Part shown: piece after piece, positions 1 to 64,000 of the stretch
Position numbering within the stretch: position 1 is the first letter of the stretch
How the letters are laid out: the number at the start of each line of letters is the position of its first letter
Assembly (NCBI GenBank): GCA_900617105.1
Contig: UYFQ01000852.1
Span: 62,001-126,000, forward strand
Source of the DNA: Hydrurus foetidus
Lineage: Eukaryota
Length of the DNA: 64,000 nt
Direction of reading: 5' to 3'
Notes under the pieces: generated by a model
What the model was told of the DNA's origin: nothing
Database searches by the model: none
Seen by the model: only the letters and a program-made list of their open reading frames with translations
Made by a program: the position numbers and the translations under genes

Positions 1-3000
1 CCCTGGTGGAGTCCGGGCCGATGGTCTCGGTCGCTCTGCCGGCGCCGACCTACCGCCCGGTGCTGCCGCCCGCCGTGAGCCGCGACGGTCTCCTCGGAGG
101 CGCAGATCGAGACGGTCATCTACGCCGGGGAAGCGCATGCGGGCCTTTTGCCGCCTGGTGGCTTGCGACCGAGGCCGCGCACCAGCTGACGCTTTCGTCC
201 GAGGACCGTCACGGCGCTTCCAGCTTCGCCGCGGATTCTTCCTCGGCGACGGTACGGGCTGCGGCAAGGGCGTGAGATCGCCGCCGTCATCGCCGACAAC
301 ATGGCCAAGGGCCGACCTGGCGGTGTGGATAACCAGGAACGACGCCCTTCTCGAGGACGCCCGGCGGGACTGGAGCGCGATCGGCGGCTTCACGACATCG
401 TTCCCCTGAACAGCTGGAAGCTGGGCGAGGGCGTCCGGCTCGATCGCGGCATTCTGTTCACCACCTATGCGACGCTGCGCCAGCCGGCCCGAGCGGCGCG
501 GATGTCGCGGCTCGACCAGATCGTCGCCTGGCTCGGCGAGGACTTCGATGGCGTCATCGCTTTCGACGAGGCGCACGCCATGGCCAACGCCGCCGGCGGC
601 GGCAAGGGCTCGTGGTCCAGGAAGGCCTCGCTTCAAGGGATGGCGGGCCTGGCGTTGCAGAACCGGTTGCCGAACGCTCGCGTCCTCTATGTCTCGGCCA
701 CCGGCGCCACCACAGCGGAGAACCTGGCCTACGCCGCGCGTCTCGGACTGTGGGCGGGCCGAGGCTTCGTCTCCCGCGACGACTTCCTCGACGCCATGGA
801 CAAGGGCGGGTCGCGGCCATGGAGCTGGTCGCGCGCGAGCTCAAGGCGCTCGGTCTCTATGTGGCTCGCAGCCTGTCGTTCGAAGGCGTCGAATACGATC
901 CGCTCCGGCACGACCTCACGGCCGACGACGTCGCGATCTGGGACGCCTGGGCTGACGCCTTCCAGATGATCCACGCCAATCTGGCCGAGGCGTTGAAGGC
1001 GACCGGCGTCAACGATGAGGAGGGCAGGCCGAAGAGCGGCCTGGCCGCGTCCGCCATTCACTCCGCCTTCGAGGGCCAAGCTCAGGTTCTTCGGCCATCT
1101 TCTGGCCGGGCTGAAGGCCCCCACCCTCGTTGCCTCGATCCGGGACGATCTGGCCAACGACCGGTCGGCGGTCGTGCAGATCGTCTCGACCAACGAGGCG
1201 GTGATGGAGCGCCGACTGGCGTCGATCCCGCCGGAAGAATGGAACAATCTGTCGATTGACCTGACGCCGCGCGAATACGTCCTCGACTACCTGCGCGAGG
1301 CCTTCCCGTGACCCGATGGAGGCGATCGAGGTGACGACGGCGCCGTCACCCTGTTCCCCGTGATGGTGGATGGCCGTCCCGCCGTCAGTCAGGACGCCCT
1401 GCGCCGGCGCGAGGCCCTGATCGAGAGGATGGCCTGCCTGCCCGCCGTTCCCGGCGTCCTCGACGCCATCCTCGACGCCTTCGGGACCGAGGCTGTCGCC
1501 GAGGTGACGGGCGGTCACGGCGCGTCGTGCGTCGCGACGGCAGACGCGTGGTCGAGCGCCGGGCGCTTCGGCGGCTCGGTCGGAGACCGACGCCTTCATG
1601 TCCGGCCGCAAACGGGTGCTGATCTTCTCCGACGCCGGCGGTACGGGTCGGAGCTATCACGCCGACCTCGCGGCTCAGAACCAGCAGCGCCGCGTCCACT
1701 ACCTGGTTGAACCCGGCTGGCGAGCCGACGCCGCCATCCAAGGCCTAGGCCGCAGTCACAGGACCCATCAGGCCTGCCCACCGTTGTTCCGACCGGTGAC
1801 GACCGATATCCATGGCGAGAAGCGCTTCACCTCGACCATCGCCCGGCTTCGACTCGCTGGGCCTGACGCGCGGAGAGCGCCGGACGGCTGGGGCCGGCCT
1901 CTTCCGCGCCGAGGACAATCTCGAGAGCCCTTGGGCCCGGCGCGCCCTGCTTGTCTTCTACGGCGCCTGGCGTTCGGCGAGCTGGCGTGCATGACCCTGG
2001 AGGTGTTCGAGACGAAGACCGGACTGAAACTTCGGGATGCCGACGGCGGTCTGAAGCCCTCCGACGACCTCCCGCCGATCCACACCTTCCTCAACCGTCT
2101 GCTGGCGCTGCGCATCACCGACCAGAACGCCTTGTTCGTCGACTTCGACGGCATTCTGGCCGGCATCCTGGAGCGCCGCTGCCTCGGGTGATCTTGATCG
2201 CGGGCTGGAGGACATCGAGGCCGAGGAGCTCAGCGCTCCACGCCGAAACCATCCGGACGGACCTCTCGACCGCGGCCGAAACGGCCCTCGTGACCTTCTG
2301 CTCAGCTGTGCGCCGCGACATCCTGACCTCCGACGACGCTATCGCCCGGTTTGACGGCGGCCCGTCCGCTTTGTGATGAATGGGCGATCGGGACGCGCGG
2401 CCGTAGCGGAGCTCGGTCTGACCACCACGACGGACGACGACCGGTTGGTCGCCGCTGTGCGGATGGTGAGGCCGGACCAGCACCAGGTGATGAGCGAAAA
2501 GGCGTTCGAGGAGTCCGCCTGGAACGACGCCGAGACCGCGGACTGGCGTCGGCTTTGGGACGCCGAGGTCGAAAGACCGATCCGTGGCGAACCCGGAGCT
2601 CACCCTGGCGACCGGACTGCTCCTGCCGATCTGGGGCGGTTGCCCGCCAAGGGCTGCACCGTCCGACGGGTCCGGGCCCCGGACGGCCGACGCTGGTTCG
2701 GGCGTGTCCTGGACGAGGTCCAGGCGCGCAGTCTGGAAGACCTCGCTCGGGCTGACAGACATCGGCGACGCCTGGTCGGACGGCGCTCGCACCGCCGCGA
2801 CCCTGCTCGATCGGAATGTTCAACTCGCCCTGTCGGGGGCTCTGGCTGAAGCGGTCGCGGGTCATGGATCGCTGGCGCTCTTGAGATCGTGGGCGGCCGC
2901 ACCGACCGCGACGCCCTCGTCGCGCTCGGCTGCTTCGTCGAGATCATCGCCTTCACGCCACGCGTGTTCGCGCCGATCGATCGACCCGAGATCGTCGAAG

Positions 3001-3053
3001 CGGTGCTGCGCCGCCATCCGGTGCAACAAGTCCTCGACGGCGCCGCTGCCTGA
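1..3053 (+). CDS. Strawberry-notch family SF2 helicase/NTPase (5' end outside window, frameshifted)
   Basis: Motifs across frames: RRGFFLGDGTGCGKG, GVIAFDEAHAMANA, VLYVSATGAT, LIFSDAGGTGRSYHAD, QGLGRSHRTHQ; TGA at 3051-3053. Confidence 0.9.
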
Positions 3054-3470
3054 CCCCGCGCTCAGACGGCGGCGGCGGCCGCCGACAGCCACTGACGGAA
3101 GGCCGTGGCGTCCGTCTGAGACCCGAAATGGTAGTTGTCGCCCGTGACGTAGTACCAGCCGGAGCCGGGCCGGGCGTCCAGCCAGGCGATCATTTTCACG
3201 TTTGTCTGCAGCGCGGTCGGCCACGCTGAGGTGGGAGATCGGCTCCTTGGCCCTGGCCCATTCGATCGATGTCAGTCGCTGCATGCGGGTCCAAGACAGC
3301 CGTTCGCGCGTGCTGTCGATGCCCGTCGGCGCTTCTCCACAGGTCGTCGCGGTAGCGTGAAGGGTCGGAGGGCGAAAGGCCCGCCGACCGGGAGGCGGAG
3401 GAAGGGAGGCTCCGGGTGAAGCAGGATCGGGGAGACTGGCTCCTGGCGCTTCGGATCACAAGGAGACGAC

Positions 3471-3820
3471 ATGCAAACCATGGTGTTCACCGGGCGGCTG
3501 GCCGCGGACCCACAGATCAGCGACGACTTCGGCAAGGCGGTGTTTCGTCTGCTCGAACAGCGCGGGACCGACAACGCCGGCAACGCCCGGCTGGTCGGCG
3601 TCAACTGCGTGAGCTGGTCGAAAGGCCTCAATGAAAAGGTCATCGCCCGTGGCATGGCTCCAGGGCTGCGAAGCCCTTGTGGTCGGGGCGTTCATCGACA
3701 CGACCTATACCGCCAGAGACGGATCGGAACGCGCGGCCAAGGAACTGGTCGTCAACCGGCTGACCGTCCTCGACTGCCGAATCCGCGACGCCGACGTCGC
3801 CGACGACCGCCGCCGCCTGA
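3471..3820 (+). CDS. ssb: Single-stranded DNA-binding protein-like (OB fold, no acidic tail)
   Basis: AGGAG RBS; MQTMVFTGRLAADP...GCEALVVGAFIDTTYTARDGSERAAKELVVNRL. Confidence 0.75.
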
Positions 3821-3862
3821 CCGCGGCTCCTCCTCCAACCCATCATTTTCAGGAGACTGACC

Positions 3863-4282
3863 ATGCAAACCCTCACTCTCGAAGGCTATCTGGCCGCCGA
3901 CCCGTCCATCCTGTCCGCCCAGGGTTCGGGCAAGAAGCGCGCGAGCTTCCGCGTTCTTGAGACGACCCGGTTCCGTCGCCAGCGGCGAACCCGGTGAGCG
4001 TACGACCGGCTTCAACTGTGTCCGCTTTCATGAGGCCACGACCGAGAACTACATCCAGCCCTACACCGCAAGGGCAGCGGGCCGTCATCCAGGGCCGTCG
4101 AAAACGACACCTGGAAGGGCAAGGACGGCGTCGAGCATTTCGACCTTCGCCTGATCGTCAGCGATATTCGGGTCAAGAACCGGCGGGACCAGTCGCCGGC
4201 CCACGACCCGTCGCCCGGCGTCTCGGACGGTGGCGGCGAGCCTGCGGGCGGCTACGACCTCAACGACGACATCCCGTTCTAG
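3863..4282 (+). CDS. ssb: Single-stranded DNA-binding protein with acidic C-terminal tip
   Basis: AGGAG RBS; MQTLTLEGYLAADP...WKGKDGVEHFDLRLIVSD...; ends YDLNDDIPF-stop. Confidence 0.85.
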
Positions 4283-4300
4283 ACACCGATCAGGTCGCTT

Positions 4301-4332
4301 GGCCCCGAGGCGCTTCGCGCCCCGGGGCCTTT
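4301..4332 (+). terminator. Probable intrinsic terminator after the ssb pair
   Basis: GGCCCCGAGGCGC-TTC-GCGCCCCGGGGCC followed by TTT. Confidence 0.5.
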
Positions 4333-4441
4333 CAGCGCTGGCGCGCCGGACGATCTGCGAGCGGCGCAGGGCTGGAGGCGAAAGGGGAGAGAGGGCGGAG
4401 CAGGGCGGGTCGATCGGGCTCGCAGCACAAGGAACGCCACC

Positions 4442-4841
4442 ATGTCCGCCTGGAACGAAGACCGGCTCGCTCGTTTGAAGAGCCTCTGGCCGCAAAGGCC
4501 ACAGCGCCGACTGGATCGCCTGCGATCTCGGGGGCGGTTCACCCGCCACGCCGTCCTCGGTCAGGTCAGGCGGCTTGACTGTCCACGGAGACCCTCGCCG
4601 GGAAGGCCGCCGGCCCCGGCAGGCGAAAGTCGTCCCGGTCGCGCCGGCGAGCGGGTCCGCTACTATCCTCAGCGTCCGACGCGCCGACTGCAGGTGGCCC
4701 TATGGCGATCCTGCCGAGCCGACCTTCAGCCTGTGGCTGCCCGGTCGAAAGGGCTTCTGCGCGGCGCACGCCGCGATCGCCTATCGCGGCCCCGTGCCGT
4801 CGATCGAAACGCTCATGGCCTTCGCCGGACGGGTTCCGTGA
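4442..4841 (+). CDS. gcrA: GcrA-family cell-cycle transcriptional regulator
   Basis: N-terminal MSAWNEDRLARLKSLW...TRHAVLGQVRRL; C-terminal CRWPYGDP...FCAAHAAIAY signature. Confidence 0.85.
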
Positions 4842-4913
4842 CGGGTCGGATGAAGACGCGAGCGGAGCCCAATCGAGCCGCCGCCGTCTTGCGTGACATT
4901 AGGCGGGCCTTCT

Positions 4914-4928
4914 GTTCCCTATTTGTTT
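4914..4928 (+). promoter_or_regulatory. Putative alphaproteobacterial LexA (SOS) box
   Basis: GTTC-CCTATTT-GTTT, one mismatch to GTTC-N7-GTTC, 20 nt upstream of the dinB ATG. Confidence 0.6.
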
Positions 4929-4948
4929 CGATTTCTCTGAGTGCGTCC

Positions 4949-6009
4949 ATGACCTCAGCGACCGTTCGCAAGATCATCCATGTCGACATGGACGCCTTCT
5001 ACGCCTCGGTGGAACAGCGGGATGATGCGACGTTGAGAGGCGGCGGTGGCGGTCGGTCACGGCGCAAAGCGGCGTCGTCGCGGCCGCCAGCTACGAGGCG
5101 CGCACGTTCGGCGTTCGGTCGGCGATGCCATCGACCACCGCCTGAGGAAATGCCCTGATCTCGTTTTCGTCCCGCCGCGCTTCGAGATCTACAAGGCCGT
5201 CTCGCGTCAGATCCACGCGATCTTCGCCGACTACACCGGATCTGATCGAACCCTTTGTCGCTGGACGAGGCCTACCTCGATGTGACTCGTTAACCGGCGC
5301 GGCCTGCCGACCGCCACTGACACAGCGCGCGAAATTCGCGCGCGCGCATTCTGATGAGACAGGGCTCACCGCATCCGCCGGAATTTCATACAACAAGTTC
5401 CTCGCCGCTTGCGTCGGACATGAACAAGCCGAACGGCCAGTGCGTAATCGCCCCCGGAAGGGCGAAGCGGTCGTCGAGGACCCGTCCGGTCGGTCGCTTC
5501 CGCGGCGTTGGCCCGGTCACGGCCAGCCATATGAACCGCTGAGCATCCGCACCGGCGCCGATCTCAGGACTCAGTCGCTGGCCTTCCTGGCGCACCATTT
5601 TGGCAAGTCCGGCTCCTGGTATTTCGGCATCCCGAGGCTTGGACGGGCGGCCGGTGAACCCGAACCGCGAACGCAAGTCATCTGGATCGGAAACCACCTT
5701 CGAGACCGACCACACCGCCCCGAACCGATCGAGGCCGGCGTCCTGGCCATGGCCGACGACGTCTGGGCGTGGTGCGAGAAGACAGGGGCCCGCGGGCGCA
5801 CCGTCACCGTCAAGATCCAGCGGGGTGACTTCCAGCAGTCCACAGAACCGATCCGCGGCATCGGCGGTCGGGTCGCGAGAGGCGATCAGGGAGATGAGCC
5901 TGGCGCTCATCCGGTCGGTCTATCCCCAAGAATGGGCATCCGTTTGGTTGGTGTCACCCCGTCGAACTTCCAGGCGACGGCCGAGGCGGTTCAGATGAGC
6001 CTGGCCTGA
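4949..6009 (+). CDS. dinB: DNA polymerase IV (Y family)
   Basis: RKIIHVDMDAFYASVEQRD, AASYEAR, LDEAYLDV, SDMNKPNG, little-finger region IRLVGV. Confidence 0.93.
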
Positions 6010-6288
6010 TCGGCCTATCCTGCTGACGGCGTCGTTCCGTCGCCGTGTCCACCGGCGAGCCGGTATCCCGACCGTATCGGCGCGACGGCTGAACGGGTCG
6101 TCGTCGCGAAGGGCGACGACGACTACAACGCCACTCCGCCTCCGATTTTGTCACAGCACCCCGGTCAACGGCTTCGCCTTATTCCTCCACGGAGGCAAGC
6201 CCTCCGCTCCGGTGACTGCCGGGGACCACGCTGTGGCTAAAACCGGGTCGTTGCGCATAGGGCCTCGACATTCTCAAGGAATGTTCCA

Positions 6289-7218
6289 ATGACCCACTTC
6301 AAAACTGCTTCCTCCGCCTTCACCCCGAAGTCCGACTCCGCCTTCGACGACCTGTCGGCTTCGCTCGGCGATCAACGTCCGCATCCTACCGAAGACGCCC
6401 TGGTCCAGCCTCGGGCGCGCTCATGACGGAGCTGGTGGACATGATCTCTCCGACACGGCTCTGGAGGACTACCAGACGATCATCGAAGCTTACTGATCGG
6501 GCCTTCCATCGGCGGCCGGACGGATCGAGCGCGATGCGGACCAGCGCGCACACGATGCGATCGCTCGACCGGGACTTCGACGGATCGGGCGGCCGACACC
6601 GAGCTTCAGGAAGCCGCCAAGGCGAGGGCGGGCGATGCGGCGACGCAGGCCTGCGAACTGATCCGGGATGCGGCCTCCGAAACATGGGACGGTCGCGACC
6701 GGGGAGGTCTGGACGGCCTGGCGAGGATCACGGCGCGGAACTATCTGACGGCGGCTCAGCTCGAAGCCAAACAGGCGATCCGGGCGATCCGCAATCGGAA
6801 AGTCCGGAGAGGCGGATCCGGCGGTCCGGTGGTCGCCTTCCGGGCGCGCCGACCGCCGACAGTTCGGAGGACGCGGGGCGGATCTTCGACGCCCTGAACT
6901 GGGCGAAGCAGGAATGGCGGACATGGCTCTGGCGACGACCGGGGCGAAGGGCTCGAAACTCGCGATCAAATGGCCCAGCAGAAGGGGGTGAAGCTGATCC
7001 TCGCCCGCGCGGACTTCGACACCCATGGAAGGCTGCTCCCTTCCGGGCGAACGACGAACTGATCGCGCCTTGAACCGGAGGTCTGCCTCACCCTCGTCCA
7101 CTCAGTGGACCGGGCGCGGGCGGAGAGGGACGGCCGTTCGGACCGCGCTCAACCTGGGACGAAGGCGATGGAGAACGGGATGCGGCACATGTCCATCAAG
7201 GCGCGCGCGGCAGATTGA
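6289..7218 (+). CDS. DUF2493-like (YspA/SLOG-related) conjugative-element protein
   Basis: Stitched RPHPTEDAL...DMIS..LEDYQTII...KAAPFRANDELIA; family recognised from memory and context. Confidence 0.55.
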
Positions 7219-7236
7219 ATGAGACTGATACCAACG

Positions 7237-7268
7237 ACCCGCCTGGCTTCGGCCAGGCGGGTTTTATT
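7237..7268 (+). terminator. Rho-independent terminator
   Basis: ACCCGCCTGGC-TTCG-GCCAGGCGGGT followed by TTTATT. Confidence 0.85.
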
Positions 7269-7526
7269 GTCATCCGAGGACATCAGCCAGCGATTCATCG
7301 TCCCCGGCGCGCTCTTTCTCAGGGCGTTGGCGTGTGTTGGCGAGCGCGATCACAGCTGAGAACGGTGGTGCGGGATCGTCAAAAGAGAAGCTTAGGGCAA
7401 GATAAAGAGGGGTTTGGCCTTCTGCTTTTCCCAGCCCCGGCGAATGGTTGCGACACATCCCGGAGACGGCGACGACTTGGCTTGAGTTGGCGACGGTTTC
7501 GGACCACGGAGTCTGTCGGACCGACC

Positions 7527-8830
7527 ATGCGGAGTTCGAACCGCGATCGAAACCCGTCTGACGCAGTCGTCGCCTGGGATGTTTCGAACCTCAGGTCGAC
7601 TTCCAACCCGCCTGAAGTCTGACAAGACCAGCGTGCGGGTGGCCATGTTCCAGCGTCTCGCGGCGTCCCGGCTGTTCGCTTACGGTGACCGGTCGGGTTG
7701 CCTGCGGGCGCAAGAACCGCTCCGGCCGCCCTTTCCGGCTGGACGTTCGTCAGCGCGTCATGGTCAAGGCCTGGTGTCCCGCCACATGGGGAAGGGGTTC
7801 GCCGAGGCGCGGCGCTCGCCGCTCACCTATCTATCTGGGGCGCGTCGGCGCGGGGAGGACGGCGCCAGGCGGAGTTCTTCGGCGCAGCGCGCGACACGGT
7901 TGGACGGTGCTGCGGCCACCGAGGGCTGGGCAAGGACCGGCACCATTTCCGCTTCATCATCAGTCCGGAGCACGGCGACCGGATCGCCGACCTCAAGGCT
8001 ACACCCGTGAGGTCATGGGGCAGGTCGGAGGACCTGGGCGAACCCACCCTGAACTGGATCGCGGTCTGTCATTTCGACACCGCCCCTGCCACCTGTGCTG
8101 GTTCGCGGACGGCGCGCGGACGGCCGGGACCTGGTCATTCCGCGGGACTATATCGGCTATGGGTTCCGGGCCCGGGCCCAGGAAGTCGCCAGGAACGTCT
8201 GGGCGATCTGAGCCGCCAGGACGCGGAACGTCGGATCTGGAGGACGAGGCCGACAGGTTCACCGCATTCGACCGTCGGCTGATGGCGGCCGTCGACGCGG
8301 ATGGGGCGTGGCCGACGGGTCGGCGGTACCGACCGGGACGGCCTGACCCGCGCCTGCGCCATCTCGAACTGCCTCGGCCTGGCCACGCCGGTCGGGCGGC
8401 GGTACCAGCTCGACCCGGATATGGGCCGAAGCTGGGACGTCTTCAGCTCTCAGGGACGTGATCGGACGCTCAACCAGCGGCGGCTGGAAGGCGCGCACTC
8501 AGTCGGCCAGTTGGGCAAGGCCCCGATACGCGGCGTGTCGTCGCATCCGGGTTTCACGATGAGCTGGGCGGCTCCCCGTTCGTGGTAGTGCGTGGCGTCG
8601 ACGGTCGCGAGCACTATGGCCGTCTCGGCCTCGACCGCGCCGCCGAAGCTCGGCAAGGACATTGCGCTCTCTATGGATGCGCGGCTTCGCCCGAATCGTC
8701 CGGGGACGCCAGCCGTGCAGGACCTTGGCCGGACTTGAGGCACCTTCCGCTCACACGGGTTTCGCGCGAGCCCCGGGCTGTGATCGGTCGTCAAGCTAGG
8801 AAAACTATATGCCCAACCTTGATGACCTGA
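7527..8830 (+). CDS. Relaxase, VirD2/MOBP-like (DUF3363-associated), possibly shortened at the C-terminus
   Basis: QRVMVKA, AHLTYL, DRHHFRFIISPEHG, LNWIAVCHFDT, RDLVIPRDYIGYG, VVRGVDGREHY. Confidence 0.85.
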
Positions 8831-8958
8831 CGCGGTTCCACAGCCGGACCGGTCACCATCGCCTGTCGCGAATGACGCTCCTCTGCGGGGACTTTGAGCC
8901 TGCGCTTGTCGAAGGCGCAGGCACATCACGATCGTGAACGAACGCGAGTTTGAATATC

Positions 8959-10176
8959 ATGACCGGTACGCCAGCCGACCTGGGGCATGCGATGCGTGCG
9001 ATGAATCGGGCGCGCGAATCGCTACGACGCGCTGAGCCAGTTCCACCTGCTCCTGGTTGATGAGGCGGGGACGAATGGAACGGCGGCTGTGACGATGCCG
9101 GAGTTCAATGTAAGCCGACGGCTGGAGTCTTCTCGAGCGTGTGACGCCCTCATGGGCGGCAGGGCGGCGGAGAGGCGGATCGAGCAGGGGCGGAAGCTCG
9201 CTTCATCATCCCCGGAATCTGGCGCATCCGCCGTCGCCTGTGGTCCGGACCTGGAGGTCCGGCTTCCGGGAGAAGGTGGGAAGCAGTAAGGACCATCAAT
9301 TCTCGGGTCGCCGGTGAGCTTCCGCTCGACCGGACCACGAACGTGCTCGCGATTTCGGCCCCGTCTACCAGGCATGCCGCTCATTCGCGGAGAACTGGCT
9401 GGGGGAGCCGCTCCGGGTTCTGTTCAGGCAACTGGTCTTCCCTCGCTGGTGGAACGTCGCTTCTCCGACGGGCGGTTGATGCTCAGGTTCGTCAATCACC
9501 GGCCTGGACAAGGACTTTCCGTCTGGCTCGCGATGTCTGGAACCTCCGGATCCGACGACGGAAGACCTGTTCTTCGACCTCTACCGGGACCTGCTGCTGA
9601 CCATGGTGGTCCGCACGAGGTCTGTGGGAAGCAGCCATGCCCGGTCTGCCCTATTTTGAAGAGGTCATTCGGGCGATACGTGGCTCACACGTGGGTCTGG
9701 GCCGCTGACGATGGCCTCAAGCATCGAAGGCATCGCCATTCTCGTACCCGAGAAACCCGTCGCGCGGACGCCGACCCGCAGCGATCCGGGTCCTGATCGA
9801 ACCATCGAACGCGCAGGTGCGGGCCGCAACGTCTGAGACGCAGCTGAGAGCGCCGTAAACTGGGCGGATCAGGTGTCTGTAGTGCGCGGCGGTGATCCGC
9901 CAATCGAGGCGTCGGCACAAGGAGCTCCGGGTCAGGAAAACCTGGAGGCGATTGCACAATCCAGGTGATGCACGGGGAGATGGGTGCCGAACTATTCTGC
10001 GGAAGAAGGATGGCAGTCTATACTCAATGCCGCAGACCTGCTTCGCTCCTGACCCGGAGGCCGCGCGTATCACAACCGACGCTGGAACAGCCGAGCGCGA
10101 GGGATTTCTGACGCTACTAAAGCACTTCATCCCTCAGCGGACTTCAGGAGCGTCGCCGGCAAGAGGGTCAGGATAG
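8959..10176 (+). CDS. Hypothetical protein with a possible C-terminal HEPN-like motif
   Basis: Protein-like text across frames (EDLFFDLYRDLLLTM, LPYFEEVIRAIRGS, MASSIEGIA, TWRRLHN(P)VMHGE). Confidence 0.4.
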
Positions 10177-11901
10177 ATGGCCCGCGGGGCATATGATGAA
10201 CTGCTATCGCGTCCCGAGCGAGGAGATGTGGACGCCGACGTCGTTCCATGGCGCATCGTGATCGACCGCGCGCGAGGGTCCAGTTCAGGCTCGTGACCGC
10301 AACATCGTCCGCGTCCAGAGAATATGAACTTGCCGTGCAGATGCGCTTGCCGACGCACACCAGAAAGCCGAACACCGTTTCCCGCCGCCTCTTCAACCAG
10401 AACACAGGCATAGCGTTTCTTGAGTGGAGCCGGCGGGCATTGTGTAGAAACACCGTCATCGACCTCGACTCGGCAGCCGCCCTCGCTGTACAGATCGCCG
10501 GGACGAGACCGTCGACGAGGCGATGGCAACCGACGGTCAGGCGTCGCTTCGCCGACTCGGCCGCGCGACGCATCCGAACCATCGTGAAGCCGCCGACGAC
10601 CAGTGACGCGTCAGGACCTCCGCGCTCCGGTTCGCGACGAAGGTCGTTGGCCGTGATCGCGAAGTTCGTGGGCAGATCGTCCGCCACGCCCGGCGACCGG
10701 TCATGACCTGAACGTCAGCAGGCATCGGCGACGGCGTGACAATCGCTGAATGACTCGGCTAGCTCGTGGCGGTGAACGGGGTCGAAGCCGGTTGCGAGGA
10801 GCCGACGACGCCATCCAGCCGTCATACTCCGTATCGAGCAGGACGATCTTGGCGTGCGAGCCGGTGGTGTTCATCTGAAGGACGTTGCCCCCAGTTCAGG
10901 GTCGTCACGGACGAGGTCAGCGGATCTTAGAACGACGAGAGCGGTCTTGCGTGGCTTGTCGTCATCCACGTCGAGATCGTCATTGTCGCCCAGAAGGATG
11001 TCGATGCGGACTCCCGCGACGGCAGGCGTCGCGGATCGGCCCGAGGAGGGCCCTGAAGCGCTCAGGTCCAGGAAGTCGAGTGGAGGATCAGCCTGCGGTG
11101 CGCGCCAGAAGATCGCCCAGAGCGTTCTGTGAGCCGCGCCGCCGATGATCACGTCGTCAGGCCCGATGCGGCAGGCGTGGGTCGGCAAGGCCTCGATCGG
11201 CGTCTCCCCGGGGCCATTGCAGGAGACGACGATACTGCGAGTGCCTGCGGGTCGGGCGGCGGCATCCTCCACCAGGCCGCGCAGTCGTGGTCCGACCTTG
11301 TCCGGTGGCCCTGGACCACACCGTCCGCGACCGGGAAGACCATGAACTCGTCCTCCGCACCGCGGCAGCCCCGTGTTGACCCGGCCACCTGCTCGTCCCA
11401 GTTGCGGACGGCGATCCGCTCAGACGGGCCATGTTGGCCTCGAGCAAGACAAAGACGCCGTCGCGTACCTCGATGTACCGCACTTCCCGGCCGGCCGCGC
11501 TTTCCGCCTCGAGCTTGGCGTGGGTCGACCGGCGTACCTGGGAGGCGTGAAGAACTCTCCGGTCGCGAAATCTACGACAGACACCACCTTTCGTGGGGCG
11601 GGTTCCGGGAAGGTCGGCAATGGCGCTCCGGCACTCGTCGATCGGCGACCGAACTCGCTGAGTTGAAACGCCGACGTCGCGCCGACGAGCGCGATCTCGA
11701 CGGACCTGAAGCGCATCAGCCGGGTCACGGATGCGACGACGACCTGAAGGCACGGCCAGTTGGCCGACCAGACCATCGAGCCTCACGGACTGGCGTCCGA
11801 TGGCCAGCAGGATCGCCTCATCAACCATCGACCAGGCGCAGAGACGTTTCGATCGTCACGCGCATCCGTCAGGCCATCGGCACTGCGATGAGGACGCTCA
11901 T
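10130..11901 (-). CDS. PLD-superfamily nuclease with two HKD motifs, Mokosh type I MkoB-like
   Basis: HAKIVLLD...GS..N near 10800-10860 and HGKFI(L)WD..VAVTSLNW near 10280-10345; its ATG overlaps the upstream stop (ATGA). Confidence 0.75.
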
Positions 11902-14900
11902 CGAATAAGTCGACGGATGGCGAGCCTGGTCGCCAGGGAACGCCCTTGCTTCCGTCCCTCAGCATCCTCGATCGCCGCGATCATAATCGGTCGGAAATCA
12001 AGGCTGTGCGCCTCTTCATCCGGATTGACCCCGCGGACCGCCTCTTTCCAGGAAATCCAGACTGCCGACGATCACCAGCTGGTCAGGCGCGGCTGAGGGC
12101 CACGTTCATGCGGGCCTTCTCCCGCAGGATCCGACCGCCCCAGCCCCGTGCGTGGATTGTTTCTGACCAGGAAAGGAGGACGAGGTCGGCCTCGTTACCC
12201 TGGAAGGGATATCGTGCCGACAAACGCGCGTCGCTTCGGACCGGCGCGAAGGCGTCCAGGTGCTTGAGGTCTCGAAAGCCCGTACGTCGAACGGCGTTGC
12301 AAATGTTCGACCTGGGCCTTGTGGGGCGAAAGGATAGCCAAGGTCGGCCGCGTCCCGTCGGCCGCACAACGTGGCGGCAACACGGCCATGACGGCGTCGG
12401 CCTCGACGCTGTTTCTCGCCGCCCGACCTCCTCCTCCGCGCTCGGTTCACCGGGTTTGGGCCGGCTCACGTGCGGGAAGTCGACGACGACTCGGCGAAGC
12501 CGTCATCGGCTCCAGATAGCGTAGTGGAAGCGTCCGCCTCGACCTCGGCGATCCGCGACGCCGACGTCGTCAGGCCGCCGTCGTAAAGGCCTTTAAACGA
12601 CCTCGGCGGTGGCCGGATCCATCCGTCGCTGTTCGGTCAGAGTTTCCGCGATCGGGCGATGGCCGACGCGTTGTTTGGCCTGTCGCTCATCCTCGGCGAC
12701 CAGGGTCTCGAACAGTGCGAACAGTCGGTGCGCACGCTCTCCCGTCGCGCGCTGGTCACCCGGGGTCTGCGGCGAGGACCCAGACGCGTCGTCCACTCTC
12801 ATCGAGCATGGGCCAGCAGGACCTTCGCCTCCGCCAGCGCCGTTCGGGTCAGGCGTGGCTCGACAGGATCTCGCATGCGCGAGCGTCGAAAGCCGGGAGC
12901 TGGTTATGGTCCCCGATCAGCAGGCGTCTGCCTGACAGCATGAGCGCACTGCCAGTTCCGCCCGGTTGCCCGCGCGCTTCTCCACGATCACCCAGTCAAA
13001 CTGGGCGCGGGACTCGGACGAGTCGCTCAACGTCGCGCGAGTTCAGGGTCGAGATCACGATATCCGCCGCGTCGAGCAGCAGGCTGGCCAACGCCCCGAG
13101 AGCCACCGCGGTCGCCGACCATGAGGTCGGCCTTGCGTTCGAGGCTGTCCTCGACCGAAACCCGCAGCGCCTCGGGACCGCCTCCCCGAGGCTGGCGGAG
13201 CGGCGACCCCCGCCTGCTCTCAGGGTCCGGAGCAGATCCAGTGCACGGGCCTCCACCTCCCGGGGAAGGCGCGCCTGGCGTTCGGGCGTCGAGGAGCGGG
13301 ATGACGAGGACCTTTGTCTGCGCCGGACATGGCCAACGCCTCTGCACCTTTCTCCTCGAGATGGTTCAGCCGCGTCGTGCCCTGGGCGCAGATCAGCATT
13401 CGGCTGTTGGGCTCGCGATCGAAGCGCCGGTGACGATCTCGTCGCAAGCCGTCTTGCCAACACCGGGCGCCCAGACCAGCAGGGTCGGCGCGACTGAAGG
13501 CGGTGCCAGAGCCGCCTGCTTCTGGCGCGCGTCGAGAACCTTTGAAGCTCTTCAGACCGCGTTCTTCGCTCAGGCCTTCTCCGGTCGACCGCCGACGCGC
13601 CAGGGATTGGTCAGCATATCGGTCAGGTCGGCCGGCTCCGCCAACGCCTTTCAGCACTCCGCAGGCGGCGTGCGATGACCTGCTCGGAACCGGTGTCGTT
13701 TCCAGGTTTGAGGAACAGCGGTCCATCGTAATAATGAGAGGCTCATCGATCTCGAAGCGGTACGCCTGCTCAAGCCGCTCGATCGCAAGCTCCCGACGAA
13801 ATGCGCTGCTGTATCGAAAGTGCGAGACGCCTTCATCGCGGCGGAGCGGCCGAGCCGCCACCGCATTCCGCGTCCCGCCCGTCATCGTCGAACAGGCGCC
13901 GCATCGCCACCTCGCCCTGGGCCATGCCAAGTTTGCGAGCGAGTTGATCCCTGATCGCCTCGGGAGGGCGCGCACTGCCACCACGGGCCGGCTGTTTCCG
14001 CGTCGGCGCTCGAGGATTTCGACCGGCAGGGCTTCAGCGGCCTTGACCACCCCTCGACCAGTTGGGCGACGAACAGCGCATCCTCGACGTCGGCGACGGG
14101 ATCGTCGCGTTCCGGTCGGTCGTCGGCGGCGAACGCGCTCCAGTCCAGCGCATCCGGTCCCAGCCGGAGTTTGAGGGTTTCCGCCTCCGTCGCATTGCGG
14201 GCGATCTGGAATGGACTGGGTGATGTCATGCTGCCGATCGCCACGCGGTTCAAAACGACGATCGCGTGGGAAGACCCGCTCGCAGATGGCGGCATCCCAG
14301 CTGGGGACGCCATTGGACACCGATGCCCTGAGCGTCATCACGAGCTGGCCGGTGACCAGTCGGAGACCGTGTTCGTAGGATCAAACGGGACGGGATCAGA
14401 AGCGCCGCTCCGCCGTCGAAATCGGCGCGCACCCAGTCGAGCTGGTTACGGGTCTCGTCCACAGCGATGGCGCCGTCCGTGGCGTCGAAACCGCTCGGCC
14501 GAGCCCCTGCTTTTCCGGCGAAGGCCAGTACCAAGCTCCCGGCCTGTGACTGAGGCGCGCGTCAGCGTGAGCAATAAGTCCTCGATCGCTTCGCCAATGG
14601 AGCGGGCGTCGAGTTGATCGAACCGCGCCGGTGTCACCAGTCGCCGGAGAAGCTGTCGTTCGGCTGCGACAGGCTCTCGTCGATCGCGGGTCTGCCCTCC
14701 GCCGAGACGAACCTGCCGCCATTCCGAACCGTCAGGCCGAGCAGTTCGAGAATCATCAGCTCAAACAGCGCGCCAATCCTCGGCGAAGGAATAGGTGGGC
14801 GGGCGAAGAACGGCCGCACGCTCGCTGACATCGGCGTGGGCTCCGCCCGGGCCTTCGCTGATCAGATCGAGGACCACTCCAGACCGCCGAGCTGGAAGTC

Positions 14901-15422
14901 CGGCTTGGCGGGGTCGCCCTCTGTCATGACGTTCTCGGCACAGACCGAACCGTGCATCAGCCCCTGGTCGTGGACGAGACCGAGCGCCTCGACCAAACGG
15001 GCGACGTTTCGCCAGAGAAGGCTGCGGGGACGAGGCGCTTCAAGCAGACGGAGCCAGTGGCTCTGCGGCACGCGTTTGTGTTTTCGCTCAGAGGCTGACC
15101 GACCCTCTCCAGAACGAGACCGAAATGGTCGGCATCCTCCACCAGCTCCAGAAGATCGACGATCAGGTTGCCAGCGCCGGGTTGGCCATGAGGCGGGTGA
15201 TCTGACGCATCTCGTGGCGCCAGAGTTCTCGCAGATCCGCGTCTGCGGGTCCGCCGGTCTTGCGCCAGAGCTTCAGGGTCGAACTCACGTCCTGTCGCGA
15301 TCTCCTCGACCTCGAACAGGGTGGCGCGGAATGCCGTGTGATCACCTGGGGCGAGCGCCGCCCAGGAAACGCAAACCGGTCTTCGAGAGGGCAGCGACAG
15401 GTTTGCGTTGCGTCACCGGCAT
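11898..15422 (-). CDS. Kinase-like domain fused to a Upf1/DNA2-type SF1 helicase, Mokosh type I MkoA-like (about 1170 aa)
   Basis: Kinase-like: TLKLWRKTG, ELWRHEMRQI, LVHDQGLMHGSVCAENVMT. Helicase: GAPGVGKT, FDWVIVE, LLIGDHNQLP, LTEQRRMDP, AILSPHKAQV, FQGNEADLVLLS, RMNVALSRA. Confidence 0.8.
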
Positions 15423-15610
15423 TAAACCGTCCCCAATCAAGACTGTTGGGCGAGGCGAAACAGCCCCTGGCCGCGTCTGGAGCCTGAGGATCGCTTGGTT
15501 CGCGCAACGGTATGGGCAGGACGCTCTTCACACGTTCAAACTGCACCGATCTGAAGCCCGCTGAAGGGGTTGCAAGTCAGTAAGATCAAACGTGATCTTG
15601 CGCGAAACAC

Positions 15611-15694
15611 TTTCACCGCTCGGTGAAACGGGCAAATTCAGTGAAACCATTTGACATGGTTCACCATAATGGCCACTTTCACCGGATGGTGAAA
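15611..15694. promoter_or_regulatory. Two palindromic operators TTTCACC-N4-GGTGAAA around a TTGACA promoter
   Basis: Copies at 15611-15628 and 15677-15694; TTGACA at 15651-15656; the second copy overlaps the AbiEi ATG (15686). Confidence 0.75.
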
Positions 15695-16750
15695 CCGTAT
15701 GATCCGGTAGAGCTGGAAGTCGAGGCGGTTGCAGCGGTCGTCAGCCTGTTGAATGACGCCGGCCCTGACCGTGGCGACGTGGTTCGCGAAGCCAACATGC
15801 CTGATCGCGGGTGGACTTCAGGATCGACTTCGACGTTGGGGGCTCAAGCCATACTCTTCTCGCCGAGGTGAAAACCTCGGGTCGCTGCGAACCGCGCGTC
15901 ACGCCATCGACCAGCTGATCAGCTACCAGTCGCGCCAGGCCGCGAAACACGGAAACTGGAACCCGGCCCTGATCTTCGTCGCCCCTATCTGTCGCCACAG
16001 GTGCGGGAGATGTCGGGACTTCGAGGTCAACTACTGCGACCTGTTCGGCAACGCCCGGCTCGTGCTGCCCGGCCTCTACATCAACCGCGAGGTGGCCGAG
16101 ACGCCGGCGGCCGAGAAGCGCGATCTCAAATCCCTGTTCGCCGAAGTCCGCCCGGGTCCTGCGCTACCTGCTCAGGCCCGGCCAGGAGCCCCGACGCCTG
16201 GGCGAAATCGCCGAGGCGACACAGGTCAGCATCGGCCAGGTCCACAAGCTCAAGACCGCCCTGCTGGAGCGGGACTGGATCGAGGAGACCTGACGGCGTC
16301 GTCGTCCGCAATCCGGACCAGCTCCTCGACGCCTGGCGTCTGGACATTGCCCCGGCGGGAACCCGGCGAGGCTACTACACGACGCTCCACGGCGGCCCGC
16401 TCGAGAAGGCGGTTGAAGCGGCCGTCAGGACTGTGGGCCCGCACGCCGCTCCTGGCGGGCCGCTCGGCGGCGAACTGGCATGCGCCGTGGCTCGCGGCCG
16501 GTTCGGTCGAACTATGCCGACCGACCGGCGCCGAGACCCTGGCGAAGGCTCTGGCGCTCGAACCCGCGCCAAAGGGCCCCAATGTCTGGATCACGGTCCT
16601 GAGGACGACGGACCGTTGATGGATGCGGTTGATGTGGGCAGCGGGCTCAGGGCGACCAGTCTGGTCCAGACCTACCTCGACCTCTACCGGGGCGGCGAAC
16701 GGGACCGGGAAGCGGCGGACCATCTTCGTGCCGAGCGACTGCCATGGTGA
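15686..16750 (+). CDS. AbiEi-family antitoxin/transcriptional regulator (type IV TA)
   Basis: VNYCDLFGNARL, HTH LGEIAEATQVSIGQVHKLK, DQLLDAW, C-terminal SLVQTYLDLYRGGERDREAADHL. Confidence 0.8.
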
Positions 16751-17598
16751 AGCCGGTTGTTCCGCGGCCCGGCCGCATCCCTATGGGCCCTGGACCACCG
16801 AGTCCGTCAAACGGGTACTGGTCGAGCTCGGCCAGGTGCTGGGCGACTACAGGGGCAAGTTCGCCATCATAGGCGGCAATGTGCCGTGGCTGCAGATTCC
16901 AACGCCGACACGGTCCATATCGGATCCATCGACATCGACCTGGCGCTGGACGCCGAGGCCCTGGCCGACGGCCAGTACAAGGGTCTCGTGGACACCTTCT
17001 GGCGGCCGACTATCGCCAGCCCGCAGACGGCGAAGTCTTCCAGCTGACCCGCGAGGTTCCCGGTGAAACGGCGAGCCGGCGATCAAGATCGTCGTCGATT
17101 TCCTGATGCCCAAACACGCGAAGATCAAAAGGAACCGTCCGCCGCTGATCCCCGACTTCGCGGTCATCCCGGCCAGCGGCGCGACATGGCGCTGCGGTTC
17201 AACGACCTGATCGCCGTCGAGGCCGAGATGCCTGAAGGCGGACGCAACGAAGTCGAGCTGTCCGTGGCCACCATCCCGGCCTTCCTCGTCATGAAGGGTT
17301 CGCCCTCGTCGGGCGGCTGAAGGACAAGGACGCCTACGATGTCTGGTACAGCATCCGAATATTCCCGACGGGCTGGAAGCCCTGGTCCGGGACTGCCAAC
17401 CCTCGCTGAAGATCGACACGGCGATCGAGGGTTTCGCCGGCATCGCCGGCAAGTTCCGGGACCGCGACTACATCGGGCCCGTCTCCGTTCGGCGTTTCGC
17501 TGCCGAACAGGGCATCCTCGACGGTCGGGACGAGGAGGAATGGCAGACCGACGCTGGCCAGATCGACGCTCTTCCTGAAGGCGATCGCGATCCGATGA
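16744..17598 (+). CDS. Nucleotidyltransferase, AbiEii-like toxin
   Basis: Pol-beta NTase signature FAIIGGNVP...HIGSIDIDLALD; KDKDAYDVWY; overlaps both neighbours. Confidence 0.75.
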
Positions 17599-18228
17599 CC
17601 GTGGCGGACGCGCCCTTTCCTCATATCATCCGGGCGGATCAGCTTTCTGTCGCGCGCCGACGACGCTGGCGCGGCTGTCGCCCGTCCCCGCGCGGTTGCG
17701 GGGCTCTACGGTTGGTATTTCCGCGACGTTCCGCCCGGGATCGATGCCGACGGCTGTCACAATGTCGAGGGTCTGACGCTGCTCTATGTCGGCATCTCGC
17801 CGAAGCAACCGCCGGCCAACGGTCGCGGACCCTCGAGATCGACCTGAGGCAGAGACTGCGGACACACTACGCCGGCAACGCTGAGGGCTCGACCCTGCGT
17901 AAGACTCCTCGGTTGCCTCGCGGAGGAGACCGGCTACCCCTTGCGTCGTGCCGGGTCCGGCTGTCGCCTGACCTTCACCAACCCCGGCGAACAGGCGCTC
18001 GATCGCTGGATGTCGGACAACGCCTTCGTCGCCTGGACGACGGCGACCGAACCCTGGCTGCTGGAGCATCGGCTTCTGCAATCCGGTCTCGTCCTGCCCC
18101 TGAACATCCGCGACAACTCTCGCCGCGACATACCCGGGTGATCAGCCAGGTCCGGCAGAAGGCGGTGGCGGCGGCGCTCGGTTTCCATCGTCGCCGACGG
18201 AGGCGGAAGGCGAAGGGCAGCGTCGTAG
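17595..18228 (+). CDS. GIY-YIG nuclease family protein
   Basis: GLYGWYF...LLYVGISP...LRQRLRTHYAGNAEGSTLRKT...LPLNI. Confidence 0.8.
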
Positions 18229-18382
18229 ACGCCGCCGCGGCCTTGCGCATGATCGAGGTCGTCATCGCTGTCGTTATTTGCGGGTTCGTCTTCTGGATTG
18301 GGTGTTCCGTCAATCAAGGCGGCGTATGAGCGACCGGCGACCGGAACAGGGAAGCGGCTCGCACCCAGCATCGTCCCGACGT

Positions 18383-19137
18383 TCAGTGGAGCTGCAGGAG
18401 CAGGAAGGCGGCGAGAAACCGACCACCGTGATCAGGCCGATGAAGGGCTGGGCGTTCTCGAACGCCTCGGGGATCATCGCCCGGCGAGCATCGCCAGAAC
18501 GGCGCCGGCGGCGAAGGCGAGGATCACCGCCGGGACCTGGTCTGAGGCCGAACTGAGGACCAGCGCGCCAGCGCCGCCGCCGCGGCGGTGATGACCGGTA
18601 TCCCCAGCCAGACCGTGAAGATGTAGCGCTGCGAACGACCCGCCAGCCGCATGCCGGACGCGCTGGAAAGGCCCTGAGGGATGTTGGCGAGAAAGAAGCC
18701 CGCGACCACGCCTGCGGCGAGCTGCCCCGCCGAGCAGCGACAGGCCGATGACCAGGGCCTCGGGAATCCTTGTCCAGCACGGCCCCACCGCGATGGCGAG
18801 GCCGCTCCCCTTCTGGTCCGTTTCGCTGGGCTGGCGACGCAGCCCCGCACCGGTTGTGGTTCTTCGCGCCCCGCTTGGCGAGACGCCAGTTGATGAAACT
18901 GAACACCCCGCCCCCGACAAGAAGGCCGGCGACGGCGGAGAGGGTCCCACGCGTGTAGGCCTCCGTCATCAGCTCGACGGCGACCACGGCGATCAGAACC
19001 CCGCCTCCGAACCCCATCACGCCGGCGATGACGCGGTGGGACAGCCGGTTGTAGAGGGTGACGGCGAGCAGGGCGCCGATCGTCAGGCCGCTGGCCGAGA
19101 ACAGTCCCACAGGCCGGCTGACGAACACAGGCATCAT
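18383..19137 (-). CDS. ZIP-family metal transporter
   Basis: Hydrophobic; MGFGGGVLIAVVAVELM, IPEALVIGLS, FLANIPQGLSS, AFAAGAVLAML, MIPEAF. Confidence 0.85.
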
Positions 19138-19230
19138 ATCTTCCCGGCTACAGGCGAAAGAGCCGGTTGTCGCGGCCTCCTGGTGCGAACGCGCGAGGCG
19201 CTCCAGACGTCTCAGAACGGTTCTCGCCCT

Positions 19231-19738
19231 TTAACACGGACGATGTCTGTCGACCGGGCAGTCGTCGCAGCGTGCGCGGTCGCAGAGGCGGCAGGTCGCC
19301 CAACCTCTGGGCGTCGCCGAACACCGACGACAGGATGGCGTCGGCGGCCCGCTCCAGGGCGACGCGGTCCTCGACGGAGACCTTGCCGAGGAGGTCCGCC
19401 AGGGCGGCCCTGCGAAGTCCGAGGAGCTCGGCGCGCTGGACCTGACCCTGTGCGGTGAGGGTGACGTGAACCACGCGACGATCTGAGGACGACTGCGATT
19501 TCTCGACCAGGCCCTGATCTCCGAGCCTCTCGACGACCCGGACGGCTCCGGCATGAGACAGCCGGAGGATCTGGCGATCTGACCGATCGACATCCCCGGC
19601 TCATGGCCGATGGCGATGAGTGCGGCCGCTGTTTGACCGCCTGCGTTGAAGGCCTCTGCGATCGCCCGTCGAACCCGGTCGGACACCGCCTGCGAGAGGG
19701 CCGAAGGTGTTGATCAGGCGATCAGAGGGGTCGTCCAT
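19231..19738 (-). CDS. MarR-family regulator with a C-terminal Cys cluster
   Basis: AAALIAIGHEPGMSIGQIAR; wing D.RVVHVTLTAQG; tail CRLCDRARCDDCPV. Confidence 0.8.
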
Positions 19739-19752
19739 TGCGCGGACTCCGG

Positions 19753-19771
19753 TATATGCGTCGTGCATATA
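19753..19771. promoter_or_regulatory. MarR-type operator TATATGC-N5-GCATATA (copy 1)
   Basis: TATATGCGTCGTGCATATA, 14 nt upstream of the first MarR ATG. Confidence 0.75.
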
Positions 19772-20026
19772 ATCAGGCGCGGGAGATGTCGAGGGCCTGC
19801 CGTCAAGAGGCCCCAGGTAGGAACCGCGAACTACCCGGCGGACTTGACCGCATGCGGATGATCTCAAGAGCTGCGTCGATAGCTGCCAGGTATCGGTATT
19901 TTCTGCCGGCTGGTGCGCTGGACCCTTTTCCGCGTCTCAAGCTCGATAATAAATCCAAAGTTGTATTTAAATACAAGGTCTTGACGGTTGTTCGCGCAGT
20001 CTGTAGCCGCCACTGTCCGCTTGCCG

Positions 20027-20045
20027 TCTATGCTTGGCGCACATA
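20027..20045. promoter_or_regulatory. MarR-type operator (copy 2, degenerate)
   Basis: TCTATGC-TTGGC-GCACATA just upstream of the second MarR ATG. Confidence 0.6.
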
Positions 20046-20056
20046 TAGACAGCACG

Positions 20057-20575
20057 ATGGATGGACCTCGAGCTCGAAATATATTCGGCGCGTTCGCACT
20101 GATGATCAGCGACGACATCGTTCGTGCCAGTTCATCGCGGGCCTGAAGCCGGACCCGCCGCCTCGGCGCTGGCCTTGCTCGCACAAGCCCGGGCTCGATA
20201 GGCATGCTGGCGGTCGGGGTGGGTCTGTCACACGCCGGGACCGTTCGCCTGGTGGATCGATTGTCGGCAGAGGGTCTGATCGAGCGCCGGGAGCATCTGA
20301 CGGATGGGCGCGCGCGGTCCCTCTATCTGACGGCGACCGAGAAGTCGCCAGCGGCGAGGTGTTCGCCTCGCGATCAGGTCATCGCCGAGGGCTGTCGATC
20401 CTGGAGCCGGGCGAGTTGAGGATCCTGAGCGACATCGCCGAACGCGTTCTGCGCGATCGCCTGGAAAACCTCGGGCACTCGTACCGCATCTGCCGCCTGT
20501 GCTGCTACGCGGGCTGTAATGAACTGCCCGTTGACGCCGAACTGCTCGAGCGAGGGTGGACCGCGAAGCGACTGA
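20057..20575 (+). CDS. MarR-family regulator with a C-terminal Cys cluster
   Basis: GLSHAGTVRLVDRLSAEGLIERR..DGRARSLYLT; tail RICRLCCYAGCNE(C)PV. Confidence 0.85.
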
Positions 20576-20590
20576 CGAGGCGTAGGTTCC

Positions 20591-21594
20591 TCAGGAAGGG
20601 TGACGACGACCTTCGAAGCGGAAACGCCGGCCTTCAACGCCTCCAGAGCGGGTTGGCATTGCAAGGCCATGGCCACGACCTTCGCCGGGGCGCGGACGAA
20701 TGTGCGCGAGGCGAGCGCTTGCGGCAGGAAGTCGCGATAGATCATCGGACCGACGTCGTCGTCCTGAGGCTCGTCCGGAGATATGCGTCGCCTCGATGCC
20801 CGCAGGCCGTGACTCGGGCGTCAGGGTCGCCGCCACCGGCGCGAGCCGTCGCATCTCGCGACGACGGCGAAACAGTCGTCCATACTGCCGGTGGCGTGCA
20901 ACGTCCCGGCCAGACGGCGCCCGCAGCGCCGCGACGACGTCGTCCACCAGGGTCGGGCTCGCGTGGTCGAGAACCTCGCCAGCGCCGAGGGTATTCAACA
21001 GGCCGGCGTTGCGCGCCGAGGCGACGGCGACGCAACTGTAGCCCGACGCCACAGCCAGCTGGATGGCGTTGCAGCCGACGCTCGACGATCCGCCCCAGAC
21101 CAAAACCACCTGGCGCGCGACCGGCGCGATGCGAGGGTGGCGCCAGCGCCAGCTGCGTCCGTCCATAGAGGCCGCCCGCGGCGGTGCCGAGGCCAAGGGG
21201 AAGGACGGCGGCATCCGTGAAGGCCATGTCGTCGGGGATCGGCGCGGCCAAGAGCTCCAGCACGATGGTGTGGTGCTGGAAGGCCCTGCGCGGGTTTCGT
21301 TGACGGTCGTACCGACCGCCTGTCCGGACCCGATCGCCGACCTTGAACCGATCGACGGCGCTGCCGACCGCCGCGACCTCCCCAGCGACATCGCTGCCGA
21401 GGATCGCCGGATATTCGAGCCAGGGCAGCAGGGCGATCTCCTGCAGGATCCAGTCGATCGGGTTGATGGCGATAGCCGCGCTGCGGATCAGATCTCGTTA
21501 GCCGCCGGCTGGGGAGCAGATCGGAGACGCCGATCCGCAGCGGATGGCCCGGTGCGCACTGCCAGGCGGCCTGATTGATCACGGTCCCGCCCAT
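20591..21594 (-). CDS. Zinc-binding alcohol dehydrogenase/enoyl reductase family
   Basis: AINPIDW, AAVLPLGLGTAAGGLY, VLVWGGSSSVGCNAIQLAVASGY. Confidence 0.85.
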
Positions 21595-21684
21595 CGCCCA
21601 ATCCCTCGATCAGCCATGACTAGCGCGCGTTTCTGCGCGAAAAAGACCATAAAGCGGGATGGTCTGGTGACCTGAAGGGAAACA

Positions 21685-22591
21685 ATGATGGACGGTGGCC
21701 ACTACGCCGAGCTGCGGGCCTTCATGGCGATCCACGAGCACGCAGCTTCCGGGACGCGCGTTGCGCCTCGGCGTCACGCCCTCGGCCCTGGTCGGACCCT
21801 GCGTCGCCTCGAGGATCGCCTGGCGTTGCGCCTGTTCAACCGGACGACACGCAGCGTCCACCCGACGGAGGCAGGCCGTCCTTCCCCGCCAGCTCGCACC
21901 GGCCATTGCCGGTCTGGACCAAGCGCTCGGAGATGCGCTCGCGCTTCCGCGACGATCCCGTCGGAACGATCCGCCTGGAATCTTCCGCGAATGGCGGCGG
22001 AACGATCGTAATGCCACGCCTGCCGCTCTTCAACGCCCTGCACCCGGCGTGCGGCTGGGAATGGTCGTCGACGATGGTCTGACCGATGTCGTGGCGGAAG
22101 GCTTCGATGCGGGGATAAGGGCGGCGAGCGGCTGGCGCAGGACATGGTCGCCATACGGCTGACGCCGCCCTACCGGTTCGCGGTGGCGGGTTCTCCGGCC
22201 CTATTTCGCCAGGCATGCACCTCGGTCACGCCGCACGACCTGTCGGGACATCCTTGCCTCAAGTATCGCTGGGCGACGACGGGCAAGCTCGAGCTGGCGC
22301 TTCACCGGGCGAGGCATTGTGACGGTGGGGGTCGAGGGACCGCTGGTCGCCAACGACACCGCATTCCTCCGGGACGCGGCGGTCGCCGGCATGGGACTCA
22401 TCTTCCTGCCCGAGGCGGCTGTAGAGACCCATCTCGCCAGCGGGGCGCTCGTCCGTGTCCTGGACGAATGGTGCAAGCCCTTCCCGGCTTCTATCTCTAC
22501 CATCCCAACCGGCATCAGACTCCCGCCGGCGCTGCGCGCCTTGATTTCGTTCTTCAGGCCGAGAACACACACCCGGCTGGCGGGATGGTGA
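21685..22591 (+). CDS. LysR-family regulator (CrgA-like), divergent from the dehydrogenase
   Basis: [45 protein letters not shown]. Confidence 0.88.
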
Positions 22592-22599
22592 TCCGGGGA

Positions 22600-23121
22600 C
22601 CGGCTGATGGACCTGACAGCCAGAGCCAGGCAGGGCGCAAGAAGTGGCTGCTGTAGCCCCCGATATTGCGCATGAGGTAGTTCTGGTCCTCTGGCCTGCC
22701 TCCCAGAAGGGTTCTTCCGGATTGATCTCGAAACGACCGGGCCGGGCCACCGCCCTGACGCCTCGATTTCGGCGATGGTCGCCAGGGCGACGTCCGCTGC
22801 GCCTCGGTGGTGTAGAAAATGGCCGACCGATAACCCGGACCGATATCGCTGCCCTGCTGCTCGTAGGTCGTCGGGTCGTGGATCTGGAAAAAGAGCTCCA
22901 GAAGCGCGCGGTAGCTGAGCGGAGGTGTCGAAGGTCACTTCCACCGCTTCCGCATGGCGCGCATGGGTCGCACCATCCGCTTCACCGCCGGTGTAGCCGA
23001 CACGCGTGGAAACGACTCCCCGGACCCGGCGCAGCATATCCTCCATGCCCCAGAAGCAGCCGCCTGCGAGAATGGCTCGCTCTGTCGGGGACACCTCTTT
23101 GGCGGTCGCTGACTGGCTCAC
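22600..23121 (-). CDS. msrA: Peptide-methionine (S)-S-oxide reductase (copy 1)
   Basis: [45 protein letters not shown]. Confidence 0.9.
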
Positions 23122-24358
23122 GGTCGGTTCGCCTCTTTCGTCCGGGCAAGGTCACGCTGGCGTCGCGGAAGCCCGGCCTGGCCGGCGTCCGACAATTCGG
23201 TCTGTACGTCAGACCCTCGGACGAGCGTCAGATCGACCGGGCATCGATCCGCGATTTCCAGGATGCTCGCGCGCTGATCAGCGGTCAGCGGCCCTTCGAG
23301 GACGACGGTGCGGGTGAACCGGTCGGGAGGCATCATGTCCTGATCTTCTCATGCCGGACGGTCGTACTGGCCGTTCCAGCAGGAACCCTTGCGATCCGCG
23401 TACAGCCTCATCGTCATCACCGTGCAGGCGGCGAGGCCGGCCGAGACCAGTTCGAAGGGGTGACAGGCCGGTTCGAGACCGCCGACCGACGCCGGCTCGT
23501 CGGCGAGCAGGGGCATGGTCGCCGCTGCGGATATTGAGCTGGGAATTTCCCCGCAAGCGTCTCGGTGGCGACGACGCCCTCGGCGACCTCGATCTGGGGA
23601 AGATCGGTCATGAGGAGCAGGAGAACCGGCTCGCCCACGCCACCACCATGGCGGCCGCGTAGCACATCCTCCACGTCGCTGAGAAGATGATCCCCTTGTC
23701 GAGCGAGATGAAGCTTTTCGGGTGTTTGGACGCGAGGAAGAGGCGAGAGGCGTGATCGAGGCCGACCACATCATCCAGGGGAATGCATGATCAGAACCGG
23801 CCGAAGAGACGCGATACAGGTCTCGACGTCGAGCTTCTCCAACCGCCTCCAGAGAATGCGGCAGACCAAAGGATCTGCCCGCGATCTCGACCGAGGCTTC
23901 GCCGTCGCGCCTGATGGCGTCCACCTCGTCCGGTCGCAGGTTCTGCAGGATATGCTCAAGATCGGCCGGCGCGCCGATGGTCGCCACCGCCGCAATGTCA
24001 GGCAGTTCGGCCGCGGCAATGACCGCGGCGGCGGCTTCAGGCTGTGCCCGACCAGGAGGGAGGGCGACATCCCGCGGCCGCCATGGCCTGAGCGGCGGCC
24101 CGAAGATCCTCGACGTCCGACAGGAAGCTGAGGGCCCCATCCCTGGATCCCGGTGCCGGCAAAGTCGAACCTCAGGACCCCGATGCCCGCACGCGACAGC
24201 GCACGCGAGATGCGAACGCGGCGTGACTGTCCTTCCCGCAGGTGAAGCAGTGGGCGAGGATCGCCCAGCCGCGCGGCGTCCCCTCCGGCCTTCAAGTCGC
24301 CCGGAGAGCGGAAGCCGGCCCCGCCGACAAACGTGAATGTTGTTCCGGCCATATGCAT
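23118..24358 (-). CDS. Bifunctional alpha/beta hydrolase-OsmC protein
   Basis: AHCFTCGK, LRFDFAG, LVGHSL, VATIGAP; OsmC part ADEPASVGG, AGLAACTVMTMRLYA, IADRCPV. Confidence 0.9.
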
Positions 24359-24447
24359 CGAACCTTCAGCGGGTCCGGCGGCTGCGCTCGATTCTCGCGG
24401 ACGAGACGCGCAGTCGCTGACCGGTGAACGTCATCTCGCCTCCTTAT

Positions 24448-24502
24448 TATATGCGGCGCGCATATAGACAAGCCCGCCAATATTATATGCGTCGCGCATA
24501 CT
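24448..24502. promoter_or_regulatory. Two tandem MarR-type operators (copies 3 and 4) between the divergent osmC-hydrolase and LysR genes
   Basis: TATATGCGGCGCGCATATA (24448-24466) and TATATGCGTCGCGCATACT (24484-24502). Confidence 0.8.
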
Positions 24503-24565
24503 TCTTGGTCCGCTTTCCGTGGGCATGGCGGTAGAGGCGTCTGTCAGGGGATGGGCCGAACGGCT

Positions 24566-25429
24566 ATGGAACTCACTCAGGTCAGCTATTTCATCAACCT
24601 CGCCGGAACGCTGAACTTCACGGCGGCGGCGGATGAGCGGCGTGTCACAGCCCAGTCTGACTCGCGCCATCCGCCGCCTGGAGAGGAGCTCGGCGGACCG
24701 CTGATTCATCGCGACGGGAAGAACAGCCGCCTGACCGGCCTCGGTCAGGACGTCGAGGTGGAGTTCCGGCGCATGATGGCGGCGATGAAGAGCGTTCGCG
24801 ATCACTCGAGAACTGGGCGATGGGCCGGCACCGCGTGCTGGACGTCGCCGTCGCCCACAGCATCGGACCGGAGATTTGCGGCCTTCTTCGAGAGCATCCT
24901 GTTGGCGGCGCCATCGATTGAAATCAGGCTACATTCGCTTCCAGTCGGGTGAGACACCTCGAAATCCTGTCCGGAAAATACCACGCCTGCATTCTGACGC
25001 GCGAAACCCGACCGGACCGCAAGGTGGATGTGCACTCTCTTTTCAGGAGCGTTTCGTCCTCGGATGCGCCGAGCATCGTCCTCTGGCGGCCCGCGAGATC
25101 GTCCGCATTGAGGACCTCCTCGCGTTTCCTTTCGTCGATCGGCTGAACTGCGAGTTTCGCGACCGGATTCTCGATCACTTCCGGCACGGAGACACGCTCA
25201 TGCAGCCCGCTTCCGGTCGGATCGCGAGGACTGGGTGCAACGGGTCGTCGCCGACAGCGACGCCGTCTGCATTCTCCCGAACGCTCGGCCACTGCCCCGG
25301 CCTAATCACCCGGCAGATCGAAGGCCTGATCCTGGAGCGGGAGATCGTGATGGCGACGGTGTCCGGCTCACGGCGGCGGTCGAAATCCCCAAGATCGCGC
25401 ACCTGGCGTCCGGCTACGCGTGGAGCTGA
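24566..25429 (+). CDS. LysR-family regulator, candidate activator of the redox genes
   Basis: MELTQVSYFINLAGTLNFTAAA..VSQPSLTRAIRRLEEELGGPLIHRDG; FVDRLNCEFRD. Confidence 0.88.
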
Positions 25430-25450
25430 ACGAGGCAGCGAGCTTCACAG

Positions 25451-25487
25451 CTATGGAAACTATAGGCGTCGCGTATTGGCTAAATCG
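25451..25487 (+). promoter_or_regulatory. LysR/OxyR-like box (copy 1) upstream of msrB
   Basis: CTAT-GGAAACT-ATAG-GCGTCGC-GTAT-TGGCTAA-ATCG. Confidence 0.75.
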
Positions 25488-25576
25488 ACGAGGCGCTGCG
25501 ATACTCGACGGCACGACTGACCAGGTAAGCTGAGCGTAGTGTATCCGGCCCTCTAAACAAGTTATTGGAGACCAAC

Positions 25577-26026
25577 ATGAAGTTCGAAAAGTCGCAAGCG
25601 GCGATCGACAAGCTGACCCCTGAGCAACGCCGGGTCACCCAGAAGTCGGGCACCGAGAGGCCCTTCACCGGAGAGTACAACGACAACAGGCGGCAGGCAT
25701 CTACGTCGACATTGTATCGGGAGAGCCGCTGTTCGCCTCCACGGACAAGTTCGATTCAGGGACGGGCTGGCCGAGCTTCACAAAGCCCATCATTGCGGCG
25801 AACGTGAACGAGGTGCGCGACAGCGCGCACGGCATGGTGCGGACCGAGGTCAGGTCGGCGCACGCCGACGGTCATCTCGGCCACGTGTTCCCCGATGGTC
25901 CCAGGGACAAGGGCGGCCTGCGCTACTGCATCAACTCCGCCTCCCTCCGCTTCATCCCGCGCGATGAAATGGAGGCCGCGAGCTACGGCGACTATCTCGA
26001 ACAGGTGAAGGAAGCGGTATGCATGA
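25577..26026 (+). CDS. msrB: Peptide-methionine (R)-S-oxide reductase
   Basis: [50 protein letters not shown]. Confidence 0.95.
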
Positions 26027-26538
26027 GCGCGCAGTTCTCGCGGGCGGGTGTTTCTGGGGCATGCAGGATCTGATCCGCAAACAGCCCGGCATCGTCTCGA
26101 CCCGTGTCGGTTACACCGGCGGCGATGTTCCGCACGCCACCTATCGCAATCACGGCACCCATGCCGAGGGATCGAGATCATCTTCGACCCGGCGGTGACG
26201 AGCTACAGGACGTCCTGGAGTATTTCTTCAAGATCCACGATCCGACGACCAAGAACCGCCAGGGCAACGATGTCGGCCTCTCCTACCGATCGGGGATCTG
26301 GTACGCCGACGAGGAACAGAAGCGCATCGCGGAGAGACGATCGCCGACGCGGACGCCTCCGGCCTGTGGGCTGACAAGGTGGTCACCGAGGTCCAGCCGG
26401 TCGGCGAGTTCTGGGAGGCCGAGGCGGATCATCAGGACTACCTGGAGAAGCGGCCGAACGGCTACACCTGCCACTTCCCACGGCCCGACTGGGTGATCCC
26501 CAGGCGTCAGACTGCAACCGGATCCGCAGCGGAATAGG
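26023..26538 (+). CDS. msrA: Peptide-methionine (S)-S-oxide reductase (copy 2)
   Basis: [51 protein letters not shown]. Confidence 0.93.
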
Positions 26539-26669
26539 TTTCGCGGCCGTTGCATCCGCACCGGTCGGTTCGCAATGTCGATGACCGCATAACAGGACGA
26601 TGCGGTCATCGACCCGGCCTTGACGAGGAGCGTCGTTTCCGTCCGCCGCAGCACCAGGATCGCAGAACC

Positions 26670-27373
26670 ATGCCGGACCTCTCGTCATTTCCCATCACGC
26701 AGCGCTGGCCGGCCGCTCATCCCGATCGTCTGCAGCTGTACGCCTTCCCACGCCCAACGGCGTGAAAGTCTCGATCATGCTGGAAGAGACCGGCCTGGCC
26801 TATGAGCCCCATCTGATCGACATTTCGAAAGACGAGTCCAAGGACCCGGCCTTCGTGTCCTTGAACCCGAACGGCCGCATTCCTGCGATTATCGACCCGC
26901 ACGGGCCACACGGCGAACCCATCGCGGTGTAGGAATCCGGCGCGATCCTGGTCTACCTCGCCGAGAAGACCGGCCTGTTTCTTTCGAGTGCGTCCGCCCA
27001 ACGCTACGAGACCCTGGCCTGGGTGTTCTTCCAGATGTCGGGCATCGGCCCGATGTTCGGCCAGCTCGGCGTCTACGTGCGCGGACCCGGCAAGGATTTC
27101 GAGGACAAGCGGCCCCGACAGCGGTTCGCCGATGAGTCCAACCGCCTCCTGGCCGTTCTGGATCACCGGCTGGAAGGCCGCGACTGGATTGTCGACGATT
27201 ACTCCATCGCCGACATCGCCACCCTCGGCTGGGTCAATGCGCTTGCCGGCACGTACAACGCCGGCGATCTGGTGGATTTCGACGCCTACGCAAACGTGCA
27301 GACCTGGCTGCGCCGCGACCTGGCCCGACCTGCGGTCCAGCGCGGCCTGCTCATCCCCGCGAGGCCGGCATGA
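26670..27373 (+). CDS. Glutathione S-transferase (YfcG/YghU-like)
   Basis: [53 protein letters not shown]. Confidence 0.9.
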
Positions 27374-28332
27374 GCGTCATCGCCGCATACTACTACAGGG
27401 ACGGCAGACGCATCCGGGAGATCGGGATCGACGAGCGCCTGCCGTTGGACGAGGGGCGCTCGGGCTTCTGCTGGATTGCGCTTCATGACCCTGCCGCCCA
27501 TGAGCTCAGCGCGCTCCGCAAGAGCTATGACCTCCATCCTGGCGGTCGACAATGCCATGCACGCGCTGTGCCCGCCCAAGCTCGAGGTCTACAACGGCGA
27601 ACTCTACATCGTCGCCCAGACCGCCGAACTGGTCGGCGACGGCATCCGATACGGCAAGACGGCCATATTCACCGGCCACAACCACCTGATCACCGTCAGG
27701 CACGGCAACGGCGGAGCACTCGGGAATCTTCGAGAGCAACTCGAGGGCTCGCCCATGCTCTTCGGTCAGGGTGTCGACTACGTGCTGCACGCTGTTCTGC
27801 ATCGAATCGTCGACCAGTATCTGCCCATCTTCGAGATGATCGAGGACGACGTGCTGGAGATGGAGAAGCGGTCGCTGGACGACGTTCTCGACCGGGCCGA
27901 CGTCGCGCGGATCTTCGCACTGAGAGGCGAACTCACGCGCTTCCAGCGTACGCTCGGCGGCATGGTCGAGGTCGTCAGAAAGCTCGTCCGCGGGCATTTC
28001 CTGCATCAGCGAGGAGGTGAGGCCGTATTTCAACGACGTCGCCGATCATGTCGATCGCGTGCAGTCCATGGTCGACGGCCTTCTTGTGAATCTGTCGTCG
28101 GTCTTCGAGTTCAGCAGCCTTCTGGAGGCGCAGAGGACGGGCATGAGCACCCGCCGGCTCGCGGCCTGGGCGGCGATCTTGGCGGTCCCGTCGGCGATGG
28201 CGGGGATCTACGGTATGAACTTCACGCACCTGCCGGGCCTCAACTCGGCGTACGGATGGCTCGTTGTCCTCGGGCTGATGGCGGCGACCTGTGTTCCTGT
28301 TCGTGCGCTTCAAGAAGGCCAAATGGCTATGA
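27370..28332 (+). CDS. corA: CorA-family divalent cation transporter
   Basis: FCWIALHDP, RPYFNDVADH, AGIYGMNF signature. Confidence 0.9.
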
Positions 28333-28426
28333 ACGCCACCGCTCTCGCCACTCGCCGTCATCCGACGGACGACAGCCCGCCGTTTGCCGAGGCGGGCTCA
28401 GATCAACGGCAGACAAAGGTGAAGCC

Positions 28427-29013
28427 ATGACATCCCAGATTACCGACGTCATCGACGCAGTGCAGTCGTTCGTCGCCAGGGCTACGACCGCGAATACCGC
28501 GTCAAGGACGGCCAGCTCATCGATCTCGAACTCGGATCGACGCTCGAGGCCTGCAACGAACGTCGATGCGGCCCTGCGCCTCGAAAGCGGGATGACGCCG
28601 AAGACGCCTCCAACATCTACGCGATCACGGATCCCGCGACCGGTCACAAGGGCCTGCTGATCGACGCCTTCGACGTTTTCGACGAGCTCTGTCACGCCGA
28701 CTTCTCCGAGCGGCTCGTGGCGAACCGGGAAACAACGCAGACCGGCGGCCAAGACGTACCGATGAAGTACGGGCTGCGCAAAATCTACAAGGCCGAGTTC
28801 GAGCAGGACACCGCGCGTTACATCCTGCGCGAGGGCTTTCCGGATTTCCCGCCCTGTCCGTTCGGCCAGGAGTACAGCATTCTCGGCTTCGACACCGCCG
28901 AGCAGTCCTATGTCTGGCTGGTCACGAGCATCATTCGTGATTCCCGGCTGATCAGGGTTCCCTACCAGGGCGAAGATGTCATCGACGAGGACCAGAGCGA
29001 TCCACGGCTGTAG
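28427..29013 (+). CDS. Hypothetical two-domain protein
   Basis: Stitched MTSQITDVIDAVQSF..GYDREYRVKDG...DASNIYAITDPATGHKGLLIDAFD...KYGLRKIYK...FPDFPPCPFG. Confidence 0.65.
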
Positions 29014-29083
29014 AGTCCCGACCCAGGCGATCACGGCCAATCCGGCCCGCCATCCTGAAACCCAGAAACACGACGAGGAAACG

Positions 29084-29529
29084 ATGGACTGGAACAAAGA
29101 CCACATCCGCGAGACCATGCTTTCGCTGGAGACGGCCGCGCTGAACAGCGCTCGCGAACATTATCAGGACTATGTCTGCGACGCCCGGATCGATCGATCC
29201 GAACCGAACGACAACCACGTGCATTCGCAGGCTGAGATCGCGAGCGACTTCGCTGAATCGCTTGACGACACAATCCATGACCAGGCCGACAAGCTGGAAA
29301 CGCTGCGGACCATCGATTTCGGTCCCAGGTCGACCGTGGGCGAAGGCGCGGTCGTCAAGCTGTCCGGCCGCTGGTTCGTGATCGCGGTGTCGACGAACCG
29401 GTTCAAGTGTCAGGGCGCGAGTTCATGGGCATTTCCACCATGGCCCATCTACGAAGCGATCGAAGCGCCAAGGCCGGAGAGGTCATCGAGTTCAATGGCC
29501 GCACCCTCACCGTCGAGGACGTCGGCTAG
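29084..29529 (+). CDS. Hypothetical protein with GreA/GreB-like architecture
   Basis: Helical N-terminus, then TVGEGAVVKL..WFVIAVS and a C-terminus resembling the Gre C-terminal domain. Confidence 0.55.
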
Positions 29530-29559
29530 GCCCCGTCCTCGACGACCGACGGGCGGCGC

Positions 29560-30795
29560 GGCTCGCTCTGCGACGCCTCCTTCATCCGGATCATCGCCTC
29601 AAGGGATCCGGTGATCATGGGCGTGCCGGACAAGGATGGCTCTCGCCCGGATGGGGCGAGGCGCCGTCCTGCGGGCAAGGGCCAGCACCGCCAAAATCGC
29701 GAGGACAGCCGCCGCATGAGGAACAGGCCGCCGGGGCCGACGAGGTTCATCACGGCGCCGCCTATGATCGGCCCGGCGGCTGTCCCGATCCCGTTGAGCA
29801 GCAGAAGCCCTCGCGCGGTGCCCAGCAGCCGATCGGGGGAGGTCGTCGTTGGCGACGGCGAGACACAGGGAATAGATCGGGATGCCGAAGCCGCCGAACA
29901 GAGCCCGCGACCAGGAGCAGCGGCAGGCCTGGACCGCCAAGGCCACGCCGACGGCGGCCACGGCCGACGCCAGGGCGCCGGCGATTACGACGTTCCGGGA
30001 CACGCGGTCCGAGAGCCAGCCGAGGGGCCACTGCAGGACAAGGGTTCCACCCAGAACCGCGGCCATGAAGGCGGAGATGCCGCCTACATCAAGGCCGATC
30101 CTCTGGCCGAAGTTCGGGCCCATGCCCCAGAACCCGCCGATGGCCAGTCCGGCCAGGAAGGCGCCGGCCGCAGCGAGGGGCGACATGACGATAAGGTCCC
30201 TGAACGCGACCGGCTGCTGTTTCACCTCGGCCGGCGGACGTGTGGGCAGGAGGGTGATCGGAACCACCGCCGCCGAGATCAGAAGCGAGACGATCAGGAA
30301 CAGTGTCAGGCCCGCGGGCGGTGCGACGTTGAGAAGCCCTGCCCGACGGCCCATGACCCCATCGACACGACTCCGAAGATCGACAGCAGCTGGCCGCGCG
30401 TCGACGGCATGGCATGGGCGTTGAGCCAGCTCTCCGTCGCCAGGATCATGCCCGCGTAGGCGAAGCCTGTGACGAGGCGAAGCGGCATCCAGGCGACTGG
30501 CTCCACGACCGCGCCGTGGACCAGCGCGGTCATCGACGCGATCGCGGCGAAACCGGCGAAGGTCCTGACATGGCCGACCGACACGATGATCCGGGGCAGG
30601 ACGAGCGCGCCGATCGTGAAGCCGGCGAAGTAGAAGGACATCATCGCGCTGATCGCGCCGCCGGAAATCCTCCTGGCCGGCCCTCACGATCAGGAGCGTG
30701 CCCAGAAGGCCGTTTCCCAGCAACAGGGCGGCGACGCTCAGCAACAGGCCCGCCACCGGCGCGAGCACGAGGCCGCGCCTGGAGGCCGCCATCAT
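29560..30795 (-). CDS. MFS transporter (YcaD-like)
   Basis: LLLLGNGLLGTLL, SVGHVRTFAGFA, ILATESWLN, QWPLGWLSDR. Confidence 0.88.
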
Positions 30796-30880
30796 GGTCT
30801 CGACCGACCGTTTCATGTCAAGAACGGGCGCAAGGCCTGATGTGCTGCGGCGCGGATCAGGACAGGGGACCATCGCATGG

Positions 30881-31350
30881 CTACCTGCTCCAGTTCCTTG
30901 ACGATCTGGTCCGCGTCGAGATGGAAGTCCGAGAAGACGATGTGGCCGCCGGCGTCGATGACGGCGAACCACGGCGTTCCACCTGTTCCGTAGTCCTCCA
31001 TGAAGCTGGGAAGCCTCGTGCCCGCCGCCGGTTCATCGTGGCCGAACGCGAGGGGAAGCTCGTACCTGAGCTGGTTCACGCGAAGCTTCTCGAAGGTGTT
31101 CTCCTCCGCGCCTTCGAAGACGGTCTGGATCACCGCGAACCCCACGCCCCTGGGACCCAGGGCGCGATGCAGCCTCTGCAGCGTCGGGAAGCCGTGCACA
31201 TGGCAGCCCTGACACCAGTGCTGGAAGGCGAACAGGATTTTCGGCCCGGTCCCGAGATCAGACAAAGTGAGCGGCGCGGCGAGGGTGGCGCCATCCTCGC
31301 CGATCCACCGCTGCACCCGCAGTTCGGGCCTGTGCTTCGGCCATGCTCAT
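30881..31350 (-). CDS. Thioredoxin-fold redoxin (TlpA/peroxiredoxin-like) with CxxC
   Basis: FAFQHWCQGCHVHGFP, IQTVFEG, GTPWFAVID. Confidence 0.85.
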
Positions 31351-31523
31351 CGGTTTCTCCAGCCGGGTGTGGAAGCCCGCTGACGGTCGACACTGGCGAC
31401 GACGGGCGAACGTCCGGCCTTGTCTGCGTCCTGCGCCCTGAAGTCTTCGTCGCCAGATCGGAACGTCTGCGAACCTGTAGTCGGAACACGAGTTCTCGTG
31501 ATCGCGACTATGAAGCCTGCCCG

Positions 31524-31560
31524 GACCATAGCCAATAGCGGCCCGACATAGTTTCCATGC
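31524..31560 (-). promoter_or_regulatory. LysR/OxyR-like box (copy 2) upstream of the redoxin
   Basis: Minus strand GCAT-GGAAACT-ATGT-CGGGCCG-CTAT-TGGCTAT. Confidence 0.65.
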
Positions 31561-31660
31561 CTCGCCGTTCTCCCCTGTCAGACGCGGCCGAAGACGCGCG
31601 AACGCCTCGGCGACGCTTCGACCCGGCCGAACCCTGCGCATCCGGCATCCCGGGACGTCG

Positions 31661-31697
31661 CTATCAAAACTATAGCGAAGGGGTATTGGGAAAACAG
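31661..31697 (+). promoter_or_regulatory. LysR/OxyR-like box (copy 3) upstream of the Mo-enzyme operon
   Basis: CTAT-CAAAACT-ATAG-CGAAGGG-GTAT-TGGGAAA-ACAG; TATAGT at 31711. Confidence 0.7.
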
Positions 31698-31893
31698 GCT
31701 GGCGGGGCGCTATAGTCAAGTTACGACAGTCGCGGCGCAGATTGGTTCCAGACAGTTCTATACTGACGGCAGACCAGTTTTCTGATTTTCGCACGGCCCG
31801 CAGACGCGACGACTGTTCGCACCGGGGTCCTGTACAGAAATCGGAAGTGAACCCGGATGCAATCTGTCGTCATCAGCGGGAGGACACAGGCGC

Positions 31894-32497
31894 ATGGTCA
31901 CCAGAGGGTTCACCGGCCGCGGTTCAGGCGGCGACACGGACAAGCGGATTCCGCCCGGTCAGCATCTCGTGGAGAACTTCCCCGTCCTGACGGCCGGTCC
32001 GACGCCGAGCATCGAACTCGCGGACTGGAAGTTCACGATCAAGGTCGGCCCCAAACCTCACAAGAGCTGGAACTGGGCCGAGTTCAACGCCCTGCCCAAG
32101 ACCAGGATGACGGCCGACATCCACTGCGTCACCGCCTGGTCCAAGCTGGACACCAGATGGGAGGCGTCCTCATCGAGGACATCCTGGCCGACGCGGGCTG
32201 GATCAGCCCACCGACTTCGTCCTGGCGCACTGCTACGACAACTATTCGACCAACGTTCCCCTGGCCGACCTGCTGTCGGGCAGAGCGATGGTCGCCGTCA
32301 CCTACGACGGCAAGCCGCTCGAGCGCGATCACGGAGGTCCGGCGCGGCTCCTGGTCCCGCACCTCTACCTGTGGAAATCCGCCAAATGGGTGAATGCGCT
32401 CCAGTTCACGACCCGGGACGAGCCCGGGTTCTGGGAGGGACACGGCTATCACATCTACGGCGATCCCTGGCGCGAGCAGAGATACACCAATGACTGA
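31894..32497 (+). CDS. Sulfite-oxidase-family molybdopterin oxidoreductase (MsrP/YuiH-like, no signal peptide seen)
   Basis: RIPPGQH, DIHCVTAWSK, HGGPARLLVPHLYLWKSAKWV, GFWE..GYH..GDPWREQRY. Confidence 0.9.
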
Positions 32498-33231
32498 AAC
32501 CGGCCCAGCTGGCGACGTGGCAACCCTGCGTGATCGCAGACATCATCCAGCAGACGCCGGGCATCAAGAGCTTCTTCTTCTGGCCCGAGCGACCCTTCGT
32601 TCATATCCCGGGCAGCACGTCGATGTCCGGTTGACCGCGCCCGACGGCTACACCGCGATGCGGAGCTACTCGATCGCCTCGTCGGCGATCTCGTCCCCGA
32701 CGCTCGAGCTCGCGATCGAGCGTCTGCCGGACGGCGAAGTCTCGAGCTTCTTCCACGATATCGCCGCAGTCGGCGACGAGATCGAGATCCGGGTCCGCTC
32801 GGCGGCCACTTCCTGTGGCCCCAACCCGCCATGGACCCCGTGCTTCTGATCGGCGCGGGGTCCGGACTCGTGCCGCTGATGGCGATGATCCGGCAGCGTC
32901 GCGCCTGGGCTCAGGACGTTCCGACCGCCCTGCTTCTCTCCGCGCGGACGGCTGAGGACGTTCTCTTCTCGGAAGAGCTCCACGCCGCCGAGATGACCGA
33001 TCCGACGTTCGTCCTGGCCCTGGCGATCACGCGCGACACGCCCGCCCGCGCCTCGGACTTCGGGCGGCGGATCGACAGCGCGATGATCGCCGACGTCGTC
33101 GCCCGCCTCCCGCAAAGCCCGAACACGTCTTCGTTTGCGGGTCCAACGGCTTCGTCAACATCGCCGTCGACGGCGCGCTCCTGGCCGGCCTTGATCCGTC
33201 GATCATCAAGACCGAACGCTATGGCGGATAG
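32490..33231 (+). CDS. FAD/NAD(P)-binding ferredoxin-reductase-like oxidoreductase
   Basis: PGQHVDVRL, RSYSIAS, GEVSSF, LIGAGSGLVPLMAM, FVCGS, IKTERYGG. Confidence 0.9.
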
Positions 33232-33365
33232 CGTCCCGGTGACCCGGTGGTCTTGGGCTGAAGGCTCATGGGCGCGCCGGATGCGATCGCGCTGCACGAT
33301 CCCGGATCAACGCTCTCCCGGCCGTGGCGGCTCTCCGCGCTGCGCCAACCCTGATCGAGGTCGTC

Positions 33366-34613
33366 ATGAACCGCTTTGCCCAACCCGTCTTCATCGCCCC
33401 CGGCCTGCGGACCCCTTCGGCCGCGGAGGCGGCGCGCTTGCGGCCTATGACGCGATCTCCTTTCCGTGCCCGTCATGCAGGCGATGGCGGCGCAGGCGAC
33501 GCCCGACCTCCTCATCTGGGGAACCGTGATCCCGAACGGGCTGGAGCAACATCGCGCGCGAGGCCTGGCTTGACGCCAAACTGGATCCAACGGTTCCGGC
33601 CTTCTCCGTCGTCCTGGCCTGCTCCACCAGCATGACGGCGGCCGTCGCCGCAGCAGGGATGCTGGGCAAGGGGACGGATCTCACGATGGTCGGGGGCCGA
33701 AGTCATGAGCCGGCCTTCGATCGCCCTGACCGCCGAGGCGTCGAAGCGGCTCACTGACCTCTTTGCGAAGGACGCAATGGCCGCGCTTGCAGCCCTGCAG
33801 GCGCTCACTCCCACCGACTATGTGCTTCCCACCAAGGGCTGGGCCAACCGGATCACCGGCAAGAGCATGGGGGATCATATGGAGGATACCGCCAAGGCCT
33901 GGCGGATCTCCCGCAGGCGCAGGACGACTGGGCGCTCAGAGCCACCAGCGCGTCGTCGCGGGCTGGGAGCGGGGTTTCTTCGACGATCTGGTGGTCTCCC
34001 TGCCCGAACTGGTGCGTGATGCGAACCCGCGCGCCGACACCTCATCCGAGCGACTGGCCGCATTGAAGCCGGCCTTCGACCGCACGAGCGGGATGGGAAC
34101 CCTCACCGCCGGCAACAGCTCGCCGATCACCGATGGGGCCGCCGGTTGCTGGGTCGCCTCCGGACGGTCTGGCGAGACTTCCGGAGGGAACCCCTACGCG
34201 CGGCTCGTCGACTACGAAATCTCGGCCGTGGATTTCCACATGGAGGGTTCTCATGGCCGTCCTATGGCATTCCACGCCTGCTCGCGCGCAACAAGCTCGA
34301 CTTCTCTGACATAGCCCTGTGGGAAATCCATGAGGCCTTCGCGGCCCAGGTCCTGGCGAACGTCGCGGCCATCACCGACCCGGAGTGGGTGCGCGAGACG
34401 GCCGGCGTCGGGGCGGCCATGGGAGATTTCGACTGGGACCGCGTCAATCCCAACGGAGGCTCGGTCGCCTGGGCCATCCGTTCGCCGCCACGGGGCGCGC
34501 GACCTGAGCCAGGCGGTGAAGGAACTCTGGGCCTTGCCCCCGGCTCGCGGGCGATCGTCAGCATCTGCGCCGACGGCGGTCAGGGCACGGTCGCCCTGCT
34601 GGAACGCGGCTGA
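33366..34613 (+). CDS. Acetyl-CoA C-acyltransferase (thiolase)
   Basis: VLACSTSM, TAGNSSPITDGAA, WEIHEAFAAQVL, VNPNGGS, SICADGGQG. Confidence 0.9.
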
Positions 34614-34627
34614 AGGGGATCGCCGAT

Positions 34628-36330
34628 ATGACCATCGACCGCTTCCCGCCGGGGCCCCACGCGCCCGTCAGAACAGGCCCGACACTCGCCAATGGCTCCC
34701 GGGCGGCGGACAGCGCAAACCCTGTCCGGGTTCGGACGATGATCCAGGTCTCCGACATGAAGGCCAGCCCGGACCTGCGCGCCAGGGCGCTTGCCGATCT
34801 GATGGTGCTCGACACCGCTGAAGAGGAGGCGTTCGACGACCTGGTCTTCGTCGCGGCCAAGGCCTGCGCAGCGCCAATCGCACTGATCACGCTTCTGGAT
34901 GCCGATCGCCAGTGGTTCAAGGCGCGGTTCGGGCTCGACGTCCGTGAAACGGAGATCGAGCACTCGGTTTGCCAGATCGACATCGACCAGAGCGACTTCC
35001 TCGAGATCGAGGATCTGACGGCGGATCGCCGCACAAGGGCCAACCCTCTGGTCACCGGCGATAGACACTTCAGGGCCTATGCCGGCGCGCCCCTGGTCCT
35101 GCGCTCCGGCGTCGTGGTCGGCGCCTCTGCGTCATTGACACAGTCCCTCGCCCGGAGGGGCTGGGCGAAGGAAAAGGGAATGCTTCGAGCCCTGGCCAGG
35201 CTCGCCAGCGAAAACCTCGAGCTGCGCCGCACCGCCAAGATGAGCGATCGTATGGTGACGCTGCAGACCGCACTGGTGGAGATCGGCGACACCATTCGCA
35301 ACAGCCGGGACGCCGGGCAGATGGCCTTCGCGACTGCCGGCGTCGTCGGCCGCGTGCTGTCGGCGGATCGCGCGGGGTTTGGATCGGTCGACGCCACTGT
35401 GGAGACGATCGACGTCGAGACCGACTGGACGGCGCCGGGCGTCGCGAGCATCGCCGGCCGGCACCGCCTCGATACCTTCAGACACCTGCAAGACCCGCCC
35501 GATCCCGGAGAGCCGCTTGTCGTCTGGGACGCCCTTGGCGGCGAACGCAACCTGCATGATCTGCAAGGCGCGACGCGCATCGGCGTCCGCTCCCTTGTCG
35601 ACATGCCCGTGCGCGAGCACGGCAAGACGATCGCCATACTCTTCGTCCATTCGGCTCATCCGCGAGCCTGGCCGCCCGAAGAGATCGCTTTCCTGCGCAG
35701 CGCCGCCGACCGCCTGGAGGCGGGCGTGGCGCAACATCGCGCCGAGCAGCAGCAGCGCATCATCAACGGTGAAATCGCCCACCGTCTGAAGAACACCCTG
35801 ACGATGGTCCAGGCGATCGCAAGTCAGACCTTGAGGACGGTCGCCGACCGTGAAGCGATCTACGGTTTCGAGCGACGACTGATTGCGCTGAGCGCCGCGC
35901 ATGACGCCCTGCTGGAGACAAGCTGGACGCAGGCCGATCTCCGGACGATCGCGAACACAGTGCTCGAGACCGTCGCATTTGCGGATCGGTGCACCTTGAC
36001 GGGCCGCCCGTCGCGCTCGGACCCGGGCCGCCGTTTCCTTCTCCTGATCGTGCACGAACTTCTGACCAACGCCTTCAAATACGGGGCCCTGTCGAACGAG
36101 GACGGGGAGGTTTCGCTCACCTGGGACATCGAAAGCGCGGAAGCCGAGGATTTCCTGGTGATCCGCTGGCAGGAAGCGGCGGACCTGTCGTGATCCCGCC
36201 CTTCCGGCGCGGCTTCGGGTCAAAGCTGGTCAGTGTCGGCCTGGCCGGCACGGGCGGCGTGAACCTTCGTTACGACCCTCGGGCTTCGGCCGATCTGCGA
36301 GCGTCGCTGCGCTATCTCGCCCAGGCTTGA
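34628..36330 (+). CDS. GAF-GAF-HWE sensor histidine kinase
   Basis: GAF ITLLDADRQWFKA..RAYAGAPL; H-box EIAHRLKNTL; HELLTNAFKYGALS; IRWQE; GFGS. Confidence 0.9.
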
Positions 36331-36336
36331 GACAGG

Positions 36337-36702
36337 ATGATGTGCGACCAAACCCGTCGTCCTGGTCGTCGAAGACGAACCGCTTGTTCGCCTGTTTGCG
36401 GCGGACATGCTCGAGACGCGGGCTTCGAGGTGCTGCAGGCCCCGAACGCGACGGAGGCGATTGCAGCCCTGGAGGATCGGCTGGACGTCCGCGTCGTCTT
36501 CACGGACGTCGACATGCCCGGTGGCGTCAGCGGCATCCAACTGGCGGCGTACATCCGGTCGCGTTGGCCACCCATCCAGATCATCGTCACATCGGGCAGG
36601 CCCTGGCCCGCAGACGACCCTGTCCCTGCGAATGTCGCGTTCTTTCCGAAGCCCTATCGCCAGGAGCAGGTGCTCGACACCGTGAGACGAATGGCGGCCT
36701 AG
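36337..36702 (+). CDS. Single-domain response regulator
   Basis: VLVVEDEPL, VFTDVDMPG, IIVTSG, FFPKPY. Confidence 0.9.
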   Translation: MMCDQTRRPGRRRRTACSPVCGGHARDAGFEVLQAPNATEAIAALEDRLDVRVVFTDVDMPGGVSGIQLAAYIRSRWPPIQIIVTSGRPWPADDPVPANVAFFPKPYRQEQVLDTVRRMAA

Positions 36703-36948
36703 CGTCCCGTCCTGACGCCGTCGGGCCTCTACACCTTTGTCGGCGCACAGAGGTCGCCCCAGGCCAGGTCTGCGCAGGTCCAGCGCTGCCGGGCGGCGTG
36801 GTGAGACGGCTCCGCCACGGGTTTTCCGCTTCGTACGCGAGCACACCCTTGGCGTTCAGGCTCTCATTGCCGGCGGCCGGGCCTTCACCTTCAACCCCGC
36901 AGAGATGCGCCAGGGTCGGCCTCGCCGCCCCAAAGCAGGAGACGCGAT

Positions 36949-37216
36949 ATGACAGCTGATGTCCTGATGTACACCACGAGCTGGTGCCCGTTCTGCAGCC
37001 GGGCGAAGGCGCTCCTGAAAGAGAAGGGGTGCAATGGACAGAGCTTGATATCGAGGCGGATCCGGTTCACCGGCAGGCGATGACGGAAGCGTCGGGACGG
37101 ACGTCCGTCCCCAGATCTTCATCAACGGCACGCTTGTCGGCGGCTCCGAGGAGCTGTTCGCCCTCGACGTCAGAGGCGAGCTTGACCAGCTTCTGGCGTA
37201 CCCGTCCACGACCTGA
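36949..37216 (+). CDS. grxC: Glutaredoxin 3
   Basis: MYTTSWCPFCSRAKALL, TSVPQIFING..VGG. Confidence 0.9.
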
Positions 37217-37274
37217 CGCCCCCTGGCGCGGGTCGCCCGGCCCGTGCCGCTTTTTGAACACGAGAGGAGAACCC

Positions 37275-37555
37275 ATTGGTTTCAGCAATCTGGGAAGACA
37301 CCACCATCGCAACGAGCGGCTACACAGTCGTGGTCGAGGGAAACCACTACTTCCGCCTGCGTCGGTCGATTTTCGCCTGCTCGAGATGAGCCCGCATACG
37401 ACCGTCTGTCCCATCAAGGGGCCGCGAGCTACTACCATGTTCGCGTGGGCAAGCTGCTCAACCAGAATGCGGCCTGGACCTATCCTGAGCCCAATCCGGG
37501 CTCCGAGCATATCCGGGATCACGTCGCGTTCTGGAAGGGCGTCGAGGTTGGCTGA
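37275..37555 (+). CDS. DUF427 domain protein
   Basis: VVEGNHYFPP, TVCPIKG.ASYY, AAWTYPEP, VAFWKGV. Confidence 0.85.
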
Positions 37556-37670
37556 CAGGCCCGCCGGGAGGCGGATTCACTGACGCCTCCAACCTCCGGG
37601 TCCGGGCCGGCTGTAGACCCGGACCTTCGGCTGGCGGTGTGGCGCTCACGCGTCAACGGGATCGATACGG

Positions 37671-37946
37671 ATGGATGAGACGGAGCATGTCGAGTTCGAC
37701 GCCGCCTTCGCGAAGATTGCAGAGGGATACGGCGAAGGCGTCTACGAAGGCCGACGTTACGGTGTGACAGTCCGGCGATCCGGCGACGGGCGGCGCAACA
37801 GTCTGTTCGCCCGCGAGCTGGCCGGAACCGACATCGTCAGCTTCAACCTCTACCGGACGGCCTCGGATCGAGCGCTGCTGAAGCCCTGCGAGATGTCCTC
37901 TGAAAAGGTCGTGGCGTTTGTGCGGAGTTCAGACCGAACCCTGACG
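37671..37946 (+). CDS. Small hypothetical protein
   Basis: MDETEHVEFDAAFAKIAEGYGEGVYEGRRYGVT...DIVSFNLYR...LLKPCEMSSEKV. Confidence 0.6.
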
Positions 37947-37995
37947 GCGGGTGGAGCGCCTCGCGGTCGCCTTGGACTTCCTCATGTGCCTCGGG

Positions 37996-38027
37996 GTATC
38001 AAACAATACTCTCCGGCCATTGACTTC
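37996..38027 (+). promoter_or_regulatory. LysR/OxyR-like box (copy 4, one base short) upstream of dps
   Basis: GTAT-CAAACA-ATAC-TCTCCGG-CCAT-TGACTTC. Confidence 0.45.
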
Positions 38028-38112
38028 GCCGGGGATAAACTCATCGTTCATCGGTCGCGCTCCTTGGGGAAGCGGCGGCGGCTCCTGTGAGCCATGATCG
38101 AAAGTCCAGGCC

Positions 38113-38608
38113 ATGACAACCATCAGCGCCGCGCCTCTCCAGTTGTCGGATCTTGAGGAAGGCGCGGCGATGACGGTCGCTGACGCCCTGAAGATCATCC
38201 TGGCGGACAGCTATGCGATCTACCTGAAGACCAAGCATTTCCACTGGCATGTCTCCGGCCCTATTTCAGGGACTATCACCTGCTCCTCGACGAGCAGGCC
38301 GCGGAGATTTTGGCCGCCACCGACGCGATCGCCGAGCGGCGCGCAAGACGGGCAACACCACCATTCGATCGATCGGCGACATCGCGCGCCACCAGACCAT
38401 CAAGGACAACGATGCGGAGTTCGTGTCGCCGCAGGATATGCTGGCGGAGCTCCGCGCCGACAATCTCCACATGGTCGAGTCGTTCCGGCGCGCCAAGGAC
38501 GTCGCGGACAAGGCGAGAGACAATGCGACGTCCGGCCTCATCGACACCTGGACGGACGAAGCGGAGCGCCGTGCCTGGTTTCTGTTCGAGATCAGCCGAC
38601 AGGGCTAG
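38113..38608 (+). CDS. dps: Dps DNA-protection/ferritin-like protein
   Basis: YLKTKHFHWHVSGP, HLLLDEQA, DAIAER, DEAERRAWFL. Confidence 0.93.
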
Positions 38609-38647
38609 CCGGACAAACCTGCGTCATCCAGACGTCGGAGGGAGGCG

Positions 38648-39160
38648 ATGATGGCCAAGGCCGGGCTTGGAGGGGATGCCACTGGTGCACGGAAGGGTGT
38701 TCCAGGCGTTGCGCGGCGTCGCCCAGGTCGAACAGGGCTTTGTCCAGTCGGACGCGCCTGCGGACGTCTGGTCGAAGGGGTGATCGTCACCTTCGATCCC
38801 TCGGTCATTCCGTTGGCGACCCTGTGCGAGGTGCACCTCAGAACCCATTCGGCCACCCGGGCGCGCTCTCGCCGCGCAGCAAGTATCGCAGCGCGATCTA
38901 CATCTTCGAGACAGCCAGCGACCGGAAGCCGAACAGGCGATCATCGGCTTGGGGACGCGTCCGGTAAACCGGTGCACACCCTGGTCCTTCCCTTCAAGGG
39001 TTCAAACCTCTGACGAGCGCTACTGAACTACTATCGCACCGACCCGAGCTGACCCTTCTGCCGGCGCTACATCGATCCCAAGCTGGATCTCTCATCCGAC
39101 GACACTTTTCAGAGGTGGCGCTCCAGGACGCGGATCCGATCGCCATGCAGACCCTCAACA
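38648..39160 (+). CDS. msrA: MsrA-like protein (copy 3, GCHWC variant)
   Basis: GGGCHWCTE.VFQALRGV..VEQGF, VIVTFDP, KYRSAIY, PFCRRYIDPKL. Confidence 0.8.
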
Positions 39161-39242
39161 GTCGTGGGCCACAGGTCCAGGGCGGCGCTGCGACGGCGCC
39201 GACAGTTCTCTTTGCTTTAAATCATCAACCAAGGAAATCGAG

Positions 39243-40214
39243 ATGACCGCTTCAGGACGCTCCACCCACTCCCCTCGCTCGCGCTTTGGGCCTGCTCTCC
39301 TCTCCGCCGCCCTGGCCGGTCCGACGCCCGTCTCGGCCCAGCAGGTCGTTTCTGCAGGGCCGACGTCACCGCCTGCGCATCGGCGCCGTACCGTCTTCGC
39401 CCTCTCTGACGGGTCGGTGCCCATGGATCTTCACGCGCTTCTTCAGCATAGGACGCCGGCTCAGACGGACGCTCTTCAAGCTCAATTTCCAGACCAATCC
39501 GGTCGAGGCGTCGATCAACGCCTATCTCATCCAGCTGCCGGGCAAACTGGTGCTGATCGACACGGCTCAGGCGAGCTGTTCGGCCCCGGCGCCGGAGGCG
39601 GTCTGATCGCGAGTCCCAGCGCGCCGGCTTCGAGCCGGGACAGGTCACCGACATCCTGATCACCCACGTCCACTCCGACCACGCGGGCGGGTTGGTCCGG
39701 GGCGGCCAGAGGGTCTTCGAGAACGCCACCGTCCACGTCGGCAAGCCTGATCTGGACTTCTTCTTCGATGCGACGGCCCAGCAGCGGACGGGATACGACA
39801 AGGCGTATTTCGACGGCGCGCCACCATGCTGAAGCCCTATCTCGACGCGGACCGCGTCAGCTCCATCATCGCCGACGGCGAGGTCCTTCCCGGAATATTT
39901 TCCAGTCTGCATGCGGGCCACACGCCGGGCAGCGCCTTCTTCACCCTGCGGGACGGCGGCGAGGCGCTCATTTTCGTGGGGACCTCGTCCACTCCACGGC
40001 GGTGCAGTTCCCAGATCCCACGGTGACCATCGCCTATGACCTGGACCAGCCGACGGCCGCGAGTGTCAGGCCGAGGCGTTCATGCCTTCGCGCGGGACGG
40101 GTCTTGATCGCCGTGCCGCACGCGGACTTCCCCGAGTCGGCCACGTCCGTCGAGGCGACGGCTGCACGCCTGGGTGCCGCTCAGCTACACCATCGCCAGC
40201 CTGCTGAGCAGTAG
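39243..40214 (+). CDS. MBL-fold metallo-hydrolase with probable signal peptide
   Basis: ILITHVHSDHAGGL, GHTPGS, GDLVH, H.DFP. Confidence 0.88.
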
Positions 40215-40259
40215 GCCTCGCCTTCTGCCTCCCTTCTCACCGGCTCAAGGAGGTTCCTG

Positions 40260-41009
40260 GTGACCTACTGCCTCGGCATTCTCCTCGAAGACGGCCTGGT
40301 GCTCGCTTCTGACTCCCGGTCGAACGCCGGGTTCGACCAGATCGTCGAGTCGGCAAGCTCAACCTGATGCCGCCTGCGCCGGACCGGTTCGTCGCCATCC
40401 AGTCGGCCGGAAACCTGGCCACGACCCAGGCGGTCATCACGGCGCTGTGTGAGGCGTTCGGCGGCGGCGACCCGCGGTGGACATCAAGGCCTGTCGCACG
40501 ATGTTTGAGGTGGCGCGGATCGTTGGCGAGCAGCTGCGGGTGGCGATCGCCCATGACAGGGTCTTCGTAACGTCTTTCGTCGGGCCCGGGGGCCACCTGC
40601 TGGTCTCGGGCCAGATCCTTCAACCAACCACCGCGCCTCTTCCAGATTTATTCGGCGGGAACTTCGTGGAAGCGACCGGCCGGGCGCCCTTTCTGCAGAT
40701 CGGAGACCAAATACGGCAAACCGATCCTCGACCGCGCACTCACCGGGTCATGCACCCTGGACGAGGCGGCCGAACTCGCGATGCTGTCGTTCGACGCCAC
40801 GATCCGCAGCAACCTTTCCGTGGGCCTCCCCCTCGACGTACTGCTCTACCGGGCGGACGGTTTCTCCGGCGTGGCTCGTCACGGTCAGGTCCGACGACCC
40901 TACTGGATCGCGCTTCGAGGCCTACGGCAAAGACGCTGGAACGCCTGATCGACAGTCTGGAGCCCCGCCCAGGAGTTGGCAGCCGCCCGGCGTCGGCGAC
41001 ATGGATTGA
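40260..41009 (+). CDS. Proteasome-type Ntn peptidase (Anbu family)
   Basis: GTG start MTYCLGILLEDGLVLASDSRSNAG, SAGNLATTQAV, FLQIGE.KYGKPILDR, TIRSNLSVGLPLD. Confidence 0.88.
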
Positions 41010-41174
41010 ACGACGACGCGCCCGGTGTTTCGTCATTCCGGACCTGGAGGCACGCCTCCGGCCGAGCCGCTCAACTGTATCAACCGTGGTCCCAGCCCGG
41101 AAAGGCCTTCGGGCGAACCCCGGCTTGGGTCATAAGCAGGCCGTGACCCGGCTTGACGATCTCAGGAGTTCAGG

Positions 41175-41359
41175 ATGTCGAACCCAGGCCCTCCAACGCC
41201 GTCACCGCTCGACGCCGCGACCGAGATCTCTCCGCGCCGATCCGCCGCCTCCTCGACCGGGCGGCGGCCCGAAGCGACAGCTCAACCTGGTCTTCTGGCG
41301 TTGACCGTGTTGTTCCTGGTCACCCTGTCGTCGCGTTCGGGCTCTCGATGTCGAAGTGA
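41175..41359 (+). CDS. Possible small membrane protein
   Basis: AGGAG RBS and ATG; stitched C-terminal hydrophobic stretch ALTVLFLVTL..AFGLSMSK. Confidence 0.3.
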
Positions 41360-41465
41360 CCGGACGGCCGAATGGCCGTCGCGCCTGAGTTCGGCCTGTT
41401 TCCGGGAACGGTGTCGACGAGACGTGCGCGCCTGGCCCCTCGGATGCGGTGGGAAGATCCGTCGG

Positions 41466-41852
41466 TCAGGCCGGTATGCGTGCAATCACCTTGATCTCGA
41501 AGTCGAAGCCCGCCAGCCAGTTGACGCCTAGGGCTGTCACGTTGTGCGGCGGGGACTGGTCAGGACTCGCGGTTGATCGCCCAGACCGTTCGAACTGATT
41601 TCGGGATCGGTGTGGAACGTCGTCAGGTCCACGATATCTCCGAAACCGCAGCCGGCTGCGGCGAGGTGGCCCCAAAAGGTTGGCGAAGGCAAAGTTCCAC
41701 CTGTTTGGCGAAGTCGGGCTCTGGAGAGCCGTCCTCACGCGCCCGACCATGCCGGATACAAGAGGAGATCTCCGGAGCGGATCGCCGCGGCGTAGCCATG
41801 CTCCGGAACAGGGCATGGGGGCGGGCGGGTAGAGAGCTTCACGTTGTGACAT
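41466..41852 (-). CDS. RidA/YjgF family protein
   Basis: GYAAAIRSGDLLLVSGMVG, DIVDLTTFH, TALGVNWLAGFDFEIKVIARIP. Confidence 0.88.
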   Translation of the reverse strand: MSQREALYPPAPMPCSGAWLRRGDPLRRSPLVSGMVGRVRTALQSPTSPNRWNFAFANLLGPPRRSRLRFRRYRGPDDVPHRSRNQFERSGRSTASPDQSPPHNVTALGVNWLAGFDFEIKVIARIPA

Positions 41853-41934
41853 CAATGGACTCCTTGTTTGACACCGATGAGCGGCAGGCCGCGGATGGCC
41901 ACCGCGTGTGAGTGGCGTTCGGGCCGCTTCGCGG

Positions 41935-42227
41935 TCATGCGCCGCTCCGCCCTCGGTCATAAACGCCCGGGATTTCGCGCCCGCGAAGCGATGCGCGCCA
42001 CGGTCTGGTAGGCCTCGCTGTGGTACCACGCCCGGGCGGCCTGCATGTCGGGAAAGCGGAGGATGACGGCGGCCCGACAGCGTGGCCTTCGAGCGTCTCG
42101 ATTGCGCCGTAGGTCGCCAGAAACTCGACCTGATGGCCATCAAGGTGTTTCCAGCGGCTTGCGAATACAGGGCGAGTTCGGCCGCGTCCGTCGTCTCGTC
42201 GCGCGTGAACACGATATAGGCGGTCAT
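41935..42227 (-). CDS. DUF1330 domain protein
   Basis: MTAYIVFTRD, VILRFPDMQAARAWYHSEAYQ. Confidence 0.85.
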
Positions 42228-42273
42228 AGTCCTGCTCCTGTCGGACGGCGGGAGCCAGCCCGCCTGCGCCGGG

Positions 42274-42710
42274 TCACGCGGGGAGCTCGAAGCCGATGGC
42301 CGTCAGGGGCCGCCACGCAGGCGTCCTGGTCCTGCTGGTAGGTGCCGCCCGAGATGCCGATGCCGCCGATCAGCTTGCCGTCTTCCAGGATCGGATAGCC
42401 GCCACCGACAGCGACCATGCGCGGACGATAGGCGAGCGGGGCGACCTTCGGATCGTTGGACACATAATCGTTCCAGACGTGGGTCGGATAGCCGAAGGAC
42501 GCCGAGCTCAAACCTTGTCGACGGCGGCATCGACGGTGAGGAAGGGGCGTCATCGGTGCGTTCGAAGGCGCGCAGATAGCCTGTGGCGTCCACGACGGCG
42601 ACCGCGGCGGGAATGCCGATCGCCTTCGCCGCTGCAAGGGCAGCGGCGATGAGGGCCGTGGCGGACTTCACGCGGTTGATGGAGGCCGTGGCGATGGACT
42701 TGCGGGTCAT
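42274..42710 (-). CDS. GlcG/HbpS heme-binding family protein
   Basis: AVAVVDATGYLRAFER.D, VGGGYPILEDGKLIGGIGISGG..QQDQ. Confidence 0.88.
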
Positions 42711-42784
42711 GGAGGCTCCTTCGCCCATGCAGGATGCACGGCATGATGGCGGTTGAACTCGGGCACGCGGAGACTGGTGGGCGG

Positions 42785-43800
42785 TCAGAACCTTCGGGAC
42801 GACCTTGCCTCGAGTGGCTCCGCTTTCGAGCGAGGTGTGCGCCCGCTTCAGGTTAGCCGCGTTGATAGGCGACAGCCGCTCGGTCAGCGTGGTGCGGATC
42901 TTTCCCTCATCAACCAGGTCGGCGACGGCGTTCAGGATCTGGCCCTGCTCGTCCATGTCCGGCGTCTGGTAGATGGAGCGGGTGAACATCAGCTCGTGAT
43001 GGATCGACACAGCCTTGCGCTTGAAGGCCATGATCTCGAAGGTTTGGGATCATCGATGAAGGCGAAGCGGCCCTGGGGCGCGATCAGTTCGGCGACGTCG
43101 CCGGCGTGCTGCTCGGTGTGCGTGGTCGAGAAGACGAAGGCCGGCGCGCCGATCCCGAGGTCGGCAATCTGCGGCGCGAGAGGCTTCGAATGGTCGATCA
43201 CGTGATGGGCTCCGAGCCCACGAACCCAGTCCTGGGTCTCCGGCGCGACGCGGTCGCTATCACGGTCAGGTCGGTCCGCTGGCGGGCGATCTGGACGGCG
43301 ATGGAGCCGACCCCGCCTGCGCCGCCGATGATAAGAACAGCGACGCCGCGCCGGAAACGGCCTTGGTCACGTTCAGCCGGTCGAACAGGGCCTCCCAGGC
43401 CGCTGCCGTGAGCGGGGAGCGCCGCCGCCCGGCCCAATCCAGCGACGCGGGCTTACGACCGACGATGCGTTCGTCGACGAGATGCAACTCGGCGTTCGTG
43501 CCCGGGCGAATGATCGAGCCCGCGTAGAAGACTTCGTCGCCCGCCTGAAGAGCGTCGCGTCCGGCCCGGCGGCGACGACGACGCCCGAGGCGTCCCATCC
43601 CAGAACCTTTCCAGTCGTCGCCTTCAGGCGCCGAGCTGCTGCGGACCTGTAGTCGATAGGGTTGACCGACACGGCCCGCACCTGACCAGCAGGTCGCGCC
43701 CGTCGGCACGGGATCAGGAAGATCGATGTCGACGAACGACGCATCAGCCGTGATCGGGCCCGGCGTCCTGTATCCGATGGCTTGGCGAGGGTTCCAAAAC
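42785..43800 (-). CDS. Zinc-type alcohol dehydrogenase/quinone reductase-like
   Basis: [47 protein letters not shown]; start codon uncertain. Confidence 0.88.
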
Positions 43801-43985
43801 TGGTTCGAGGGGACGCTTCGATCTCTTCACCGAGCGCATCGGCCGAATCTTTTAATCGAGGCTGAGATGACGCCACCGAGAAAAGGCTCATTCAGACAAG
43901 ACTCTCTCCAACCTTGACAGAACTCGACGCCAGCCTCGCTGCGGCTTATCTTGCCAAGCTGTCTCCGAGACTATCGCAGTGCGTC

Positions 43986-44022
43986 CGATTTATCCAATAC
44001 GCTATGCGTATAGTTTCCATAG
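43986..44022 (-). promoter_or_regulatory. LysR/OxyR-like box (copy 5) upstream of the dehydrogenase-glcG-DUF1330-ridA run
   Basis: Minus strand CTAT-GGAAACT-ATAC-GCATAGC-GTAT-TGGATAA-ATCG then CTGCGATAGT; nearly the same as copy 1. Confidence 0.78.
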
Positions 44023-44122
44023 CGCCGAGGTGCTTCCCGGCCGAAGTGAGATCGCGAGCAACACTGTGGTGGTCGGCGCGTTCAGCCGACGCAGCACAGG
44101 CTGCGCTTTCCAGGGCCAACAC

Positions 44123-44482
44123 ATGCAACGGGGTTTTCTGAGTCTGGCCCTTTCGCTGCGAGCCTGTTGTCTTCCGCCATACTGGTCGCGCCGGAACGAG
44201 CCGACGCGGCTAGTTTCGACTGCGCCCGGGCGCGAACCGCCAGCGAAAGCGCGATCTGCGGCAACCGGGCGCTCGAGGATCGCGACGTCAAGATGGCGAC
44301 CCTGTATTCGGTCGTGCGCCAGTTTCAGGGCGGCATGGCGCACTGGGCGCGATGCGCGATCGCCAGAGCGAATGGCTGGGCGAACGCGAACTCCCGGGGC
44401 CAACGTCGCCTGCATCCGCCGATCCTATGACGTTCGGATTGCTGAGCTGGAACGCGGAGTTACGGCCGCGGCCGGGCGATGA
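44123..44482 (+). CDS. LprI-like (lysozyme inhibitor family) secreted protein
   Basis: Signal-like N-terminus; AASFDCARARTASESAICGN...Q.EWL..R...CIRRSYDVRIAEL. Confidence 0.75.
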   Translation: MQRGFLSLALSLRACCLPPYWSRRNEPTRLVSTAPGREPPAKARSAATGRSRIATSRWRPCIRSCASFRAAWRTGRDARSPERMAGRTRTPGANVACIRRSYDVRIAELERGVTAAAGR

Positions 44483-44584
44483 CAGGGCCGGGTCCGGCGT
44501 CGTCCTGTCCGACACCCGGTCCGAGGCTTCGGCGCGGATAACGCTCAGGGCTTGGCGCGAAGACGCGCCTCGAGCAGGTCGATG

Positions 44585-46163
44585 TCACGGATCATTCTGG
44601 AGTGGCCTCGCCGTTCACCTCGCTCTGCGCGCCGCCCGGAAGATCTCGGCCCGTTCGGCTTGAGCCCGGCCAGCCTCAACCGGCTTTCGATCCTCGCCGT
44701 GTTCATGATCGCCTCCGTCTCGATGGATTGAAGCCGGCCGTCGATGCGCCGACGGTAGTGATCCATGATCCGGCCGAGGCGTCGGTGTAGAGGTCGGCGT
44801 CCGCCTGCTCTTCCGCAAGTCGGTGCTGCTCGGCTTCGATGGCCTGGATGGCGGCCTCGGAGGCGGCGGTGCGGACGCTCTGGATCTGCGCGTCGTGGGA
44901 CGGCTCCGGCGGCAGTTCCAGATGTTCGAGCAGGCGGGGAGACTGATGGTGGCGACGATCATCGAGACGATGATGACCCCGCGGCGAGGAAGATGGCTAG
45001 GTCCCGTGCGGGGAAGGCCGTTCCGTCGAGCAGGTCAGCGGGCAGGGTCAGGACGCCGGCCAGGGTGATGGCGCCGCGCACGCCGGCGAACGACATGGCC
45101 GCGACGAGGCGCAGTCCCACACGCTGCGGGCGCTTCGGCGCGGCGTCTGAACCAGGTCAGTTTCAGCGACGTCCAGACCCAGGCGAAACGCAGGACGCCG
45201 AGGGCCAGGCTGATGGCCAGGACGTAGACGCCCAGCCACCACACCTCGACATGGCCGGTCATGCGCACCGTCTCGTGAGCCTGGGCGATAATGCCGGGCA
45301 GCTGCTCGCCCAGAAGCACGAAGATGACGCCATTGGCGGCGAACTGACGACATCCCACACCGCCGTGCGCTGCACGCGGGTCGCGGCGAGCGCCTGCCCG
45401 CCCTGCTCCGTGAACCCCATGGTCACGCCTGCCGCGACGGCGGCGAGGGGATGCCGGAGCAGTGCAGTTCCTCCGCCAGGAGGTAGGCGCTCGAATGGGA
45501 CTGTGAAGACTGACGAGGATCTGGGCGCTCGTGTCCTCACCGAGCTGGGTTGCGAGCCATGTCTTTCCTTTGGAGATCAGCCAGGTCAGGGCGATCCCGA
45601 TCGCGACGCCGCCGAGGGCGACCCAGAGGAAAGACCCTGATCGCCTGTTGAAGCGAGAAGGATCCGGTCAGCATCGCTGCGACCGCGAAACGCATGCAGA
45701 CCAGACCGGACGCGTCGTTGAGCAGGACTCGCCCTCGCGATGTGCATCATCCGCTTGGGAATCCGGCGGCCTCGCGCGGCGATCGCGGAACGGCGATCGT
45801 GATCCGTCGGCGAGACCACCGCCGCGAGGGCGAACGCGACCGGCAGCGGCATGGCGGGATCAGCCAGTGGATGAAAAGCCCCACGCCGAGCACGGTCAGG
45901 ATGACCAGGCCGAGGGCCAGCTCGATGATGGTGCTGCGATCGCGCAGCAGGTCGTCCTTTGGGATGCGCCACCGTCGAGGAACAGGAGAGGCGGCAGGAA
46001 GAGGACGAAGAATATCTCGGGATCGACGGTGGGCGCCATCGAGAGCGCCACCGCGACGCCCAGCACGATCTGCACCAGGGCAGGGCGCGCGGGTCAGACG
46101 CGCGAGCTTGCCGCTGACGACGACCGCCAGAAGCAGGAAGAGAATAGTGCCGACCGGTTCCAT
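44585..46163 (-). CDS. Na+/H+ antiporter (CPA1, YjcE-like)
   Basis: FLPPLLF.D, AAVVSPTD, ESLLNDASGLV, AGVRGAITLAG, IRDIDLLEARL. Confidence 0.9.
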
Positions 46164-46440
46164 GCTCCTGCCTGGGACGCCGGCCGCCAGGAGCCAGCGA
46201 TCTGACCGCCGGGCTTGAGTTTTCGACCTTTACCTGCCGGATCGACCGGCGCTTCGGTCTATCGCTCGGCCGCCGCCGGCCCCATCGCCGCCGCGGCTGC
46301 AACCGCAGTGACGAGGGTCTCGACGTAGCGCCTGTCGGTTCGCCCCCATGGCGGAGGCGCATCGAAACGCACAGTTGGCCTTGTGGGTCGCACAAAATGC
46401 AGCGCGTATTGCGGGACCACTCGAAGGTCGCCGCTACCCC

Positions 46441-47832
46441 ATGACGCTGTTCCTCTACGACACCCCATCGCAAGAAGCGTGAGTTCACGCCGCGGGACCC
46501 GATCGGGTGACGATGTATGTCTGCGGGCCCACGGTCTATAATCACGCCCATATCGGCAACTTCCGGCCGGTGGTGGTGTTCGACGTGCTGTACCGGATGC
46601 TGCGCCACATCTATGGCGCGGACGCGGTGGTCTATGCCCGCAACGTCACCGACGTGGACGACAAGATCAACAAGAAGGCCTTCGACGAGGGCGTGCCGAT
46701 CAAGACGATCACCGATCGCTACTGGCCGCCTACCATGCCGATGCTGACGGCCTGCTGGAACCCTGCGCCCCGACCTCGAGCCCAAGGCCACCGAGCATAT
46801 CGAGCGAGATCGTCGCCCAGATCGAAAAGATGGTCGAAGCCGGCAAGGCCTATGCGGCCGAAGGCCACGTGCTGTTCGACACCCAGTCCTACCCCGACTA
46901 TGGCCAGCTGTCGGGGCGGAACCTCGACGACATGATCGCCGGGGCGCGGGTCGAGGTCGCGCCCTACAAGAAGAACCCGCCGACTTCGTGCTGTGGAAGC
47001 CGTCCAAGGAAAACGAGCCGTGTGGCCGACACCCTGGGGCGCGGGACGGCCGGGCTGGCACATCGAATGCTCGGCCATGATCGAGGCGGCGCTGGGCCAG
47101 CCATCGACATCCATGGCGGCGGCATCGATCTGGCCTTCCCGCACCATGAGAACGAGATCGCCCAGGGGTTGCGCCCACGGCCATGCCCAGACGACCGCGC
47201 CCGCCGAATACAGCCGCTACTGGATGCACAACGGCTTCCTGGATATGGACGCCGAGAAGATGTCCAAGAGCGGTCGGCAATGTCCTGCTGCTGCACGATC
47301 TGGTGCAGACGATCCGGGCGAGGTGGTCCGCTGGGCGCTTCTGTCGGCCCACTACCGTCAGCCGCTCGACTGGAACCATGCGCTGCTGGATCAGTCGCGG
47401 AAGAACCTGGACCGCCTGTATGGAGCCTTGCGCCGCGCAGAGGGGTGGAAGCACTGGGCGACAAGCCATCGCCCGAGTTTCTTGAGGCCATCTCGGACGA
47501 CCTGAACACGCCGGGCCATGGCGACCCTGTTCGCCCTGTCGAGCGAGATCGAGCGGGCCGTGACGGCCGGCGATCGAACGCCGTGGGGATCGCCAAGGCC
47601 AACCCGCTGGCCGCCGGGCGGATCATGGGGGTGCTGCTGTCCACGCCCGACCAGTGGTTCGAGGGCGGCGCAGACGATGCGCTGAGGGCCGAGGTCGAGG
47701 CCCTCCTAGGCGAAAGAGTCCGGGCGCGCGCCGCCAGGGACTGGCCCGCCGCCGACCGCATCCGCGACCGCCTGACCGAACTCAACGTCGTGGTGATGGA
47801 TCTGCCCACCGGCGCGACCTGGCGGTTGAACG
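46441..47832 (+). CDS. cysS: Cysteine--tRNA ligase
   Basis: [72 protein letters not shown]. Confidence 0.95.
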
Positions 47833-47886
47833 AATCATCGTCGTCCGTCCCCAGCCAGACGGCGGATCCTTTCCAAGGAGAAGATC

Positions 47887-49315
47887 ATGACTGACACCCT
47901 CGACCTTTCACACTGGATCAACGGCGAGGGGTCTCCTCCGAGCGTCCGGGCGAGAGCCTCAATCCTCCAACACCAACGAGATCGTGGCTCGCGTGCCCTG
48001 CGGCGCCGCGGCGAGGTGGACGCCGCCGTCGCGGCGGCGAAGGCGGCTTTCCCGCCTGGTCAGAGGCCTCGCCCGAGGTGCGCTCGGACATCCTCGACAG
48101 GGCGTCCAACATCCTGATGGACCGCCGCGAGCAAGTCGGCCGGCTTATGGCGCGCGAAGAGGGCAAGACGCTGCAGGAAAGCATCGGCGAGACCGCGCGG
48201 TCGGCACGCATCCTGAAGTATTTCGCGGGCGAGGCGCTGCGCGTCCATGGGCAGAACCTGATGTCGGTACGCCCCGGGGTGGAGATCCAGACCTATCGCC
48301 AGGCCGTCGGCGTGTTTGGCCTGATCACGCCGTGGAATTTTCCCGTCGCCATTCCTGCCTGGAAGATCGCGCCGGCGATCGCGTTCGGCAACACAGTCGT
48401 CATAAAGCCCGCCGGGTTCTCATCCGCGACGGCCGAGGCCCTGGTCGCCATTCTGCACGAGGCGGGACTGCCCAGGGGGTCGTCAATATGGTGATTGGAG
48501 AAGCGGAAGTCGGGCGGGCGATCGTGGCCCACAAGGACGTCGACGGTCTCAGCTTCACCGGATCTCAGGGTGTCGGCGCCAGCGTCGGCAAGGGTGCGAT
48601 GGAGCGCCAGGCGCGGGTGCAGCTGAGATGGGCGGGAAGAACCCTTGTCATCCTGGACGACGCGGGATCTGGAGCGCGCCGTCGCCATCGCCCCTCGATG
48701 GTTCGTTCTTCTCCACCGGTCAGCGCTGCACCGCCTCCAGCCGACTGATCGTGCAGGACGGCATCCACGATCGCTTCGTGCAGATGCTGGAGAGAAGGTC
48801 CGCGCGCTGAAGGTCGGCGACGCTCGATCCCGTCACCCAGATGGGTCCGGCCGTGTCCGAGAAGCAGATGGAGAACAGCTACAGATACATCGACACGCCC
48901 GTTCGGCCGGCGGCCGGATCGTCACCGGTGGAGAGCGACTGACCCTCGACAATCCCGGCTGGTACGTCCAACCGACCCCTGATCGCCGACACGACGACCT
49001 CGCAGATCAACAACGAGGAGGTCTTCGGCCCCGTCGCCCTCGACGATCCGGGTCAAGGACTACGAAGAGGCCCTCGAGCTAGCGAACGGGGTTGAGTTCG
49101 GCCTGTCGGCGGGCATCGCCACGACGTCGTTGAAATACGCCCGCGACTTCCAGCGCCGCGCCCAGGCCGGAATGAGTCATGGTCAACCTGCCCACCGCCG
49201 GCGTGGAATATCACGTGCCGTTCGGCGGATCCAAGAGTCCAGCTATGGCTTCGGGAACAGGGTTTCGCAGCGGTTGAGTTCTTTACCCAGCGAAACAGCC
49301 TACAGCTGGAGCTGA
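47887..49315 (+). CDS. NAD(P)-dependent aldehyde dehydrogenase
   Basis: ITPWNFPVAIP, SFTGSQGVG, EMGGKNP, GQRCTASSR, EEVFGP. Confidence 0.92.
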
Positions 49316-49444
49316 GCGCGTTGGCGCGCCCCTCCTCGGTGAGAAAAGCGCCTTGGCTTGCCCACTTCGCGTGGCGGTTACGAGCGAGTTCTCGCGCACC
49401 GGTTCATCTCTTCAACCAGCGCCCAACAGCGCCTAAGCGCATAC

Positions 49445-49463
49445 TGTATGCTTGACGCATACA
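49445..49463. promoter_or_regulatory. MarR-type operator (copy 5) upstream of the AhpD-like gene
   Basis: Perfect 7-5-7 palindrome TGTATGC-TTGAC-GCATACA. Confidence 0.72.
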
Positions 49464-49525
49464 TAAGGCGGTGCTACGGTTTTGTTCCAGCGACGGCAAC
49501 CGCCGCGTTCCAGTCCTGAGAGCTC

Positions 49526-50066
49526 ATGTCACGCATCGCCGTCACCGCACGCGAAGACGCCCCCGCTGCTGCCCAGCCCTGCTCGATGCGGTTGAGAAGC
49601 AACTGGGCATTGTACCGAACATGTTCCGCCTGATCGCCCTCAGCCCGCCGGTGCTGCAGGGGTTCCTGGCCGAGCGGCGCGCTGGGAAAGACTCTGAACG
49701 TCAAGACCCGGAGCGCATTGCCCTCGCCGTCGCCCAGATCAACGGCTGCGACTACTGCCTGTCGGCCCATACCTACATTGCCTGAACATGGCGAAGATCG
49801 ATGCCGATGAGATTGCCCTGAACCGTCGTGGTGCCTCGTCGGACCCGATGGCCAACGCCGCCGTGGCCTTCGCCGCTGAAGTGACCCGCTCGCGTGGACA
49901 TGTCTCGGACGCCGACCTCGCCGCCGTTCGTGCCGCTGGCTTCACCGATGCCCAGATCGTCGAGATTGTCGGCGTCGTCGTCGAGAACGTCTTCACCAAC
50001 TTCCTCAACAATGTTGCCGGGACCGAGATCGACTTCCCGGTCGTCCGCGCCGCCGACCTGGCGTGA
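49526..50066 (+). CDS. AhpD/carboxymuconolactone decarboxylase family peroxidase-like protein
   Basis: LGIVPNMFRLIALSP, ERIALAVAQINGCDYCLSAH, FTNFLNNVAGTEIDFP. Confidence 0.9.
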
Positions 50067-50161
50067 TCGGATCGCCCCCTCGGCGGCCAAGCGCCGCTGG
50101 CGGGGCGCTACGCCTGGGCAGGCTCAATCGCCGGACGTCGAGCCGAGGGTATGACCGTTGA

Positions 50162-50539
50162 TCAGGACGCCGTACTCGGCAGGGGCGCATCGCGAAGGTT
50201 GTCGACCAGGGTCCCATAGGCGGGATCGTCCTGGTGACGTCCGACAACCGACGTTCCAGATCCCGGAACGCGTCCAGGACGAGCGCCCCTCCTCAGTAAG
50301 ACAGGCCCTGGCAGGCCCGCCGCGCGTGGCGGTTACAAGCGGGTCTTCCAGCACCGGTTCATCTCATCCACCAGCGCCCAGCAGCGTTTGTAGCTCATCT
50401 GCAGAGCCCGTCCGGCTGCCGAGATGGAGCCGTCGCCGTGATGGCCTCCAGGACGGCGGCCTTGCTCCGGCCCCATGGCGCTGGTTTCCGCGCTCATGAC
50501 CTGGAGTCTCAGTTGGCTTGGACTGATCCGTGTCAGCAT
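50162..50539 (-). CDS. modE: ModE-family winged-helix regulator (short form)
   Basis: GSISAAGRALQMSYKRCWALVDEMN, RGG....LTEEG. Confidence 0.85.
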
Positions 50540-50571
50540 CTTCCGCCTCCTCTCGCATTCCCGTGATCCTG

Positions 50572-51805
50572 TTAGGCCCCGGTCGGGCGTGACTGGAAGA
50601 CGGTCGGCTGGAGAGGACCGGCTCTCGAGAGCTTCAGCCTCGGGATCCAGACCTCCACCCTTGCCCCGGCCTCCAGCGCTGTGGTGCGCCGGGAAGACGG
50701 CGCACCAGCGGTTGGCGGCCGCCATCACCGTGACGGGGAGAAGGTCTGGTCGCTCATCGGACGGACGCGGCGCACGCCATCAGGACCGTTATCGACGATG
50801 GCGCGCATATGATGTTCGCGCGCGGACCATTGGCGGAAGCGGGCCGTCGGGCAACAAGGCCCGTGTCCGGAGCCGCCGTTCCGCCCTGGGGCGGCGATCA
50901 GGGAGCCAGGAACAGCTCCGCACAGACCAGGGCAGGCGGGATTACCCGGCAGGCCAAACAGGGTCGGCCGTCGGCCAGATCGCGAACAGACAGGCTTGCC
51001 GGGACGCACGGCGACGCCTTCGACCGAAAACACCCGCCGGCCGATCGGATCACCGGCGACGCGATCATGATCGCCGACCGAGCGCCGCCGACGGTCACGC
51101 AGAAGATCGAACACTCCGGCATCCACGGCGGCCAGAATGGAGGCGTCATTGTCCCTCGCCCGGCCAAGAAGGGTTGGCGTCCGCCGCTGCGGCGCACGAA
51201 GGTCGCCAGGGCCGGGCGCGCGTCGTAGATCTGGTGCGGGCCGGCGGGTTCTCCGGGGGCGACGAGTTCGTCGCCGGTCAAGCATTGCGACGACTGGCCG
51301 GCGTCGGTAGGTCACTGTCGCTCGCCCCGCCGAGGCGGCGAGGCCAAGCGCCAGGGATTGAGCGCGTTCCCGGCTCGAGGAGGATCGCGCCGGCGCGGAA
51401 GTCGCATCCTGCGGACGCACTAAACGGGGCCGTCCGGCGCGGCGGCCAGAACGACCGTCTCGTCCCGACGTTTCGCCTCTTCCTGGATCACCACCCGGTC
51501 GGTCCCGGGCGGCAGGGCAGCACCGGTGAAGATGCGGGCGGCCTGGCCGATTGAACGGTCACGCCGGCGTCGTGATTCGCGGCGCTCTCGCCGACGATCT
51601 GGAGGCGCGCGCCCAGGCGGACGTCCACGCTTCTAACCGCCCAGCCGTCCATGGCGAGGCGTCGAACGGGGCTGATCGCGTCCGGCCGTGACCGGTTCCG
51701 CCAGCCAGCTGCCGTCCGCCTCCGCCAGGGCACGGCTTCCGCCGTCAGCGGGACGATCGCCGAGAGCATGGTCGCGCGGGCGTTCTCGACGGACGGCAGG
51801 CTCAT
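50572..51805 (-). CDS. moeA: Molybdopterin molybdotransferase
   Basis: [53 protein letters not shown]. Confidence 0.88.
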
Positions 51806-52296
51806 GCCCGCCTCCAGTCGCCGGAGGCCCCGCCGGACTTGGCCAGAAGGGCGATGTCGGTGACGATCATTTCGCGGTCGACCGCCTTGAGCATGTCGTA
51901 GAGGTAAGGAGGGCCACGGACGCCGCCGTCAGGGCCTCCATCTCGACACCGGTCAGGCCCTGGTCCGGGCCGTCGCCGTCGCCTCGAGACCCGATCCGTC
52001 CTCGGTCGGGCGGACAGCGACCTTGACCGAAGTCAGCATCAGGGTGACACATGGGGATCAGGTCGGAGGTTCGCTTCGCCGCCATGACGCCGGCGATCTC
52101 GGCCACGGCGCGCACATCGCCCTTGCGGCCGGTTCCGGACACGGCCAGCGCCAGGGTCTCGGGGCTCATGCGCACGAAGCCGGCGGCCACCGCCTCGCGT
52201 GCCGTCACGGCCTTTCCGAGACATCGACCATGCGGGCCCGGCCCTGGTCGTCGATGTGGGTGAGCCCTGTCGCGGCGGGCGCATTCGATCCGACAT
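51802..52296 (-). CDS. moaC: Cyclic pyranopterin monophosphate synthase
   Basis: [48 protein letters not shown]. Confidence 0.92.
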
Positions 52297-52854
52297 CGCT
52301 CCAGCAGCCGGGGCATGAGTTCGACCATGTTGCAGGGCTTGTGGCGGCTGTCGAGCTGCCAGCGGATCACCTTGTCCCAGCCGTCGCGCACCGCCCCGTT
52401 GGAGCCCGGCAGGCAGAACACGAAGACGCCGTCGATCAGGCCCGCCGTGGCCCGCGACTGCAGGGTCGACAGGCCGATGGTCTGATAGCTGACCTGATGG
52501 AAGATCACGGAAAAGCCGTCGATCCTTGTTGAACAGCGGCTCCAGCGCCTCGACCGTCACGTCGCGGCCGGTCAGGCCGGTGCCGCCGGTGGTGACGATG
52601 GCGTCGACCTGGCCGCCGGCGATCCAACGCCGGACACGGGTTCGGATGGCCTCGACACGTCGGGCACGATGTCGCGCAGAACCGGGTGGTGGCCGGCCTC
52701 GGCGATCCGGTCGGCCAGGATCCTGCCGGAGGTGTCGCTCTCCTCGTCCCTGGTGTCGGAGATGGTGAGGACGGCGATCCGCACCGGCGTGAACGGAAGT
52801 CGACCAGCCGACCACCGGGGCGGGTGGCTGCAGGTCGGGATGGGTGTCGGTCAT
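52292..52854 (-). CDS. moaB: Molybdenum cofactor biosynthesis protein B
   Basis: [48 protein letters not shown]. Confidence 0.92.
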
Positions 52855-53285
52855 GGGTCTCGGCCCAGCGCGGCGATCGGCGTGGTCCGGTCCCGGGTTC
52901 GATCCAGAGGCGCCGTCCGACCGTCCTCCCGCTTCCAGAACGGCGCGCGGTCTTGAAATGGTCCATGAGGAAGTCGGCGGCCTCGAAGGCGGGCGGCGGT
53001 GGCGGCGACGGCGACGAAGATCACCGGCTCGCCGACGTTGATCCTGCCCCAGCGGTGCACGGTCAGGGCGTCCTGATCTCGAAGCGCGGGCGTCGGCCTC
53101 GATCTCTCCATCACCCGTTCGGTGAAACCGGGTAGGCTTCAAGGGTCAGGGTGTCGACGGTCCGGTCGCCGGTTCGGCGCGGGTCAGGCCGGTGAAGGAG
53201 ACCACAGCCCCGGTGTCGAGGCGATCGCGGCTGAAGTCCTGCAACAGGGCGGCGGCGTCGAGCGGATCCTGGTGATGCGGATCAA
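52851..53285 (-). CDS. moaE: Molybdopterin synthase catalytic subunit
   Basis: LEAYPG, VHRWGRINVGEPVIFVAVA, MDHFKT.APFWKRE. Confidence 0.88.
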
Positions 53286-53289
53286 GGCG

Positions 53290-53541
53290 TCAGCCTCCGC
53301 CGACCGGAGAGCCGAGAGGCACCTCGTCCTCCGGGCCGATCGCCAGCCTGCCGCTGCGCAGGCTGAACGGGGTGAGGGTGGTGTTGAGGATCACCAGGGT
53401 GCTGCGATGATCGAGATGTTCGGCGAGACGGCCGTTGTCGCCCGCGGCCGCCGCCTTGATCCGCCGAGGGTCGCGCCGTCGAGCGTCGCCTGCTCCAGCC
53501 GGCGATGTCCCGAGGGTCCCGAACAGTTTCACGACCGCCAT
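53290..53541 (-). CDS. moaD: Molybdopterin synthase sulfur carrier
   Basis: About 83 aa; starts MAVVKLFG and ends DEV...PVGGG. Confidence 0.85.
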   Translation of the reverse strand: MAVVKLFGTLGTSPAGAGDARRRDPRRIKAAAAGDNGRLAEHLDHRSTLVILNTTLTPFSLRSGRLAIGPEDEVPLGSPVGGG

Positions 53542-53542
53542 C

Positions 53543-54571
53543 TCATCCTCCCGTCGTCGACATGGTGCGCAGCACCGCCGGCGCGGCCTCGGACGGTCGA
53601 TCCTGAAGTCGTGCCCCGGGCTTGAAGCCGATCGCGGTCGGATCGCCTGCGCAGCGGCGCGTCGTCGCGCCGGGCAGGACCTGGCGCAGGTCCGAGGCGT
53701 CGTCGCGGCCCAGGCAGGTGTGCAGGGTGCCGGTGCAGGTCAGGCGGACCCGGTTGCAGGCCTCGCAGAAATTGTGGCTGAGCGGGGTGATGAAGCCCAA
53801 GCGTCCACCCGTCTCCTCGACCTCCATATAGCGGGCCGGGCGCCGCTGGTGCGTCGCGTCGATGGTGTCAGGGTCCAGATCCGCCAGGTCCTCACGACCG
53901 TGGCGAGGGACAGGTACTGGTCGGTGCGGTCCTCGCCGATCTCGCCCAGCGGCATGGTCTCGATCAGGGTCATGTCGCAGCCCGCGCCATGGGCCCAGCG
54001 GATCAGGTCGGGGAGTTCGTCGGCGTTGTCGCCCTTCAGGGCGACGGTATTGATCTTGACGCTCAGTCCGCCGCGCGGGCCGCCGCCAATCCGTCCATCA
54101 CCACGTTCAGGTCGCCGCCGCGGGTGATGCGCCGGAACGTGTCAGGGTCGAGCGTGTCCAGCGAGACGTTGATGCGGCGCACGCCATGACCGGCGAGCGT
54201 CCGGCGTGAGCGAGCTGGGTCCCGTTGGTGGTGAGGGTGATCTCCGAGATCGCCGGCCCTGAGGCGACGGGACAGGGCGGCGACGAGATCCATCCCTCGC
54301 AGGACCAGGGTTCGCCGCCGGTCAGACGGAGCCGGCGGCAGCCGAGGTCGATGAAGGCGCCGCACATCCGCTCGAGCTCCTCCAGGCTGAGGAGGTCGGC
54401 CTTGGGCAGGAAGACCGGGTTCTCGGCCATGCAGTAGAGGCAGCGCAGGTCGCAGCGGTCAGTCACCGAGATCCGGACATAGTTGACCGTGCGGCCGAAC
54501 GGATCGACCAGCGAAGCTGGAGCGACGACGCCGGTCGGCATCGCTCTGTCAGATTGGTAGATGACCGTCAT
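53543..54571 (-). CDS. moaA: GTP 3',8-cyclase (radical SAM)
   Basis: [37 protein letters not shown], ends MSTTGG. Confidence 0.95.
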
Positions 54572-54589
54572 GTTCCGGCGACTATAACG
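54566..54589. promoter_or_regulatory. Putative ModE (Mo-box) operator between divergent moaA and modA
   Basis: 24-bp CGTCATGTT-CCGGCG-ACTATAACG versus consensus CGNTATATA-N6-TATATANCG. Confidence 0.5.
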
Positions 54590-54620
54590 GGTCTTCACTG
54601 AAGGGCGCGTTCTTCCTCTC

Positions 54621-55360
54621 ATGACCTGGACCTTCCCGAAGACGGTGCTGGCCGGCCTGGTCTCGTCGCCATCGCGGCCTGCACCCCTGCGCCATCCTCC
54701 GGATCAGGGCCACCGTGACCGTCTTTGCAGCGGCCTCCTGACCGACGCCCTGACCGAGATCGCCGCCGACTACGAACGCGCCGGAGGGACCCGTGTCCGG
54801 CTGTCGTTCACGCCAGCGGTGCGGTGGCGCGTCAGGTCCAGGCCGGCGCGCCGGCCGATGTGGTCATCCTGGCCGACCCGATCTGATGGACCGACTGGCC
54901 GCCGCGGGACGCCTGGGCCGGCAACGCTTCGACCTGCTCGCCAACGCCCTGGTGGTGATCGCCCGGTCGACGCCGCGGCGAGCCAGGACGTCTTCGAAGT
55001 CCTTCCGGCGGCGGACGTCTCGCCATCGGGGACCCGGAGCGTGCCCGCCGGCTTACGCCCGACCTGGCTGCAGGCCACGGGTCGTTGGGAGGCCGTCCGG
55101 GATCGACTTGTCTTGCGGCGGACGTGCGCGTGCGCGCTTTCGTCGCCCGACGAAGCGGCGCTGGGGATCGTCATCGCAGTGACGTCGTGGGGCAGGACGA
55201 GGTCAGGATCGTGCTGGAGCCCCTGCCTCCGGCAGCCCGCGATCGTCTACCCGGCGGCCGAGACGGCGGACGGCGGGACGGAGGGACGGCCTCTGGACTA
55301 TCACGCACGCCGCGGGCGGCGGCGGTCTTCCGTCGTCACGGCTTCGAGCCGGTCGCCTGA
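54621..55360 (+). CDS. modA: Molybdate ABC transporter substrate-binding protein
   Basis: TVFAAA.LTDAL, ARQVQAGAPADV, LLANALVVI, SVPAG.Y, IVYPAA. Confidence 0.8.
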
Positions 55361-56032
55361 ATGCTCGAGCCCCTCTCCGCCTTCGAGCTCGAGGCGCTCT
55401 GGCTGTCCTCGGTCGCCACGGCCTCCCCGGTCTGCCGCCACTTGGCCTGGCCCTGGCCCTGATCCTCGCACGGGCCGATTCCTCGGCCGCTGGATCATCG
55501 AGGCCGCCGTCAACATCCGCTCGTCCTGCCGCCGGTCGTCACGGGACTGATCCTGCTCAGCCTCTTCGGCGTCAGGGGCCGATCGGTCGGGCGCTCCACG
55601 AGACCTCGGCGTCTCTCTCGCCTTCCACTGACGGGCGGCGCTCGCCGCGACCATCATGGCGCTTCCGCTTGTGGTCCGGCTGTTGCGGCTGGCGATCGAG
55701 GGCGTGACCGGGCCTGGAGGACGCTGCGGCGGTTCTCGGTGCGCCGCCCTGGCGGTGTTCGCCCGCGTCACCCTGCCCGGCGGCTTCGGCCTCGTCGCGG
55801 CGGGGCTGCTGGGGTTCGCCCGCGCATTCGGTGAGTTCGGCGCCACGGTGACGTTCGCCGGCGCCATCCCCGGCGAGACCCAGACCTTGCTGCTGGCCAT
55901 CTATTCCGTGCTCCAGAGCGCGGGCGGCGACCAGTCGCGCTGCGCCTGTCCGTCGTGCCGTGCTGGTTTCCGTCGTGGCCGTCGTCGGTTCGGAGATGCA
56001 ACCGCCGAATCCTGCAGGCGAGGCGGGCATGA
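55361..56032 (+). CDS. modB: Molybdate ABC transporter permease
   Basis: PLVLPPVVTG, MALPLVVR, FARAFGEFGATVTFAGAIPGETQTL. Confidence 0.88.
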
Positions 56033-56658
56033 CCCTGTCCCGTCACGCCGCCGGGCGCCGGGCGACTTCGCCTTCGACATCGGTTCGACAGCTCCGCCGC
56101 GGTCGTGGGCCCTCGGCTGCGGCAAGACCACGTTTCTCCACGGTCTCGCAGGGCTTTCGGCGACAGCACGGCCCGCGTGTACGGATCGACGGAGACGTCC
56201 TCCCGACGACGCGGTGTTCCGTCGGCCGGCTCACCGGCGATCGATCGGCTATGTGTTTCAGGACGTCCGGCTGTTCCCGCACATGACCGTCGAGGAGAAC
56301 ATCGCCTTCGCCCGGCCCTACGGCGGAGATGAACTGACCGTCGGCCATGCGCTCGATCTCATGGACCTTCGGGGCTTCGAGCGCCGCCGACCCGCCAGCC
56401 TGTCGGGCGGGGAAGCGCGCCGCGTGGCCCTTGCCCGGCCTTTGCCGCGCGACCCAAACTGCTTCTGCTGGACGAGCCCTTCACCGGTCTCGACGTGCGG
56501 CGTCGCGAGCGGCTGGCTCTATCTCCTGCGTCTGCGGGAGGAGCGCCGCTGCCGATGATCATCGTTTCCCACGACCCCGGGACTTGGATCTGATCGCGGA
56601 GGATGTCGTCCACATCGCCGAGGGCGTCGAGATGACAGTCGCCGATAACCGGTGCTGA
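56029..56658 (+). CDS. modC: Molybdate ABC transporter ATPase
   Basis: G..GCGKTT, RSIGYVFQDVRLFPHMTV, LSGGEARRVALAR, LLLDEPF. Confidence 0.88.
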
Positions 56659-56757
56659 CGCGGTGCGGCGGTTGAGGACGTCCGCAGAGGGTCCGGTCTT
56701 TGACAGAGCCTGCTCGTGACTTCTACCGTGAACGCCTGCGGTCGGCTGTCCAGCGTT

Positions 56758-58967
56758 TCAACGCTTCAACAGCTGGAGATCGCCTGCAGGCTGCGCCGGC
56801 GTTCCATCGGGTGTCGCCGCTTCTTCTGTCTCAGGCTCTGAGTAGCGCCAGAGCGACCGAAGGATCGGCGCTTTCTTCGAACAGCGACACCGTCCAGCCC
56901 GCCGCTTCCGCCAGTTCCGTGACCGAGGCGCGGGTGTATTTGCGCGAGCTCGGTGTGGATGGTCTCGCCCCTGGAGAAGGCGATCACCGTGTCGCCGATG
57001 GCCACATGTTGGTCGCGGATCGAACGCAGGTGCATCTCCATGCGCGATTCCGCCGGATTCCACAGCGCCAGATGCTCGAAGGCGTCGAGGTCGAAGTCGG
57101 CCCAGCTCGGCATTGGCCCGAACGAGCAGGTTCCTGTTGAAAGCCGCGGTCACGCCCTGGGCGTCGTCATAGGCGGCGACCAGCAGTTCGGGCGCTTGAC
57201 CAGATCGACGCCGAGAATGAACAGCGAGCCATCGTCCAGCCGGGCGCGCGACCTTGAGGAACTCGACCGCGGCGTCGCGATCCAGATTGCCGATGGTCGA
57301 GCCGGGGAAGAAGCCGATGCGACGACCCCGGCCCAGTTCCGGCAGCGCCGGCAGGTTCAGGAAATCGCCGACGACCGGCACGACCTCAATGGAGGGATAG
57401 GTCGGAATCCGCTCCGCCGCCTCGTTCAGGGCGTCTGAGCTGATGTCGATGGGGATATAGGTCGAAGGGCCGGGGCCGCGTCCAGCAGGATGCGGGTCTT
57501 TTCGCTGGCCCCCGAACCGAACTCGACCAGAACGGCGTTGTCGCCGAAATCCTGCGTCAGGCGCGGGCCAGCGCCTTGAGCAACGAGGCCTCCTGCCGCG
57601 TCGGATAGTATTCCGGCAGGCGGGTGATGTCTCGAAAAGGCGCGAGCCCTCGGCGTCGTAGAACCATTTCGGCGAGACCGCCTTCTGGGGTTTCGACAGG
57701 CCGGCGATGAGCTCCGCGCGGAACTCCGCTGTCTCGTCATTTTCGTCAGCCCTTGATGGGTCGGCGACAATGTCTTCGGCAAGCCTGAGGCCCATGAACG
57801 CCCACCTTGATGCGGATAAAAGAACAGTGATAGGTCGCGCGGGCGTGGCCCGGCGGCGTGGCGAAGCATGACCCGCGCAGGATCATCTGATTGGCCATGA
57901 ACTTGCCGTTGTACTCGGACGCCGTGCCGTCGGTCGGGCGGAACCCGGGATAGGGAGCGTAGGCGCTGGCGGTGTGTTGCCAGACCTCGCCGAACAGGTT
58001 GGAGAACGGCGCGGCGTCGGTGACGGCGGCGTGTTCCCACTCGGCCTCGGTCGGCAGACGCTTGCCGGCCCAGCGCGCGTAGGCGTCGGCCCGTAGAAAC
58101 TAATGTGACGAACAGGGCCGATGGATCGACCGGCGCAGCGCCGGCAAGACCGAAGACGGACCAGCCGGCTTCCGCCGCATGCCAGTACAGCGGTGCAATC
58201 CACTGCTCGGCCTTCACCGTGGCCCAGCCATCGGCGAGCCAGAGCTCGGGACGGGAATAACCGTCGTCCTCGATGAAGCGGATCCAGTCGGCGTTGGTGA
58301 CGAGGTCATTGGCGAGGGTGTATGGGCGCAGCAAGGTCTGGTGCGCCGGGCCCTCGTTGTCGAAGGCGAAGCCCTCGCCATCATGGCCGATGGTGATCAG
58401 ACCGCCGTTGAGACGGGTCACGCCGCCGACGGAGGGCTGGACCGGCCTCGCGAGGCTCGATGTCATAGGCGGCGGGATCGAGCGGCGACCGCGACATCAG
58501 ATAGAGCAGATCCATCAGGAACAGTTCCTGATGCTGCTGGTCGTGATGCAGGCCGAGGACGAACAGGTAGCGGTCCGCGCCCGAGGTCAGGCCACGTGAC
58601 AGGCGGTCGATCATGCGGCGGTCGATCTCGCGGCGGTAGGCGAGGACATCGTCGAGGTTGGGGCGGGTCATCAGGCCGCGCTCGTGCCGGTTCACCCGAT
58701 GGCCGAGCGCTTCGTAGTAGGAGTTGAACAGCTGCTGGAAGCGCGGATCTACGGGCTGATATCCCGGCTCGTTGGACAGGATCATCGCCTCGAAGAACCA
58801 GCTCGTATGCGCCAGATGCCACTTGCCCGGGCTGGCGTCGGCCATCGGCTGGGCGGCGAGGTCCTCGGCCGAGAGACCCGCGGCCAGTTCGGTCATGCGA
58901 TCGCGGACGGCGCGGTAAGCCGCAACGTCGTTCGACCAGGGCGACTGAAACTGCGGAGCTCGCTCAT
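56758..58967 (-). CDS. egtBD: Fused ergothioneine biosynthesis protein EgtB (sulfoxide synthase)-EgtD (histidine trimethyltransferase)
   Basis: Egt[52 protein letters not shown]. Reads in frame through MGLRLAED into Egt[46 protein letters not shown]. Confidence 0.88.
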
Positions 58968-59053
58968 GATCGCGACGGGCTTTCGGCAACCGTCCGCCAA
59001 TCAGCAAAGGCCGCCTGGCCGTCCTGTCGCGCGATTGCGTGGCGGCTCTCAAC

Positions 59054-59522
59054 TCAGGCCCTGGCCAGGGCGCTGGCCGCCTTCCCGTCATACTGGCCGC
59101 CGAAGCTGGTCTTCAGGTGCGCCATGATCGTCCCGACGTTGGCCCCGGGTTCCTGGCGGAAGTCGTTGATGGCCTCGCGCAGTTCCGATTCCGTCATCTG
59201 CTTCGGGCCATAGGCGGACAGGATCGCGAGTTCGGTTTCAGCCGCCCCGACCCGCTCGTCCACCTTCGACACATCGCCACCAGCCTGATCAGACGCGCGC
59301 GCTCGGTCGCGAGGTTCTCCAGCGTCAGCTTCGTGTTCTTCGAGAACTTCGCGACGGTTGCGACAACCTTCTCGTCGGTGACCTCCGTCACGCCGCGCTT
59401 GAATTCCTCGGTCGTGATCTGGGTCGCCTCGCCGATCAATGTGGTCAGCACATCAGCCTTAAGGCGGTCGCCCAGCTGCGCGCCGCCAGTTGGTCCGCTT
59501 TGATTTCGTCGAGTAAATCCAT
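59054..59522 (-). CDS. GatB/YqeY domain protein
   Basis: MDLLDEIKADQLAAR, LTTLIGEA, ELAILSAYGPKQM, IMAHLK..GQYDGKAAS. Confidence 0.8.
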
Positions 59523-59765
59523 ATCCATATCCCTTCAGTTCATCTGTTCGATCCTGCCCGCCAGGCTTGAATATGGGCGGAGACGGTCAGGCTCGGAAGA
59601 AGCGTCGCCTTCCAGCGGAGACGCGTCCTGATTTGGTCTGCCCGCACGCCGCTGGCCATCGGGTGGACGACGACGCTGCTCGGCCGTCGCAGACCTCCGG
59701 ACCGGCATGGACCTCCGGCGCAGAACCGCGGATGCGTTCGCCGTATCGATCATCGCGGTCCACGC

Positions 59766-60730
59766 TCACTGCGGCATCTCGACGTGGCCGCCGAACCCGA
59801 GGCGCATGGCCGACAGCAGCCTGTCGCCGTAGGTGTTCTCGCTGCGCGAGCGATAGCGGGCATATAGCGCGGCAGAGAGAACATTGGCGGGCACGGCCTC
59901 TTCCATCGCCGCCTCAATGGTCCAGCGGCCCTCGCCGCTGTCGGCCACCTGCCGGTGAAATGCTCCAGCGACTTGTCCCTGGCCAGGGCCGAGGCGCTGA
60001 GGTCCAGGAGCCAGGAACTGATCACGCTGCCGCGCCGCCAGACCTCGGCGATGTCGGGCAGGTCGAGGGTGAAGCGTTCGTCCTCAGGCAGGCGTTCGGA
60101 CATCTTGTTCTTCAGGATGTCGAAGCCTCGGCATAGGCCTGCATGAGGCCGTACTCGATGCCGTTGTGGACCATCTTGACGAAATGACCGGCTCCGGCGG
60201 ACCGGCGTGGATATAGCCCTCTCGGCCCGGTCATCGGGGCGTCGCGACCCGTGGTGCGGACGATGTCGCCATAACCGGGGCCAGGGTCTCGAAGATCGGG
60301 TCGAGAGCTCTGACCACCTCGGCGTCTCCCCGATCATCATGCAGTAGCCGCGCTGCAGTCCCCAGACACCGCCGGAGACGCCGATGTCGACGTAGTCGAG
60401 CCCCTGTCGCGCAGCGCCTTCGCACGACGGATGTCGTCCTTGTAGTAGCTGTTGCCGCCGTCGATGAGGATGTCGCCGGGTCTGGCGATGCCCGCGATCT
60501 CGTCGATCGTCTCTTCGGTGAGGGCGCCGGCCGGCGCATGACCCAGTAGATCGCCTTCTCCCCGAGCCTGGACCGCATGTCCCTGAAGTCAATCGAGGCG
60601 ATGGCTTCCCTGCGAGTTCCTGGACGGGTTCCGGCGAGCGGTTATGCACCACCACCTCATGGCCGCCGCGGATCAGGCGGCGGGCGATGTTGACGCCCAT
60701 GCGGCCGAGGCCGATCACACCGATCTTCAT
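59766..60730 (-). CDS. gnd: 6-phosphogluconate dehydrogenase, decarboxylating (short type)
   Basis: [59 protein letters not shown]. Confidence 0.92.
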
Positions 60731-60776
60731 GAGGGGAATCCTTCAGGCTGTTGTGGGCGATTGATGAGATGACAGG

Positions 60777-62439
60777 TCAGGCGAAAGCGCCTGAAAGATG
60801 GCGTGGCGGCGGTCTTCGACCGCGGCACGGCATCGTCGGCGTCACGCGCGAACATGATCCCAGACCTTGGAGATCACGACCGAGCCCTCGCCCACTGAAG
60901 ATGCGACCCGCTTTACGGAGCTGGCGCGGACATCCCCACCGCGAAGACCCCGGGTTCCGAGGTTTCATAGGGCGAGCAACCCCTACCTGTTCCCCGGTCA
61001 GGACAAAGCCGCGGGGTCGAGGTCGACAAGCCCCGAGAGCCAGGCGGTATTGGGAGCCGCGCCGACCATCACGAAAACCGCGCAGGACTCGATCATGCGG
61101 GTCGAGCCGTCATGCACGTCGCGGATCGTGACCGACTCGAGCTTGTCCGAGCCGTGAAGGACGCTGACTTCAGTCCCGTATTCTATCGTGATCGCCGGAT
61201 CTGCATTCAGCCGGCTGGACAGGTAACTGGACATCGACGACGCGAGCGAGTTCCCGCGAACCAGGACGCGGACATGTTTGGCGGTTCGGCTGAGAAACAT
61301 CGCAGCCTGGCCGGAGTTGCCGCCGCCGATGATGATGGCCTCGGTGTCCCGGCAATACCGCGCCTCGCTCGGTCGCCGCGTAATAGACGCCCGCGCCTTC
61401 GAACGCTTCGAGCCGATCGATCGGGGAGCCGGCGATACTGGACGCCGGTCGCCACCACGACGGCCCGTCCCCGGACCCGCTGTTCGTTGTCGAAGGTGGC
61501 GCAGAACGTCTGGTCTTCCAGACGTTCCAGTTTCACCACCCGCCGCGGCATTGCGAAACGCGTGCCGAACTTCATCGCCTGGACCTCGCCGCGCCACACC
61601 AGATCGGCGCCGGAGATTCCGGTCGGAAGCCCATGTAGTTTTCGATCCGGCTCGACGCGCCCGCCTGCCCTCCACCGCGACATCCTCGATCACCAGGGCG
61701 CGAAGCCCTTCGGCTCCGGCGTAGACGCCTGCCGACACGCCGGCGGGGCCCCGCCGACGATCAGGACGTCGAAGGCCTCATCGTCGACGAGATCGTGGTT
61801 GAGGCCGAGCAGGCGGGCGACCTTGTCGGGCGTCGGGTCGGCGACGACCACATCGCGGCCGAAGATCACCGCCGGCTCGTCCGGTGAGACCGAACAGCTC
61901 GTGGCGACAGCCGCCGCCTCCGGACCCGAGCGCGTAGGACATGTACGGCAGACGGTTGCGGCTGGCGAAGTCCGCGATCCGGCGGACCGCCCGGTCCTCG
62001 TCCTCGCCGATCAGAACAAGCGTGCCGTAACGTCTGTCGACCTGCTGGCCGTCGCGCCGCGAGCACGGTGATGACGATGTCGGACATCTCCGGGATCTCG
62101 GACATCAATCGCAGCATGTCGATCCGCGGCACTTCGATCACGGTCGTGTCGGTCACGGCTCGCATCGGCATCAGCCAGCTGCCGCCGTTCAGGAACGAGA
62201 TCTCCGCCATGAACTGGGTTGGCCCGAGCGTGGATGCGATATGGTCGTCCGTGAAGGGGTTCACGACCTCGATCTCGCCTTCCTGGACGTAGACGAAGCG
62301 GTTGGCCGGTTCCCCGGCACGGGCGACGAACGCGCCTGAGGATAGCGGCGGACCGTGCCGACCGCCTGCAACGCCGCGACGTGCGTCACCGAAAGGGGAC
62401 GCGTTGCATCTCGCGCAAATCGCGCCCGATGGATTCCAT
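60777..62439 (-). CDS. Cyclic-nucleotide-binding-domain thioredoxin-reductase-like flavoprotein
   Basis: N-terminal FVYVQEGEIEV..LGPTQFMAEISFL; DVLIVGG.PAG, SSRIENYMG, ATGVQYR, IIGGGNS.GQAA, VFVMVGAAPNT, GDVR. Confidence 0.85.
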
Positions 62440-62593
62440 GCGTCGTGCCCTTCTTGCCGCCTGAGCGACAGTCGGCCAGGCGGCCTGACTTCGCAAGACC
62501 AAGCTTGGCGGGGTTCCTGATTATATTACGCGGTTCACGTATGGCGGCAGACGTTGCTGAATCCGCGTAATGCAATAGGTGATCTCAACTTGG

Positions 62594-62630
62594 GTATGGA
62601 AGCTATGTCTCGACGCTATTGCTTCGACAA
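62594..62630 (+). promoter_or_regulatory. LysR/OxyR-like box (copy 6), about 155 nt upstream of the TrxB-like gene and inverted relative to it
   Basis: GTAT-GGAAGCT-ATGT-CTCGACG-CTAT-TGCTTCG, close to copy 2. Confidence 0.55.
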
Positions 62631-63050
62631 CTCCCGCCCGCCGCTCCTGCACCACGAAAGCCATTCCGACCGAGCGCGGCGCCGTCAGGGCGAAGCCGAA
62701 CTGGGCGTAGAGCCGGTGCGCTTCGCCGTCGGCCATCAGGCTGACATGGCCCTCCGCGCCGTGGCGCGCAGGTGATCGACCAGCGCCCCACGATGGCCTT
62801 GCCCAGTCCACGCCCTGATGCTCGGGAAGGACGGCGATATCGACCACCTGAAAGAAGAGGCCGCCATCGCCGACCACCCGGCCCATCCCCACAGCTTCGC
62901 CGTCCTTGCGGATGACGACGGCGAAGACGGTGTTGGCAGGCCGGCGGCTGCGCCTTCAGCCGTCTTGGGTGTGAGGCCCGCCCTTATGCGAAGTCCGAGA
63001 TAGTCTTCCTTCGCAGGGGTTCCGACGTGAAGCGTGTAGTCGTTGGTCAA
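62616..63050 (-). CDS. GNAT-family N-acetyltransferase
   Basis: GMGRVVGDGGLFFQVVDIAVLPEHQG, VSLMADGEAHRLYAQFGF. Confidence 0.88.
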
Positions 63051-63078
63051 AGGTCCCTGCGATCTGAAGGCGTTGCAC

Positions 63079-63696
63079 TCAGGCGGCCGCGCGATCGATC
63101 TCTGGATCGAAGCGCTGGAGGAAGTCCTCGCGCGTCACCTCGCCCAGGTCCACCATCTTGCGCCGCCGGCCGCGATGACGGTGACGTCGGTGATGCCGAT
63201 CACGTTCAGGATGAGCCGCAGATACTGGGTCGCGAGGTCGCGATCCCGGATCGGCGAGCCTTCGGTATAGATGCCGCCGGAGGCCATCAGAACGGTCGCC
63301 GTCTTGCCGGACAATAGACCTTTGCCGTCGAAGCCGAGCGTCAGCCCTTGCGCACGATATGGTCGATCCAGGCCTTCAGCGCGGCCGGCACATTGTAGTT
63401 ATAGACCGGGGTGGCGATGACGAAGTGGTCGGCGGCGAGCAGTTCGGCCACCAGTTCGTCGGACAGCCGCATCGCCTCCTTCATCTCGGGCGAATGCTGC
63501 TCGGACGGCGTGAAATAGGCCTGGAGCCACGGCGCGTTCACGAACGCCAGGTCGGTCTCCATCAGGTCGCGGATGACGATCTCTCCGTCAGGGTGGGCCG
63601 TCCGCCACCTCGCGACGAAGCGACGCGTGAGATTGCGCGAGATCGAATGATCCCCGCGCGGGCTGGTCTCGACGACGAGCAGTCTGATCTGGTCAT
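63079..63696 (-). CDS. azoR: FMN-dependent NADH-azoreductase/quinone reductase
   Basis: [55 protein letters not shown]. Confidence 0.9.
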
Positions 63697-63703
63697 GGGG
63701 ATT

Positions 63704-64000
63704 TCAGGACGCGGCCGGAAGACGACCTCGCCGGGCTCGCCCGGCGCAGAGCCGGCGGCGACCATCAGCGGCAACAGATGATCTTCGTGCGGCTGCGCCG
63801 CGCGGGCTTCAGCGCCTGTTCCCAGGCGACGAGGGCCTCGTCGCGCCGGGACGGATCGACCATCGCCTCGCGCAGCCAGGCGTCGAACGCCTCCGCCGCC
63901 GGATCAGGCGCTGACCGTCGCCGAAGCCGCGCATGTTGTGATAGGTCTGGCCGCTTCCGATGATCAGCACGCCGTCGTTGCGCAACGAGGTCAGCGCCCG
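63704..64000 (-). CDS. DODA/YgiD-type extradiol dioxygenase (3' part; continues beyond the window)
   Basis: LRNDGVLIIGSGQTYHNMR, AFDAWL, WEQA, PHEDHLLPLMVAAG. Confidence 0.82.

Follow-up and report, generated by a model that had tools for sequence, protein, structure and literature searches.

A modular redox-repair island carried by an ICE-type element of Brevundimonas-type bacteria, probably directed against chlorine-type oxidants

Introduction

The msrB-msrA-yfcG-corA-orf8 'anti-oxidative' cluster has been described as a passenger of IncP-6 KPC plasmids and of blaAFM modules, where, as far as the available parts of these papers extend, it comprises four or five genes without regulators or tests (PMC4785139, PMC8421773, PMC9984417). 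ICE-betaox of Legionella pneumophila, a 65-kb element with a tRNA-Arg site and att repeats of 43 bp that carries msrAB twice together with a homologue of ahp, was shown, according to the part of the report at hand, to increase bleach and H2O2 resistance (PMC4010831). In the accessible sections of the literature, OxyR and RclR-RclABC of Escherichia coli are Cys-based sensors driving dps, glutaredoxin and reductases, and SigF-MsrPQ-MrpX of Azospira includes MrpX, a peptide rich in methionine, as well as a periplasmic Mo enzyme, MsrP, with a heme membrane partner, MsrQ (PMC7464077, PMC4436054).

Here we analysed a window of 64,000 nucleotides (contig UYFQ01000852.1, positions 62,001 to 126,000) containing an island of redox genes. 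The island core has the identical genes of the plasmid cluster in the identical order, but the island is the 56-kb cargo of an ICE and additionally has MarR/LysR operators, a Mo enzyme, its cofactor pathway, egtBD and a CysRS. Compared by description only, ICE-betaox shares the tRNA-Arg site, att repeats and msr genes, whereas its host belongs to a different class, its msr genes form a small operon, and the available description names no Mo enzyme, moa/mod, egt, cysS or MarR/LysR pair, all of which the island has. Like the E. coli systems, the island has a Cys-based sensor and an RclA-like flavoprotein, but it is mobile and pairs a one-Cys LysR with a four-Cys MarR; its Mo protein is of the MsrP fold, with a sulfite-oxidase-family domain and a Cys ligand, but is predicted to be cytoplasmic with a soluble FAD reductase, and the island has no MrpX-like peptide. 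Tn4371-family ICEs carry their cargo after trbI and use a non-tRNA, AT-rich target. The element in genome G059 recalls that family in RadC, ParB, a DUF3363 relaxase, TraG and TrbB-I; in contrast, the cargo of the present element follows the relaxase, its trb genes are located upstream in the opposite orientation, and it combines a tRNA gene as target with a P4-like integrase. The preliminary description recognised no named island, which holds for the whole, while the core DNA was already known; what had not been described before is the complete regulon, the supply of cofactor and a second CysRS clade whose catalytic motifs are altered in the clean copies.

Results

The window is a frameshift-ridden copy of an element of which clean versions occur in genomes G001, G059 and G202. 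Its DNA alignment with G202, spanning 46,453 columns, was broken by 588 gap openings, so that genes could not be read directly; they were called on the clean copies in G001 and G059 and transferred to the window through DNA alignments (Table 1). All gene families listed in the preliminary description, including three msrA genes, msrB, GST, GrxC, the redoxin, OsmC, AhpD, Dps and the Mo genes, were recovered by this route. The proposed left edge at 18383 was also right, the sequence common to the carriers starting at 18328-18350, whereas the right edge of the proposed 45-kb extent was merely the end of the window: the element continues for about 9 kb with an RclA-like reductase, a peroxiredoxin and TrxC, and terminates at tRNA-Arg(ACG), giving a cargo of about 56 kb. 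The island is a recombination mosaic.

Table 1. Positions in the window of the features of the element, transferred from the clean copies.
Feature	Positions	Strand	Remark
ICE backbone remnant	1..8657	+	strawberry-notch helicase 3' part, SSB, DinB-like polymerase, YAcAr/SLOG protein, relaxase
RlxS/DUF3363 relaxase	7633-8657	+	below RlxS cut-off
Exchangeable slot	8809..18228	.	outside redox cargo; protein of unassigned family, PLD-domain protein, SF1 helicase, AbiEi/AbiEii-like pair, GIY-YIG
YeeE/YedE remnant	18222-18323		34 codons
ZIP-family transporter	18383..19137	-	first cargo gene
MarR 1	19231..19738	-	C-terminal CxxC-x4-CxxC
Operator A	19751..19773	.	TATATGCG-N3-CGCATATA palindrome
Operator A	20025..20047	.	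before MarR 2
MarR 2	20090..20585	+	C-terminal CRLCC-x3-CxxC
Quinone-oxidoreductase/ADH-like protein (-), LysR 1 (+)	20591..22580		plasmid homologue annotated zinc-binding ADH family
msrA1	22620-23121	-	single Cys
Alpha/beta-hydrolase-OsmC fusion	23152-24358	-	precedes msrA1
Operator A x2	24446..24504	.	between osmC and LysR 2
LysR 2	24566..25429	+	OxyR-like
Operator B	25450..25485	+	before msrB; STAT-N7-ATAG-N7-STAT
msrB-msrA2-GST-corA, 196-aa and 149-aa proteins of unassigned family	25565..29529	+	cluster of IncP-6 and blaAFM plasmids
msrB	25565-26017	+
msrA2	26061-26537	+
GST	26670-27373	+	YfcG/YghU-type
MFS transporter, CxxC redoxin	29526..31350	-
CxxC redoxin	30881-31350	-
Operator B x2	31526..31695	.	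divergent
Mo protein, 201 aa	31894-32497	+	sulfite-oxidase family, PF00174; no export signal
FAD/NAD(P)H reductase	32490-33231	+	PF00970/PF00175; overlaps Mo gene
Thiolase, GAF-HWE histidine kinase + receiver, grxC, DUF427, 88-aa protein of unassigned family	33366..37944	+
GrxC	36949-37216	+
Operator B (38001), dps, msrA3, metallo-beta-lactamase-fold hydrolase, Anbu-type protease	38001..41009	+
Dps	38170-38608	+
msrA3	38698-39246	+
Operator B (43988), NADPH:quinone-reductase-like, GlcG/HbpS, DUF1330, Rid	41466..44023	-
Rid family	41466-41852	-
GlcG/HbpS heme protein	42274-42710	-
CPA1 Na+/H+ antiporter	44545..46163	-	TIGR00831 above cut-off
Second cysS, aldehyde dehydrogenase (aldH)	46441..49315	+
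cysS	46441-47894	+	passes TIGR00435
Operator A	49443		before AhpD-like gene
AhpD-like protein	49526-50066	+
modE-moeA-moaCBEDA	50162-54571	-
modABC	54621-56658	+
egtB-egtD fusion	56831-58967	-
YqeY	56831..60730	-	between egtBD and gnd; limits of the block
gnd	59766-60730	-	NAD+-type 6-phosphogluconate dehydrogenase
AzoR, GNAT, weak operator B (62593), DODA/YgiD dioxygenase	60842..64000	-	dioxygenase cut by window end
cNMP-TrxB	60842-62439	-
AzoR	63079-63690	-

Subsequently, the ends and the transfer functions of the element were examined. In G001, a 46-bp direct repeat of the tRNA-Arg 3' half, lying 67 kb from tRNA-Arg, marks both ends; neither falls inside the window. The same tRNA-Arg end is found in G059 and G202, and in G202 a 489-aa tyrosine integrase, likewise outside the window, adjoins the att repeat on a contig separate from the cargo. 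The backbone remnant is 95% identical to G059:C1:42070-50887, and the slot following it is common to the window and G001 only, with different genes in G059 and G202. A conjugation cluster had been expected downstream but was found upstream: the cargo-bearing contig of G059 encodes TraG together with TrbB, C, D, E, L, F, G and I, and TraG, TrbB and TrbE were found in G202. Because the relaxase is short (379 aa, spanning positions 70-401 of the 654-position RlxS model with a score below the cut-off) and G001 retains just the first codons of the integrase and has lost the T4SS, present self-transfer is only putative.

The clean carriers G001, G059 and G202 have the same gene order and show mostly 95-100% protein identity to the window, and G205 holds a diverged variant (80-96%). 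Between carriers, island DNA is 96-97% identical versus 74-85% for the flanking core genes, which implies recent spread. The LysR of the island was found in one of 401 family genomes, G001 itself. With one or two candidates scored per genome, two of the 201 genomes of the genus contained the entire 44-64 kb block. The carriers also keep their own core cysS. These results support the proposal of one mobile unit rather than core chromosome. Across 32 genes compared with G205, dN/dS was 0.045-0.32. Taken together, a single unit, its ends, its spread between species, its conserved operators and purifying selection on it are demonstrated.

Two operator families had been proposed to recur from 19.7 to 62.6 kb. 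Patterns derived from the clean island copy gave five matches each, against 0.07 (A) and 0.00 (B) expected; conservation in other genera is the stronger test, and there the operators precede the same genes (of the 146 matches of B, 57 are followed by msrB and 48 by the Mo enzyme gene). The flanking DNA of G001 (about 115 kb) and the 57-kb G059 backbone contained none. Both families are real, but the site at 62593 is weak, scoring 19.8 versus 30-57, and is oriented away from trxB. Furthermore, no operator precedes cysS-aldH, moa/mod, egtBD or gnd, so that these genes are physically linked but only putatively co-regulated, and the argument for one unit from co-regulation is weakened. Operator A is a palindrome expected for four-cysteine MarR proteins, with MarR 2, whose Cys motif is kept in 52 of 53 close homologue alignments, as the putative binder. 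LysR 2 is the putative activator at the OxyR-type box of operator B: its best PDB match is OxyR 4x6g (E 4.6e-14), and its Cys, kept in 66/66 close alignments, aligns with position 199, the peroxidatic Cys199, while no Cys stands at the position of the resolving Cys208.

The Mo protein has an invariant Cys78 in 57 sequences and matches the sulfite oxidase family and YedY/MsrP in fold. It lacks the dimerisation domain, lies far below the SorA/SorT cut-offs, scores 36 versus 207 with PRK05363 and shows no hydrophobic signal at its N-terminus; pairing with an NAD(P)H flavin reductase suggests reduction. The idea that the island carries its own cofactor supply was borne out, since modE-moeA-moaCBEDA and modABC lie on it and the only moaA and only PF00174 protein of G001, its sole Mo-enzyme found, are island-borne; no xanthine-oxidase or MOSC family was found in that genome. 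As to a separate core moa in the host, G059 and G205 have another moaA, whereas G001 has none off the island. Within the genus, moaA scored above cut-off in 56 of 201 genomes. A perchlorate reduction island was rejected: cld and pcr/clr are absent among the called genes, and the sole PF00384 match of G001 is NuoG.

In 37 full-length related loci we counted MarR in 37, msrB in 37, msrA in 36, GST in 35, corA in 34 and the Mo enzyme in 26, and 5 of 13 sibling modules lie directly 3' of trbI. The msrB-msrA-yfcG-corA region matches 370 plasmid records (about 79% DNA identity to the plasmid copies), and the Mo enzyme alone 110. Its 196-aa protein matched no known fold. Sibling islands carry ArgRS (5/15), GAPDH (3/15) and RpiA (2/15), and in one plasmid gap and rpiA flank operator A. 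In clean island copies the second CysRS reads HIGCSSM and KMAKS, as against the HIGH, HIECSAM and KMSKS motifs; the window read is canonical, within a divergent patch.

Discussion

We consider it fairly probable that the window holds the cargo of an ICE whose insertion site in Brevundimonas/Caulobacteraceae is tRNA-Arg(ACG), and that this cargo is one of the large islands in a modular family built on one two-tier redox regulon, with a chlorine-type oxidant as the likeliest stress. An oxidant that reacts with thiols, in all likelihood HOCl or chloramine, would oxidise the Cys cluster of the MarR repressors; these would come off operator A, and osmC-msrA1, ahpD and the gene for the LysR would be derepressed. 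Upon its own oxidation, this OxyR-like LysR with its one Cys may then switch on the operator B promoters, which serve msrB-msrA-GST-corA, the redoxin with the CxxC motif, the Mo enzyme and its flavin reductase, dps-msrA3 and the operon of quinone reductase, glcG and rid. Methionine sulfoxide would be repaired by the Msr enzymes, recycled by Grx, GST, TrxC and TrxB, while AhpD-like and RclA-like enzymes with ergothioneine would remove the oxidant and Gnd would add reducing power. The moa/mod block may make the Mo enzyme usable in a genus most of whose members do not have the cofactor, and the second CysRS probably stands in for an oxidant-sensitive housekeeping enzyme. It counts against this account that hosts possess egtBD and msrAB of their own, and G059 and G205 another moaA.

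It is doubtful that the system is confined to the 19-44 kb core, with cysS, aldH, moa/mod, egtBD and gnd as chromosomal DNA hitch-hiking at an ICE hotspot. Such an origin would suit the operator-free promoters noted above, the mosaic structure, the confinement of most 44-64 kb genes to Caulobacteraceae variants (none of the 13 sibling regions read outside Caulobacteraceae has moa, cysS, aldH or ahpD) and the similar moa-mod blocks elsewhere in G023 and G189. Nevertheless, in G205 the core has kept its linkage to cysS and moa/mod at dS 0.3-0.5 and dN/dS 0.05-0.24, operator A precedes ahpD, gnd (5/13), TetR-SDR (7/13) and trxB and azoR (2/13) lie beside the core in other siblings, and 4 of 65 loci have an egt of different lineage.

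The choice of reactive chlorine as the likeliest stress is inferred from gene content and habitat. The flavoprotein beyond the window end has as its best PDB match 6kgy (E 1.9e-72), which we take to be E. coli RclA, and carries the CxxxxC motif as CVNTGC; it scores 326 against the NF040477 cut-off of 740 and passes PRK06370 instead. An RclC-like DUF417 protein (score 94, cut-off 275) occurs in 9 of 15 sibling islands, 3' of operator A in one plasmid, and was not found in the present island. Distal DNA was present in 12 studies, 9 of them in engineered water or food settings, a count of carriers only that possibly includes the source of the window or G001 itself. It seems unlikely that the same mobile regulon was selected by peroxides or by thiol-reactive electrophiles in general (quinones, aldehydes, oxidants from plants or UV), with tolerance of chlorine as a side effect. 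Electrophile detoxifiers are indeed abundant (AzoR, two quinone-reductase-like proteins, GST, DODA, aldehyde dehydrogenase and, in G001, an epoxide hydrolase), LysR 2 resembles OxyR, and the core is carried by several Sphingomonas with strain names that hint at leaves instead of chlorinated water, which counts against chlorine. However, chlorine chemistry agrees better with the four Msr genes, with the proteins resembling RclA, RclC and AhpD, and with the absence of catalase and SOD among the called island genes, as far as the consulted parts of the literature go (PMC7464077, PMC9751292). Handling of reactive sulfur or sulfite is most improbable. The sulfite-oxidase fold, with oxidation of sulfite by the Mo enzyme, and the YeeE/YedE transporters of siblings, with the remnant in the window, would accord with it, and MarR proteins, here Cys-rich, can reportedly sense sulfane sulfur. 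Against it stand the missing dimerisation domain, the SorA/SorT scores and the reductase partner, and neither sulfide:quinone reductase nor rhodanese is among the called genes.

A bolder and rather unlikely possibility is an undescribed disinfectant-survival regulon of engineered waters, combining protein repair, replacement copies of oxidant-sensitive enzymes (a CysRS clade with changed residues beside the zinc-binding Cys; ArgRS, GAPDH and RpiA in siblings) and a cytoplasmic Mo enzyme-flavin reductase reducing chloramines or sulfoxides; chlorination would then co-select carbapenemase plasmids bearing the core. The surprise is limited, as ICE-borne bleach tolerance through msrAB was already shown in Legionella. 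The parent system, regulators and operators are now given for the cluster listed beside blaKPC and blaAFM. The four-cysteine MarR sensor, the one-cysteine OxyR-like activator, the small cytoplasmic molybdoenzyme with its own cofactor pathway, the second CysRS, motif-altered in clean copies, and the 196-aa protein are biochemical targets. Judged from its genes, the cargo assembles dozens of oxidised-protein repair genes on a mobile element of water-dwelling Brevundimonas-type bacteria, probably against chlorine-type disinfectants, and by sequence matches a fragment of this gene set rides hospital antibiotic-resistance plasmids. It can now be tested directly whether disinfecting drains and water with chlorine selects for mobile DNA, resistance plasmids included.

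Annotation of the window

Frameshifts prevented any useful calling of ORFs on the window itself. When the window was aligned with the genome G202, which bears a clean copy of the island, 588 gap openings were counted in 46,453 columns, indicating that the window is an unpolished read. Annotation was done on the clean copies in the genomes G001 and G059, and the genes were then transferred to the window. All the gene families listed in the preliminary description were recovered in this way. Records with a 90-100% identical LysR carry Brevundimonas titles. Two patches diverging from all three clean copies reflect either polishing contamination or gene conversion. G001, G059, G202, and G205, the last with a more diverged copy, served as stand-ins for the host when core copies were checked.

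Coordinates of features in the window and in related loci
Feature	Position	Remark
Alignment with G001:C3	window 8635-64000	about 94%
Alignment with G202	window 18328-64000	single piece
Operator A, palindrome	window 19751, 20025, 24446, 24482, 49443
Operator B, OxyR-like spacing	window 25450, 31526, 31660, 38001, 43988, 62593	62593 weak
Exchangeable slot	window 8809-18228	PLD-domain protein, SF1 helicase, AbiEi/AbiEii-like pair, GIY-YIG
YeeE/YedE transporter remnant	window 18222-18323	34 codons, left edge of cargo
Unnamed 196-aa and 149-aa proteins	window 28427-29529
Anbu-type proteasome-like protease	window 40260-41009	on the island
Divergent patches	window 46500-47100, about 52000-53000	11-21%
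82-base direct repeat, 82% identity	window 49350-49431, 50305-50386	before ahpD; inside modE
G001 cargo beyond the window	9 kb	LysR, cytochrome c, ferritin-like protein, AhpC/TSA redoxin, flavoprotein disulfide reductase, DUF427, TetR, SDR, NADP oxidoreductase, trxC
att repeat	L008 16523-16850, L167 9940-11692
Interruption between trbB and trbC, G059	L012 15347 to L013 11539	HipA pair, AAA ATPase, large unknown genes
Second msrB-msrA pair, G001	L164 5241-6199	72% identical; unrelated site beside RadC and toprim remnants
Additional genes inside the plasmid sibling L183 (Sphingomonas paucimobilis)	L183 5416-7363, 28419-30176	gap, rpiA, argS, dipZ, VPGUxxT thioredoxin-like protein

Mobility and ends of the island

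The proposal that these genes form one mobile unit rather than core chromosome was upheld by several results. The 44-64 kb block was whole in two of 201 genus genomes, G001 and G059, with one or two candidates scored per genome (the 201-genome tallies take in the unpublished genome G123, on which no claim depends), and it was also borne by G202 outside that sample. Near-identical copies of the Mo protein were likewise found in 2 of 201 genus genomes, and the central LysR in G001 only among 401 family genomes. The cargo in G001 ended at tRNA-Arg(ACG), and a 46-bp copy of the 3' half of this tRNA lay 67 kb away. A tyrosine integrase was located within the matching repeat in G202, on a contig separate from the cargo; in G001 the integrase was reduced to its first codons and the backbone was lost. 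TraG and TrbB-I were encoded on the cargo contig of G059, upstream of the window start by 8-37 kb and not downstream as had been suggested. Among the carriers, identity near the tRNA was 96-97% inside the island vs 74-85% in flanking genes. On these grounds we regard the island as almost certainly mobile.

The relaxase was 379 aa long vs a 654-position model. Substitution rates among the four copies swung from 0 to 16% per kb, indicating that the alleles recombine. A clean empty site was not found: the tadE flank of G001 did not adjoin tRNA-Arg in five other loci, and the ggt-tRNA-Arg site of the genome G203 was filled by other DNA. The att repeat matches each host's own tRNA-Arg 3' half, despite an 18% difference between the hosts. 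In G205 (loci L177 and L178), a segment of 8.6 kb matches G059 at 99.9% identity, and the same distal genes also occur there as an 81-92% variant; the two represent either two elements or a binning mix. The second msrB-msrA pair of G001 suggests another ICE relic. The exchangeable slot, replaced in G059 by three other large genes, possibly serves anti-phage defence.

Operators and regulators

Two operator families had been proposed to recur from 19.7 to 62.6 kb, and both proved conserved across genera. On the island, A sites lie between 19751 and 49443 and B sites between 25450 and 43988, with a weak further B site at 62593. Neither family was picked up by a generic search for repeats. The best 80 of 93 LysR matches were kept and gave 78 loci (65 at 70% identity or more), in which 204 matches to operator A were counted near LysR (100), osmC (69), and MarR (51), with 41 unassigned; one site may count for two genes here and for operator B. 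The 146 matches to operator B in the same loci were near msrB (57), the Mo gene (48), the quinone reductase (30), and the redoxin (15), with 14 unassigned. Thirteen loci with distant LysR relatives only gave one A match and two B matches. Matrices built from 74 non-Brevundimonas loci gave no hit in the G001 flanks (about 115 kb) or in the G059 backbone, a test that is not fully independent because the seed patterns came from the island. On the island, no operator site was found ahead of cysS-aldH, moa/mod, egtBD, or gnd. Operator A was also found on plasmids, between gap and rpiA in L183 and ahead of an RclC-like gene in L011.

The closest solved relative of LysR was OxyR. LysR has a Cys at the position of OxyR 199, conserved in all 66 close alignments, and none at 208; the Cys cluster of MarR was kept in 52 of 53 alignments. 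From their positions, operator A is predicted to be the MarR site and operator B the LysR site.

Island and host copies

G001 and G059 possess a core cysS, beside a gene that is presumably folE by its sequence, and its protein shares 75% and 82% identity, respectively, with the island CysRS. Two cysS matches were observed in 5 of 201 genomes, one of them probably a split gene. The moaA gene was above the cut-off in 56 of 201 genomes, and G059 and G205 had a second copy. In G001 (99% complete), the sole moaA and the sole PF00174 protein were both on the island, and in G001, G059, and G202 gnd of the island type was confined to the island. The PF00384 match of G001 was NuoG, and this genome yielded no member of the xanthine-oxidase or MOSC families. 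G001 owns egtBD, aldH, and a further msrB-msrA outside the island; together with the second moaA of G059 and G205, this indicates that many cargo genes duplicate what the host already has instead of bringing in something new. These results do not bear out the objection that the 44-64 kb genes are single-copy core genes in conserved synteny.

Conserved core and sibling islands

The LysR loci, from the best 80 of 93 matches, occur in Sphingomonadaceae, Hyphomicrobiales, and beta- and gammaproteobacteria. Among their 37 full-length loci, four of which are Brevundimonas and whose 10-kb flanks cut off distal genes, MarR and msrB were present in 37, msrA in 36, GST in 35, corA and the 196-aa protein in 34 each, the 149-aa protein in 33, the CxxC redoxin in 30, the Mo protein in 26, and OsmC in 24. 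Wider regions of 13 non-Caulobacteraceae genomes, counted by eye, contained the Mo-reductase pair (13), dps (10), TetR-SDR (7), gnd (5), trxB (2), and azoR-DODA (2); the module directly followed trbI in five, and none of these regions had moa/mod, cysS, aldH, or ahpD next to the core. G205 has cysS and moa/mod joined to the core, with 80-96% identity. The dN/dS values were 0.045-0.32 vs G205 (32 genes) and 0.06-0.27 vs the genome G206 (31 genes). Extra genes in 15 siblings were DM13 (10), RclC-like DUF417 (9), ArgRS (5), GAPDH (3), RpiA (2), and YeeE (2). Plasmid records matching window 15-39 kb numbered 370, the best at about 79%, and 110 plasmid records encode the Mo protein.

Enzymes and unnamed proteins

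The model of the Mo protein (pLDDT 75.4) showed a sulfite-oxidase fold, with a TM of about 0.62 against both YedY/MsrP and sulfite oxidases. Cys78 was invariant, and neither an export signal nor a dimerisation domain was present. As its gene overlaps that of an FAD/NAD(P)H reductase, the Mo protein is a putative cytoplasmic reductase. MsrB and MsrA1 have a single Cys each, in keeping with recycling through glutaredoxin and glutathione. A scarcity of Met or Cys in island proteins was ruled out (Met 1.94% vs 2.04%, Cys 0.82% vs 0.81%).

The clean island CysRS carries the motifs HIGCSSM and KMAKS. Both changes were found in 15 of 120 homologues and neither in 105, and the variants formed one clade with a support of 98 in a quick tree of 60 of the 120 homologues and seven own rows. 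The variant motif occurred in 2 of 201 genus genomes and in G202. The window's own CysRS is canonical and lies within a patch 12-21% divergent from all alleles, where the changes are codon-coherent toward another CysRS. The likelier reading of this patch is that cysS reads of another organism contaminated the consensus, but gene conversion could also explain it. A persulfide-synthase role has been ascribed to CysRS; the lysines tied to it do not separate island from core copies, an outcome that speaks neither for nor against such a role of the second CysRS.

The 196-aa protein has invariant cysteines. Its model was weak (pLDDT 63.9), with only the N-terminal half well tested; no fold match exceeded Z 3.4, and only unnamed clusters were found in Atlas. 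The 149-aa protein looks GreA-like by eye.

Selecting oxidant

A redox-repair role of the island is highly probable, and for chlorine as the main selecting stress the evidence is about evenly balanced. For chlorine, we counted four Msr genes, RclA-, RclC-, AhpD-, and Rid-family proteins (the structure 6kgy is presumably RclA), and the lack of catalase or SOD among the called genes. Passages of PMC7464077 and PMC9751292 tie families among the island proteins to HOCl. However, the RclA-/RclC-like matches were below the cut-off, the core occurs in Sphingomonas with leaf-type names, many island genes are general electrophile detoxifiers, and the habitat count of the runs had no control. In that count, the distal 10 kb was present at a share of at least 0.79 in 14 of the 24 runs listed, from 12 studies: wastewater (3), drinking water (2), and bioreactor, sludge, food, food production, lake, bovine gut, and organism (1 each, among the runs listed). 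In the drinking-water run X3, the stretch from trxB to CPA1 was covered almost completely and with uniform depth. Runs considered as RNA had shares of 0.07-0.16 or were of presumed RNA type, and X18 yielded scattered pieces of 150-370 bases.

Relation to known clusters

Integron msrAB cassettes were reportedly the subject of Gillings 2009. Such cassettes are mentioned in a passage of PMC8490738, and ICE-betaox in one of PMC4010831. A plasmid cluster appears in passages of PMC4785139, PMC8421773, and PMC9984417; PMC8421773 names it an 'anti-oxidative system', and these passages contain no functional trial of it. No msr genes feature in PMC5460862. Among openly accessible full texts, none was found to describe the island as a whole, its regulators, or the Mo pair, although an annotation may exist in a supplement. 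The roles of the Mo enzyme and the second CysRS and the link to chlorine are putative. The island itself is real ICE cargo with a real conserved regulon, and it is a large, new version of a known type.
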